NCBI GenBank assembly: GCA_039621445.1
Contig: CP154954.1
Span: 12,456,716-12,520,715 of the forward strand
Source of the DNA: Euglena gracilis
Taxonomy: Eukaryota
Direction: 5' to 3'
Length of the DNA: 64,000 nucleotides
The notes under the pieces were generated by a model, which saw nothing but the letters and a program-made list of their open reading frames with translations, made no database searches and was not told the origin of the DNA. The first letter of the stretch is position 1, and each line of letters opens with the position of its first letter. Positions 1-64,000 of this stretch are shown here, in pieces. A program made the translations under genes and the position numbers.

Positions 1-53
1 CGGACACACGGACCAGCTCACTCTCCCGCCGGCCGCCGTGGCGCGGCAGCGGT

Positions 54-3000
54 GGCGCCGTGCTCACGCAGAACGTGGACGGGCTGCACGCGGCGGCGGG
101 CAGCCGGGCCGTCACGGAGCTGCACGGCAACGCCCGCTCCGTAGTCTGCCTCCAGGTCCCTTGCCCCATCCCTCACCGCTGTGATGGGGGGCCAGGACGT
201 CTTAGCAGGACCTTTAAGCTGTAGGAACCCATCCCCCCCGGGGGGGGGGGTGGCTTTTCCAGCCAGCCCATATTTTCCAGCCTCTGAGCTGGACCCAGGG
301 ATATGAAGGCGGTCAGTATTGGGTATGGGGGGCGACCCCCCCCCCCCGGGCGGGCGGTGAGGTGGGGGTGTAAGGGGTACCTGGCCACTCACCATACAGC
401 AAACTGGGCCAGAAGCAAAGTTACCGCCGGCCATGAACAGAGACACAGCCATAGTGCAACTAGGGGGGTGGTAAAGTGATAGGGGGGATCTGGATCCCCA
501 TGTGTTGGAGGGGGATCTGGATCCGGACCCCCCCTCCTCGGCAGGTTCCAAAAGCGTGAACTTTTTTCCAGTGCTGCCACCGGAAAATGAGCAAAAAAAA
601 ACACGTTTTGCTTCACTTTTGAGCATATTGCCTATCTTTTGATGTTTTTGTGTTTTCCAAGTCAGAAGTGTTCAATTTTTTAAAAAAAAACATTTCAAAG
701 AAAAATCAGGGGTGTCCAACAATTTTGGCCTTGTATCTGGCCCTTTGCCTGTCCACAAAACCAAAAAAATTCCGGCCATATCAGTTTCGATGTGGGGGGG
801 GGGGGCTACCCCCCCAAGGCTTCCCACCAGGCTTTTGCTTAAGGGATTGCAGTACCCCCCGGGGGGGGGGGTGGACTGCAGCTTGTCCAAATTTGGCTGG
901 TGGGTTTTCTAGCAGACCCCCCCACCCCGGGGGGGGCTGCTAGCAGGGCTAGCTAGTGGAAATTTTTTTTCCAGTGACCGGCGCGAAGCGCCGAAAATTT
1001 TTTTTGGACCCCCAAAAATGGCCAAAAATGCCCGTTTTTGGCCATTTTTGGGAATTTTTGGAACAAAATCAGCCAAAAACCTGTTAAAAACCTCATTTTT
1101 CCTCCAGCGCGCAGCGCCGGAGGAAAATTTTTTTTCCAGTCCGGGGGACCCCCGGACACCCCCCCCGGGGGGGAGGGGGGGTCTAGCTAGTCCACTTTTT
1201 CCAGTGTCCAGCCGATTGGCTAGCCAGTACCCCCCCCCCCCGGGGGGGGCCTTAAGCAAAAGCCTGCTTCCCACACATCCCCCAGAGGTACGCTTGAGCC
1301 CTGTGGGGGGCCTCTCAGATCTGGTTGGGTCGAGCAACGACATGAAACAGGGCAGTGTCCATGGGTTTGGTGGCAATTCGTGCCCCAAGGCAAATGCGAC
1401 CGGATTGACACGAGAGGGCACCCCTTCAGGTCGACCCTTCCACCACCCTTTGCACTTCACCCAACGCCAAATCCATCCACTGCGCCCTGACCGAATCGGA
1501 AGCACGCGAGCTCCGTCGGTGTCCAATTGCCCGATGCCGCCGTCGGCAGCCACATTCCAAGTTGCTGCATCCCCTCCCTTGGCTGCACCCACTTATCGGG
1601 CCACAAATTGAAGGTCGCCGAAGGTCACAGGCCACCCCAAAAAGTTTGATTCCCCCCCCCCCCAGTTTAAAGCCCCACCTGAGGGTTTTGAAATCCTGTC
1701 CAAATTTGAAGCCGGGGGGCTTTTGTATTTGGGGGGTATTTAGGCATGCCGCGATTTCCAGTGCGTATCTTCTTCCCACGGGGGGGGGGGAGTGACCTTT
1801 GGGTGATAAGGTGGGCATCACAGAGGAGGGGGACAACTGCCCGCCCCGAAGTGGTCCAGAGCTCCTGGGCACCCCAAGACCCTTCCCAAAGGATCAGGTT
1901 TTTTTCTTCGACGCTCCAGCCGAAGGAAGCTCAGGGTTCTGGCATATTTCTACCAAATAATCATCCGTGTTATCTTTTTGGTCGATTTTGAAGGGTGAAC
2001 AAATGCGGCAGGGAGCTCCCCTGGCAGCTGGAGGGGGGGCATTGGAGTGTTGCAAGGGGGGGGGGTGACAGGGCCACCCGGTACCACTTCTCGACGTTTT
2101 GGTCCGGCGGCCCGGGAAGCGCAGCCAAAGTGGATATCTTGCACTGGATTCGGGGAGGCTGTTGTCCTATTTGTAGGAATAGGATCAGGGTTGGGATCGG
2201 CGTGCCGAAAATTGGCCAACTTCAGGGACCAGGCTAGGCCGGAAGAATGTCCACGTCTGAGAAAAATTTTGGAAATAAATTTAGCAAAAAATGTTCGAAT
2301 TCGGCCTAAATTCCTGACTGCGTCTGAAATACGGCCTCACTTTCCCCAACTTCCTAAAAATGGGAGCCCACCGAGAGTCAGGCCGGAACCCTAACCCCGG
2401 AAATAGCCCCGACTTTCCCCAAACGTGGGACTGGATGGCCCCATATGCCCTCCCCCCCCCGGTGCACCCCCCCCCCCCAAGGGGCGTTAAGGTGCTTTCT
2501 GCCACAAATTCATCCGGACGGGTTGCAGCAATGCAGCAGGAATGTGGCCACTGAAGGTGGCATCGGGAGCTCGCGTGCTTCCGATTCGGCCAGGGCGAAG
2601 TGGATGGATTTGGTTTTGCGGTGGGGGTTGAAGTGCAAAGGAGGCGGGGGGTCGACCTGAAGGGGTGCCCACTGTTACGAATTGCCACCAAACCCATGGA
2701 CGCCAGAGGTGACAGCTGCCCAAGGGAGCCAACTTCCGGTCCTCTAATCGGGGAGAAATGGCAGTGCATTTTTTCGCCAAATTCCCAAAGAAACTTTCAA
2801 AAACGTGTCCTTTCGGGGGGGGGGTGATTGTTGGAATAGGAAAACGTGTACACAAAATGGCCATGCGCGTGAATGCAGCCATGCAACAAAGTGTTTTGTT
2901 GTCGACGATGGTGGGCGATGCTGGACCCTGGGCCAGGGTTGACCAGAGGTACTCTCCCCCCCCCCCCCCCCGCAGTGCGGCGCTGTTTCGCCGCGGACGG

Positions 3001-6000
3001 AGCTGCAGCACCGCATGGCCGCCGCCAACCCACGGTGGGTGGGCCAGGCCTTAGCTTGAGGATTGCCCCCGGAGGCGGGCGGCTGGTCTGCAACCCGTCC
3101 AAACACCGACCGGTGGGATTTGTATTGGACCACCCCACCACTCTGGGGCTGCAGTGAGGGTCTGCTCTTAACCCCAGCCAAAAACGCCAGTTTTGGGCAT
3201 TTTTTGGGGGTTTCGGGAATAAAATTTGCTAAAAACACACTTGATTTCCGCATCGGTGGCCGGAGGAGGTATTTTTTTTTTTGCAGCCGGGGCGACACCC
3301 CGACGTGGCGGGGGAGGTTCGGGCCGAGCCAGTGGTGTTCCGAGCCCCAGGCAGGGGTCCTGGAGCAGACGCCTGGGGTGGGCCATGAGCTGCGGGACTG
3401 GGCCCAAATGCGGCCCGACGGGGACGCTGAGAGCAGCCTGGCCGAGGCCCCTGCCCCGCGGGGCAAGCGCCCTTCCCCCCTCCCCCCGCATCTGGCCGGG
3501 CGGGGGACAGGCTTAAACTCCCGGACCCTCCCCGATACCCCAGCCCATACCAGCCCACATCTAAACAATGCGCTTTGGTTTGAGGTCCCAGAACAACCCC
3601 CCAATTATGACATTCTTCCATTGAATATTTCCAGAATAGAGAACACATGTTAAAATAAACTTACAGAAGTGAAACACCTGATGACGTTCAGCTCCTCGGT
3701 TTGAGCGTCCAATACACAGTGTGTTAGGTATTCGCCGGAGGGGTTCATTACATACAGGGTGCTGCAAAACTGCCCCGGCCTCGAGTGCGGGCGCCTCGCG
3801 GCTGACCCCCAGCTCTTCGCCGTGCCTGACTGCACGGCGTGTGGCGGCGTGCTGAAGCCGCACGTCGTGATGTTCGGGGAGAGCATCCCCAAACACGTTG
3901 TGCAGGCGTGGCAATGCTGGCTGTTTATAATGATAATTATTGCATTATATTTACCTCCCCCCCCCCTTGTCTAAGCACCACCCTTGTTGCACCACCCCGG
4001 TTACCCATCTTTTACAGGTCATCGTCACGGGGAGGTTGTGTGCATTTTTAAGGGAAATTTCTCAGAAATTTCGAAGTTTCTGCAACTTCTGAGACCTGAT
4101 TTGGTGAGGTATTGTTGATTTCTGCATCGTGTGTAAGTTCACAGTGGACCTCCAATTAAGGGCCTTTTCGGCGCGAAGCGCCGGATTTTTTTTCCAGTCA
4201 AAATTTTCCCCCTTGTCTAAGCACCACCCCCCTGGTTCTTACCCATCTTTTCCGGTTCTTAGACAAGGGGGGGGGGAGGTATAAATATGTAATTAGATAT
4301 AATAATTATAATCAATAATATATAATAATTATATTATTATATTATAATAATAAAAATTAAATAGTCATATGTTATTATAAATGATTTTCTGCATTTATTG
4401 TATTTATTATATTTATACATTATATTTTGCATAATATTTTTTATTTGATATCATCATTCGCATACTGAATCTGAAATTCATGCAAAATGTGAGTCGTTTG
4501 ACAACAAGAGACAGGACGTTCTCTGGCAAATCTTTCCAAGTCTTGTCGCCAAGAGCCGGTGTTTCTCTCAGCGGGCGCAACTCCGACCCCATTTCGTCCC
4601 TTCGTCCCTGCCCAATCCATGACCTTTCTCTTGTAGTGCGGCTACGAGCAGTCCAGGCTGGCTCCTCCACAGCTTGCTGGCATAGGGCAGGGGGGAATCG
4701 ATAACCGCAGTTTGCCGCAATTTGCCCGCCGGCCTCCGATATCAATTCCCCCTCCGACGTGGGGCGTTTCTGATGCATAGAATGCCGGTCTGTTTTGGAA
4801 CAGAATACGCGGTACTCTGCCGCCCCCACAGGGTGCGTGTGGTGGTAGTGTGGCCAACTGAAAAGGCGTGTTGCTGCTTGTCCGTTGCTGGCAAGGGAAC
4901 GGCATTTGCCCCAAACGGCCTCGCTGGGGGATGGCTCTCCGGTGGGGGCGGTCTGCCCCCGCTGGACCAGAGTGACTTACTCCTGGCCCTGGGCACGTCG
5001 CTGCAGGTCCCGTCCATCTTTCGGTATGCCCTCGGCCCAAAGTGTCGGGGCCCCCCTTCTTCTGTTCTTAAATAACACACTATTTTTTTGATTGGCACCT
5101 TCTCTGGTGGGCTGAAGTCAATCTGGTTCACATCTGTCCTATCCAGGGTTTTTTTTTAGTCTTGGACCACGGGGGGGGGGGGGGGGGGGGTAGCCGGCCG
5201 CGCCCGTGGGGCGGGGGTGGGAGATAATACTTTTCGGCGGTGAAATTTTTTTGAAAAGGTGCTATTTTTAGCATTTTTCGCGATTGTTTGGCCACTTGCG
5301 GGGAAATTTGTTTGGGCCCCCGGGGACCCGCCCCCCCGGCCCCCCAGGGGGTGGGTGCAGGGTTCGATATAAGGAGGGCGTACATGGTTTAGGTGGGGGG
5401 GGTGTCCCCCCCAACCCCCCCCCCCCCGCATGGCCCGCAGGGGGGGGTCCGGCCGACCCCCCCCCCCCACCCGCAATGGGTGCCCGGACCGACCCTCGCG
5501 GGCTACCCGGGACCCCCCCCCAAAAAGGGTCAATTTTTTCCTCCGGCGCTTTGCGCCGAAAATTTTTTGCATTTTTGGCCAATTTTTGCCCAAAAAGTGC
5601 CCAAAATGGCACTTTTGGTCGTTTTGGGGGGTCAAAATTTTTCGGCCCGGCGCTTCGCGCCGGGCCGAAAATCGGTCACCCTGACCGCTCCACTGTTTAG
5701 GGGGGGGGGGGTGTCCCCCCCCACCCCCCCCCCCTCCTGGCCCGCAGGGGGGGGGTCCGGACCACCCCCCCCTCCTCTCCTTATATCGAACCCTGGGTGG
5801 GTGGGGGGACCTTCCCTTCCCCCCAGGTCTTAAAAAAGCCCTGGCCCCATCTCCTGCGTATCCCCTGCCATGGCCCAGGTACATCCGCCACGCCCACGCC
5901 AACAAGGTGCCCATCGTCATCGCCAACGTTGGGCCCACGCGCGGCGACGACCTGGCCTGCCTGAAGGTGGAGGCCCGCTGCGGGGAGGTCGCCGCCCACC

Positions 6001-6017
6001 TGCGCTCCTGCGCGTGA
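54..6017 (+). CDS. SIRT4: SIRT4-like (class II) NAD-dependent sirtuin, 3' portion of a multi-exon gene (5' end outside window)
   Basis: Exons: ~54-155 [34 protein letters not shown]; 2976-3038 [21 protein letters not shown]; 3351-~3440 AGVLEQ...[11 protein letters not shown]; ~3801-3905 [29 protein letters not shown]; 4961-5023 [21 protein letters not shown]; 5879-6017 [24 protein letters not shown]...CA*. Shows [10 protein letters not shown], two CxxC zinc motifs, PDGD, KPxVVMFGE, GTSL and NxGPTR. GT-AG introns 156-2975, 3039-3350 and 5024-5878 keep the frame. Confidence 0.93.
828..1266. mobile_element. hAT-like MITE, family A
   Basis: TIR CAGGCTTTTGCTTAAGG / CCTTAAGCAAAAGCCTG; exact 8-bp TSD CTTCCCAC (820-827, 1267-1274). 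Confidence 0.92.
3954..4279. mobile_element. TA-flanked MITE (Tc1/mariner/pogo-like)
   Basis: TIR CCTCCCCCCCCCCTTGTCTAAG / CTTAGACAAGGGGGGGGGGAGG; TA on both sides. Confidence 0.8.
5144..5843. mobile_element. Older hAT-like MITE hosting a nested element
   Basis: Ends CAGGGTTTTTTTTTAG / CTTAAAAAAGCCCTG; degenerate TSD GTCCTATC / GCCCCATC. Confidence 0.7.
5358..5795. mobile_element. hAT-like MITE, family B (nested)
   Basis: TIR CAGGGTTCGATATAAGG / CCTTATATCGAACCCTG; exact TSD GGTGGGTG. Confidence 0.92.
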
Positions 6018-6984
6018 CACTGCGTCATACCGAACCCTGTTTCCGTTTCACACAACACAGCACACACAACTGCAAAATACCCCTCCCCCAGACTGTTTGG
6101 TCGAGAGCCCTTGGCGTCTCATCATCCTCCTGCTTGACCCCCCCATTTGGGTGCCTATCACCCCCCTGCCAGGTTGTTGATGTTCCATGTGAGACATGCC
6201 CAAGCTTCGTGTGAAACATGTCTTCTGGCGCAGTCAGGACACCCAGTGGTCAAAGTTTTCACAGTTGCCCCTGCGGTCGTAGGGCACAAGACCGCATCCT
6301 GAATACATTTGACGGATCTCGGCGCAACTGCTTGGGACTGTCAAAAAGTGGTAACTTTGTGCGGTTCGATTTGTCCTATTGGGCGGAATTTTGGCCTAAG
6401 ATCAGGTATCATTTGATTCGAATTCTCTCAATAAAAAAAACACCTAGGATTACGCGGTATGCGGTCGCCCCAGCTGAAACCCTGACCCCATCAGGAGGAT
6501 ACCAACTTAGGCGGCCTGATCTCGCACTTGGTTGCGCAAAATCCAATCCTGAGTTATGAATAAATTACATCCAATCTGTTCCTGGAAATGAAGGCACTTT
6601 ATAGGTATACTTCAGACTCTTTATGGGTTGGACAATGAAGATGGCGCCCCTTCCCCCACGTTTTACAGCTTCTTGTAAATGTCTGCCAAGTAATCCCCCA
6701 AAGGCCTCCAAAATGAACAAACCTTCTTATGAGGAGAAAGAAGGTCGAGCTTGTTTTTTTCAACACAACGTCACAAAGACAGTTAGTGGTAATGATAAAT
6801 CTTGTTTTCAGGATCCACCATTGGTTTGAATACAAATGAGCTTTGGTGCTCCAGAAATGAACGTGAACAAAAAAATAATCTCTGTAAAAAGAGTCGGGGG
6901 CTTGATGGCTTTGCTTTTCACCCAGTTTCAGCCTGCTGTTCCCTTCACCGTTTATGTTATTGGTTTTTTTGGTCTGCAGCCGGC

Positions 6985-9850
6985 ATGGCTCTCCGCCGAT
7001 GCTCTTCTCCGATGGAAAACGGCGAAGTGGCCATTTCCATCGAGGGCCCCGCGGTCTTGCATTCCGCGGCGCCCAGCGGTCTGCCCATTCGCTTCTTCGT
7101 GGCGGTGACGCTGCCCCGTGGACAGGGCGGCTGTGTGCGGGGTGGGGGATGGCGGCCAAGGCAAACACATCTCGTTGTAGCACAGTTACGGCATCGGCAT
7201 CTGTCATTCCACGAGTCATACATCTCATTGAGGTTTTGCAGTGGGTGCCGACCCCCTCCCCCCCCCTCCCGGTCTTAAAAAACCCCTGTTTGTGATGGTT
7301 TTCTAGATTTCTTTGATGTGAATTGGTTTCCATTTTGGACAAACAGGGTGATAAATACGTAGCCATTTTTTTTCTGTGCAACTGAGGACTGTGACCATTT
7401 TTGAATACCTTTTTATTTTGTGCCGGTGGCAAGGTTCTGTCAGCTGCTGATGGAACCCGATCAACCACCTCTTTAAGGACCCCAGGGGGATTGCTGGAGT
7501 GCTGAAAATTTGGGCTGGCTGTCCAGCCTTTGGCTGGCTGGGCTAGCAGCGACCCCTGGCAGGGGGGGGGAGAGCTGCTGGGCCAAACAAAGTTTGGTAG
7601 GTTGACTCAGTTTTTGACAGGGATGGGATCATATCCAGGCATTTGCGTAAGGGATTGCAGTACCCCCCCGGGGGGGGTGGACAGCAACTAGTCCAAATTT
7701 GGCTAGTGGGATTTCTAGCAGACCCCCCCGGGGGGGGGTTTGCAAGCAGGGCTAGCTAGTGGAAAATTTTTTTCCAGTGACCGGCGGCGCGAAGCGCGGA
7801 AAATTTTTTTGGGACCCCCAAAAATGGCCAAAAATGCCCGTTTTTGGCCATTTTTGGGAATTTTTGGAACAAAATCAGCCAAAAACCTATTAAAACCCTC
7901 ATTTTTCCTCCGGCGCTGTGCGCCGGAGGAAAATTCTTTTCCAGTTCGGGGGACTCCCAGACCCCCCCCCCCCCCCCCGGGGGGGGGCGGGGGGGTCTAG
8001 CTAGTCCATTTTTTCCTGTGTCTAGCCGATTGGCTAGCCAGCACCCCCCCCCCCCCCCGGGTCCTTAAGCAAATGCCTGATCATATCGCGCCCCAGTATT
8101 CTGTTCTGTTATCTTTTTCTCTGCCACCATGTTGTTGGGTCGCTACTTTCCTCTTTGTCTTCCCCCCCTCCTCTGCCATCCCCCTACCAAAGCCTAATCT
8201 CTTCAAAACTGGCTTCACCTTGAATCCTTGTGGGATTCTACCTTGGCCAAAACAAAGACTATATCACAGTTCTCACATCATTGACCCTGCTCATGATCGT
8301 TCGGAAACCCGCCCATCTGAAGGCCCTGTGGTGGTGCGCTTTGGCAGGTGACTCCCTCATTGTTCCCATTTTGGAGGTCCTCGTGAAACACACACGAAAC
8401 GGTCCACACTGGGAAACGATCCCCCCCCCTTCGGAGAAACATTCACCAGAAACATCAGAAATACACGGAATCCATCCGCTGCTGTTCCTCAGGCACGAGA
8501 GCATTGGCGACCTAAAGGACCACCTCCGGCAAACCGTCCTGCCGGAGGGCAACTGGAATGTGCGACTGGTGGTGCAAGGTCCGACGGTGTTGTGTCTTCC
8601 TCTTGGCGCTCTACCATTTCCACCATACATCTCTTTAAGGACCCCGGGGGGGGGTTGCTGGGCTAGGGCTAGAAATTTGGCTGGCTAGAAATTTGGGCTG
8701 GCTAGAAATTTGGGCTGGCTAGCCCGCCCCCCCCCCCCCAGGGGGGGGGGGGGGCTGGACCCCGGCTGGACCCGAACCGGGGCGAGCTGGACTGAAATCG
8801 GAAAAACGCCCAAAAATGTCCTGCAGAACACAGTTTTGAAAAAATGATGCATCTGAAACCCCCCAAAAATGGCCCAAATGCCCCCCCAAACCCCATTTTT
8901 GGCCACTTTTGAACACAGTTTTTCAAAAAATTTCGGCGCTTGCGCCGAAAATTTTTGGGCTGGACCCCCAAAAAGGGGCTGGCTAGCTAGGGCTAGCAGA
9001 AAACCCCCCCCCCCCGTGGAGGAGGGGGCGGCTGGGGCTGGGCTGCGCCCAAATGGTGGCTGGCTGGCCCCCCCCCCCCCGGGGGGGTTCGCAAAACCTT
9101 AGAGAGATGTATGATTTCCACACCATTTTTTTTTTCGCAGGGCTGCCCACCCTCCCGGAAGTTGCTCTTCCCCTCTTTGCTCGTTGACCTGTCCTCTTGG
9201 AAAGCGTCTCCTCGCCTTGCACCCACCAACCTGATATCGCAATTCCTCTTCTTTGAAAACAATAATGATTTTCTGAGGTTTAGAAATTTGAGTCTTGTCT
9301 CCAGGCTTCTGAATTTTTTTTGGATTTTTGTGTTGGTTGGTCGAAAGATGTGCACCTTTTCCCTCAGACCTGACCCCCCCCCCCAGGAAATTGTCCCTGC
9401 TGCGAACTTGCTGACCTGTCCTCATAGGCGCAGGTCTCCTACCAGTTTCCCTGAGGGGTTCGTTCCCCTGTCTAAGGCACACCGTGCCATCGACCCTCTG
9501 TGCCAACAGCACTTTCTGGGGCAACAGGGGCTTCTCATTCATGCATTGTGGCATTGACTCACCGTGTCATTGAACCCCCCCCTGTCAACTGCACATCCGT
9601 AGAACATTTCTGTGCCTTGGACAAGGGAGGAGGAATGGGTCCACGGTGGCAGTTAGCGAGTCCCGGCGGAGAATAGTTTCGCAGGGAGCATAAAGCTTCG
9701 CCCATTTTCACCCCTCGAGCACTGCCCCATTTCAAACCCGTCCATCCTCAACAGCCGCTCTCCGCAGGCCGACAGTGCTCCGACGGCCACACCCTGCAAC
9801 AGGCAGGCATCACGTACGGCGGCAAGGTGTTGGCCATCTGCTCCCCGCCC
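6985..9850 (+). CDS. Ubiquitin-like domain protein, multi-exon; 3' end uncertain (possible further exons near 10620-10670 and 11905-12110)
   Basis: ATG 6985 follows a T-tract plus CAG. Exon 6985-~7119 ends ...PIRFFVAVTLP; possible micro-exon 8334-8347 (VRFGR); exon 8493-8578 HESIGDLKDHLRQTVLPEGNWNVRLVVQG; GT-AG intron 8579-9767; exon from 9768 RQCSDGHTLQQAGITYGGKVLAICSP. This resembles the ubiquitin pattern TIxxLK...RLIFxGKQLxDxxTLxxxGI. Confidence 0.7.
7636..8079. mobile_element. hAT-like MITE, family A (homologue of 828-1266)
   Basis: TIR CAGGCATTTGC / GCAAATGCCTG; exact TSD ATCATATC; interior closely matches 828-1266. Confidence 0.92.
8624..9113. mobile_element. hAT-like MITE with CAT...ATG ends
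   Basis: TIR CATACATCTCTTTAAGG / CCTTAGAGAGATGTATG; exact TSD ATTTCCAC. Confidence 0.9.
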
Positions 9851-11100
9851 GGCCCAATTCTTGTGGAAGGGTCGGTGTGTGGGTGGGTTGGGTGAGGTCT
9901 ACCGACCCCCTGCCACCCTGTTGACAACGACGATGCTGTGTGTGGGGGGGGTCCCGACCATGTGTGCCAAAATTTAGGCCAAAAACCTTGTCCTCCTTCG
10001 CGGATTGAAAGTTGGGGCACTCTTGGGTGCACTGTGAAACAGGGGCAGTTGCACCAGTAATTTGTTACTTGTGGGCTGTTTTCTTTGGCCAATGGACAAT
10101 ATCCAAGCATTTTTGGAATGTTTCTGGCAGCACAGTATCAACTCAGCAATCAACTGGTCCAGGGAGACCAAAACTACATTAAGGAGAAATCTACACTCAA
10201 GCAACAGTAAAAATGCGCATGGCATTCTCCTTCACCTCCAACGCCCGCTGTTCACAATGTGCGCTGTCGAACAGCCTATTCTGATTGGCAGTTCTGATTG
10301 GCCGATCTGGACCGAAACGCCGCAAGGTATTTGCATATTATTATGATGGTTCGAAATGCAGTGTCTGAATATTCGCAAAACTGTTAACCTCCCCCCCATT
10401 TGCAAAACCCCCGGGGTTTATTGGATCAGATCAGCTGAAGAGGTACAGGTGGTCAAGGGTTTGCTGGTGAGAATCCAACCCCAAAATGCCCGCAAGCCCT
10501 GTGTTGTCAAGTTTTGGCAAACTTTGTCAATAATGGCATTTTTGCTCATGGGTGTTCACATGGCATTTGCCAAAAATCAGTTTGGGGATTTTGCGCGCTG
10601 AAAACCGTGCCCAGCGCCCTTCGTTTTTGTTCATCGGGGGCGGGTTATACGTCGTGCTTTGGTTGGTCGTCCTGGGGGTTTTCTCAAGCGGGGGGGGGGG
10701 GGGGGGATTAGCACGTGGGCTGGAGGGCGGGAGCCCCTTGGGGATGAGCCGCTGCCAGCGAACACGACGGCCCGCCCGGCCATGCCCGCCCCGGTGTCCA
10801 ACGCCTTCCGGTGCCTCGTCGCCTGCGCCACAGTAGCCCAGAGGTTTCGACCCCAAGACCCTCTCGGGATTAGGCACCTCCCCCCATGCCGTCTCCCCCA
10901 AGCCGTGGTGCCCGCCCCGCCTTGACTGCCCTTTCAGGTGTTAAAAAACCGCTGCTGCGGTCCTTAGCAGGATGAGGGCTATGCTGCGGGGCGCCAGGGC
11001 GGCGTGGCATCCGAAGCACCCAGACCGGCAACGGCCCGCCTTTCGCTCCGCACCTGAAAGTGTTCCGGTGGCCGAGTCGAGAAACACCTGCTTTTTTTAT

Positions 11101-14100
11101 TTATTATTCCCCTTTCTTTTTCGTTTTTGCCGTCGTTGCCTGCAAACGCCTTCCCCTTCTCCTCAACAACGCTTGTGCATGTGGTACCATGCCCCCCCCC
11201 CCCAAAAGGACCCCCGTTCCCTCAAAGTCCCAGGGGTCTTTTATGGATGGGGGTCTTATACAAGCGGTGTCGGTCTTGGACGAGGGCCAGTATACATGGG
11301 GGCATGGTACACGTATGCACTGTTTTTACGTCATCTCATTTGATGGCGATCACATCATCGAAAGACAATGCTCACATGACATCCCATAATCTTGTTAATT
11401 TACTTGTTGTTGTTTTGTGTGCTACCAGTCCTCTTCCAAAGGTGTTGCCAGTCTGTTTGCGATGAGGCACGACAGTCTGTCCATCTGAAGCAAATGTGCT
11501 CAGGATTGGATGTGCAATGTGTTTGTTTTGAATCTGAAGGGACCACCAGATTTTCCAGACCCCTCACTCCCAAGCTAATGTTTTTGAACGACTCCATTTT
11601 GTTGTGGAGCTTTGGGAAGTGCCCAACAACGTTTCGGCATAAATGACGCCCCCGGGCAATTGTCACCCCCCTCTGTGCCGGCCAAATTGTCACCCCGGGA
11701 AATTGTCACCCCCCCTCCGTGCTGCCCAATTTGTTACGCGACAATTGCCCAGGGGGGAGGGCGGGTAAATGTCTGCAAAGTTTTTTTTGGCTTCTTTCTG
11801 CCTACCTCGCTGCATTTATCTCATGGAATGTGTTGGCTTGCTTTCCTTTGGGAGTGCGCCACCAATCATTGCCCAGTGAATTGCCGTCAGCTGGCAGGTT
11901 GTGGGTGGGGCCATCACGTCCTTTGCAGTCCTGCCTGTGGTCGCAGCTGCTACAGCGTATGTGGAGCTCGGCACGGCTGAGCCTGCGGCCCACTCGGAAG
12001 GCCTCCGTAGTGCTCTCTGTCGTTCTGCGATGGCCCCAGGTTGCGGTTCGAAACCGTCGCCGAATGACGCCGTCCCAGACCATCCCCACGTCACACGTGT
12101 GCTACCAACTGAAGCGTGGCTGACCCTCGGCCGCTGCTTTTCTGAATGCTTTGCAAGTAGCATTCCACAACTGTGTCAAACCTCGCATTGGGCAGGGATT
12201 GTCGACCCTGTCCGACACCTGACTTTTGGAGTGTTGAATTTGTGAATGCGTATGCATCCTGCAGAAGCTTCTGCTTAGGTTTTGCAGTAGCAATTCCTGG
12301 GGGTGGGCTGGACTGCAGCAACTCCAAATTACAAGATTATTGACTCGTCCAATTTGGGTTGTGGAAATCCCAGTGTGCCACCCAACAATTTTTTCGTTCG
12401 TCAAAGTGCCAAAGTTTGTTTGTCAAAATTTGTCAAAATGCCAGGTTTTGTACAAGAGGGTGTCTATCAGTGGCTTTTTTCTAATGGCCAGCACTTGCAA
12501 GCTAGTGGACCCCCCGGGGCCTTTAATAAGAACCTAAACTACACCAGCGCAGTGTTCCTCAGGAGCAAAGTCAACTGTCTGTCAAATTCCTGCTTTTGGA
12601 ATCGCGGAGAACACCCAGACACACCACCACCTGTTTTGGAGCTCTCCAATTGAAAAAAGCGGACTGATTGTGGTGGATCCTGCGTTTTCAGAGCTTCATA
12701 TTCTGGCAATTATTTGTTCGCGATGCGAAGAGGCAGAGGGACCCAAGAGTCCCTTTCTCAGCGAAGCCTGAACAATAAATGCACTTCAATTCTTTTGCAG
12801 AAAATTTTGGGGAAACTTTTCAAAGGAACTCATGCGGAAAACAATTACTCCATGTTACTGGTCTATTTCCTCGTAGTCCTCCTCCATCGTATTTCCTGTT
12901 TCTCGGGTCCCAGGACCAGAGTTCACATGGAAATGTCTTTGGTACCAATTTGGCATCAAATCAGGTACTAGATGTCTGGTCAGTGCAAGTAGGGGGCATG
13001 TGGTTGGTTTTATCTTGGTCCCAGGTGCAATGCTTGTTCTTGAGCAATCTGAAAAAGTGCTGCTGGTGGTGCTGCTACTGCTGCATTATTTGTGAGCTGA
13101 CCCAACTGGTGACAGCTTGCTTCCCATCGCGCGTGTAGACTGAGGTTGTGGTCAGCTTCCCACCGCCCTGTTCCACGCTTGTCTCCCCGCACAGTGCGGC
13201 TTCGCTTTTCCCCTCCGCCACCAAACATGGCCATCGTCATCCCAGACGAGTATGGGTACGTGGTGCTGGTGATCGGGCTCTCCTGGTCAGGCTTCCTTTT
13301 TTTGTTTTTTTGACGAAGCTCACCCCGGGGGGGGGGGGTGCTGTAGGCAGGCAGGGGGGAAGGGCATTTTCGACCTATTCGGGTTTTGGGTGGGTCGTGC
13401 TATAGCACACGCCCCGTTGCCGAAGGCACCGGGGCCTCAAAATGGCCATTTCAAGGGATAATTGGCTGGGTCAGCAGGCACCAGGGCCAGAACTGACCGG
13501 GGGGGGGGTGACTGCCCACCTGCTCATAGCACCCCCCCCACGTTGGCAAAAACAAGCCTGGTCCTGGTTCATGAACCTGTACCTGATGACCCTCGTGATG
13601 AACGCCCGCAAGAAGTACAACGTGCCGTACCCGGCGCTGTATGCCGCCCACAGGCTTCTCCACAGACTGTTGTACGGATCTGCTTCATTTCACTCCAGTG
13701 GGCAGCTCTCCAGAGGTTTTCTTAAGGCCGGGTGAGGGGGTTCGCACTGAACACCTCCCCACGCGGGGGAGGATCAGTTTGGGTGGTTTTCCTATTTATC
13801 GCAAAAAAAATTATTATTCCCCTTTCTTTTTCGTTTTTGCCGTCGTTGCCTGCAAACGCCTTCCCCTTCTCCTCAACAACGCTTGTGCATGTGGTACCAT
13901 GCCCCCCCCCCCAAAAGGACCCCCGTTCCCTCAAAGTCCCAGGGGTCTTTTATGGATGGGGGTCTTATACAAGCGGTGTCGGTCTTGGACGAGGGCCAGC
14001 ATACATGGGGGCATGGTACACGTATGCACTGTTTTTACGTCATCTCATTTGATGGCGATCACATCATCGAAAGACAATGCTCACATGACATCCCATAATC

Positions 14101-16517
14101 TTGTTAATTTACTTGTTGTTGTTTTGTGTGCTACCAGTCCTCTTCCAAAGGTGTTGCCAGTCTGTTTGCGATGAGGCACGACAGTCTGTCCATCTGAAGC
14201 AAATGTGCTCAGGATTGGATGTGCAATGTGTTTGTTTTGAATCTGAAGGGACCACCAGATTTTCCAGACCCCTCACTCCCAAGCTAATGTTTTTGAACGA
14301 CTCCATTTTGTTGTGGAGCTTTGGGAAGTGCCCAACAACGTTTCGGCATAAATGACGCCCCCGGGCAATTGTCACCCCCCTCTGTGCCGGCCAAATTGTC
14401 ACCCCGGGAAATTGTCACCCCCCTCCGTGCTGCCCAATTTGTCACGCGACAATTCCCCGGGGGGGAGGGCGGGTAAATGTCTGCAAAGTTTTTTTTTGGC
14501 TTCTTTCTGCCTACCTCGCTGCATTTATCTCATGGAATGTGTTGGCTTGCTTTCCTTTGGGAGTGCGCCACCAATCATTGCCCAGTGAATTGCCGTCAGC
14601 TGGCAGGTTGTGGGTGGGGCCATCACGTCCTTTGCAGTCCTGCCTGTGGTCGCAGCTGCTACAGCGTATGTGGAGCTCGGCACGGCTGAGCCTGCGGCCC
14701 ACTCGGAAGGCCTCCGTAGTGCTCTCTGTCGTTCTGCGATGGCCCCAGGTTGCGGTTCGAAACCGTCGCCGAATGACGCCGTCCCAGACCATCCCCACGT
14801 CACACGTGTGCTACCAACTGAAGCGTGGCTGACCCTCGGCCGCTGCTTTTCTGAATGCTTTGCAAGTAGCATTCCACAACTGTGTCAAACCTCGCATTGG
14901 GCAGGGATTGTCGACCCTGTCCGACACCTGACTTTTGGAGTATTGAATTTGTGAATGCGTATGCATCCTGCAGAAGCTTCTGCTTAGGTTTTGCAGTAGC
15001 AATTCCTGGGGGTGGGCTGGACTGCAGCAACTCCAAATTACAAGATTATTGACTCGTCCAATTTGGGTTGTGGAAATCCCAGTGTGCCACCCAACAATTT
15101 TTTCGTTCGTCAAAGTGCCAAAGTTTGTTTGTCAAAATTTGTCAAAATGCCAGGTTTTGTACAAGAGGGTGTCTATCAGTGGCTTTTTTCTAATGGCCAG
15201 CACTTGCAAGCTAGTGGACCCCCCGGGGCCTTTAATAAGAACCTAAACTACACCAGCGCAGTGTTCCTCAGGAGCAAAGTCAACTGTCTGTCAAATTCCT
15301 GCTTTTGGAATCGCGGAGAACACCCAGAAACACCACCACCTGTTTTGGAGCTCTCCAATTGAAAAAAGCGGACTGATTGTGGTGGATCCTGCGTTTTCAG
15401 AGCTTCATATTTTGGCAATTATTTGTTCGCGATGCGAAGAGGCAGAGGGACCCAAGAGTCCCTTTCTCAGCGAAGCCTGAACAATAAATGCACTTCAATT
15501 CTTTTGCAGAAAATTTTGGGGAAACTTTTCAAAGGAACTCATGCGGAAAACAATTACTCCATGTTACTGGTCTATTTCCTCGTAGTCCTCCTCCATCGTA
15601 TTTCCTGTTTCTCGGGTCCCAGGACCAGAGTTCACATGGAAATGTCTTTGGTACCAATTTGGCATCAAATCAGGTACTAGATGTCTGGTCAGTGCAAGTA
15701 GGGGGCATGTGGTTGGTTTTATCTTGGTCCCAGGTGCAATGCTTGTTCTTGAGCAATCTGAAAAAGTGCTGCTGGTGGTGCTGCTACTGCTGCATTATTT
15801 GTGAGCTGACCCAACTGGTGACAGCTTGCTTCCCATCGCGCGTGTAGACTGAGGTTGTGGTCAGCTTCCCACCGCCCTGTTCCACGCTTGTCTCCCCGCA
15901 CAGTGCGGCTTCGCTTTTCCCCTCCGCCACCAAACATGGCCATCGTCATCCCAGACGAGTATGGGTACGTGGTGCTGGTGATCGGGCTCTCCTGGTCAGG
16001 CTTCCTTTTTTTGTTTTTTTGACGAAGCTCACCCCGGGGGGGGGGGTGCTGTAGGCAGGCAGGGGGGAAGGGCATTTTCGACCTATTCGGGTTTTGGGTG
16101 GGTCGTGCTATAGCACACGCCCCGTTGCCGAAGGCACCGGGGCCTCAAAATGGCCATTTCAAGGGATAATTGGCTGGGTCAGCAGGCACCAGGGCCAGAA
16201 CTGACCGGGGGGGGGGTGACTGCCCACCTGCTCATAGCACCCCCCCCCACGTTGGCAAAAACAAGCCTGGTCCTGGTTCATGAACCTGTACCTGATGACC
16301 CTCGTGATGAACGCCCGCAAGAAGTACAACGTGCCGTACCCGGCGCTGTATGCCGCCCACAGGCTTCTCCACAGACTGTTGTACGGATCTGCTTCATTTC
16401 ACTCCAGTGGGCAGCTCTCCAGAGGTTTTCTTAAGGCCGGGTGAGGGGGTTCGCACTGAACACCTCCCCACGCGGGGGAGGATCAGTTTGGGTGGTTTTC
16501 CTATTTATCGCAAAAAA
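11101..16517. repeat. Tandem duplication, two ~2.7-kb near-identical units (11101-13810 and 13811-16517)
   Basis: Both units start TTATTATTCCCCTTTC and end CCTATTTATCGCAAAAAA. ORFs recur at offset 2709. Only scattered substitutions and homopolymer-length differences were seen. Confidence 0.97.
13227..13645 (+). pseudogene. Duplicated exons 1-2 of the MGST3-like gene (truncated copy or alternative 5' end)
   Basis: 13227-13284 and 13566-~13645 encode MAIVIPDEYGYVVLVIGLSWFMNLYLMTLVMNARKKYNVPYPALYA, as in the downstream copy. The duplication unit ends inside intron 2. Confidence 0.75.
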
Positions 16518-19500
16518 TACCGAGCAATTTTTTGCTCCTAAAGCTGATCTCCAGAAAGAAAGAAAGTGGTCATCCCGAATCCCCCCCCCCCAAGGGTTCG
16601 GGATGTCCACTTTTGTCAACTCTCCTGTAAAAAAATCTGTGCCCCGCTATCCCGAAAACGGCTAAGTCACCACTGGTTTCGGCCGTAAATCGGCCATATT
16701 TCGGGCCAGGCGTTGCGGGGAAATCAAAATACCATTGAATAGTCATCGTAAGTGCTTCAATTTCGGACTCCAGAAGTTTTCTTTTGATTTTGCTTCATTT
16801 CTGAGTATTTTTTTTGGAAACTTCGGTTTTTTGACCCCAAAAACGGCCCAAAATGGCCCAGCATTTGCAAGAAGGCTCTTCCCTTCTGGCACCCACCCTG
16901 GATCTCATGGGGAATGGGATGGAAGGCCCGTGCCGGGAGCAAGGACGACAAGGACCACGAGAAGTTCAATTCTGTGCAGCGCGCACACCAGGGTCAGGGC
17001 CCACCCTGGGGAACTGCCATCGGTGCCGCCATGGACCCAACCCGCAACCTTTGCGTTCAAGTCGAAGCCTTGCTCCCGCAGCTGCTGAGCATGCTGCTGC
17101 TGGGCACATTCCAAATGTAATGCAAGTCAATCAATGTGGACCGCAGTCTCCACGATGAAGGCGGTCTCCAGACTTGAACAACAATAATTGCAACAAACAA
17201 TTATGACAATATTGAAATGAAACTTCGTCTCCAGGGGGACCAGCTGAAGCCGGAGGGGACCCTCCCCCGGGGGTCCAGCCAGACAGCAACTTTTTTCCAG
17301 CCAGCACCTCCCAGCCAGGCTGCAGACCCCCCCCTGGGGGGTCCACACCCCCAACTGAAATAAAGCGCGAAGCAAAGCAAAGCAAAGCCAGCGAAGCAGA
17401 GCAAAGCAAAGCTGGGCCTGAAAATAGTTTGAAATAATGGGGGTAAATTGCCCCCAAAAACCCTCTTTTGGGTCGGGCTTGGGTTTTCCCTTTCAACTTT
17501 TGGTTAAAAATCCCAACCCAACTGAATTTGGGTTTTTTGGTCCCCGCCGGGCCCAGCTCCCAGCCGGCCGGACCCCTCCCTCTGGACCCCCATCCCCAAG
17601 TGGGGAGGGTGGGTGTCCAGCCGCACCTTTTTCCAGGAGCCTTTGAGAATAATCCCTGCTGGGGACCAAAATCAAGGATTCATTCATTCTTTTTGTCGAC
17701 GTTTCTGGCCCTGTCCAAAACATTAACTTGAGTCTGTCATCTCCGAATATTTTTGCGCACCAGATGCATGTTTTGGAGTCTGTGTCCCAAAATCAATTTT
17801 TGACACTCAGAACCAGGGTACTCCTTAAGGCGTAAACTTTTAAAGAGTTTTAATGTTTTAAGGCGTATTCTGAGGTTTTTTTTTTAGTCATTTCTAGGTG
17901 TGTGTTTTCATGGACGTTCAAAGGGAGCCTTCCCGGGATCGAACAGGGTCAAATCAAAAAAGTTGAGGACCCTATTCTTGACAATCTTCCAGTGATGCCA
18001 GAAATCATTTTCCCCCCATCTTACTTTTTGGTTTGCCGAGGTTTTACGGCTTCATTTTGGCTGTAATTTCGAGAACTTTTTTTTTAAAGATCTTAAGGCT
18101 TTAAAGGGATTTTTAAGTCATTTTGGCCAAGAAATTCATGGTTTTTAAAGGCGCTTTGTTATCTTATCCGTTATTTTTTTTGTGCTCCTGGTCTTCCTTG
18201 TCTCAACCCCAGGGGGATCTTCCCTTTCTGGAAACCAGCGCCGCCCTGGGCGCAACACGCTGGAGTCCTGGGGGCCCGTCCAGATCCTGATGCTGGTGGA
18301 CGGGCTGCTGTTCCCCGAGGGGGCCGCTCCGCGCGCGTCCTCCCACTGCTGCTGCTGCTGTGTTGCATGGCCGAAAGAAATGTCCATTGGTCTCCAAAAC
18401 TTTGTCCAGCTGTCAACGATGGAAAATGTTTCTGAAAAAGTCAACGTTCCAAACCAAGGTCAAACGTTGTTGTCCCCATGAAAGGCACTCGTTGAGTTTC
18501 TCCTTCTGGAGAAATCTACAGAAGCTGTAAGAGTTTCTCATTTTTGTGTAGTTTCTCATTTTTGTGTTGTTTCTCTTTTTTTGTGTCGCCACATTTTCGT
18601 GTGTATGTGTGTGTGTGTGTGTGTGTGTTCAGTTATTTTTGCTTTATCACATGTGATGCAATGAAGCTGCCGGCGGTCCACAAGGTTGGTCCCTCCAGTG
18701 GCCCTGCCCCAAGCTTGCAGCGACGTTGGGCCTCGTGTGGGTGGCGGGGCGATTCCTCTACGGTGCAGGCTACGCGAGTAGGGGTTTTTTTATTCGTGGA
18801 CCGGTGGGTGGGTTTGGCCGAGCCCCGCCGGGGGATGTCCCCCAGGGGGGAGTGGCATATGCTATTTTTTGAAAAATTTTCGAAAATGTGCAATTTTCGA
18901 CATTTTTCGCGATTTTTGGCCATTTTCGGGGACAATTGAGTGGGTCCCCCGGGATCCCCTCTCAGGTGGTTCATGGGTGGGGGGACCCCCTCCAGGCCCC
19001 CCCCGCAACAAACCCGTGGATGCGAGCGGGGGGCCGGAGGGGCGGCGGGCGGGGGCCGGCCTCTCCGCCCTCGGGTGGCTCCCACTGGTGGTGCTCTCCC
19101 TCTACGTCGGGGCCGCTCTCGCGAAGCTGGTATGGGCAGGCTTCTTTCTACCACAGAAAACCGGTATTGGGGGAAGTTGCATTAATTTCATTAATTTTAT
19201 TTTTTCATTATTTTCATTATTTTTTTCATTTTTATTTCATTAATTTCATTAATTTCATTTCTTTTAATTAATTTAAGTTAAGACACCAAGCCCCAAGGTA
19301 TGAGTATGGTCAAGGTTGAAGAAGCGTGTTGAGTACCAGAGTTTTTTTTATATTTTAAAAATGGTTCAAAAATTGAAGGGAAAGTGTGGGTGTGAGGGAC
19401 GTTTCACTAGGCATTAGGCACACCAAGTCTGGGTTCGCAGTTTTTTTTTTTGCGGATGTATGTGTATGTTTGTGTGCACCAGAGGTATTATTATTAGGTT

Positions 19501-19690
19501 CCCTTTTCAGTGCCTTTTTCAAGCTATTTCTAAAGAGAAAAATTGGTCCCAAGCTACAGAGTTTAATACAAAAGGTGAAATATGAGGGAATTTGTTGGTT
19601 TTGAGGGTCTTACAGATGGGTCGTTTTAGCGAAGGTCCCCCAAGGGGTTCCACCCCGACACACCGCAGGTAACCAGAAGCCTGGGCGCGA
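15936..19690 (+). CDS. MGST3: MAPEG family microsomal glutathione S-transferase 3-like protein (~145 aa)
   Basis: Exons 15936-15993, 16275-~16354, ~16935-16991, 18254-~18316, ~18711-18775, 19024-19133 and 19689-19690 give MAIVIPDEYGYVVLVIGLSWFMNLYLMTLVMNARKKYNVPYPALYAGSKDDKDHEKFNSVQRAHQNTLESWGPVQILMLVDGLLFPKLAATLGLVWVAGRFLYGAGYASGGPEGRRAGAGLSALGWLPLVVLSLYVGAALAKLV*. MAPEG motifs ARKKYxVxYP, FNxxQRAHQNTLE and GRxLYxxGY are present. Confidence 0.93.
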
Positions 19691-20529
19691 GGCGGTGTCG
19701 CCTGCGCAGCAATGTCGCTGGCCATTGGCAGCGATTATTGATCTTTTTCTCAGCCTGAACTGCAGGCTTGCCCTGTGTTCTCGCTCCAGTTCCCGTGCTG
19801 TTCATTTCGGCGGTGGGTATCTGTGATGCCGGGTTGGCCAAAGCCCACCTGTTCGGGGCCCACCTGTTGCAAACGCGCTCAACTGTGGCCCGATAGCAGT
19901 CGCCGGTGCCTGTATGTCACTGACCGGTCCAGGCCTACTGGAGTGTCATTCTATTTACCAGACATGCCGCCCCGCCCCTCAAAGGGTTGTTTTTGCCCGG
20001 CTTTGTGTCGTTGCCCCTGATCCGCCGACTTTGGGGCGTCCATTTCTGGAGTCATTTCTAGGTCCGTTTCAACCTCAGGGCAATTCTAGTTTGGGCCTCT
20101 GCTGTGTGGGGTCAGCCTACAAACCATTCCGACCGGAATTTGAGAAATCAGACCCAAAGTTTCCAGCATCTCAGGTGGACTTTTCTCCTGGTCCATGAAG
20201 CAACACATTTAAAGTTTCAAATTTTGATTCTTGTGAGAGGGATGTTTTTGAGAGAGGGTGTGCTGGGCCCCCCAGGCAGGTCAGGTGCCGCTGGGGGGAT
20301 GGCTTCTGGAGGGGGTTTTCACTTTTTCAATTTTCACTTCAATTTTTGAGGATAGCATATTCATATTTCTGTGGGAAAATATTCCCCTGGTTAAAAATTG
20401 ACAATTTCTTCTGCCTTCTAATTCAGAATGTGAAAAGGCATCGCTTTACTGATTTTTTTTGTGTCAGCTGAGGTTCGAAAAAAATGTCATTTTCCCCCCG
20501 TCTGACCCAGAACCCATACAAAATTGTCT

Positions 20530-21058
20530 TCTGGTCTGGTACACGCTGCCCGTCTTCATACCTGTGTACTTCCTGATTTGTCTGGCGACAGTTTCCCAGG
20601 GGGCAGGTATGCTCTCATACATTTTCACACTATGTTTCACATGTAAAACATGGAAGGCGCGTCGCGGGTCGAACCTGATTTGTTTAGAAAAGAACCCAGC
20701 CCCCCCCCCCCAATACAAACCGCCCTGAAGGGTTTTGGTTCCACTCCAGAGTTTACATGGGAACGTCTTTGGTACCAATTTGGCATCCAATCAGGTACTG
20801 GACGTCTGGTCAGTGGAGGGAGGGGCATGCGACTTTATCTAGGTCCCAGGTGCAATGCTTGTTTTCTGTCTGGTACACGCTGCTCCGTCTTCATATCTCT
20901 ATGCTCGCTGATTCGTCTGGCGACAGTTTCCAGGGGGTAAGTATGCCCTCATACATTTCCACACATGTTTCACATGCAAAACATGGAAGGCGCGTCGTGG
21001 GTCGAACCTGATTTGTATAGAAAAGGACCCCAGACCCCCCAATACAAACCGCCCTCAA
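20530..21058. repeat. Diverged direct repeat (period ~335 bp)
   Basis: GTCTGGTACACGCTGC...GGGTCGAACCTGATTTGT...CCCCCAATACAAACCGCCCT occurs twice. Confidence 0.85.
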
Positions 21059-22544
21059 GGGGTGGTCCAGCTTCTTCAAAGAGCTTCAACGTCGTCACAC
21101 AAAAACAAAGGAAATGGTTCCATAACACGGAACACCTGGAACACCTGGCAGTTGAAACCCATCGGTCGGCAGAGGTGGTAAACCACCGTTTTCAAAACGA
21201 AAAAAGTCGATTCATCCAGAAAAAAAAATGGGGGTCAATGATACCCATTTTGGTAACATTTTGGGGGAAAATGCACTGCCGAAGTCGGTGCGACACAAAA
21301 CGCTGTTTTACAGGGACAAACCCTGGTCAGGTGAAACCTTTGAGCTGTCCCCCCTGTTCAGTAGTGTCCAGTGACTGCGCAGGTGCACATTCACCCCCTC
21401 CCCGTCCCGGCTTTTTCCTGAAGTTTTTGGACGGTAATTGTGGCTCCCGGGGGTGATTGTGGGAGCGGGTACCGTGGTCCATATGGTTAGACTGGAGGGG
21501 GTGTTCGGTGCCCTGCGTTGGAAGCAGGGCACAAAGGTGCGATGGTTTGTAATTGAGACATGCATGTGGCATGCGTTAAAAGAGTAATAGGGAGGATGTG
21601 TCGAAACCCACACCAGATGTCCGTGGGGAGGACTCGTTACACTCCTCAGGCTGCCTTCTGTTTACATTTCACACGGTGCACCTCACCCCTCCGCGACACA
21701 TGCAGGAACAGCATCCCTCCAGTCGTGCACAACGTCCGCTCAGCATGCCTTCTCATATGCACCATGGCGCATCACCGTGTGGGACCACCTGGTTCGGGTA
21801 TGCCGATTAGTATGGGGCATACGGTGTGTGTCTATTTAGTGGTCGTTGGACAAGGTGGGGGGGAGGTAGGAGGGGCTATCTTGCTCTCTTTTGCTGTGTG
21901 CCACTGGTTTCTAAAGCCACCGAGCAGAGCCCCGCTTCAACCCCTTTCTGCCACCAACTTTCTTCCCAGAACAACCCTCACAAACAACATAAAACGACCC
22001 CCTCTCTGAGGACTCTCTGAGGACTAAAATGCGCAAGTGCGCACTCTTGAGGCCATTCCTTGGCTGGCTGGTGGTGATTCTGGCTGTATGGAGGGAGGAG
22101 TGCTGGGCGCACTGATGGGCTAAAATAAGCGAAAATAAGCACAAAATATACACTCCGCACCTTCTGTTTAAGACTGGGGCCTGCCCAGGAGGTGCCCACT
22201 ACCCTCCCCCCCCGGGGGGGGTCGAAGGGATCCACGTTTTTAAGGGTCGATTCTGGGACCCAACAAAATAAAAATGGACAAACCCCCTCCTTTGGCAGGG
22301 GATCAAAAAGCCTTTGGGCGTATCCCCGGGTGGAGGGGGTCTAGCAGGTTACCCCCCCCCCCCCGGGCTCCAATGTTTAAAAACGCCTTGCCCCCCCATC
22401 CACCACAGCACCGTGCAAGCCCAAAAATATGGAATGGCCTGGTGGGAGAGAGGGAGGGGGTCGGGTCCCCACGGACCCCATTGAGTTTTGGGGGTTCCTG
22501 TACGTGCCCCATGCCCCAAACTGCCAGAGGTTGTCAGCGCGATG

Positions 22545-22670
22545 GCCGCGGCGCAGGGCGTGCCAGCGGAGGGCTGCGCGGCGCGCCATGAGCTTCATCC
22601 ACGCGGCCCAGTACCGCTTCAGGCGCAGCTGGTGCTGGGCCCGCAGCAGCCAGTACAGCTCCCTGCACAG
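22545..22670 (-). CDS. Possible isolated exon of unknown protein (LCRELYWLLRAQHQLRLKRYWAAWMKLMARRAALRWHALR)
   Basis: GC-rich third codon positions and protein-like composition. Strand and boundaries are uncertain. Confidence 0.4.
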
Positions 22671-23869
22671 TACCAGGGGTACAGGGCAGTGCCAGCGCGG
22701 CGCCGCTGGGGGGTGGGTCGAGTCAAAGTTGGGCACTGCGCACTTATCCCAGCCCCCCCTTACATGCCTTTGAAACCACACGGCTGGGGTGTACACATCC
22801 CTGCGAGGATCGAATGGCAGTGGGGGACGAGGAATCCCTCGAGCGAATCACCCTGGCCTTGTAACAAACGTCCCCCATTACACGGAACCTTTTTGGGACA
22901 GGTACTCAGAGTCGACACCCTGCACTGAAAACAACACCACCCATGGCCGTTGTGAAGGCCAAGGAAAGCATGTCTGCACACATTCTCTCCATACACCCCG
23001 TCTGCTGAGACTGCAGTCAAACAGTCAAACATGGAACAGCGGAGTGAGTACGTACCGGTGCAATCCCTTCTTGTGTCGCCTATTAGCACCCTGTGGGAGG
23101 TTGTCACACAGGGCCATGCCAAACAACTGAGCACACAAGGCAAAGCACAGCAAATGAGACACACGCCGTCCACGAGAGTGCGGCGGACTGCGCAGGTGCA
23201 CATTCTCCGCGATGTGAGCAGTCGTGTCTCGCACTCCAGAACCCAGTGCCACCACCCACACAATTGGCTTGAGATTGGGGCAAGGCAATCCCCACGACGC
23301 GCCACGACGCGTTGGTGGCCTTTTTGTTAGCAATTTTTTTCAGGGGCATCGCATGGCACAAGTGGAATGCCCTAATAACTGCGCACCCCAAGGGTCAGAA
23401 ACCTCCTTAAAAGTGCGCACGTCCACCTCCTTTCAGACTCCCATATTCTGCACACCCAAGGCCACATCCTAGCAGTCCACGCTTCATATCCATGGCAGGC
23501 AAACAATGTGCCAGCCAGCGTGTCCTGCACGTCATGCGCGGACGCGCATTCCCTTTCGCGCAGCCTTTGTGTCTATTCCAAAAATGCACACCTGCGCGTT
23601 TTTCGGGATTGGCACTCTGTGTCACCCTTGTTGTTTCACCTGGGAGGGCTGTGTGTCTATGGCTGCAAGGAGTTTGTTCCCACGCTCAATCAGGACAGCT
23701 CTGAGGTAAGCCAAGCCGACGCACAGCTGGTCCTGAGTTTGCAAAATCAGCAGCTAATCCCAGACTGTAGACTGTGGAAACTCCATTGCAAAGGAGCTCT
23801 CCACACGAAGGAAATGTGTAATGAGGCGACCCTGCAACCTGGCATGCAGTGATGAAAGGTTATAGTTGA

Positions 23870-24376
<507 letters not shown>

Positions 24377-24384
24377 GTTTATAT

Positions 24385-24679
24385 CAGGCTGTATTTAGTC
24401 GGGTGCTTACTCCACCCCGGGGGGGGGGTGCCTGCTTGGGCAGGCACTCCAAGGCACTCCCAATCCGCCCCCCCCCCCGGGCACATGGCCAAAAGTGTCC
24501 TAGCACAACCCTGGCGCCGAAGGCGCCGGGGAGCTAAACATAGCCTATTTTCAAAGGAATGTGCCTGGGCACAGCCCGAAATCCGATCCCCCCGGGGGGG
24601 GGGACAGTGCCTGCCTGGGCAGGCACTCACAGGCACTCCGGACCCCCCCTCCCCCCCGGGGTTGGTGAAAAACAGCCTG
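24385..24679. mobile_element. hAT-like MITE
   Basis: TIR CAGGCTGT / ACAGCCTG; TSD GTTTATAT / GTTTATAC. Confidence 0.85.
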
Positions 24680-25326
24680 GTTTATACATGTATATATGAA
24701 AGGTTTTAATAATTGCATGAAAGATATCACTGTTAAAAGGTGCCGTGGTATCACCAACCAGTATCGGATTACCTCTCTTCAGAGTTTCGTCTCACATGCC
24801 ACCCGCAGTGCTGCTACTCTGGGGCATCATTTCCCTCCCCCTTTTGTGTGTCGCCAACCCCACCACCCTCCTCCGCGCCCAACTGGCTGTCAGCATAGTA
24901 TGAGCTGCCCCCTCCTCTGGCGTACGGAGTGCATATGTGGGAAACTCCACCCCCCCAGCCCCACCCACACACGTTTCCCCCCCAAAACAACGCCCCCCAC
25001 TGCTGTGTGACCTTAGTGCCATACATCTACTGTCTAGTTCGTCTTGTTTCTGTTACTTTTATAAACATTGAACGTTATTCCTTCTGAATGGAATATTGTT
25101 CGGTTGGAGATCATACATCAGTATTCCAGTTTACACCATAATTTTTCCGGTATCTTTCAAAGCGGTTTTCCGCTTCCTTTTTGGTTTATTGAAAAATATG
25201 TGCTGTGGAACCACATACGGACGCCTCTCAAGTTAGGAACCACCCCATTCCCCGATTTTTTTTTGGCAGTCATTTTTCCCATGTGACGTTGTGCTCCATT
25301 GAAACTTTATGAACACGTTGCCGCAG

Positions 25327-25428
25327 GTGCTGGCGGAGCAGCTGGTCTCCCTGGGCCCTGACCCCCTCAGCACCATATACGTCAGCGGCACCATGCGCGG
25401 CGTGCTGTGCCAGACGTTGCCCACCATG
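25327..25428 (+). CDS. Possible isolated exon of unknown protein (VLAEQLVSLGPDPLSTIYVSGTMRGVLCQTLPTM)
   Basis: Flanked by CCGCAG and GT, 34 whole codons, GC-rich third positions. Parent gene not identified. Confidence 0.45.
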
Positions 25429-26412
25429 GTGCCCCATACAACCCTTGCCGCCCATTGAAAGACTTAATGCAATACAGCCAGAATATAGTCATGCCGAAGG
25501 GTTGCCTAACATTCTCCCCCCTCATCACTTTCAATCGAAGCCCTGGGTGGTTATTTTGACTCTTGGTTGAAAACTCAAGGAGAGAGACTTTCATTTGGGT
25601 TTTTTTGCTTCAAAGTGCAAGTGAATACTCAGGGGGAATAATATTTGCAAGTTGGAACAGAAGTGGTTATTCTTATTTCAGAAATCGCGCACCATTTGCG
25701 TTCCGAGCTCTATTCAGGTTTATAGGTTTATATTTCTCTGGCAACAGTGGTGGGTCAAACAGAGATAGTCTTTTGCTGTCCTGCCACAGCTCAGCTGCTG
25801 GGCACGGTGTATGATGGAGAAGACGCAGTTGGGTGCTCCATCCATCCCCAAAAACGTGACCCCCCCACACCTTAGTCCATTCACATGCATATTTCAGCAT
25901 GCTTTGTGTCCAGTCCATACAATCACTTAGTCACTGGCCGATCCCCCCCCCCCCCGGGTTGGTGGGTGGTTTTTTTCGGATGGCCCCCTTTGGGGGGCGG
26001 CAAAAAAACTACAAAAGTGACCTGACGTCCAAGGCGCTGGAAATTTTTGACCTTTTTTCATGATTTTGGTCAAATTTTCTTTGGATTCTAGAGTGGCCGA
26101 CCCCCCCGGGGGGGGTCACTGACTGGTTTCCCGAAGAAAAGTGACTGGCTGGTTTTTTGAAGAGTGGAGTGATCCCCCGAGGGAGGGAGTCGGTAAAGAA
26201 TTGTATGGTCCAGTCCCACCTGGACCTCTCTGTCCAAGAGAGAAAAGCCACAACCGACAGCTGCTGCATGACTGCCTGGTTGTCATTTCTTTGACAGGTC
26301 CTGGGACGTCCCAAAGCAGTGTTTTGTGCCCTCGTACCAGGGCAATCACAGCCACACAATCCTCCGTGTTTATTCCCCAGGAACCAACCAACCTGCTGGC
26401 CCAACCACCTGG

Positions 26413-26572
26413 CCCTAACCCTAACCCTAACCCTAACCCTAACCCTAACCCTAACCCTAACCCTAACCCTAACCCTAACCCTAACCCTAACCCTAACCCT
26501 AACCCTAACCCTAACCCTAACCCTAACCCTAACCCTAACCCTAACCCTAACCCTAACCCTAACCCTAACCCT
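26413..26572. repeat. Interstitial telomeric-type repeat (CCCTAA)~26
   Basis: Perfect CCCTAA array followed by (CCAA)n. Confidence 0.97.
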
Positions 26573-26697
26573 GGCCCTATCCCTACCCAACCAACCAACC
26601 AACCAACCTACCAACCAACCAATCAACCAACCAACCAACCAATCCCGATCCAACTTTGCGATCAAGCGTGCCGCGTTCTTTGAATCTGGATGCCATA

Positions 26698-26748
26698 CCT
26701 AACCCTAACCCTAACCCTAACCCTAACCCTAACCCTAACCCTAACCCT
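26698..26748. repeat. Second interstitial (CCCTAA)~8 tract
   Basis: Perfect CCCTAA array. Confidence 0.95.
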
Positions 26749-27937
26749 GTACAAGCCGGGTATATACCTTGCACTGTAGCTTTGGATATTTTCTCGGGAT
26801 TTGCAATCTTATTGAGCGACCAGGGTGGAACAAAAGAGAGATACGTCTCCACGCGCTTGCGCAAAGCCGCTCTGTCGGCAGTGCTCATTTTTGGGGGCAT
26901 GAGAGCAACTGGGGACAAAATGGAAAGGGGAATTTGTTTTTTGGGGGGTATGTTTTTTGTGCTGTCAGGGGGGGTATGTTTTTTGTGTTGTTGGCAACCT
27001 GTACAATTGCACAAGCAAAGCAAGCCTCCTCTGCCGTTTTTGTTTGCGTATTGAAGCTTGCAACCAAAAATGGGGTTGGGTGATGCCCTGCCGCCAACTG
27101 CACGGAGTGTGCCTGCCTTCCGCTGATCTTCCACTGGAATGCCAGTGCCTGCTGTGCAGAGTTGGGATTCTCATCCCATAGACCAAAGGACAGTTTGGAA
27201 GAGGGCTGTTTGATGTTTGATTAAGCAAACACTTCAAAGAATATTTCAAATGTTGCTGGCTTTCTTCCCTTAAAGTGCCAACTTGCGGTCACGGGTTATT
27301 TTTGTTTAAGGCGAAAAATTTTAAGTTTTTTAAGGCGTTTTTTTTTAAGGTTTTTTTTATGTTTTTTAGCATTGCTAAATTTTTAAGGCGTCTATTTTCC
27401 GATGGAAGTCCAAGGGCCGTCTCGGCGTCGAACGGGGGTCCAAATTTAAAGCGGTTGAAAACCATGATCCGGCGATGACAGAAATCCCCCCCCCCCCCGG
27501 AGCTGTCTTGTTTTTGCCGAGATTTTGCAACTTCATTTTTGCTCAAAATTCAAAAAATTTGTCGGAAGGATTTTTTTAAAAAAGGTTTTTAAGGTTCTTG
27601 TAAGGTTGTTTAAGGCATTTTGGCCCAAATTTTAAGGTGCTTTTAAAGGGTTTTTTTAATGCGCCTTAAAAAATACCACCTGCATGGGATCCCTAGTTTG
27701 GCAATTTGGATTGAAAGATTCAGAAAAAATTGAAAAATTCAGAAATACAACGATAATAGCATATCCTTGTGAAATTTTTTCTGGCTCCAACTGTCCAAAG
27801 GATGACTACATGGTATTATTTTCTTTTTTGAACGTGTGCAAATGAACCAAAATTTGTCGAAGATTGAGAGGAAGGTGGCCAGGCCAAAATCTGGGTAGAT
27901 TATGTGTTTTATTAAGAGAGGTGAGTTTTTTTTCTAT

Positions 27938-28208
27938 TACCCGCCCCCCCCCCCCTTGTCGTACGACCACCCCTCATTTACGACCACCCCCCGGTCACAG
28001 GTTGCAGGTCATGGGGGTGTTATGACCCCCCCCCCATGTCACAGGTTGCAGGTTGCGAAAAATTTAACACCACCTTACCCACGACGGCCCCCGCATTTAT
28101 GACCACCCCCCGGTCACAGGTTGCAGGTTATGGGGGTGTTACGACCCCCCCCCCCTGGTCACAGGTTCACAGGTTGCAGGAACCCGGTCGTACAACAAGG
28201 GGGGGGTA
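27938..28208. mobile_element. TA-flanked MITE with internal CACAGGTTGCAGG repeats
   Basis: Ends TACCC...CCTTGTCGTACGACC / GGTCGTACAACAAGGGGGGGGTA. Confidence 0.7.
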
Positions 28209-28677
28209 CTTTTCTTGAGGTTTAGGTTTTCTTTTGCACTCGATCCGACCCCCCCCCAGTCAGGGGTTCTCTGAAGCAGGAGGACCCTACATGTGGGGAG
28301 CTAGCCAGCACTTTTCCCCAGCTAGCAACTCTGAGCCGGGCTGCCAACCGGACCCGCGCCCCCGGGTCCACTGAAATGAAATATTTGGGCCAGCCCCACA
28401 CACAAAGGTTTTTTTTTTAAGTTTGGTGACCCAGAGCAGAGAGGGACAAAAGGCGCCGGGGGGGGGGGGCGGGTCGAAGAATGCTCATTTTTGGCTTGAA
28501 AACAGGGTTTCTGGGTCCGGGAGGCCAAAAAACATGGTTCTGGGCAATTTTTTTGATTTTTTTGGCTTTTTTTTTGACAGGTTTTGACCCGTTTTGGGAC
28601 CGGATCGAGTCCCCTCCCTGGGGCCCTGCTCCTGATGCGGACACTGCGTGACCAGTCGTCTCTGTTTCTTATTTGTC

Positions 28678-31600
28678 ATGGCCGAGGCGAATTCCAGCCC
28701 CCCCCCCCGCACCCGCCCCAAACGCCGACCCTGCCCGCATGACGACGCCCGCCTCTTGCTGCCTCCCCCGACCACGGCCAGCTCCCCCCTCCAGCGGCTC
28801 TCCGCTGCGCTCGCCTCGCGCGCACAGCTGCGCACCGCGGCGGCCGTGGTGTCCTCTGCACTGCTGGTGTGGCTTGTGTGCTGGGCCTTCTGCCCCACTT
28901 TCGGGTATCAGTTCCATGATAACATGGCAGCAGGGGGGGCAAACTCGGTTTTCTTCTTTTTTTTTGTGTTTTTCCATTTCGGCAAAATTTGCAGTATTTT
29001 TTTGTGTTTTTTTGTCCATCGCATTTTTTTTGCAAGTCCATGTCTCCCCGCCCCCGATAATACCTTTCTCCCATCTGAGCACCACTCCATCCTGCCACCC
29101 CATCGATCTGTCACTGTGCTCCAGTGGGTTGTTCCACATTCATTTCTCGGTTCCCGTCTTCCACCCCCACCCTCACTACCTGCGTGCTACCCAGCTTTTG
29201 AAGGACGTTCATGGACTGGCGGGGAGGGGAGGGGTCATTGGGTCACGACAGCACCCGTTTAACCGATGCACAGAGGGCTGCTTGTCTCCCTTGTGATTCA
29301 TTTCTGTCGGCGCAGACCTCCTCAGACTGGCCGCAGGACGTCAACGTCTCGGCCATTGCCCAAACCCGTCCTGCTCACTGGCAGTGATGAGTATTCTGAA
29401 ATTATGTGGTTTTTCAATCGAATGGTGACAAACACAGAAAAAGCTGAACATGAGCTCATGAGTGCCCACAGAAAGGTTGGCTCTATTTTCGGCGGTCACC
29501 GCCGATTATTTTGTTTTCAAAGTTGACCCCCCACAAGTGGTACTCAAATACAGGCTAGCCCAGCAGAGGTTTTCAAGACCTAGGGACTGAGACCGAAGGC
29601 TCCAATCCTTCAAAGGGGCATTCATTTTCTCAATGGCCTTCATTTTTTGCCTTATTGTTTGGCGCTAATCCCCCCCCCTCCTCGGGGTGTGGGACCGACT
29701 CATTCTGCTCCCGCCCTTGGGGGTGGGCAAAATGTCCTCCCTAATTTCTGATCTGCATTTCATTGGGGATCATTTTGGGTTTGGGTTGAACAGTGGGACG
29801 GGATTGTGGGGGATCCATGGCTGATCAGGATTGCCAGAAACCCAAGGGGTGGTGACCCCTACCTCCACATTTTGGTGGGTAGGGGTTCCGACCGCCCCCT
29901 CCTCATTCCTTTGTTTTGAGGCGCCCCCCTTTTTAGGCTTGGCGGTATAGCCCGGGGCGATTTCCAACAAAAACTTTGAAGCACTTTGAAGGTGTGGGTG
30001 GATGGACCATGCCGTGAGGCCCTCCCCTCTCTGGGGGGTTCACGGAGCACAAAAGCATGCCCCCCTCTGGAGAATGCTTCTGGGTCGGGCCAGAAAAGTA
30101 CCCTGGGTGGAATAGGATCCCCATTTTCAGGCCAAACCATGAACAAGGTGTCCCCAGAACTCTGGTCCCCCCGCCACCACTGAGCCGCAGCAGCTGCTGT
30201 GGGTGGCGACGTTCCTCGCCGACGGCTGGGCAGCGGCCGCCCCGACCCTCGCGCTGGGCCTGGCGGGCGCCGCGGTGGGCCCGGCCTTCCAGCGGCTGGC
30301 CGATGGCTGGGCTGCCGTGCGGGCGGCTCTCCGCACCGGCACGGCGCTGCCAGGTGTGCTGCTGTGTGAAACAGGAAGCTCCCGCCCATTTCTAATTGAC
30401 TGATTCTTTGACCCAAAGCACGACACAAGTCCTATTTGTTTCGGAAAACGGCCTTGAAAACGATCAGCTAGCCAGCTCTAAACCCCACCCCCCACTTATA
30501 AACCCCCCCCACTTATAAACCCCCCCTCGGGCCGACCAACCAAACCGGATCCTATAAACCCCCCCCTGGGAAGAAAAATGGAAACCGCCGGGGACGATTT
30601 TTTCCGGCCCCCAACCACCCAAAAACTGATTTTTTTGGCAGTTTTTTGAGACCGGCCATCATCAAAAATGCCATTTTTGACCAAATTTGCCGAAAATTGC
30701 CAATTTGGGGGGGTTTCGGGGTGATTTTGGGGGGTCGGATTTTCACCAACAATTCCGGATCCTATAACCCCCCCCCCCCACCTATAAACCCCCCCTTCGG
30801 CCGACCAACCAAACCAGATCCTATAAACCCCGGGGGGTTTATAAGTGGGGGGGGTTACATTGTATTTCCAACCAGCCTATGAACATGCATTCGATATTAA
30901 TGGCATCATTTGATTGCAGCCGGTCCATGAAAATCTGGGATCTGGGCTGGCCGGACCCCCCCCCCCCCGTACCCCCAACCAATCACCAATAATAAAAATG
31001 TCCGAAAATGGCCGAAAATGAAATTTTGGGCTCCATAGGTGGAGGTCCCGAAAATGGCCGAAAATGGCCGAGAATGGCCGAAAATGAGAAAAAAATTGTT
31101 GCAATTTTTTTCGAGTTTTTTTTTGCCTAGCAGTTTCGTTTTCCCTGAGGGGCAATTTTCGGTGCGACTGATTCTTGTCTCTGTGCAGCCTGTCTTCTTT
31201 TGTTATTATGCCTGGCCCTGCAACACATGCTGCTCAAAGAACCACCTCCGAAAGGGTTATTTGGGCCAAAGCTGAATGTTTTGATGGCATTTCAGAAAAT
31301 TTTGGTGACAAGGGCGATGCTGGCGTTTTTTTTGTATATTTTGAAGAATTAAACATATTTTTGGGATAATTTCTCCACAAATCTCCAGTATTACTCCTAC
31401 CTTGGCCATTTTGGATCAATTTTTGCTAATTTTGTGGATATTTTGCACTGATTTGGCAAATATTGGGCTAATTTGGGTCAATATGAGCACATTTTATGGC
31501 ATTTTTGGCCATTTTGTGCCGTTTTGGTGATTTTGGGTTATTTTTCACTTCACAATTGTGGGCATTGCTGGCGTTTTTGGGCAAGTTTACGCTATTTTAG

Positions 31601-34600
31601 TCATTTTAGGTCATTTTGTTTGCTTTTTAGGGCCTTTTGCGGTCAACTTTAGGCTTTTTGTGGTCATTTTTTGGGTTTCTGTGGTCATTTTGCTAGGTTG
31701 GGAGCCAGTGGATGCAGTGGTTGCAGATACTGGGCAGTGCAATGGATGCAGATGTTGAACAAGATGCAGACACTGGACAAGATGCAGGTGCTGGACAAGA
31801 TGCAGTGGATGCAGATACTGGACAAGATTAAGATCTTGACAAGATGCAGGTTGCACAAGCTGCACACACCAGACAAGATGCAGTGATTGCTGATGCAATG
31901 GATGTAGATATTGGACACAATGCAGATGCTGGACAAGATGCGATATTGAACAAGATGCGGACATCGGACAATTGGGTGAGCGCATTTGATGTCAATATTC
32001 CAACATTATGGGCCGAGCACATGTTTGCTTGCTTTTGTTCTGCCGCTCAAGCTGAGCGCACTTTCTCCCAATTTCGCCACATCCAGATGGATGATCGTCT
32101 CAACATGACGGATGAAATTTTACATCAAGGCTTCTTTGAAGTCATGCCTGTCTTCTCCTGCCATTATGCCTGACCGTGGAACACATGCTGCTCAAAGAAC
32201 CACCTCCGAATGGGTTATTTGGGCCAAGCCGATGGTTTTGATGACATTTCAGAAAATTGTGTGACAAGGTGCAACCGGGCAAAGTATGTGAAGTGTATTT
32301 TTTTCTCTATTAAAGCTGTGATTCCTGCATTAGGTTTATTGCACACAAGTGGATGGGATCTAGCAGTGCCACCATCAAACAATGTTGCTTGGGTTATCAA
32401 GTTGGAATAGGTGAGGGGAAGTTGTTTGTGAAAAGCATCCACGCCAAGAGGCTTGAAGAGAAAATCACCAGTTTTGGTGTTGCCATTCACTATTGTGGTT
32501 AATATGTCATGTGCCAACCACTCTCATGAAGCGTCCCAAGAACCCCCAGCAAAAAAAAGACCAAAGTGGACAAGAGCCTCTCTGGCAGGAAAAAAGAAGC
32601 CTATTCCCAAAACCTTGCATTTGCATATTGCAACAAAAAACTCTTTGACCTCTTTAATCCCTGAGCACCCATTCCAAACAGACCTCCTTGGATGCGTTAG
32701 CTTGTCACGACTGCTTGCATGTTGACTGAATGATCAAAATGCATTGTTGGTATGAAAGAATTTTAAGGCAGCTTTACCCCCCACCTCTTGGAAAAAATGG
32801 CTGAAAATGGCCGAAAATGGCCGAAAGTTGCGAAAATCTGGGGGTCAAGTATAGGTATTTGCCCCCAACCCCTGGGGGGGGGGTCCAGCCAGCACCTTTT
32901 TCTAGCCGGCCCGCGGGACCCCCCAGCCAGGGCAGAACGGGAATCGGCCGAACAGCCAGGGTGGTGGGTGGGGGGGGGTCGATCACCCCCCCCACCACCT
33001 CTTCCCGCACCAATTTTTGACCCGAAAATTTTTTTACGGCGCCTTCGGCGCTGGGTGTTTTTTTGACCCATTTTGGGACCCATATAGGGTCCCCCCAAAA
33101 ACCACCCCAAACCCCATTTTTTCACACCTTCCAAAAATTCGACATTTTCTCAAAATGTTGATTTTGAGAGGTTTTTGAGCAAAAAAATGCCATTGAAAGT
33201 CCAAAAAATTTCAACGAGAAAAAATGTCAGTAAAATTTGTTTCGTCCACTTTTTTTGACCTTCGTTTTTTCACCCCCCTCCTAAAAGTACCAATTTTTAG
33301 GACGGAAATTTTTGAGATTTTTTGTGAAAAATTGTGGTTTTCCATCAAAAAATCATGTGTTTTGGGTTTATTTTTCAAAAAAAATTCAAAAAATTTTCTG
33401 GCCAAAATCCCCGTTTTCCCGAAATCGGTGAAAATGCTGTGGTGGGTGGGGGGGGGGGTCGACCCCCCCCCACCAGGCCTTCCGGTTCTGCCCTGCCCCC
33501 AGCCCAGGGCCAGAACACCCCTGGTTGGCATCACTCCAGGGCTGACCCCTATGGGATGTCTCACCAGGCCTTTTGTCCCAGCCTTGTCTCGGGAGGGAGG
33601 CTAACTAACGCCTTGTTTTGAGGTTTTTTTTCGAGTTTTTTTCGATTTTGGGAAATACGTGGTTTTGTTGCAATTTTTGTGTGTTTTTGTTTTTTCCGCA
33701 TTTTTTTTCGAGGCCATATTGCATTCCCCCACTCAATCCCTCTCCCACCCCCAGGCGGGGCACTACCAGACCCAGTGAGCCTCTTCACAGCCATTGCCGC
33801 GGCCCTTCCGCCCGCTGTCCAGGGTTCGATGTACCCCCCCCCCCCTATGTCCAACGACCCCCCTATGTCCAATGACCACCCCCCCGGTCAGAGGACACCT
33901 TTTCGGAGGTTTGACCAAATTTTTGGTCCCGGCGCGAAGCGCCGGGACGAAAAATTTTGCCAAAAATTAGCCAAAAATTTGGCCAAAATGCCATTTTTGA
34001 CACTTTTTTGGACCAAAATTTGTCAAAATTGCCCAAAATTTTCGGCGCAAAGCGCCGGAAGGGAAAAATTGGGCATTTTTGGGTGGGTAGGGACCCGGGT
34101 ACCCACCAACTTTCTTTTGACCCCATGTCCAACGACCACCCCCCCGGTCAGAGGACACCTTTTTGGTCACTACCCTATGTCCAACGACCACCCCCCCGGT
34201 CAGAGGACAGAGGTTACCGGTCATTGGACATAGGGGGGGGGTCGCTGAGCTCTTATCTCTTTAGAGTAAGAGCGAAGCTTACCACCAGGGAAAAGTGGGG
34301 GGTCGGACCCCCCCCCCTCCCCCGGCCCCCCCCCCCTCTGGGTAGACCGTGAAAACCGCGGATTATCACCATGACCCCAGCCCGGTTCCCGGAATTTTTT
34401 TTTCCAGTTGCGAGCGACTGGATTCCTAGTTTCCGAATCACCTGGGTTTGACCCCCAACTCCCCGCCAGGCCCGAGTTATTCACGCGCGAAGGGGTCCAA
34501 ACTGGGTAGGATTTACCCGCCCCCCCTGGATAAGCCCCCCCCCCCCTTTGGACTCTGCCATTTCGGCCAAAAAAATGTCAATTTTCAAAATATCTCCAAA

Positions 34601-36210
34601 ATGAAGCCAAATCAAAGGAAATGTCCGGAGACCTAATTTGAAGCCCTTGGAACGCCCCATCCACCGGTATTTTGATTTCCCCGCAACTCCCCGCCCAGCC
34701 CGAGATACGGCCGTTTTCGGCGTAGATGGCCGTTTTGTACACTTTTCCCTCTGTTCGACTTAGCCGTTTTCGGGGGGTTGGGGGTCAAAAAATCGATGTT
34801 TTCAAAATTTCTCGAAAACGATGCAAAATCAAAGGAAATGTCCGGAGACCTAAATTGAAGCCCTTGGAACGCTCTATCTACTGGGATTTTGGTTTCCCCG
34901 CAACTCCCCGCCCAGCCCGAGATACGGGCGTTTTTTTGGCCAATTTGGGCCATTTTTGGCCATTTTGTACACTTTTTCCACTGTTCGACTTAGCCGTTTT
35001 CGGCCAAAAAACTCGAAAAAAATCGAAAAAAATTTTTTTGCCCGAAATGATGTTTTTTGGCCTCCCGGACCCAGAAAAACTGTTTTTGAGCCGAAAACGA
35101 GCGTTTTTCGACCCGCCAGCGCCCCGTTTTGGGCCGCCGACCCATTGACTTTGGGTCAAAATCGGGTCAAAAAAGTCGAAAAAAATCGAAAAATTTTTGT
35201 TTGCCCGAAATGATGTTTTTTGGCCTCCCGGACCCAGAAAAACTGTTTTTGAGCCGAAAACGAGCGTTTTTCGACCCGCCCGCGCCCCGTTTTGGGCCGC
35301 CGACCCGTTGACTTTGGGTCAAAACCGGGTCAAAAAAGTCGAAAAAAATCGAAAAAATTTTTGCTGCCCGAAACGATGTTTTTTGGCCTCCCGGACCCAG
35401 AAAAACTGTTTTTGAGCCGAAAACGAGCGTTTTTCGACCCACCGGCGCCCTGTTTCTGGCACAAAACCCATGCATTTCCGGCAAAAGAGCTCCATGGAGT
35501 GGGCCGGTGTGTATGGAGGGGTTCAATGAAGGGGTGGGTGCGCGCTTATCAAGAGCTCAGCACTATTCAAAACCTGGTAAGGAGGGGTTTCAGGGTAGAA
35601 AGGGGATGTCCGCTTTGGACCGGAGGGTTTGGTGGTGTCTTGACCGCCCTCCCCCCTACCGTCAGGGGGTTGGACTGACGGGACCCCCCCCTAACTAAAG
35701 TGGAGTATGTGCCAGGCGGGGGCTTGGTGGCCGGCGTTGTAAACAAGGTAAGTCCCGCCAGGCTCCGGCCACCTCCACGCACACAGACAAAAGGGCCAGA
35801 GGCGAACAACAGCGCCAGGCCAGAAGAGGGGATAAAAGGCACCAAAAAACAGCCACAGTGCACACAGGGGGGGTCCGGGGAATGGTCTTTGCCCGATTCG
35901 CCTTTGCCTATTTTTTTTGGCTTTTTTGACAAATTTTGCACCAAACGTGCCCAAAATGGCATTTTGGCTGATTTCACCAACAACATCTTTCGGGCCAGCA
36001 CTGCCGGGCTGGGGGTCGGATTGTGCCACTGTTTAGGGTGCCCCCCCCCCCCCCCTCCGGGGGCCCCAGCACCCCCCCCCCCCACCTGGCCCCATATCAG
36101 ACCCTGCCACCGTCCCCAACAGCACCACCGCGCTGGACGTGTTGTTCGTGGCGTTCGCCCACTGCACCGCGCTGGCCGTCTTCAGCCCCCTTCTCTCTAT
36201 GGCGTGTGCC
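28678..36210 (+). CDS. Uncharacterised multi-exon membrane protein (approximate model)
   Basis: ATG 28678 MAEANSSPP...AAAVVSSALLVWLVCWAFCPTFGYQFHDNM; AG/GT-bounded exon 30191-30353 QLLWVATFLADGWAAAAPTLALGLAGAAVG...; ~33776-33815 SLFTAIAAALPPA; ~35700-35747 VEYVPGGGLVAGVVNK followed by GTAAGT; 36123-~36200 TTALDVLFVAFAHCTALAVFSPLLSM. Several hydrophobic segments. Confidence 0.55.
30480..30858. mobile_element. MITE with TATAAACCCCCC subterminal repeats
   Basis: Inverted ends CCCCCACTTATAAACCCCCC / GGGGGGTTTATAAGTGGGGG; internal direct repeat GGCCGACCAACCAAACC.GATCCTATAAAC. Confidence 0.7.
31970..32135 (+). pseudogene. hAT transposase C-terminal dimerisation domain remnant
   Basis: Translation PTLWAEHMFACFCSAAQAERTFSQFRHIQMDDRLNMTDEILHQ resembles the hATC pattern SSAxxERxFS...I...R..L..E.L. 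No full transposase ORF is present. Confidence 0.72.
32928..33495. mobile_element. hAT-like MITE, family C
   Basis: TIR CAGGGCAGAAC / GTTCTGCCCTG; exact TSD CCCCCAGC. Confidence 0.9.
33832..34242. mobile_element. MITE with repeated TATGTCCAACGACCACCCCCCCGGTCAGAGGAC motif
   Basis: Inverted ends CCCCCTATGTCCAA / TTGGACATAGGGGG and several internal direct repeats. Confidence 0.7.
35010..35445. repeat. ~163-bp tandem repeat, about 2.7 copies
   Basis: CCCGAAAYGATGTTTTTTGGCCTCCCGGACCCAG recurs at 35041, 35204 and 35367. Confidence 0.9.
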
Positions 36211-37734
36211 TGCCACTGGTGCCGCCGCTGCAGTATTCCACCGGGAGGGGTGCCGCATTTCCGGTTTTTGTTATCAATTTCAACTCAGAATCTCCATGTC
36301 TCCATGTCTTCAACTCGATGTCAAAGTCTCCTCGAAGCTGACAATTCCAGAAGATATACCCGTGTGAATGTGTAATGTCATGGACCCATAGACATTGCTA
36401 TTGCTGTGTGTCACACAACGTGTACCATTTTCATATACCATGACCCCCCAAACGCCCCCCCCCCCCCCCTAAGTGGCCCTCTGGGGTATGGCCGGACTCC
36501 GGCCGGAACATGGATCAATTTTTTCGTAAGTTAAAATGGTCAGACAACACCTCTGTTTTTTGAAAAATTTCCGAAATTTTTTTTGACCTGATGGAAAAAA
36601 AATGGTGTAGATCACGAATTTCACACAAAAATTCCCCCCAAAAATGGTGGGGGGTGATATCAAAATTTTGTTTTCCGACCCCCCCTTAAGTGACCCCGCC
36701 CCCTGAGTGGCCCCCCGGGGTCCTGGCCAGGACAACGGGGGGATCATGGTAATTCTATAATGCATAAACTTCAGTAATTATTGCAATATGATTATATTTT
36801 AATGTACACGTATGCTGTTGTATACACAATATATATACCTAATGTTTTGATATGCACATTTAAGGGGGTAAAGATTCAATCTGCCTTGTGTAAGAAAAAA
36901 AAAGCGAATCAACCAACCCACCAACGAATCAAATTTTTAACGAACCTTATTTGACCAACTTGCGAACGTTATTTGAAGGTTCTGATCACAAACATATGCA
37001 TCACAAATGAATGTACAAATATGTATTAATACATACTTTTATGTCAGCCGAGAGTTAAACAGTCATTTTCCCCCTTTCTTCAGGAATGCACGCTGCCTCC
37101 GTGTGTTCTTCCCACTTTGCCGGTCTTCGCCCACAGGTGACCACGCCCCCCTCGGTGCCAACACAAGACGCTGGCCCCACCGCCTCCCGGCTGTTCTCAT
37201 GGCTTGCCCACCTGCCGCCCTGTCTGCCTTCCCAATTCACTTCAGAGTTCCCCAGGCATCACATATGTCATTGTTTTCTGAGGGCTGGCAACCCCGATTT
37301 CAATTTCCACAGGGCCAAATTGGGGAAGCTATGGACCACGTGTTGCGTATCCAGTGGGTTCTGTGCTTCTTCCTTTTGGAGAATCGATTAAATGCCATAA
37401 CCTGATGTTGTCGCCAAAGTGTTGAGTTGATGACCCTGCGATGCTGTCACCTCCACGTGCATTTGGAACCCCTTCCGACACCGGCTGGCTTTTTCACGCT
37501 GGAGCAATCCTCTCAAAAGGTCAACGTTTTTCCTTTTAGCCCATTTCGACAAAAAAGTTCAGTATTTTGGAAAAAAACTGGCCCTTGGTGCCCGGCCAAA
37601 ATTTGGTTCGTTTCGGTGAAGCAACTTTTGGGGGTGGGGGACAGGTTTGAGGGGGCTTCGCCTTTCCACCACTGCTCGCGGAGAACTCTTCACCGCGGCA
37701 TGCCGGGGTGCCCGGGCGTCACTTGGGCGCACAG

Positions 37735-40700
37735 AGCGGCGCTGGCACAGCACGGAGGGGCTCAACGCGACGCGGGGCCCCGCCGCGGACTGCTACGCGC
37801 GGCTGGCGTGGCAAACCCTCCGCCTCCGGCGGTACTTCCCTAACGGCGGGCTGGACAAGTACCAATGCATTGACCCGTTGTGACTGGGCCTGGGATTTGT
37901 GATGATGACCATATTCTTTATGTACGTAGATATATACAATATGTATCTATATAGAATATGTGTATACATAGCATATGTATTATTTTATGTACATGTATAT
38001 GCAATATAATAATAAAATAATAACCTTATAGTATATATAATAATATAAGATAATATATGTATATGTATTATCATTATTATTATTATTATATTCCATATTC
38101 TATATTCTATTCTATAATATCTATATAGGTATTGGGTGCTTGAGGGCGGACGACTTCCCCGCCGCCGCAGCGGAGGAGCTGGCCCTGGGGCTGCCGGCGT
38201 GTGTGGCGCTGGCCAGCCCGTCCCCGTACCACCCGCAGTGGACCCCGCCCTTGACCTTCATGGACTTCGAGTCGCAGGACAACTCTCTGAGTGTGTGTCC
38301 TTTGTTTGGAAACCAGTAGCAGACTCATTGAATCGGAAGGTGTTGAAATGCACGCATTTTGCAACTGACAGTACCCCTAAATATAGGCCCGAAAGCAAGG
38401 TTTTCGAAGTTCTCCCGGAAAATGCCATTTTTATCACATTAAAACAAGGCAACATTCAAGACAAAGAATCGAAAAAAACGGCCATTTTGGAGCATTGCCA
38501 CAATCGTTGGGGGGGTGCCCCCCTCCTTGACTTGGGGGGGGGTCCGACCAACCACACCACCTCACCTCACCTCCTGCCTTTGGAGTTCGAATCAATCCTG
38601 GTGGTGTCTGCCCCCCCCCCCAAAGTAAAGTTTTTCCTTCTGGCTCTTGACGTCAAATTATTTTAGCTGAATTTATGCTTAAAAGGTGCCCAAAATGCAT
38701 GGCGGGGGGTCCGACCTACCCCCACCTGCTCTTTTCCCACTCTTGTTGAACCCTGTCCCACCACCCGGGGGGGGGGGTAGGATCAGGCCGACTGGGCATC
38801 ACGAAGCGCCGAAAAAGATTGGACCCAAGTTTGACCCACAAAAGGAGCCCGTTCCTCCGCGGGAGCACCCTGGGGGGTTGGTGGACGGGCATTAACCCTC
38901 CTGGTCTTTCAAGAAAGAAACTCTACCCAAAATTCCCAAAATTCTTCCTGAGGGAGAAATTTTCAGGTGCCAAAACAAATAACCCCCCCTAATAGAAGCA
39001 CAGGTGCGCTTATAGTGGACCGGCGCCTCCGGCAGCGGGGGGGGGGGTTCGGTCAGGGGGTGTCAGGGGGTCAGGTCAGTTGCATCAGAGTGCATACAAC
39101 CACTCCCCCCCTCGTCGGGGTTGTAGGAATTTGAGGACCAGTGGCATCAACCGTCGGCTGCACAGATTACAGCACGTTCTCCGCCGCCTCAACCTCCTTG
39201 GACGTCCTCAGCCTTGGGCAGCCCGTGACCACGCAGGAACGGTTTTCCCTGAAACGCCCCGATCATGCTGCTGCTCTCCGGGTCTCAGAATGGTTTTTGT
39301 CTCGGCCGTGGATGGTTTTTGTGTTTTGGGCTTTTGGGCCATACTGTGTGACCTCCGCACCCTCTCAAAGGGTTTCGATGTTGGATGGTGGGTTGCTGGA
39401 GCTGTGCTGAGCCTCTGGAGCTGCGCCAAGGGTTAGTCTGATTATATTGCTGGCCAGCTGAAACAATTTTGTTTTCTGTCAGCCTTTTTGTCAAGGAGCT
39501 TTGGTGCGTGGTTTCGTCAACGCCAATCGAGGTTCGTGAACCCCCTCCCGCAACCAGCCATTTCTGCCTGAGGGGTTCTGGATTGGAGACTGTTGTCTTG
39601 CAGTATTTCATCCTGCGATATGCTTTCTTTACAAAGAAAAATTAAACCGCAACGGAACTGCCAACACTCCTCTGACAGTTTCTTGGATTGATGAAAACAT
39701 TCTGCAGTTGTGAACGCCTGTGTGTACAATATCAACCATCCGGATGATTACTGCATGGGTTTTCATCTTCCTGTTTTCTTTTTCAAAAACCTGCAAAAAA
39801 TCGTTACGTTTCAAAGTGCGTATAATAATTTCGAAAAAAGCTGCAAAACCTATATGGGCTTTTCCCCCTTCGCAAACACATTCAGGCAACACGAGCCAGG
39901 GGAATTCTTCTTCGGGCAACATCCCGCCAATCAAAAAAAATTATCTGAAACGTCCCGCGTGGCCGGCAATTGCATGACGATGGCGACCACCAACTGGACC
40001 TGCGGACAGTCCAGCGGTCCCGTAGCTACTCTGACCAGGCTTTTTTTTTATTAAAGAAGCCACCACCCTGGGGGGGGGGCTGGGTGTAATGGACAGGCAG
40101 GGGGGTAGGGCACTTTCGACCCCCCCCCCCAGGGGGTCGGGCTTTGGGGTGGGTAATGCTGCAGCACACCGGTCATTTTCAAAGGAAATTGGCTGGGTCC
40201 GCAGGCACCGGGGTCCAGAACCGACCCCCGGGGGTGTGCCTGCTGTGGGCAGGCACCCCATACCGGGGGGGGGGGGATTTGGCCCTAGAGAAAATTTGCA
40301 CGGACAATTTTTGCGGAAGCAAATCCCGCGAAATATTTCCAGACATTTTTAAGGAATCCCGCGAAAATTTTGTCCATGTGTTCCCTTTCAAGTGCCCAAG
40401 GCTTCCCTTTTTTCTTCACAGAAAAAAGTCCCGCGAAATATTTCCGGACGTTTTTAAGGAATCCCGCGAAATTTGTCCGCGAAATTTGTCTGCGAAATTT
40501 GTCCGCGAAATTTGTCGCCGCAAAATTTCTCTGGCACGAAATCCCCCCCCTCCCCGGTAGCACAAGGCACACCTCCCCGGGGGGGGGGGGGGTTGTGTAA
40601 AAAGAAGTCAGACTCTGGCGCCACCGCCATCGCCGCCACCTCCTCTGCTGCCAAGTGGGCCGTGATGGGTGGCCAGCCTGGGTCTCAGCCACGACTGTCC

Positions 40701-43700
40701 TCGGTGGCCCCACCGCCTGCCGTTTTGTGGTCTGCTCTGCCCCGATGTGGCTATGCAGCGAAGTTGTTGGAAGTAACGGCGTTCAATATCGGCTGGCGGT
40801 CCGTGAGTCATTTCTTCATTTTTTTTGAATTTGATTTGCTCGTCACCATTTCGACAGTTATTATTTCCCCGCACTGATTTCAGGAGGCACTTTGCAGGGT
40901 TACCAATGACTTTCCAGGAACAGCCGTGGTGCCACATGGAGCCTCCAGAGGAGAAGGAGGTCCCCCAAATGGCAAGGCACATGCGCTCGATTCGGCCCCG
41001 GACTGCGCTGCACCCCACCTCTGTTGATGTCTCCCCGTTGACGTGCCCCCCAGGTTTGCTCGTGTGCCATAATTAATCGAAACCAAACCCAGGCTGCCCG
41101 CCGTGGTGGAAACAAAAGCCGGTAAAACGGAACTTGTCTCCGTGTGTTTTCTGTGTATTGAATGTGGTCTTTTGCACCTCTGACTGTGACGTTACCCAGC
41201 CGAGAAATACATGCTCCATTTCGAGCCGCATCAACACACTGCCCCTCGGTCCATTGAGAACCCCTGCACTGCCTCTCAGTTCTACCAGCCTGCCCCTTCC
41301 CCCTCAGGAACATACCAGTTCCTCCCCCCTACCCAGGCTTCTGCAACTCTTGAAACGCACCAGCTTCTGAGCTGGTGCGTTTCAGAATGAACTGTTCTTT
41401 TTCTTTAAAAGTAGAAAATTTCTCAACATCAAGGTTCTGAAGTCACCTTGAGGGTTTTGATATTCTTTCAGGCTTTCTGAGCGCATATCAAGTTCCCTGA
41501 GTTCCTGCACGCCGGGGAGGTGTAAGAGGAAATGAATATTCTTTGCAATTTTGCAAATTGTTGCTCTCCTCTCCCGGTGTGAGGTGCCCTTCGATAAGCC
41601 CAGGGGGATTTTTTATGGTGCAATTAAGGTTTGTGAAATATTTGGGCCGGTGGAATATTATTTGGGGAGGGGTATATTTTCGATTATTATATTTTTAATA
41701 AACATGAGCAATATCAGGTTTTGGGTGTTTGAATGCGCCTTAAAGAATTACAAGAACCTATCAATGGGGGTTCCGCAAAATGTATTCCAGCCCCAATTTT
41801 TGGTGGCCACCTTCTTCTGCAGTGGTCGGTGGCCGGTGACCGTCATTGATGTTTTAAGCCTTCTGACAGAATCCCACCCATATTGAGTCCTGTTCCATCT
41901 TAGTAAAGCACGGGCGACATGTGAGGTCACCCCTTAATTCTAATGCCCCCCCCCCCCCATGGACAGGTGTGACCCCCTCTCGACCTTAGTTGCCCACCCA
42001 GAGGTTCGTGTGCGCCGCCCCTCGGCTGGGTCTGGCAGCATTTGCCTGTCAACACCACTGAATTCTGCCCTGACACAAATCCCGAGGCTCTCACCAGTTC
42101 ATGGCTGAGCGGTTCAGCTGAAAAGTCAGAAGCCTGCCCCGAACGGCGTCGTCCCCGACGACCTAATCTGTGCAGACTGCCTCCAAATGGGGCAGTACTG
42201 CCCGAGCAGGGCTACCTCCTCCTTGTCAGTCAGTCAGTCAGTCAGTCAGTCAGTCAGTCAGTCAGTCAGTCAGTCAGTCAGTCAGTCAGTCAGTCAGTCA
42301 GTCAGACTGACTGACTGACTGACTGACTGACTGACTGACTGACTGGGTGCTGACTGATCTTCTCTGGGAGGGGGAGAGGGGACTCGGGGGACCCACCATT
42401 TTGGGGGTGATCATTTTCGGGGCCCAAATTAATTCAGCGCTTGCCAGAATGGAGAACAACCCCCACATTGGGGTATCCGGCCCGACCCCCCCCCCCCCCA
42501 GGGGTGAGGGACACCCACCCACCTCCCCCCAGGATCACCAATCAGGGGGGACACATTGTTTTAAGTCTTAAGTTTTTAGAAATGCTCAACAGTATCAGGG
42601 AGGGAGGAGTCAGGGACACTGGGGTTGGGTGCTGGCCCCAGCCCCCGGGTGCTCAACAGAACCCCCGGGTCCGCCGCCTTCCGCCCTTCCGGTCCCCCGC
42701 CTGCCCTTCCGGCCCAGCCCTGTGCCTGGGGGACGGCCTCCTCCACTCCTGCCTGAAGCCCCGCACCGCCCGCTGGCTGGCCACCCCGGCGCCGGCCGGC
42801 GGGTACACCGACGAGGGCCAGTGCGCGTTCTACTGCCCCGACGCCGGCCAATACCGGCTGGGCTCGAGCTGCCCGGGCCTGGGTTGTAGGTCGGGGTGTG
42901 CGCTTTTGGCTGCGGTGTTTTTCCTCCGTCTCTGGTTTCTTCTTGGCGTTTCTTTCACTTGATTACTTGATACTTGATTACTTTATATTTCATACCTATT
43001 AACTGAGGAGGACATTTGCATTACATTCAAATCTACATTTAGTGCATTTGAGTACCTAATAGCACCTCTGTCCCAGGGTGCACCTACTTGAGTTGGGGAG
43101 GCCCACAGGATGGAGGGGAGGCTCGGATCCAAGGGGTTGCGGGGGAAACCACTGGGAAGGTCCAAACCCCCAGTTCTCATCGTTGTTGGCGATTTCATCA
43201 GGTGTTCCGGCGCTGTACCGCAATGCCTGTTTTTTTCACAGCCAATCCCGGCATTCTCCGCGAGCACCCGCGGTCCCTGCCGCCTCTGTGTGGTTATTTG
43301 TGTGCGTGGGTGGCGCTCTGCCCCCCCACCGAAGCCCGCCGGGGCCTCACGCTGCCCAGCGGCTGGTACTCTCCTGACGGGGTCGTGGCGCTGCCCTGTG
43401 CCGTGCCTGCGGGCGTTGTTGTACCTCCGCTTGCGTCCCCACGTCCAGGGTGGTGGTGCTGCCTGGTGGCGATTTCTCCAAATTATTTATATAATATAAT
43501 ATGTATTTTCACAATATATGTTATATATTATAATATGTATCGTATATTATAAATCTTGTATATTACATATATTTTTTATGTAATATTCATATACAATGTT
43601 TTATATATAACGTATAAAGTATTTTTTTCTGTCACAAATATGCAGCCCATTTTCCCCTGCTTCAGCAAATCAAAATTGCTTGTTCTTGAGGCAAACAATT

Positions 43701-46700
43701 CGCTCCAGGGAAGCTCTTTGTAACCTTCCAACCAGAGGCCGAAAGGGCTTCACTGCCGGGGGGGGGGGGGCAACCACCATCCTTCTTCAAGCAGGCCTGA
43801 TTTTTCCAGCCACTGAGCTGGAACCCCCTTCAGTCGTTAAGCAACGCCCTGCATCCAACCCTCCACAGTGCACCACAATTGTAATAATAATGATAATAAT
43901 TGTGCAATTGCTGTATAATAATTGGAATACCAATTGTACAGTTGCTCCTCGAGTCTGCCATTGCCGTTGGAGTTTGCAGAACCGCCAACTCAAGCTGAGC
44001 GAGTGGCCACCCCCGGCTTCCCCGGCCAGGCCGTGTTTTTTTTCTTTTCACTGTGGCCCACCGCCGGGTCGTGCCACTGCGACCCTGCCCGCAGCGTTTT
44101 GTGGAATTCTCGGGGCTGGCCCAGGGCCGCACGCCGACCTCCTGCCCCCTCCACTCCGTGGCGTGGACGGCGTCCAGGCCGCTTCCCGACAACAGCTTTC
44201 GAAGCCTCCCGACCCCCCCCCCCGGTCGGCCCGGGCTGAGGTTGGAGGAGAGGTGGCACTTCCGGCAGGTGAGGACTGTCCAACTTAAGTGAGCGGGTCA
44301 CCAGGCTTGTGCTTAGTCGGTTGCCTACCCCACGGGGGGTGCTAGGGGCAGGCACCCGATCTGACCTCCCCCGGGGGGGGGGTAGGGTTTTGGGGGGTGC
44401 CTGCCATAGCAGGCACCCCCTCCGATCCTGGCGCCGGGGCCCGGAAAAGGCCATTTTCAATAAAAATTTTCTGGGTCCCTCTTAGTTGCACTAAGTCTTC
44501 TTGTCTGTTGTCCCCTCCGGACCCCTATCCCCCCTGGGGGTGCCTGCTAGGGCCAGGCACCCTATAGCACCCCCACCCCCCCGGTCGGTAAGCACAAGCA
44601 TGCGGGTCACTCCAAACCCGTTTAGCCCTCTCCAGGCTGTCAAGCCCGAGAAACGGTCTGGTCATCAGTTTTGGCCAATGTGTGAAAAGTTGTCATATAG
44701 GTGTCAATATTGATGTGGGCTTATATCTATTATATTACATGTATTATTATCATAAAAATACATTGTCTGCTGATTTAGGTCCCCAGCATGGCCGGCCTTC
44801 AAGTCACAGTTTCTTTTGGGGGATAGGTGTTCGTTCAGATGGCCAAAACGACACCGGGGCACAGTTGCATAATGCCGCGACGCCACAGGAGAGCGGCCTG
44901 GCTTTATGGCAGGCGGCGGCCGTCAACCCCCACCCGCTGCTGCTCTGCGGTGTGCAGCGCGTGACACAGCCCGGCTCGCCGGAGCATTCCGTAGATTTAT
45001 GCCAACCGACGGGGTGTCGATGTCGACGTCATTGTCATGAACTTCCCCACCTGCCTGCCACCAACGTGCCACAACCCCCGGCCATACCAGGCGATGCCCG
45101 AGACCTGATTGTGTCTGAGAACTGGACATTGGACATTGCCTGAGACCTGACTTGGCTGGGGTCGGTTACCAAAGAGGGCAGGGGTGCCGTAACCCCCCCC
45201 GAATAGTGCCCCCCCCCCCCCGCGAATAGAAGCCCCCCTCGGTTTTCAACCAGTTTTCCGAATAGTGCCCCCCCCCCCCCGAACGGAAGCCTCTCAGTTG
45301 GGACGGCAAGGCAGGGGTTGAAGGCTGCAGCCATTGCTGCTTTGAACCTCAACAGTCCTTTGGCTTCTTCAGCCATTGGTTCAATGAGCAGTATTGTGGA
45401 AGCATCCAAATCGTCCACAAGTGTAACATTTTGCAGCAGATTTGACATGGCTGGAAAAGGACATATGGACCCCCTGGTTTCAGAATAGTGCCCCCCCCCC
45501 CCGAACAGAAGCCCCCCCCGGTTTTCGACCAGTTTTCCAAATAGCAGCCCCCGGGGGCTTCTATTCGGGGGGGTTATGGGGCTGCGTCTCGGCCGGGAGC
45601 TTCACTCTCGCGATGTTCATCAAGGTGGATGGGGCCCTGTTGACCGCTGCCTTGTCCGCCGCCGGCAACGTGACAGACGGCGTGATATTGGACCTACTCC
45701 GGTGTGTGGCGCACAAATAGTCACAAATTAGTCACAAATAAAATCTTTCCCCACAACAGAAACACACACCCACACCCGTACCTGCACCCGCACTGGCCCT
45801 GGCGCGGTGTGGTACACAGCCTTCGTCGCCCGCTGGCAGTCCTACCTCCGCTCCTTGGTGGATCCATCCCTCTCGCTGGCGCCGGTCGCCTCACTGGACG
45901 CTGTGTCCGCCGCCCCCTGCCCGTCACCGCCTTCCCGAGAGAACCCGCCTCCCGCAGCCGCATCCTCCTCGCTCCCCGGGCATCCGCCAGTGCCGGCTCC
46001 GGTTCAGCAGCCCATGCCTGCCCCGGCGACCCCGCGGATCCCGCCTGCCCCATCCAGCTCCCCGACGCCAACCCCCCCGCCAGCACGGCCACGCCCCCCC
46101 CGGTCGTCCCTACACCACCCCAGCCGGGCACGGCGCCCCGCCCCTCCACCGATGGATCCCCGGCCCCTCAAACGGCAGTCCACCCTGACCGCCTGGATGC
46201 AGCCGCCCCGCGCCCGGTCGCCGCCCCACGGCTGGGCAACGGAGGGCCCTCCGACCTAGCCTCGGCGGGCGCGGGCGCGGGAATCACGGTGATGGCCATC
46301 AGCCACCGCCGTTGAGCCCATGCAGCGCCCGGTGATGGACGACTCCATCACCAACCGAACCCCCCCCCCCCGTACCTGCACCCGCACCCACACCCACACC
46401 CACACGCACCAACACACACATGCACACACCCTGCAACTGCAAATCTCTCCACAGACAGGGAAGGTCTGTTGTTGCCATAGATTCATTTAACACTGGTGAT
46501 GCCCTTCCCTGTGGAAACCTTAGGGGGGCGCTTTGAAAACAGCACATGGGTGGGTTTGGCCCAGGAAGAAGTGCCCCTTCCGTAGGGGTCACTATGCGAA
46601 TCTATGGTCGTTGGGAAATGAATAACTGCTGCGTAACAACACTCGCAGAAAAGGATTTCGCTGGATGTGAATTTGGATCACGCTGGATTCGGGTTTTTTT

Positions 46701-49700
46701 TGTTTGGAGAATGCTGCCGGCACTCTCCATCCCACAACCAAATCCTTTTGCGTCCCGGGAACCCTATCACCCTTCGGCCCCACCTGCTCACTCTCCACCC
46801 GCGCCCTGCGTCCAGGTTCCCCCCGGACTTCTGGAGCTGGTCCCTCCTCCATCGGCCGGCGTCGCAAATCCGGGGCAACAGCACCCCGTCCGTCGCGGTC
46901 GCCATGGTGCTCAACACGGTGAATGCTCAAACGGTGGTCAGTGCTCAAGGCGGCCCGGAAAACTCCTGCCTGTTGACTTTGAATTCTTTGCTCTCTCTTT
47001 GTTTGAGATTGGTACACAGATCTCATTCTTGTCCGTCCCCAATTGGCTGCAGGAATTATGTCTGCGGACCAATGGTCCAATGAGCAACGGGGAAAAAGGC
47101 GGACCAAGTTCAAGGTTTTTAAGTTTGCTTTTTGTGAATGTCTTTTTAAAAGGATAGCATTTAGCAGGTAATGTCTGTTCATCTGCCTATGGACCTCAAC
47201 AAAAGTCACCTGATTGGATGAAATTTCATTGTAGACCGTCTGAATGCCATCACTTATTTTGTGTCGCTCCTAGTCTCGTAGAATGTATTTACGTGAAATG
47301 TGCATATGAATGTATTGAATCAGATAGTTCGATGCCCCCTGGGGGTGGTATAAAGGTGTACACTTGATTGGCCACGGCACCCTGGGGGTGAGTGAGGCTA
47401 GGGTTAGGCCAGACCAAAACTCGGCCCTCATTCCCCCTGACTGCTCCCTCGCTGGGCCGGGCTGCCCAAAGACGTCAGATGGGCGGGAGAAAGAAAGGTG
47501 AAGGCCTGGCGGCAGTTATTAGACTGCGCCCGTCCGATAGAAGGAAAGGGAAGGAGAGAGGCCAATTGTAAGCCAGTTGTCATTTTGCCTTCATTAACCC
47601 CCAGAGTTCGGTGGCCAACCAAGTGTCCACTTGGATGCCCCCGGTGGGTGGCATCAAAAGGAACACCCACCATAATGTCACCTGTCGCAAATACCCCCTT
47701 ACTGATGTGGATCCTGACCCGCCTTGCCGTCGCCACTTTCGCCCTCCAACCGGATGTGTGGTATCGGGTCGGGGCTGTGGCGGACGCCGACTCGCATCTG
47801 CTGACATTTACTGCTGGCCAGAGGGTCGTCTCCCAACACTGGTGTGCATATATCGCTGTGCACTTGTGGTGTATTCTTGATCTTGTGAAACACCTAATGA
47901 CCTAACTTTTTTATATCTGGAATAATAAATGGAATAATAAATGAAAGAATAATGTCTGGAAATGTAATATTGTAAATGGAAATATATGGAAATATAATAG
48001 TTGGAAATATATTATTAGAAACGTGGACGTGCCTCCCTCCTCACAGTGGCACATTTCTGGGCGATGAAGTGGCTTTGTTTCTTTCTGCTTTTGGCGCAAT
48101 GCGTCATTCAAATACCCCTGTTTCAGTGGCACATCCCTTGAAGTTGCTGCCTTGTTGTAGTTTAATAAGGTTGACAATTGCACTGCACCTCTCCGAAAAA
48201 AAGCAAATATTTATGAAACATTCAACTTTCGTTGGTGTCCCCGGTTCATTTGAACCTTCACCGTGCATCAGCGACAGGCTTTGTTTTAACTCAGAAGGTC
48301 CCTCCCATCGGGCGAAAGGGAGGGGGGTGGGGGTGGGTGGGCGGGTGGGTCTGGGGCCGGACCCCACCCCCTCGTGGGGGTCCTGCGCCATACCGGGTAT
48401 TTTTCGGTGCGGAGCACAGATATTTTTGGGAAATGCCCTCAGACAGCCCAATTTTTGGGGGTCCCACCCGGGGGGGGGGGTCTTCGCCAGGCTGGGTCGG
48501 TGGGGGGACCCCAGAGGGTTATCAAAAGGAGCCTGATCAGCGAAGTTTCCCCTCCTCGACCCCTGACACAGGTGGGCCAGCTCGGCCAACGCCTCCGTTG
48601 CCAACGCGTCCTTGCCGGTGGCTTGCCTTGACGCTGCAGCCACTGCCAACCGCTCCCTTGTGCTGCTGGGGGCGGCTGGGACAGCACAGCCTCGGCGGTC
48701 ACCTCTCTCCCGCTGCCGGCACAGGTGGACGATGTGACCAGGCACCCAAATCATACAATCGGAGAGCGCAGGTTGCACAATTTTTTCATTTTTTTTCATT
48801 TCATTTTATTTTCAATTTATTATTTTATGTTATTTATTATTTTATTTTATGTAATTTTTAATTATCAACACATGTTATGAAACATTTTTTCTAGGTAATA
48901 ATTCCTAAGGACTGAGGAATGAAGATTGACCAAATTTTCACGCAATCTGTATCCAGGAAATGCAAAAAAAAAAACGAACACTTTGAGTGTCTGCAGGTGT
49001 GACCGCCAGGACCTGGGAAACCCCCGTGTGCTTCCGTTTTGTTTGTCGCAGCAGCAGCCATTGGGTCGGTGGCCTGCCGGCGATGGTTCTGCCCCACGCC
49101 ATCCCTTCCTTTCAGCTGATGGCGCCCCGGACGGTCCCCTGTGCAGGGCAGCCGGGACTGGGCTGTTGCACAGGGGACAACTTGCCATCGGGTTAGTGCG
49201 TCGCCGTGCCTTTTTCAGCAGTCCATGCTTTCCCTAAACCCTCAAGTTCTGGGACTCACGGCAGGCTTGCCGCCATACAAATCTGATTTTCTGATGAAAT
49301 AGTCAAGTTTACAGGTTAACTGCACCGTAATAATGCGCTGACGGTGCCCATCCAATGTTTTTTGTTACCGTTAACTCTATTTAATCCAATGCAATTTTCA
49401 ATAAATTGCACTAACAGAACTATTGTGTGGGAAGAAGGGATTGTGAATGTTGGCTGAAGGCTACGCACGACTGCAGGGCAGAGGACCACCAGGAGGATGG
49501 CAGGCAAGGGCTTAGTTTTGTTCCCATTTAGAGTGAGACGGACAAAAGTCAACCCCTGGCCATGGGACGCCACAGTGGCAGAGCTCTTCAATGCCCAGGC
49601 TTTTCCTCCCCCGCCAAGGATTTTGTGCACTTTTTTAAGTTCACTGTTTTTTTATTATTGATGACGTGTCTTCGATATGAAGTTGAAGTTTTTTTGTTTC

Positions 49701-51777
49701 TTTCAAATCTATTATTTTTTTTATATAATGACGAGATTCAGAATTCTGGGTGCCAAGATGTGAATGGAGCAAGTGCTTGTCGATGCCTCTTGCAACCTCC
49801 GCGCCGCCGGCCAACAGGCACCGCCGTACGCCTGCCTCGCCACACCGGCCGGCCCCTGCCCGCTGTCCATCCCCAGCGGCACGATGCTCGAGAGCGAGGC
49901 GGTAGTCCAAGTCACACCCAGCACAAACGGCAGCGTGGTATGCCCTTCCTCAGCGGGGGGGGGGGTGTGAATGAGTGTGTGAGAGAGAGAAATGAGTGAG
50001 TGAGTGTGTGTGTGTGTGTGTGCAAACGTTTGGATGTATTTGGGAGTGTTTTTATCACGAGGTTGTGCCATCGGCATGGCATTCAGTGGGTGTGTGGGGG
50101 AGGGTACGAGCACCCCTGAGGAGGGGGGTCTGGCCCAGGAGCCAATTTTTTTCCTCTGTCTTTTTTCTGTGTCGAAATGTGGTTTTTTAAAATGATGTTT
50201 GTGATTTTTCAAAAAAGATTGTTAACAGCGCAATTTCGATGCCTTTTGAATTTCAAAAAAAACATATCCCGGTGTTTTTATTCTCTTTCAGTCAGGGGTT
50301 TTCTTAAGCCGGAGGGTACCCTATCCCCCCGGGGGGGGGGTCCAGCCAGCCAGCAGCTCAAATCCAGCCAGCAGCCCAAATTCGGGATGGGAGCCCCCCC
50401 GGAGGGGGGGGTCGAGTGGAATAAAGTTGGGTCCAGCCCAGCCGGAGGCCGGGCCAGCCGGCCACAGGCTGGCCAGCCAATTTGTTTTTCGCCGACCCAG
50501 CCCAGCCCTATCCCCCGGGGGGGGGGGTCCAGCCAGCAGCTCGTTTCCAGCCAGCAGCCTTTTTGCCAGCCGGAGGCTGGACCCCCCCGGCGTCCTTAAG
50601 AAAACCCCTGCTTTCAGTCGGAGGGTTGGGCAGGGGAGGGGGATCCTCAATATCGCTTTGTTCCTTGGCATCTGTTTCCAAGCGATGTGTGCCCCACTGC
50701 CGCCGTCCCCAAAATAGACGTCTCGGGTGGAGCTTTGCATTCCTTTTTTTCGCTTTTTCTCACGGTCTTCTTCCTCCGTCTGGTTCTTCCGAATAAAAAA
50801 GTACACCCAGATAAACCCCAAGATATTTTCATCACCCCAATTTCCCCACACCTTCAAGATGGTTTGGCAGGAACTCCAAACGGAAGGACATTGAAAACAC
50901 CATCCTTATGATTGGTTCGCCGCCCTTAAACTGAGGACCAATCATAAGGATGGTGTTTTCAATGAGGTTTATGCTGCACACAACCAATGGAAATTTCCTG
51001 GAAGAGATATATGTGGCATTTTGGCATTTTGGCATTTCAGCACCAGTTCACAAAGGATGAAGGAAATCACAGGTGCCATGCACTACGAGAGCAGGGTTCG
51101 AACAATAGCCGGGAGTGTAGTGTCGGTCCACTACAGGAGCACCCGCTCTGGGAAATGGCAGTAGTTTCATGCGGGACACATTTGTTTTTCAATTCTGATT
51201 GATTGCCTCATTGACTGACTGAATGACTGACTGACTGATGGATTCGTGTGGTCTGGTCTGGCAGTACTCTGCATTCAACATTCATCTTGCATTCTCTTTT
51301 GTCCTCCGTCATACAATGCTGGCCGGCAGCTGTTATCATTGCCTTTCGTCAGGTCCAGTTGACTTGCAGCTGCATTGGCTACCTGCCCAGGGAGGTTTAT
51401 GAGCATCGCTTCCGATACATTTTGCTTTGCCGTTTGTGCGATGCTGCTGAGCTGCTTTCGTAAACCCGGCTATGTTTTCCAAGTCCTTCATGAGAGTGAA
51501 TCACCCAGTGCATGTTGGGCATCTCTTACCGGGACATTCGTGAGTACGATCCTAATTTCATCCTTGCGTGACCGGTGTGTGTGTTTTTTTTCTTCAAACG
51601 AGAAGCAAGCTGGGCCAACGAACCCCACTGTATTATCATTTCCTTTGAGTGCAGTGCCCTCCACCCCCCTTTTTCCCCCCCCCGAATTTCCCCCCCCCTT
51701 TGTCCCCCCCCTTTATGCCCGAAAAAAGCTGCGGTGGGCAATCAGGGAGGTTCAGTCGAGTCACCCAGTCAGCCAGC

Positions 51778-51830
<53 letters not shown>

Positions 51831-54800
51831 TGCCAGCCAGCCTGCCAGCCAGCCTGCCAGCCAGCCTGCCAGCCAGCCAGCCAGTCAGCCAGCCTGCCAG
51901 CCAGCGTGGCCATCCCTGCGGAAAATCCCCCCCTCCGGACTGCACAGTGACTCACTACTCCCTCGCCTCCCTAGCCCCCTCCCGGACGTTGGCCAACCAG
52001 TCTTGCGTGGTCCTCGGCCTGCAGGCGGTCCGCCTCACGTCGGCCGTGGCGGGGGGCCACCTCTGCAAAGTGCGGGTTGCAGCCAGTGGAACCATCTGCG
52101 CCGCCAGCTACTGCCCACGATTCTGTGAGCACAGTGTTTGTCCGTCTCGGGTATTGCGGAAGAGTTCGGGTTGTTGTGGGACATGCGGACCCCCCGGGGC
52201 CAGCTAGCCAGCTGACTGGATCGTTGGAGAGGGGTTCAAAATGTTGCAACCTGTGATTGCACCCTTACATTTCCCAGAAAAACAACACCTGACACACCAG
52301 GGAGTATACAGCAACATTGCCGTCGCCCGGACTTAACCATATCCGATACTGGCCAACCAGCGATTTGATAGTTTGCCAGTTTCCCGGGGCGAGAAAAGGT
52401 CCACATGCCCCGGGTTCCCTCGGCATGTTTCCTGCTATTGCAGAGCTCCGGTGTGGTGTGGATCAGCCCCAAGCGCACAACAAAGTGCTTCCGAAACGGC
52501 CAAGTTTTGTGAATGCCCCCCCCCCCCAGCGGTGCCACAGGGTTGTGGCGGAGGGTCCGGCCGCTGGCCCCTCCCGTCCAGTCCAAGTGGATCTCACCCG
52601 TCCCCGGCACCCCGCTGGCCAACGGAGCGGCCGTACCGCTGCGGGTCACGGATTACGCGTACCCCGGGGTGGACGGGTACACCACCGAGGTGACAGCGGC
52701 CCTGCGGGTATTGTACCGGCTCGTGCCCCAAGGTGTGGCGGTGAGTTCCGCACAGCGCGCCACACAGTGCGCCTCGCGGGGGGGGGGGGGTCCGGCTGGA
52801 CAGCCGCCACCAGGATCGTTCCCCGACTTGTGGAATGGGGATTTGAGATCCCGCTCTGTGCCTCCCGAACATTTTGGCCATTTTGCTTGGTGCCCACTTG
52901 GCCCCCTGCCCCATCGCCAACTTGGCTGAAGCCAGCCACCGAGGGGGGCAGGCCCCCCAAGTTGCATAGCGTCCTCCAAGGAGCTTGGTGAGAGTGTCTT
53001 TTATTAAAATTATTGAAATTTATTAATTATGAATTAATTATTAATTTATTTTTATTTATTGATTATTTATTATAATTAACTATTAACTATTAATTATTAA
53101 TAATTAAAATTATTAAAATTAAAACAGTTTAATATCAAGTCACGCCCTCTCCCACGTCTTGTCTACCCTGACGTGGTCCAGAATCATTCATTGGTGCATG
53201 TTTTTTGTCCATTACCTCAACCCTTTTTGTAGTTCTCCTGGAGCAATTGGGCACACAATAAGGAGCATCCATTTTCATACACGTCCACTTTTACGGGCCA
53301 CCTCCCCAAGCCCTACTGCGAGCCCCACAACCTCTGCGGTGTGGTGATTGTGGTGATGTTACACCCTGGCACGGCACCGCCCTGCTCAGCAGGGCCCCAG
53401 CCAGCTCTGCCGCCAGGCACTCTGCAAACTTGAGGCTGGACCTTTGAGAGCAATCTGTTTCAATTTTTATTATTATTTTTGTTTCATTTTATTTTTTTTT
53501 CAATTTGTGACTCCTCCGAAAATGCCGCTTCAGCCTTTCAACGCCCGCCCTCGAAAGGGGGGGAGCGGTCCATACTGGGGCAATCTTCGAACCTATGTTT
53601 GGACGACAGGTGTTGGCGACCCCCGTTGACGCTGGCTGTGCATGCCGTGACTCGGCCACAGTGACAAATGACACTTTGGCCCCATGACAAGCTCCACACC
53701 CCCGCTTCAGGTGGCAGCCCCAGCACTGCGTACACCACCCTCGCTCCCGTCGTGGCCGCCGGCGACGTGGTGTCCATCCGGCCTGCGCCGCCCCGAATTT
53801 CCAACGAGATCGACCTATTAAATGTTCCGATGGAGACATTCCCGTCGAACTTGAAATCTGGCTGTTCATCACAAGGTTGACGCACGGAAGCAACTTTGGC
53901 CAATCTTTTGCACCCGTTTCATGAACAAGACATCGCAGTGTTTGCACAAGCGAACAATTTTCTCCTTCCTAACAGGGGCGACCCAGCCCCCAGGTGCAGG
54001 CGGAGGGCTATTTCCTGCCGAGCGTTCCCTTCGAGGCGCAGTACCCCTGCAACGGCTCTTGTTCCGCTCAGGGCCCCTCACACTTTCTGGGTTTTCACCC
54101 GGAAGATCAAGCGTATGTATGGTTCCAGGGCAACTCACCAGTGAATTTGATTTTCACCATACACCCCTGATGGGAAGTTGTCATCCCGGAGAATCTGTCA
54201 GGGTCCCTACTGGCCGACGTGTCTCGTGACATTTTCCGGAGGGGGTGTATATACCGATACGGAGCGCGCCTGCCACTGCCGCTCAGCCGTCGGCGTCTGC
54301 GCCGACTGACGTCGCCCTGGTCGGCATCGTCTGTGGGGTGCCCGGGCCGGATCATTTCGGTGCGGGTGACACTTTGGGCAGAATGGAGGGTGCCGTGGTG
54401 AGGAAGTTGACAGCCATCCCTGCGCGATGCCACACACTGCCCTGCCTTCCACGCCCAGCTGGAAAACAGTTGCAGAGCTGTGTTTTTGCCATGTCAAAAT
54501 CAGTGTTCAGGCCCTTCGCCGCAGCTGCCATCTGGACAGCACCTTCAGGGACTGCTGGGACAATAGAACTATATGCAATTTTGCCAAACCTTTTGAAATG
54601 CCCATCATTGACACTTCTTTTTGTTTTATAATTTTTTTTCTTTTTAAAATTTCAGAACAGTAAAAAAAAAAAGGGTAAACCCCATTTCAACCTCCGCGGC
54701 GCCGGAGGAATCCAGAACTTCCCTGGTGGGGGGGCCTGCCACGCCAAATGGCTGCTTTCTGACCCAGATGGCGTCAGCCAGTTTTGCTCAGGACGGAGGG

Positions 54801-55640
54801 GCTGTTCACTGGTGGGTTTTGGTGTTGCAACCCTGCCCCTACCCCCCCCCCCGCTCCAGATCCCCACCGTCTCCAGTGGGTGGGTTGCTGTTGCTGGGGA
54901 TCACGTTCATGGTGTGGTACTTTGGCTGCACACCGGCGGATGAGCATCATGTTCAGGGCGACGAGCCTTCAGTCGCTTCTGTGCCGGCCAACTGTCACTC
55001 CCCGGGGTATGTCGCTGTGGTTCACCGAAGCTCGTACTTGATGAACGTAATGAATAAACGTAATGAACGAACCTCGAAGTTCCGTCATTGTCTTTCTGCC
55101 AATTCTGACAATTATGTGTGCATCAATGAGTCAGAGAAGGGAGGTAAAATGGTTTTTTTCCCTCCCTTGTATCGACATGTCTTGTCTTTAGCACACCTGC
55201 CATTTCAACGCCATTTTCAGCACACCCAAAACGTTTTGGCCAATACCACGTCAACCGCTCAGAATCACACTATCTCCGTACTTTGGCATGTCAAGGCAAG
55301 GGAGGCAGGGTGGTCCCACCTCCAGGTACCACCCGCTCATGATGTTGCAAACGTTGTCACACTCCTCGTTCGCGTCGATTTCCCCCCGCGACAAAAAAAA
55401 GTGCTCGGATCTTCGTTTGACCGACCAAAAACCAGAGGTGCAGAAGCTGGGTCCCCTCTTGGGCACAAATTGGGCTCAAATTGGGCACAGAAAGGGAAAT
55501 GAATGGGTGAAAAAAGGAAATGAAGAACAAAGAAGAACTTTCAGGAATGAACAAATTGGCGTTCGAGTTTTGGTTGTCCGACCCCCCATTCTGCAGGTCA
55601 TCCGCCGAGGCCCCCAGCCCCTCCGCCACCGACACGGTGC
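37735..55640 (+). CDS. Large uncharacterised multi-exon protein, probably single-pass membrane/extracellular (Cys-rich and beta-rich segments, C-terminal TM); limits approximate
   Basis: Exon-like blocks near 37735-37845, 38145-38270, 39142-39221, 39975-40032, 40617-40668, 42700-42875 (CLGDGLLHSCLKP...QCAFYCPDAGQY), 43310-43405, 45585-45702 (SFTLAMFIKVDG), 46815-46918, 47705-47815 (LQPDVWYRVGAVAD; weakly LamG/pentraxin-like), 48571-48682, 49765-49937, 51948-52069, 52582-52733, 53700-53780, 54265-54338, 54877-55007 (VGGLLLLGITFMVWYFG) and 55597-55640. In-frame GT-AG joins at 38271-39141 and 52070-52581. Confidence 0.6.
40261..40559. mobile_element. TA-flanked MITE nested in nonconventional intron 40033-40616
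   Basis: TACCGGGG...GGATTT / AAATCCCC...CCGGTA; internal CCGCGAAATTTGT repeats. Confidence 0.75.
42225..42345. repeat. (CAGT)n followed by its reverse complement (ACTG)n
   Basis: Read directly from the sequence. Confidence 0.95.
44302..44602. mobile_element. hAT-like MITE
   Basis: TIR CAGGCTTGTGCTTA / TAAGCACAAGCATG; exact TSD CGGGTCAC. Confidence 0.9.
45187..45579. mobile_element. pogo-like MITE
   Basis: CCGTAACCCCCCCCGAATAG / CTATTCGGGGGGGTTATGG; internal GAATAGTGCCCCCC repeats. Confidence 0.75.
50293..50610. mobile_element. hAT-like MITE
   Basis: Perfect TIR CAGGGGTTTTCTTAAG / CTTAAGAAAACCCCTG; exact TSD CTTTCAGT. Confidence 0.92.
51768..51905. repeat. (CCAG)n microsatellite with CCTG variants
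   Basis: Read directly from the sequence. Confidence 0.95.
53805..53975 (-). pseudogene. LTR-retrotransposon (Ty3/gypsy-like) integrase fragment
   Basis: ENCSLVQTLRCLVHETGAKDWPKLLPCVNLVMNSQISSSTGMSPSEHLIGR matches the W...LP.V....N.....STG.SP...L.GR segment that follows the rve core. In-frame stop just upstream. Confidence 0.8.
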
Positions 55641-56029
55641 ACACATGGCTCAGTCTGGCAGTGTCCACGCTGTCTTTTTGGGGGCGAAGGCAGCTGGGTT
55701 CAAGCAGGCAGTGCTGAGACTCAGCATTGACATTGTTGCTGTTGTTTGGAGGGGAGTTTGCTTCCAGTAGCCTGACCAGACCAGGCAGACGCATGACTGT
55801 ATGGGAATCCCCCACCCTGTGGTTGGTGCGTGGGATTAGGTCGACCCCCTCCCACCCCAAGCCTTGGGTCAGCGGGGGGGGGGGTCCGACCTCCACCAGC
55901 CCTTACCGTATTTCCAGGGGTGTATTTCCAGGAAAATTTTATTTCGTCGCTTTCGGCGCAAAGAACTTTTTTTTGTGCACAGTGCTATGGTGAATGGGGG
56001 GTCAACCCCCCCCCCAAGCCTTCCAGTAC

Positions 56030-56935
56030 AGACCAGACCAGACCATACCATACCATACCATACCATACCATACCATACCATACCATACCATACCATACCA
56101 TACCATACCATACCATACCATACCATACCATACCATACCATACCATACCATACCATACCATACCACACCACACCACACCACACCACACCACACCACACCA
56201 CACCACACCACACCACACCACACCACACCACACCACACCACACCACACCCACACCCACACCGCACCGCACCACACCACACCACACCACACCACACCACAC
56301 CACACCACACCACACCACACCACACCACAACACACCGCACCACACCACACCACACCACACCGTGCCATACCTACCCCCCCCCCCCCCCCGGAAACTGTCA
56401 TGCCCGAGAACCTGTAAGCGTCCATTCCGGGAAACTGTCAGGGTCCTCGGTACCGGCCAACCTGTCAGTATAGGAAGTTGTCAGGGTCCCCGGTACTGGC
56501 CAACCTGTCAGGGTCATTTTTCATTGACTTTCCCTTGAAATGCCCTACCCGGGAAACTGTCAGGGTCCCGCCCGGGAAACTGTTAGGGTCCCTGGTACCA
56601 GCCAACCTGTCATGATAGGAAGTTGTCAGGGTCCCCGGTACCGGCCAGCCTGTCAGGTGACAGTTTACCGGGGGGTAGGTACCATACCATACCATACCAT
56701 ACCATACCATACCATACCATACCATACCATACCATACCATACCATACCATACCATACCATACCATACCATACCATACCACACCACACCATACCATACCAT
56801 ACCATACCACACCATACCATGCCATGCAATGCCATGCCATGCCATGCCATGCCATGCCATGCCATGCCATGCCAGGCCATGCCATGCCATGCCATGCCAT
56901 GCCATGCCATGCCATGCTATGCCATAACGATACCA
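56030..56935. repeat. Compound pentanucleotide satellite (ACCAT/ACCAC/GCCAT)n interrupted by a MITE
   Basis: Read directly from the sequence. Confidence 0.95.
56370..56679. mobile_element. TA-flanked MITE within a pentanucleotide satellite
   Basis: CCTACCCCC...CGGAAACTGTCA / TGACAGTTTACCGGGGGGTAGG with TA flanks; internal CTGTCAGGGTCCC repeats. Confidence 0.8.
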
Positions 56936-59277
56936 TACGAGGTTGTATGTGAGTGGCACATTTGCACCCACAAGGGATTCAAAAAGACAGCAAAAGAACA
57001 GTGTGACTCGGAGCGACGGTGTTCGAGCTAGTGAGCCTGATGCCTTTGCGGTCGATGGTATTGTGCTGGAGGAGGACACCATCGAACATGCCGGTGTGTT
57101 TTGATGGGTGCCTTTGAAATTGTATATTCGAGGCGTTTGGGCACCTTCCCAAGGTTTACAGCTTTGCCAACAAAATTTTACAAAAATTGTAAATTTTTTA
57201 TGTAATTTGTATTATATTTATAATTTACATTTATTTAATCTTTATATAATATTATATATATTTCCTTCAATTTTATATTTTTAAAAAAATTGAGATGTGG
57301 ATGAAAGTTGGTTTTTTTGGGGGCCAGGCTGCTGACGACCGCCGCGTTGGCATTGTCCCGCTGCCGCAGGGGTGACGTACTCCCTCGGCACCGTGATGGG
57401 ACAAGGCTCTGGCCACAGCGCCGCCCTCCCGCCGCGCGCCGCTCTGTACCGCCACAGCCTCCCGGCTGCGTTCGTTCAGGAGTAGCTGTGTGTGATGCGG
57501 CGCAACCTCCGCTGCTTTGCCAGCTGGCGAAGGACGGTCCAGATGTCAACAGGGCGGTGTGGGGTATGTCACAATCACTCATCGTGCTTGGGTATTGTGT
57601 GTGACACTGTCTGTATGACCTCCTCCCAATGTGCATTCACAAAAAATTTCTCCAAATATGAAATCACCAGCATTACTGAAGTGTTTTGCATCGCTCTGTT
57701 CTTGTTTCATTTCTTCGGGTTTTGCAAATCTGAGAATCAGGCAAACATGTGTGTAAATACGTGGCGATGTCTGTGTGCGCGCGCGTTCATGCATGCGTCT
57801 GTGCATGCATGTACATGTGTTTATGTGCCCACAGAGAAAATGGAAAAAATGCAGAAAATAGATGGCAGAATGTCCCACAATGATGTATGATATCAATTGG
57901 TGAACCCCAGCCATTGACTGGAAGTCTGAACAGGCAGACCCCCCATTTTATCCTCCACCGAACTCACCACATTTGCAGCAATGTCATGTTGGAAGTGTTT
58001 TTCTTTCAGATGATCATTCGCTTTTCGCTTTTTTCCAGTTGCAGTAATTCAAAATATTATTAGTCATATTAACATTAACTTTCCACAATCTGGCGGTGAT
58101 GTTCTTGTCCACGTGATGTTTGTTCAAGTAACCGTCAACACGGGGGGTGCACACAGCAGACCAAGACCCTTAGCCGATCCAACATGCAGTTTGTTTAGAC
58201 CCTGCGCTTTCAGCTTTCTGCGGACCCCGCACTTTACTTGAGGGGTGGGGTTTGGCTCACCCAGTTCCCCGTGCTTACCCAATGTGGTTTTTTTGATGGT
58301 GAGAATTGGAAAAAATTCGGAATTGATTTGATTTCGCCGTTGAAGGCCGGAAAAAGCGCAAGACGTCCAACGAAACGACACTCGTTCCCCATCCTTGCGG
58401 TCAGGGCCTTCCTGAGATGGAGCGGTCCACCACTGTACAGTTTCCCCCTCCGCCTCTTCAGGCGCTACCCCGGCTTTCCGCCGTTACTCAAGACATACAC
58501 CTCCTTAGGGGGTTGCCCAAAACTAATCATTGTGTGCTTAGTCTGTACATAGCCAATTTGTGGTAAATTGTCTTCTGTGCCTGTCTTGCAACCACTGCCA
58601 AAGGTGAAGGGTGATTCAAAGGCTCATTTCCTAGAGAACATTATTCTGCATTAAGAGAAAATGATTCAAGCATGAGGAGTTTTTCATAGCTGCCGTGTTT
58701 TCTTTTATTTCTTTGGTCCTTGACTGCTAACCCTAAACCGCAGAAGTGAGAGCTCATTCCGAAACATCTTTTTCCGTAAGTAAGTAAGTAATGGCACAAT
58801 GCATTAAATCCTCAAATAATTACCAATAAATACTCAATTACCAGTTTATACAATTTTTCAAGATATTTTGTTTGCCTTATGCGTTTATGCTGCACCATCC
58901 CGCCGTTATGTTACCCACTACGTTGTTGTTATCCCTCCTCCGAGACAGACAGCTGCACCGTTGTTTTTTTTTGAAAACCGTTGTGTTGTTAGGCACAGGG
59001 GTCGGAGTTTTCAACAACATGCAGGAACACAAAATAAAATTTGTGTTGTTTCTCATTGTAAAATCCGCCCTTGCTTCTCAGCGACTCAATAAGAGGGTAG
59101 TAACGGCCTTTAGGGAACTGTGAGACAACGGACAGCTATTTTGGGAGCGCGAAACGCCGAATTTTTTTTGGGAAATGCCCTCAGACAGCCCGTTTTTTGT
59201 GGGTGCCGTGAGGTGTCCCGCGATCGGCTGGGTGGGTGGTGGGTCCCCACAGGGGTTTGAAAAATGGTGGCCCTTTT

Positions 59278-59294
59278 TATTATTGTTATTGTTA

Positions 59295-59326
<32 letters not shown>

Positions 59327-59390
59327 GTTGTTGTTGTTGTTGTTGTGTGTTGTGTTGTGTTGTTTGTTGTTATTATTATTATTATTATTT
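59278..59390. repeat. (TTA/TTG)n microsatellite
   Basis: Read directly from the sequence. Confidence 0.9.
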
Positions 59391-59495
59391 TCTTTCTTTT
59401 TTCTATTTTCCCCTTTTTTGGGTGGTGTGGCGTCCTTCCCGTCCTCATCCACAGTCCCCCGCCTGCCGCCTGTATGTCGGTGGCCTAACCCCCCG

Positions 59496-62400
59496 ATGGG
59501 CGGCGCCGCCAGCGCCCCGACCGCGCCGCCCACCACCCCCAAACCCCCGCTGACCTCCACCACGCTCCTGTCCCCGCCCAATGACCTCCTCCCCAGGGAT
59601 CCATCGGTCCTCAGCACCCTCTGGGCAGGCTCCACACATTGTGTTTGCCCGGGGGCTTCGTGCCACATGTTTGCTTGTATTTTTTGTGCGTCCGAGTGAC
59701 ATCATTATTTCTGTTTTGATTTTTTCAGGTCGATTTTCTGCGTGTACACCCTCCCACTTTTCCCTCATGTTTGGCTGCCCCTTGGGGGGGGGGGGTTGGG
59801 ATCCCCCCAGGACCCAGTGGGTATTCCACTCTCGGAGATGGGTGTTTCCTCCCTTCTTCCTTTTGACCCCAAGATTCTTTTGACCCCCCAAAAGTGTGTC
59901 CCCCGGAGCCCCCTTTCCCCCCGCCAGGGCAATACCAGAATCGGCCAAACAGCCAGGGTGGTGGGTGGGGGGAGTCGACCCCCCCCACCTCTTCCCGTAT
60001 TTCGGGGAGCACCAATTTTCGACTCCAAAAAAACTTCCCGGCGCCTTTGGCACCGGGAGAAATTCGTTTCCAAAAATCTGTGAAAATAATGTGTTGGGTG
60101 GGGGGTCGACCCCCCCCACCAGGCTTTCCCGTATGGCCCTGCCCCCCGCAGATGGGGGGCACTGTGGCCCCCAGGTGGCGGGCGGGTGGGTCCAGACCCC
60201 TCCCCAGTCCTAAAAGAAAACCGTCCGCCCATTCCCCTTGGATGGGGGGCTATGGCCCCCGGACATTTGGTCTCTGGACAGAAGTGTCACAGAACAAACG
60301 TCCGCACTGCCATACCCTCATCCGGTCCCTGCCGCCGTCCAGCGCGTACCACCTCTCGGCCACCGGCAACCTGCAGACCACCCAGTCATGGCAGAGCAGC
60401 CGCCCCGGGACGGACCTTGGAAGTAACCTGTCCCCCATCCACCTTCGGACTGTCCCAGATATTTTGGCTTTGGGGGGTGCTGTAACCCCTATATACAACC
60501 CCTGGGTTTATATTTGGCGGGAGACCCTCAGAGGGGGTTTGTATATGGTATGGTATGGTTTGTATATTTCCAACAAAAAACCGAACTTGCATGCTGAAAA
60601 GCGCTTTTTGTTCCCCAAACAATTGGCGCTCATTTTGCCCAAACTCTACCATTTTTTTTTGAAGCAAACGTCCTGCTGCTGGGCACCATTTTTGGAGAAA
60701 TGTGGCGATTTCATTCCTAGAACTGCCGCAAAACGGCTAATTTTCAAGTTTTTTTCTCGTCGACATTTCCCCGGAGCGGTTAATAGTTGGTTGCCAAATC
60801 AAAGCATGTTTGGGGGGTATTTCATGTGCCCCCCTTTTTTAATACCACAACAATAATTTGTTTTTGTTGTTACGGGGTCTTTTTTTACAACGCCCACCCC
60901 GGCCGCCAGTTCCCCTCCGTCCTCAAGCAGAGCCCCGCGGCGGACATCGTGCGCAGCATTGTCATCGCGCAGGACAAGGCGGAGCTGCTCACGACCAGGC
61001 TTCTGTTTTCTCGGAAGACCTTCCCTTTCGGGTGGTTGGGTGGGTGGGGCCGGGACCAGGGTTTGATACAAGGAGGGCGTACATGGTTTAGGTGGGGGGT
61101 GTCCCCCCCCCCCTCCTGGCCCGCAGGGGGGGGGCCGCCCCCCCCCCCCCCCCCGCCCGGGGGGGCCGGACCGGCCCCGGGGGGGGACCCGGGGCCCCCC
61201 CCCCAAAAAGGGTCAACTTTTTCCTCCGCTTCTTTCCGGCGCTTTGCGCCGAAATTTTTTTTTGCATTCTTTGCACATTTTTGCCCAAAAAAAGTGCCCA
61301 AAATGGCACTTTTGGTCGTTTTGGGGGGTCAAAAATTTTCGGCCCGGCGCTTTGCGCCGGGCCAAAAATCGGTCACCCGGACCGCGCCACTGTTTAGGTG
61401 GGGGGGGTCCCCCCCACCCCCCCCCCCCCCCCCGGGCCCCAGGGGGGGGCCAGGGCCCCCCCCCACCTGTCCTTATATCGAACCCTGGCCGGGACCCTGT
61501 CCCGGGCCAGCCAGGTGGGTGGGTGGGGTGGAGCACCCCTTTCCCCGAGGGGGGGGGGTCAAAACGAAGCCTGTGCACGACCCTCACGGCCCGGCTCCAG
61601 CAGAGCGAGGCGCTGCGGAAGGAGGTCCTCCCTGGGCCGGGCCGCCGGACGCAGCCCGGGGGTCAGCGGCGGGAAAGCGGAAACATCGGGAACAACGAAC
61701 GGATGAACAGAGCCACTGAAAGAAGTCTGAACACTGGGTCGGTTTCCAACCGTGTCGTGGTGAAAAAACTCCCAGAATGGATTTTTCTGGGCCTCCGGCG
61801 CCTTTCGAGCCCAATTTGATTTTGCCAAGAGGGCTTTGACTAGCCCCCCCCCCCCCCCAATGCAAAGCCCCCGTTTTTATATTTGGGCGGACATTTCCAG
61901 ACCATGAGCAGGGGTTCTGTTTGGATCGGAAAATCAAGTTTCTGCGACCAAAAATATGAATACAATCCCCCCATTTTGTCTAAGTTTGACCATTTTAGGC
62001 AACATTCCAGCTGACGATCATTCTTTTCCCCAAAGTGTCAAAATCATGACCTGTCACCAAAATATGAATTTATTGGGATTTTTTTCCCGCCAGGCTCGAC
62101 TGTCAACGTTGTCGGCGTCTCCCCGGAAGTTGTATTGGGCCGGTTTTCAAGACGTGCTGAGGTGGTGGTGGAGGAGGGGCATTTCAAACTCTTTCAAAAG
62201 CAAATGCATGTCTCGCTTTTCCTCCATACCCATCATGAACATGTTGGAGCTTCTCCGCGAAAGCAGTAGGAACCTGCAGGCCACAAATAAGAGGCTTCCG
62301 CACAATTCATGATCAATGTGAAATTGCAGCACATCTCGAGGGGTTGATTTCTTCGGCACAAAGTTCGTTTTATAGGATTCTATGGGGAAATTTGATTATT

Positions 62401-63897
62401 GAAAGCTATGATGAACCCCAATAATTGTCTTAATTTGAATTATTAGGTACGTCCCCCTTTGATGATACAACATTTTACAAGGTCGAATTAAACAAAAGCA
62501 CGAAAAATTGTTGTCCGTTCATTGCAACAAGAATGCCATCCCATCGTCAACCCCCCCCCCCCCCAGTACTGGCCCGGCAGCAGCGGGCAAACCATCCTTT
62601 TTGACTGGACGGACGCCCATGGGCCCAACCTGCCCCTGGAGCGCATGTGCGAGTATGGCAAGAAGGCGAAGCGGCTCGCGCCGAAGCTGGCAGTGGTGCG
62701 CTTCGTCTCCCTTGTGGCCCGGGACTTGCCCCGCCCCCAGGGTGTGACGTGGGTGGTTGTGTGATGTGTGCCTCCCAATTTGAGGATCTGCTCCCTTGCC
62801 CACAGAATAGGGGCAAGCATGCCAACCCACACATGCACGTGTGTATGTGCACGTAGGTGCAGTGGATGCAAGCTCTTGACTCTCAAGCTCATATGCAACA
62901 CCGACACAACACACAACAAGCACAGCACAACACAATCTGCACAGATCAACGTCACATGGACTGATAAGTGAGATTGTGATCAAACCCTGCCCTGCAACAG
63001 CTGTAACCCACTGTTGAACCATGGCTACGAAGGCCGGGGACCCCTGCAGTAGCATTTTGCATCGTGCAAATACGTTGAATCATTCACACTGCTGTTTTCA
63101 AGGTCACTTATTCCACGGTGACTGCCAACCGTTATTGAACAATTCTCTGGCTCGTCCGCCGAGCATTGCTTTTAAGGTGATCTTGACTTTAGCTGATTTT
63201 GTCAGGGTGCTCTGCGATGGGCATTTTGGCGGACGTACTTGCACTGCGTGCTGAGGAGCTGGGCCTACACCCTGGCACGGTGGCTGCCTGGGGGCGTCCA
63301 GGCAGGTATCCTGTAGCCAACTGGATGGTTAATGGTGTAGGCGTGTTATTTGTTCTTCGTTTGGGGCTTCTCTCTGCTTCGACAGGCGGTTTTTACCATT
63401 TGCCCATTATTATATCTTTTCATTTTCTTCCTTTTTCTTTCAGATTGTCTGTTGAAAACTTCTTTCCTCCTCCCATCATGGTACCTCGTCCCCCCCCCCT
63501 GGGCTCTTGGCCCCTCGGCATTTGCCCCCCTCCTTTTCACATGCAAACCTGGCCCCCCAAAAGTTAGGTTTTGATCTTATATTACGATCGCGGCTTTTTG
63601 GCTCAATTTGCGTTTGGCCGGCTAAACATCTGACCATCCAATCTTGGCACCTGTTGTTGGCCCCCCCAACCTTATTTTCAATTGTGTGCCCTGGCCAAGC
63701 GCCCGGGCTCTGGCCTGGGGCGCAGTTGATACTTTCCCGCCGCCAACCCCAGCGCATCATGCAGGACGACGTGATGCACCTGGGGCTGCTCATCCTGGAG
63801 TTCCTCGCGCCGTACCCCCTGTTCTCGGAGGGGTTCGTCCAGACCGGGGGGCCCGAGGTCCTGGCCCAGTTCCTGCTCAACACGGAGCGGCCCAAGC
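59496..63897 (+). CDS. 5' part of an uncharacterised multi-exon protein with an MG N-terminus (possible myristoylation); continues beyond window
   Basis: Exons from 59496 MGGAASAPTAPP...; ~60317-60384 LIRSLPPSSAYHLSATGNLQTTQ; ~60877-60992 FFYNAHPGRQFPSVLKQ...ELLT; 61579-61624 TLTARLQQSEALRKE; 62567-62687 YWPGSSGQTILFDW...APK; 63252-~63301 LRSWAYTLARWLPGG; 63753-63897 RIMQDDVMHLGLLILEFLAPY... Confidence 0.7.
59925..60141. mobile_element. hAT-like MITE, family C (short member)
   Basis: TIR CAGGGCAATAC / GTATGGCCCTG; exact TSD CCCCCCGC; subterminal sequence shared with 32928-33495. Confidence 0.88.
61057..61487. mobile_element. hAT-like MITE, family B, nested in nonconventional intron 60993-61578
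   Basis: TIR CAGGGTTTGATACAAGG / CCTTATATCGAACCCTG; exact TSD GCCGGGAC; interior matches 5358-5795. Confidence 0.92.
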
Positions 63898-64000
63898 GAC
63901 CAGGCACGACCGCTCAAATAATTGGATGCACATATTTTTATCTGGAATCCCTGGAACGTGCCTAAAAATGTACCTAAAGCCTGGAATGCACCTCAAAAGC

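Follow-up and report, generated by a model that had tools for sequence, protein, structure and literature searches.

Nonconventional introns in a 64-kb window of euglenid nuclear DNA: probable descent from small transposons that duplicate 8 bp of their target

Results and Discussion

RNA evidence for the introns of a MAPEG-like gene

The DNA analysed was one 64-kb window of euglenid nuclear DNA, and the introns of one gene in it (n = 6) were checked against RNA. The RNA evidence consisted of public raw reads (X21) and transcript contigs (X15 and X17), which covered the stretch 13811-23800. As shown in Table 1, this stretch contains an expressed gene whose RNA-defined exons, when joined, gave an open frame of 143 codons. 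The Pfam MAPEG profile was weakly matched by exon 2 (E 0.098) and exon 5 (E 0.0027), and the two matches were collinear (profile positions 10-33 and 81-100). The spliced-leader acceptor was located at 15903, with the loose end ATTTTTTTTC before this position in 51 reads, and the transcript ended near 19970, where molecules start or stop.

Table 1. Features of the window, with flanking 8-mers or duplications and RNA joints
Feature	Position	Strand	Structure	Flanking 8-mers or duplication	RNA joint
MAPEG-like gene, six nonconventional introns	15903-19970	+	defined by RNA		
Intron 1	15994-16274	+	3 nt + 273-nt core 15997-16269 (CAGGCTT..AAGCCTG) + 5 nt	CTCCTGGT / GTCCTGGT, 7/8	15989>16271; 281 skipped, slide 7; 258 X21 reads
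Intron 1 insertion, upstream tandem-duplicate copy	13285-13565	+		7/8; one event with 15994-16274	
Intron 2 (unlisted)	16355-16937	+	GCC + core CACAGGCTTC..GGCCCGTG (tips CAC..GTG) + CCGGG; fixed, 3+5	2/8	16354>16938; 583 skipped, slide 0; 51 X21 reads and X15, X17 contigs
Intron 3	16992-18253	+	GGT + core CAGGGC..GCCCTG + GGCGC; fixed, 3+5	1/8 (decayed)	16991>18254; 1262 skipped, slide 0; 46 X21 reads and X15, X17
Intron 4 (unlisted)	18313-18710	+	394 nt; start within 18313-18317; without CAG/CTG ends	TTCCCCGA / TGCCCCAA, 6/8	18312>18707; 394 skipped, slide 4
Intron 5	18776-19023	+	GAG + 240-nt core (18779-19018) + GATGC	TACGCGAG / GATGCGAG, 6/8	18773>19022; 248 skipped, slide 5
Intron 6	19134-19688	+	GGG + core CAGGCTTCT..AGAAGCCTG + GGCGC; spans stop codon	4/8	19133>19689; 555 skipped, slide 1
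Family A copy (intron 1 family)	40033-40616		3' tip mutated	ACTCTGAC / ACTCTGGC, 7/8	
Further candidate	41334-42136			CCCCTACC / CCCCGAAC, 6/8	
Candidate intron	60993-61578	+	GAC + core CAGGCTTC..GAAGCCTG + TGCAC	CTCACGAC / TGCACGAC, 6/8	
Weak candidate intron	62688-63251	+	5-nt end complementarity	4/8	
Family B element (homologous to intron 5 core)	5144-5843			GTCCTATC / GCCCCATC, 6/8	
MITE	828-1266		17-nt perfect inverted repeat starting CAGGCTTTTGC	CTTCCCAC	
MITE	3045-3375			GGGTGGGC	
MITE, nested in 5144-5843	5358-5795		19-nt perfect inverted repeat	GGTGGGTG	
MITE	7636-8079			ATCATATC	
MITE	8624-9113		CATAC..GTATG ends	ATTTCCAC	
MITE	24385-24679			GTTTATAT / GTTTATAC, 7/8	
MITE	25916-26207		CATAC..GTATG ends	GTCCAGTC	
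MITE	32928-33495		family shared with 59925-60141	CCCCCAGC	
MITE	50293-50610		16-nt perfect inverted repeat	CTTTCAGT	
MITE, short	59925-60141			CCCCCCGC	
MITE, nested in 60993-61578	61057-61487		family of 5358-5795	GCCGGGAC, perfect	

All six RNA-supported introns lacked GT-AG borders, and in each of them 8 nt accompanied a core whose ends are complementary. At the fixed or nearly fixed junctions (introns 2, 3 and 6) these were split into 3 nt before the core and 5 nt after it. For the three slidable junctions, the 3+5 placement lay within the slide range of each, and the slide lengths of 7, 5 and 4 corresponded to the runs of repeat identity at these introns. A first-pass annotation of the window had listed eight introns, and their coordinates and letters agreed with the window sequence. 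The four that fall on the gene (introns 1, 3, 5 and 6) were all compatible with the RNA joints, and the non-slidable joint of intron 3 reproduced the proposed boundaries exactly. RNA revealed two more non-GT-AG introns beyond that list, at 16355-16937 and 18313-18706. The upstream copy of the intron 1 insertion was no independent event, since 11101-13808 is a tandem duplicate of 13811-16517 (99.56% identical). Global RNA folding gave the pairing of +4..+6 with -8..-6 in just one of the six confirmed introns. DNA depth within the introns was 10-300x the single-copy level, a depth that is no copy number.

Direct repeats of eight nucleotides flank the intron cores

The flanking 8-mers of the RNA-confirmed introns were identical at 26 of 48 positions (0.54), compared with 0.287 in a mismatched-pair control of 30 pairs (binomial P 2e-4). 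The observed identity sum was reached by 8 of 720 permutations. Identity depended on the assumed duplication length, being 0.54 at 8 and 0.24-0.33 at each other length from 4 to 12. Two of the six had flanks at chance level (2/8 and 1/8) and another matched at 4/8; under the transposon model, we assume that these three are old insertions.

Free elements with the same anatomy

Eleven free small inverted-repeat elements (MITEs) were found in the window. The first-pass annotation had counted ten, and its description of their 8-bp duplications as perfect or 7/8 was borne out (10 perfect, one 7/8). Beyond the eight duplication columns, flank identity fell to 4-10 of 24, that is, no similarity. Pairs combining an 8-nt terminal inverted repeat with a perfect flanking repeat, exactly 8 nt long, numbered 12 against 0.08 expected, several of the 12 being microsatellite artefacts, and the same scan returned one pair with a flanking repeat of 7 nt and none with 9 nt. 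A stricter element scan gave 20 hits in the window, whereas 40 simulated windows averaged 0.575, and a second simulation control averaged 1.3 hits per simulated window. Three MITE families were represented by two copies each with differing duplications (828/7636, 5358/61057 and 32928/59925), 828-1266 and 7636-8079 sharing 87.6% identity. In the core of intron 5, which is homologous to the host of the nested MITE 5358-5795, a related 8-mer occurs a single time; this core can stand as the empty-site reference for the insertion.

Relatives of the intron cores and a paralogue without intron 1

After removal of the nested insert, 5144-5843 aligned end to end with the core of intron 5 (175 of 220 columns), with a score of 217 compared to 54 +/- 8 for 200 shuffles. 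The core of intron 1 aligned with 40036-40611 (alignment from 15989-16277), and BLAST segments likewise placed 40033-40616 in its family. Partner copies in both families have flank repeats of their own, 6/8 or 7/8. The cores of intron 1 (family A) and intron 5 (family B) are thus members of dispersed families that have other duplication-flanked copies; these partners may themselves be introns and not free copies. Between the intron cores and the young free MITEs, shared tips were limited to the first 4-7 nt (CAGG, CAGGCTT). A subterminal TAAGG, present in five of the nine free MITEs with ends displayed, was absent from the intron cores. CAGGCTT was counted 18 times on the plus strand vs 9 on the minus strand, which might result from its selection as a signal for splicing and not from shared descent.

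In one DNA contig from X14 (depth 249.6), position 15989 is followed directly by 16271; the contig has variants at 16280 and 16282, which recur in 112 of 289 RNA reads. The intron 1 joint in DNA, together with two nearby variants, indicates a paralogue without intron 1. At this one site its DNA equals the spliced form, in agreement with the first-pass reading. The paralogue could also reflect intron loss or a retrocopy. None of the other intron joints of the gene was found in the X14 DNA contigs; the downstream exons of the paralogue are too diverged to place, with a loose end at 16355.

Candidate introns outside the RNA-covered stretch

Two of the eight introns in the first-pass list are doubtful. 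With the junction proposed for 40033-40616, the open upstream frame runs into a stop after 16 codons, and 62688-63251 has weak ends and flanks (Table 1). Reading through 62688-63251 rather than splicing it out leads to an in-frame stop. Both sides of the candidate at 60993-61578 are in open frame, and it contains the nested MITE 61057-61487. The two ends of the candidate at 41334-42136 share their initial 10 nt (CAGGCTTCTG; 11/18 compared).

Proposed origin of the introns

Taken together, these data make it likely that the nonconventional introns are MITEs or their descendants, and that splicing removes the element with one copy of the duplication. Such MITEs would be small, non-autonomous DNA transposons of the cut-and-paste type, at whose insertion the transposase would duplicate 8 bp of the target. 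In the pre-mRNA, the terminal inverted repeats, with tips mostly CAG..CTG, would pair, and a non-GT-AG splicing machinery would cut on either side of the element, 3 nt before its 5' tip and 5 nt beyond its 3' tip. The excised piece would be the element plus exactly 8 nt, equal to one duplication copy, so that the exons would rejoin as the sequence before insertion and an insertion into coding sequence would be tolerated. We infer that the introns originated by transposition and did not acquire this look later, and that the match between cut offsets and duplication length is the reason why exonic insertions survive. Within this window, the 8-bp, 3+5 core of the first-pass interpretation is supported by junctions, flanks, families and the paralogue; its hAT label is not.

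The transposon superfamily

The 'hAT-type' label is unsupported as written, because no transposase was found and 8-bp duplications are also produced by P elements and Merlin. In the window, the 10 longest of 149 ORFs had no Pfam hit, and no report of hAT in Euglena was found in the literature searched. A hAT-like transposase is nevertheless our first guess, a tentative one. Like hAT MITEs of the hobo/Ac/Hermes type, the elements have an 8-bp duplication, short inverted repeats beginning with CAG/TAG and a weak nTnnnnAn-like target. The hAT tip consensus, YARNG, is matched in full by five of the 11 MITEs; tips of CAGGC (four of 11) and CATAC (two of 11) depart from it. All 11 MITEs start with CA, nine with CAGG.

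Somewhat less probable, but possible, is that the 3+5 reading holds and the elements are real transposons that fall within Merlin, P or a further superfamily with 8-bp duplications, and not within hAT. The two MITEs starting with CAT and the window without a hAT transposase would fit this. Merlin is the DNA transposon reported in E. gracilis in the literature found, with two families, F1 and F2, that have an intact DDE motif and, like the elements here, 8-bp duplications (excerpts of PMC8101967). Merlin duplications are 8 or 9 bp, equal to 3+5 and 3+6, the tolerated 3' spacers; however, the window scan returned no 9-bp duplication, and the conserved terminal 5'-GG of Merlin (PMC8101967) was the start of none of the 11 MITEs. 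The duplications are weakly palindromic (G1+C8 13/22, T2+A7 10/22, Y3+R6 17/22), which suits the P element, with its 8-bp duplication and target GTCCGGAC (PMC3276498), equally well. The excess of T2 and A7 in the duplications (17/30 vs a background of 0.237, P 1e-4) is the hobo-type pattern NTNNNNAN (PMC3276498).

Explanations other than transposition

The border repeats could be scars of double-strand-break repair (staggered break, fill-in, filler DNA), in which case the introns would not be mobile elements. Such repair was proposed, by analogy with Daphnia, to explain the eight-nucleotide repeat of a gapC intron of recent gain (PMC4770533, in part). We regard it as very improbable here, since it leaves unexplained why the repeat is always 8 nt and the inserted DNA ends in inverted repeats, why 11 non-intron elements share this anatomy with exact 8-bp repeats, and why intron cores form multi-copy families, each copy with its own flanks.

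Convergence, with CAG..CTG tips, 3/5-nt spacers and Y|R borders being splicing signals only, the flank similarity a consequence of these common signals and the MITEs unrelated to the introns, seems just as improbable. Splicing does need CAG/CTG, spacers of the given lengths and a purine as the first base of the exon (PMC12501133, in part), and both the strand bias of CAGGCTT and the missing TAAGG in intron cores are in line with this explanation. However, mismatched intron pairs carry the same signals and fall to control identity, the spacers are N in the published splicing code, and no splicing requirement accounts for the fact that two intron cores align over their full length with other flanked copies.

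Least credible is a spread through RNA, in which intron circles, once excised, would enter other transcripts by reverse splicing and return to DNA as copies. Excised nonconventional introns are indeed full-length circles (according to parts of the review PMC11282704). However, a reverse-spliced intron would bring the 8 nt of its old site and would leave the exon sequence at the new site unduplicated; here, the 3 nt and 5 nt on the intron side repeat adjoining exon letters, and free copies with exact duplications occur where nothing suggests introns, even within other elements.

Comparison with known systems

The introns of this window are ordinary members of the euglenid nonconventional class (Milanowski et al. 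2013/2016; Nomura et al. 2025), with which they share borders other than GT-AG, a CAG at +4..+6 that pairs with the CTG at -8..-6, spacers of 3 and 5 nt, a purine start of the downstream exon and frequent direct repeats, by which the borders become slidable. The novelty is narrower than the first-pass annotation assumed. A MITE origin of introns was published in 2013 and TSD-like junction repeats appear in a 2024 review; a gapC intron of a single E. agilis strain has eight-nucleotide direct repeats (2016; PMC4770533), and knock-in tests required spacers of 3 nt and 5-6 nt (2025; PMC12501133), as far as the available portions of these sources go. In such portions, the 2013 paper notes that euglenids had so far yielded no identified transposable element, and Nomura et al. 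2025 set slidable introns aside and term the origin unclear. The equation of 3+5 with one 8-bp duplication was absent from the literature found in targeted searches. Two further results go beyond that literature: the free elements whose 8-bp duplications are exact, and their family relationships with intron cores. At both borders the published consensus reads Y|R (source seen as excerpts), as it should if the two derive from a single target.

Introners of Micromonas, Aureococcus and dinoflagellates, and the noncanonical ones of Amoebophrya, are likewise non-autonomous inverted-repeat transposons in genes that are removed as introns, with a duplication at the borders. In the sections available, Amoebophrya introns are described with inverted repeats of 8-20 nt, direct repeats of 3-5 nt and noncanonical borders, and in introner systems the spliceosome cuts at splice sites provided by the element or by a co-opted duplication. 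In contrast, cutting here takes place at set distances of 3 and 5 nt from the paired tips, the duplication has a length of 8 bp, and the euglenid machinery is thought to be non-spliceosomal.

RNA-defined introns of a MAPEG-like gene

RNA evidence was collected over 13811-23800, a region chosen to avoid satellite arrays and the stretches with a tandem duplication of 2.7 kb, from runs that all bore one species label. The 64 kb of the window have about 52% G+C and gave no Rfam match. RNA reads showed a gene on the forward strand, with a loose end, ATTTTTTTTC, at the transcript starts in 51 reads, which we take to be the spliced leader of Euglena-type trans-splicing. Joining the RNA-defined exons yielded an open frame of 143 codons, and exons 2 (E 0.098) and 5 (E 0.0027) gave weak, collinear matches to Pfam MAPEG. 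The joints of introns 1, 3, 5 and 6 were present in raw RNA reads (run X21); those of introns 3, 5 and 6 were also found in contigs of two further runs, and that of intron 1 was absent from the transcript contigs of X17. Intron 6 interrupted the TGA stop codon, with T in the upstream exon and GA in the downstream exon.

The first-pass annotation had listed eight non-GT-AG introns, each consisting of 3 nt, an element with complementary ends (the core) and 5 nt, and at all eight the letters were as described. All four entries inside the RNA evidence region fitted the RNA joints, intron 3 at the same coordinates, and 13285-13565 was the intron 1 insertion again, in the tandem duplicate. Introns 2 and 4, both RNA-supported and non-GT-AG, had not been on that list. 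Two other entries were weak: with 40033-40616 removed at the proposed junction, the frame met a stop after 16 codons, and its 3' tip was mutated; 62688-63251 had a 5-nt stem. At the last entry, 60993-61578, the frames were open on both sides.

Of the MAPEG-like gene, the tandem duplication copies the 5' portion, made up of exons 1 and 2 and intron 1. Because it takes in this part only, the upstream gene copy looks truncated.

Table. Positions and properties of the features in the window. Slide is the number of nucleotides by which a joint can be shifted; trinucleotides are those at +4..+6 / -8..-6.
Feature	Position	RNA joint; length; slide	Borders	Trinucleotides	First base of downstream exon	Flank 8-mer matches	Remark
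Tandem duplication	11101-13808 and 13811-16517						99.56% identity
Duplicate of intron 1	13285-13565						
MAPEG-like gene	15903-19970 (+)						
Intron 1	15994-16274	15989>16271; 281 nt; 7	TC..GG	CAG/CTG	G	7	
Intron 2	16355-16937	fixed	GC..GG	CAC/GTG	A	2	
Intron 3	16992-18253	16991>18254; 1262 nt; fixed	GG..GC	CAG/CTG	A	1	
Intron 4	18313-18710	18313-18706; slide 4	CC..TG	GGG/CCC (one chosen placement only)	C or A by placement	6	
Intron 5	18776-19023	18773>19022; 248 nt; 5	GC..AT	TAG/GTG (partial pairing)	G	6	
Intron 6	19134-19688	19133>19689; 555 nt; 1	GG..GC	CAG/CTG	G	4	
Candidate intron	40033-40616						core 40036-40611
Candidate intron	60993-61578						
Candidate intron	62688-63251					4	
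Element related to intron 5	5144-5843					6	
MITE	828-1266						TAAGG block
MITE	from 3045						
MITE	5358-5795						TAAGG block; nested in 5144-5843
MITE	7636-8079						TAAGG block
MITE	8624-9113						TAAGG block
MITE	from 24385						
MITE	from 25916						
MITE	from 32928						
MITE	50293-50610						TAAGG block
MITE	from 59925						
MITE	61057-61487						nested in candidate intron 60993-61578
Satellite array, (TATACA)n	23877-24360 (scan hits at 23850-24400)						
Satellite array, 163-bp unit	35005-35455						x2.8
Satellite array, (CCAG)n	51765-51905						
Satellite array, (ACCAC)n	56032-56938						
Telomere-type repeat, CCCTAA	26413-26585, also 26698-26750						about 29 copies, internal to the window
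High-copy repeat	14144-14476						DNA depth about 900,000
High-copy repeat	21803-22135						DNA depth about 93,000

Intron borders and flank repeats

Non-GT/GC-AG borders were found at 6/6 joints, for which the evidence came from raw reads and from two runs of transcript contigs, and no GT-AG placement existed for any of the six introns across their slide ranges. The complementary trinucleotides were exactly CAG/CTG in 3/6 introns; intron 4 had no CAG/CTG ends. In the three introns with a fixed or nearly fixed junction, 3 nt separated the 5' border from the start of the complementarity and 5 nt separated its end from the 3' border, and the slidable introns permitted a 3+5 placement within their range, in agreement with the split proposed at first pass. 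With these borders, the 3- and 5-nt spacers and a purine at the start of the downstream exon, the six RNA-confirmed introns share these features with euglenid nonconventional introns, a class whose excision as full-length circles is attributed to a non-spliceosomal machinery. Unconstrained folding of whole introns, which is uninformative for long GC-rich introns, showed terminal pairing in 1/6 confirmed and about 1/4 unconfirmed introns.

The 8 nt on either side of the core had also been described as often being a decayed direct repeat. For the six confirmed introns 26/48 positions matched, compared with an identity of 0.287 when each left flank was paired with the right flanks of the other introns, a control that retains any border consensus common to the introns (binomial P 2e-4). 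The observed sum was reached by 8/720 permutations. When three RNA-unverified introns were included, 43/72 positions matched, and 2/20,000 permutations reached 43. Flank identity was 0.54 at a duplication length of 8 and 0.24-0.33 at lengths of 4-7 and 9-12. The slide lengths of 7, 5, 4 and 1 were equal to the runs of identity in the flank 8-mers.

Free MITEs in the window

A blind scan for 8-nt terminal inverted repeats with perfect 8-nt flanking repeats returned 12 pairs against 0.08 expected; at other flank lengths there was 1 pair at 7 nt and none at 9 nt. Simulated windows gave a mean of 0.575 and 1.3 hits under two scan settings. After artefacts had been removed by eye, 11 clean elements remained, 10 with perfect 8-bp target-site duplications (TSDs) and one with 7/8, which bears out the earlier description of free MITEs with such duplications. 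Identity outside the eight duplication columns was at background (4-10/24). The inverted repeats had 11-16 matches in the first 16 nt, so that terminal repeats and duplications were those of MITEs, and the tips began with CA in 11/11 (nine CAGG, two CATAC). Sizes ranged from 217 to 568 bp. Three two-copy families with 82-88% identity carried differing duplications, as predicted by transposition. Different MITE families (five elements) had in common a subterminal TAAGG, lying some 12-17 nt in from the element end, which could be where a shared transposase binds.

The (TATACA)n array produced hundreds of false inverted- and direct-repeat matches in naive MITE scans; it accounted for 9/20 hits in the strict scan and all but 19 of 871 in the second, and these were dropped as artefacts. 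The pair 13288-16269, made by the tandem duplication, and the weak or low-complexity pairs 923-2464, 4343-4417, 8720-8989, 15269-18190 and 53011-53102 were also dropped. Searched against metagenomes, the 19-nt inverted repeat of the family to which 5358-5795 belongs matched 6 loci, which were considered chance matches since only the 19-mer matched, with neither a second arm nor internal homology. In DNA run X14, depth showed that 14144-14476 and 21803-22135 contain very high-copy repeats, unique bins having a depth of about 200-300.

Links between intron cores and elements

The core of intron 5 (240 nt) aligned end to end with 5144-5843 once the nested insert had been removed (175/220 columns), with a score of 217 against 54 +/- 8 for 200 shuffles. 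The latter element has its own flank repeat, and where its nested MITE has its duplication the intron 5 core has a single related 8-mer. The intron 1 core aligned with 40036-40611, a copy with 7/8 flanks, over the 5' two-thirds and the 3' end. DNA depth in introns 2, 3 and 5 was higher than that of unique bins (roughly 200-300) by a factor of tens to hundreds, depth not being a copy number. Between intron cores and the young MITEs with perfect duplications only the tip (CAGG, CAGGCTT) was common, and the cores had no subterminal TAAGG.

Over the whole window, CAGGCTT had 18 occurrences on the + strand against 9 on the - strand, with about 3.9 expected per strand. Ten + strand sites had no obvious partner (3508, 9302, 13651, 19763, 41469, 44302, 48275, 49262, 49596 and 60120), that at 13651 being the tandem-duplicate copy of 16360. 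Such sites may be 5' ends of more introns with decayed 3' ends.

An expressed copy without intron 1

A DNA contig of X14 with a single-copy depth of 249.6 joined 15989 directly to 16271 and carried two variants 9 and 11 nt beyond the joint. Both variants were also present in 112/289 RNA reads (about 39% at 16280), indicating an expressed paralogue or allele that lacks intron 1. No joints of introns 2-6 were found in X14. At the junction this paralogue or allele reads as the copy with intron 1 does after splicing, which is compatible with intron gain and with intron loss. Its next exon was too diverged for alignment (loose end at 16355). Further signals of a paralogue were a loose end at 15947, variants at 16280-16336, and a different 5' leader and third exon.

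Model for the 3+5 split

For this window, a transposon origin of the introns and a 3+5 split of one 8-bp duplication are well supported, the basis being one gene in one window. The RNA junctions and the arithmetic of eight nucleotides were observed directly; the other steps we infer. A transposase making 8-bp staggered target cuts would insert the element, whose inverted tips would pair in the transcript. A non-GT-AG machinery would then cut at a distance of 3 nt upstream and 5 nt downstream of these paired tips. The left copy of the duplication would leave its positions 1-5 in the exons and the right copy its positions 6-8, which together make one intact target.

Several components of this model are already in print. 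A MITE-like origin is put forward in PMC3935182, and TSD-like border repeats appear in the review PMC11282704. Eight-nucleotide repeats are described for a strain-specific gapC intron, where they are interpreted as break repair (PMC4770533). In the knock-in work of Nomura et al. (PMC12501133), CAG/CTG was required, as were spacers of 3 nt at the 5' end and of 5-6 nt at the 3' end; in the same paper the spacers are given as N, the slidable nonconventional introns (69%) are put aside and the origin is called unclear. In full-text searches of the articles themselves, we found no paper equating 3+5 with an 8-bp duplication, and none naming free euglenid MITE families or tying them to intron cores.

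The model also bears on the published border consensus. According to the border statistics in Milanowski et al. (2016), both borders are pyrimidine|purine, and the downstream exon has A second (43/55) and C third (30/55). Under 3+5, this consensus would correspond to target positions 5|6, 7 and 8, seen once or twice. In the duplications of the 11 MITEs, C was at position 8 in 8/11 (P 0.0025), A at 7 in 4/11 and a purine at 6 in 7/11. The published 'splice consensus' may therefore partly be target preference, the sample being small.

On a broader reading, a single group of cut-and-paste transposons with 8-bp duplications would be the source of most nonconventional introns in euglenids (such introns make up about 70% of all introns in E. 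agilis). The pyrimidine|purine borders and the purine-A-C at the start of the downstream exon would then be largely the palindromic target motif of the transposon seen twice and not a splicing signal. The machinery would be an RNA-level system of precise excision measuring 3 and 5 nt from paired tips, with cuts that leave the 3' ends staggered by 2 nt, a geometry known from double-strand-RNA nucleases. Either co-evolution with the transposon system or recruitment from it would have made exonic insertions neutral. Taken jointly, these proposals are unlikely to hold in full, if by no means fanciful.

Where euglenid nonconventional introns come from, and why their +4 / -8 geometry is asymmetric, has been in question since the 1990s, and the MITE idea dates from 2013, without any element demonstrated. 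If 3+5 is one 8-bp duplication, the geometry gains an evolutionary reason, because a total of 8 alone restores frame and codons. The slidable introns, set aside in genome studies, would then be the most informative because they would be the youngest. The hypothesis would be testable with existing assemblies and the published knock-in assay, and could account for a genome with >70% noncanonical introns.

Comparison with known transposons and introners

At first pass the elements had been labelled hAT-type. The 8-bp duplication on which that label drew was found, and it is common to hAT, P element and Merlin; the window has 149 stop-to-stop ORFs of at least 130 aa, and the 10 longest of them gave no Pfam family, transposases included. 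A hAT transposase would carry a BED finger, an RNase-H-like core and a hAT dimerisation domain, on an element with the same ends. Merlin duplicates 8 or 9 bp; the elements here showed 8 bp only, with 0 matches at 9. Merlin elements with 8-bp duplications are described from E. gracilis in PMC8101967, which also gives a terminal 5'-GG for the inverted repeats of Merlin; 0/11 elements here start with GG. The duplications of the 11 MITEs were weakly palindromic (G1+C8 13/22, T2+A7 10/22 with P 0.02, Y3+R6 17/22). With the introns added, T2+A7 reached 17/30 (P 1e-4), a small sample for the hAT preference nTnnnnAn. The palindromic pattern resembles NTNNNNAN of hobo and equally the P-element target. 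The hAT label is tentative, a possibility slightly more open to doubt than to belief.

Were the model true, a non-spliceosomal case would join the introner phenomenon. Spliceosomal introner elements take GT/GC-AG splice sites from the element or the duplication, in contrast to the six introns described here, which have no GT-AG placement within their slide ranges.
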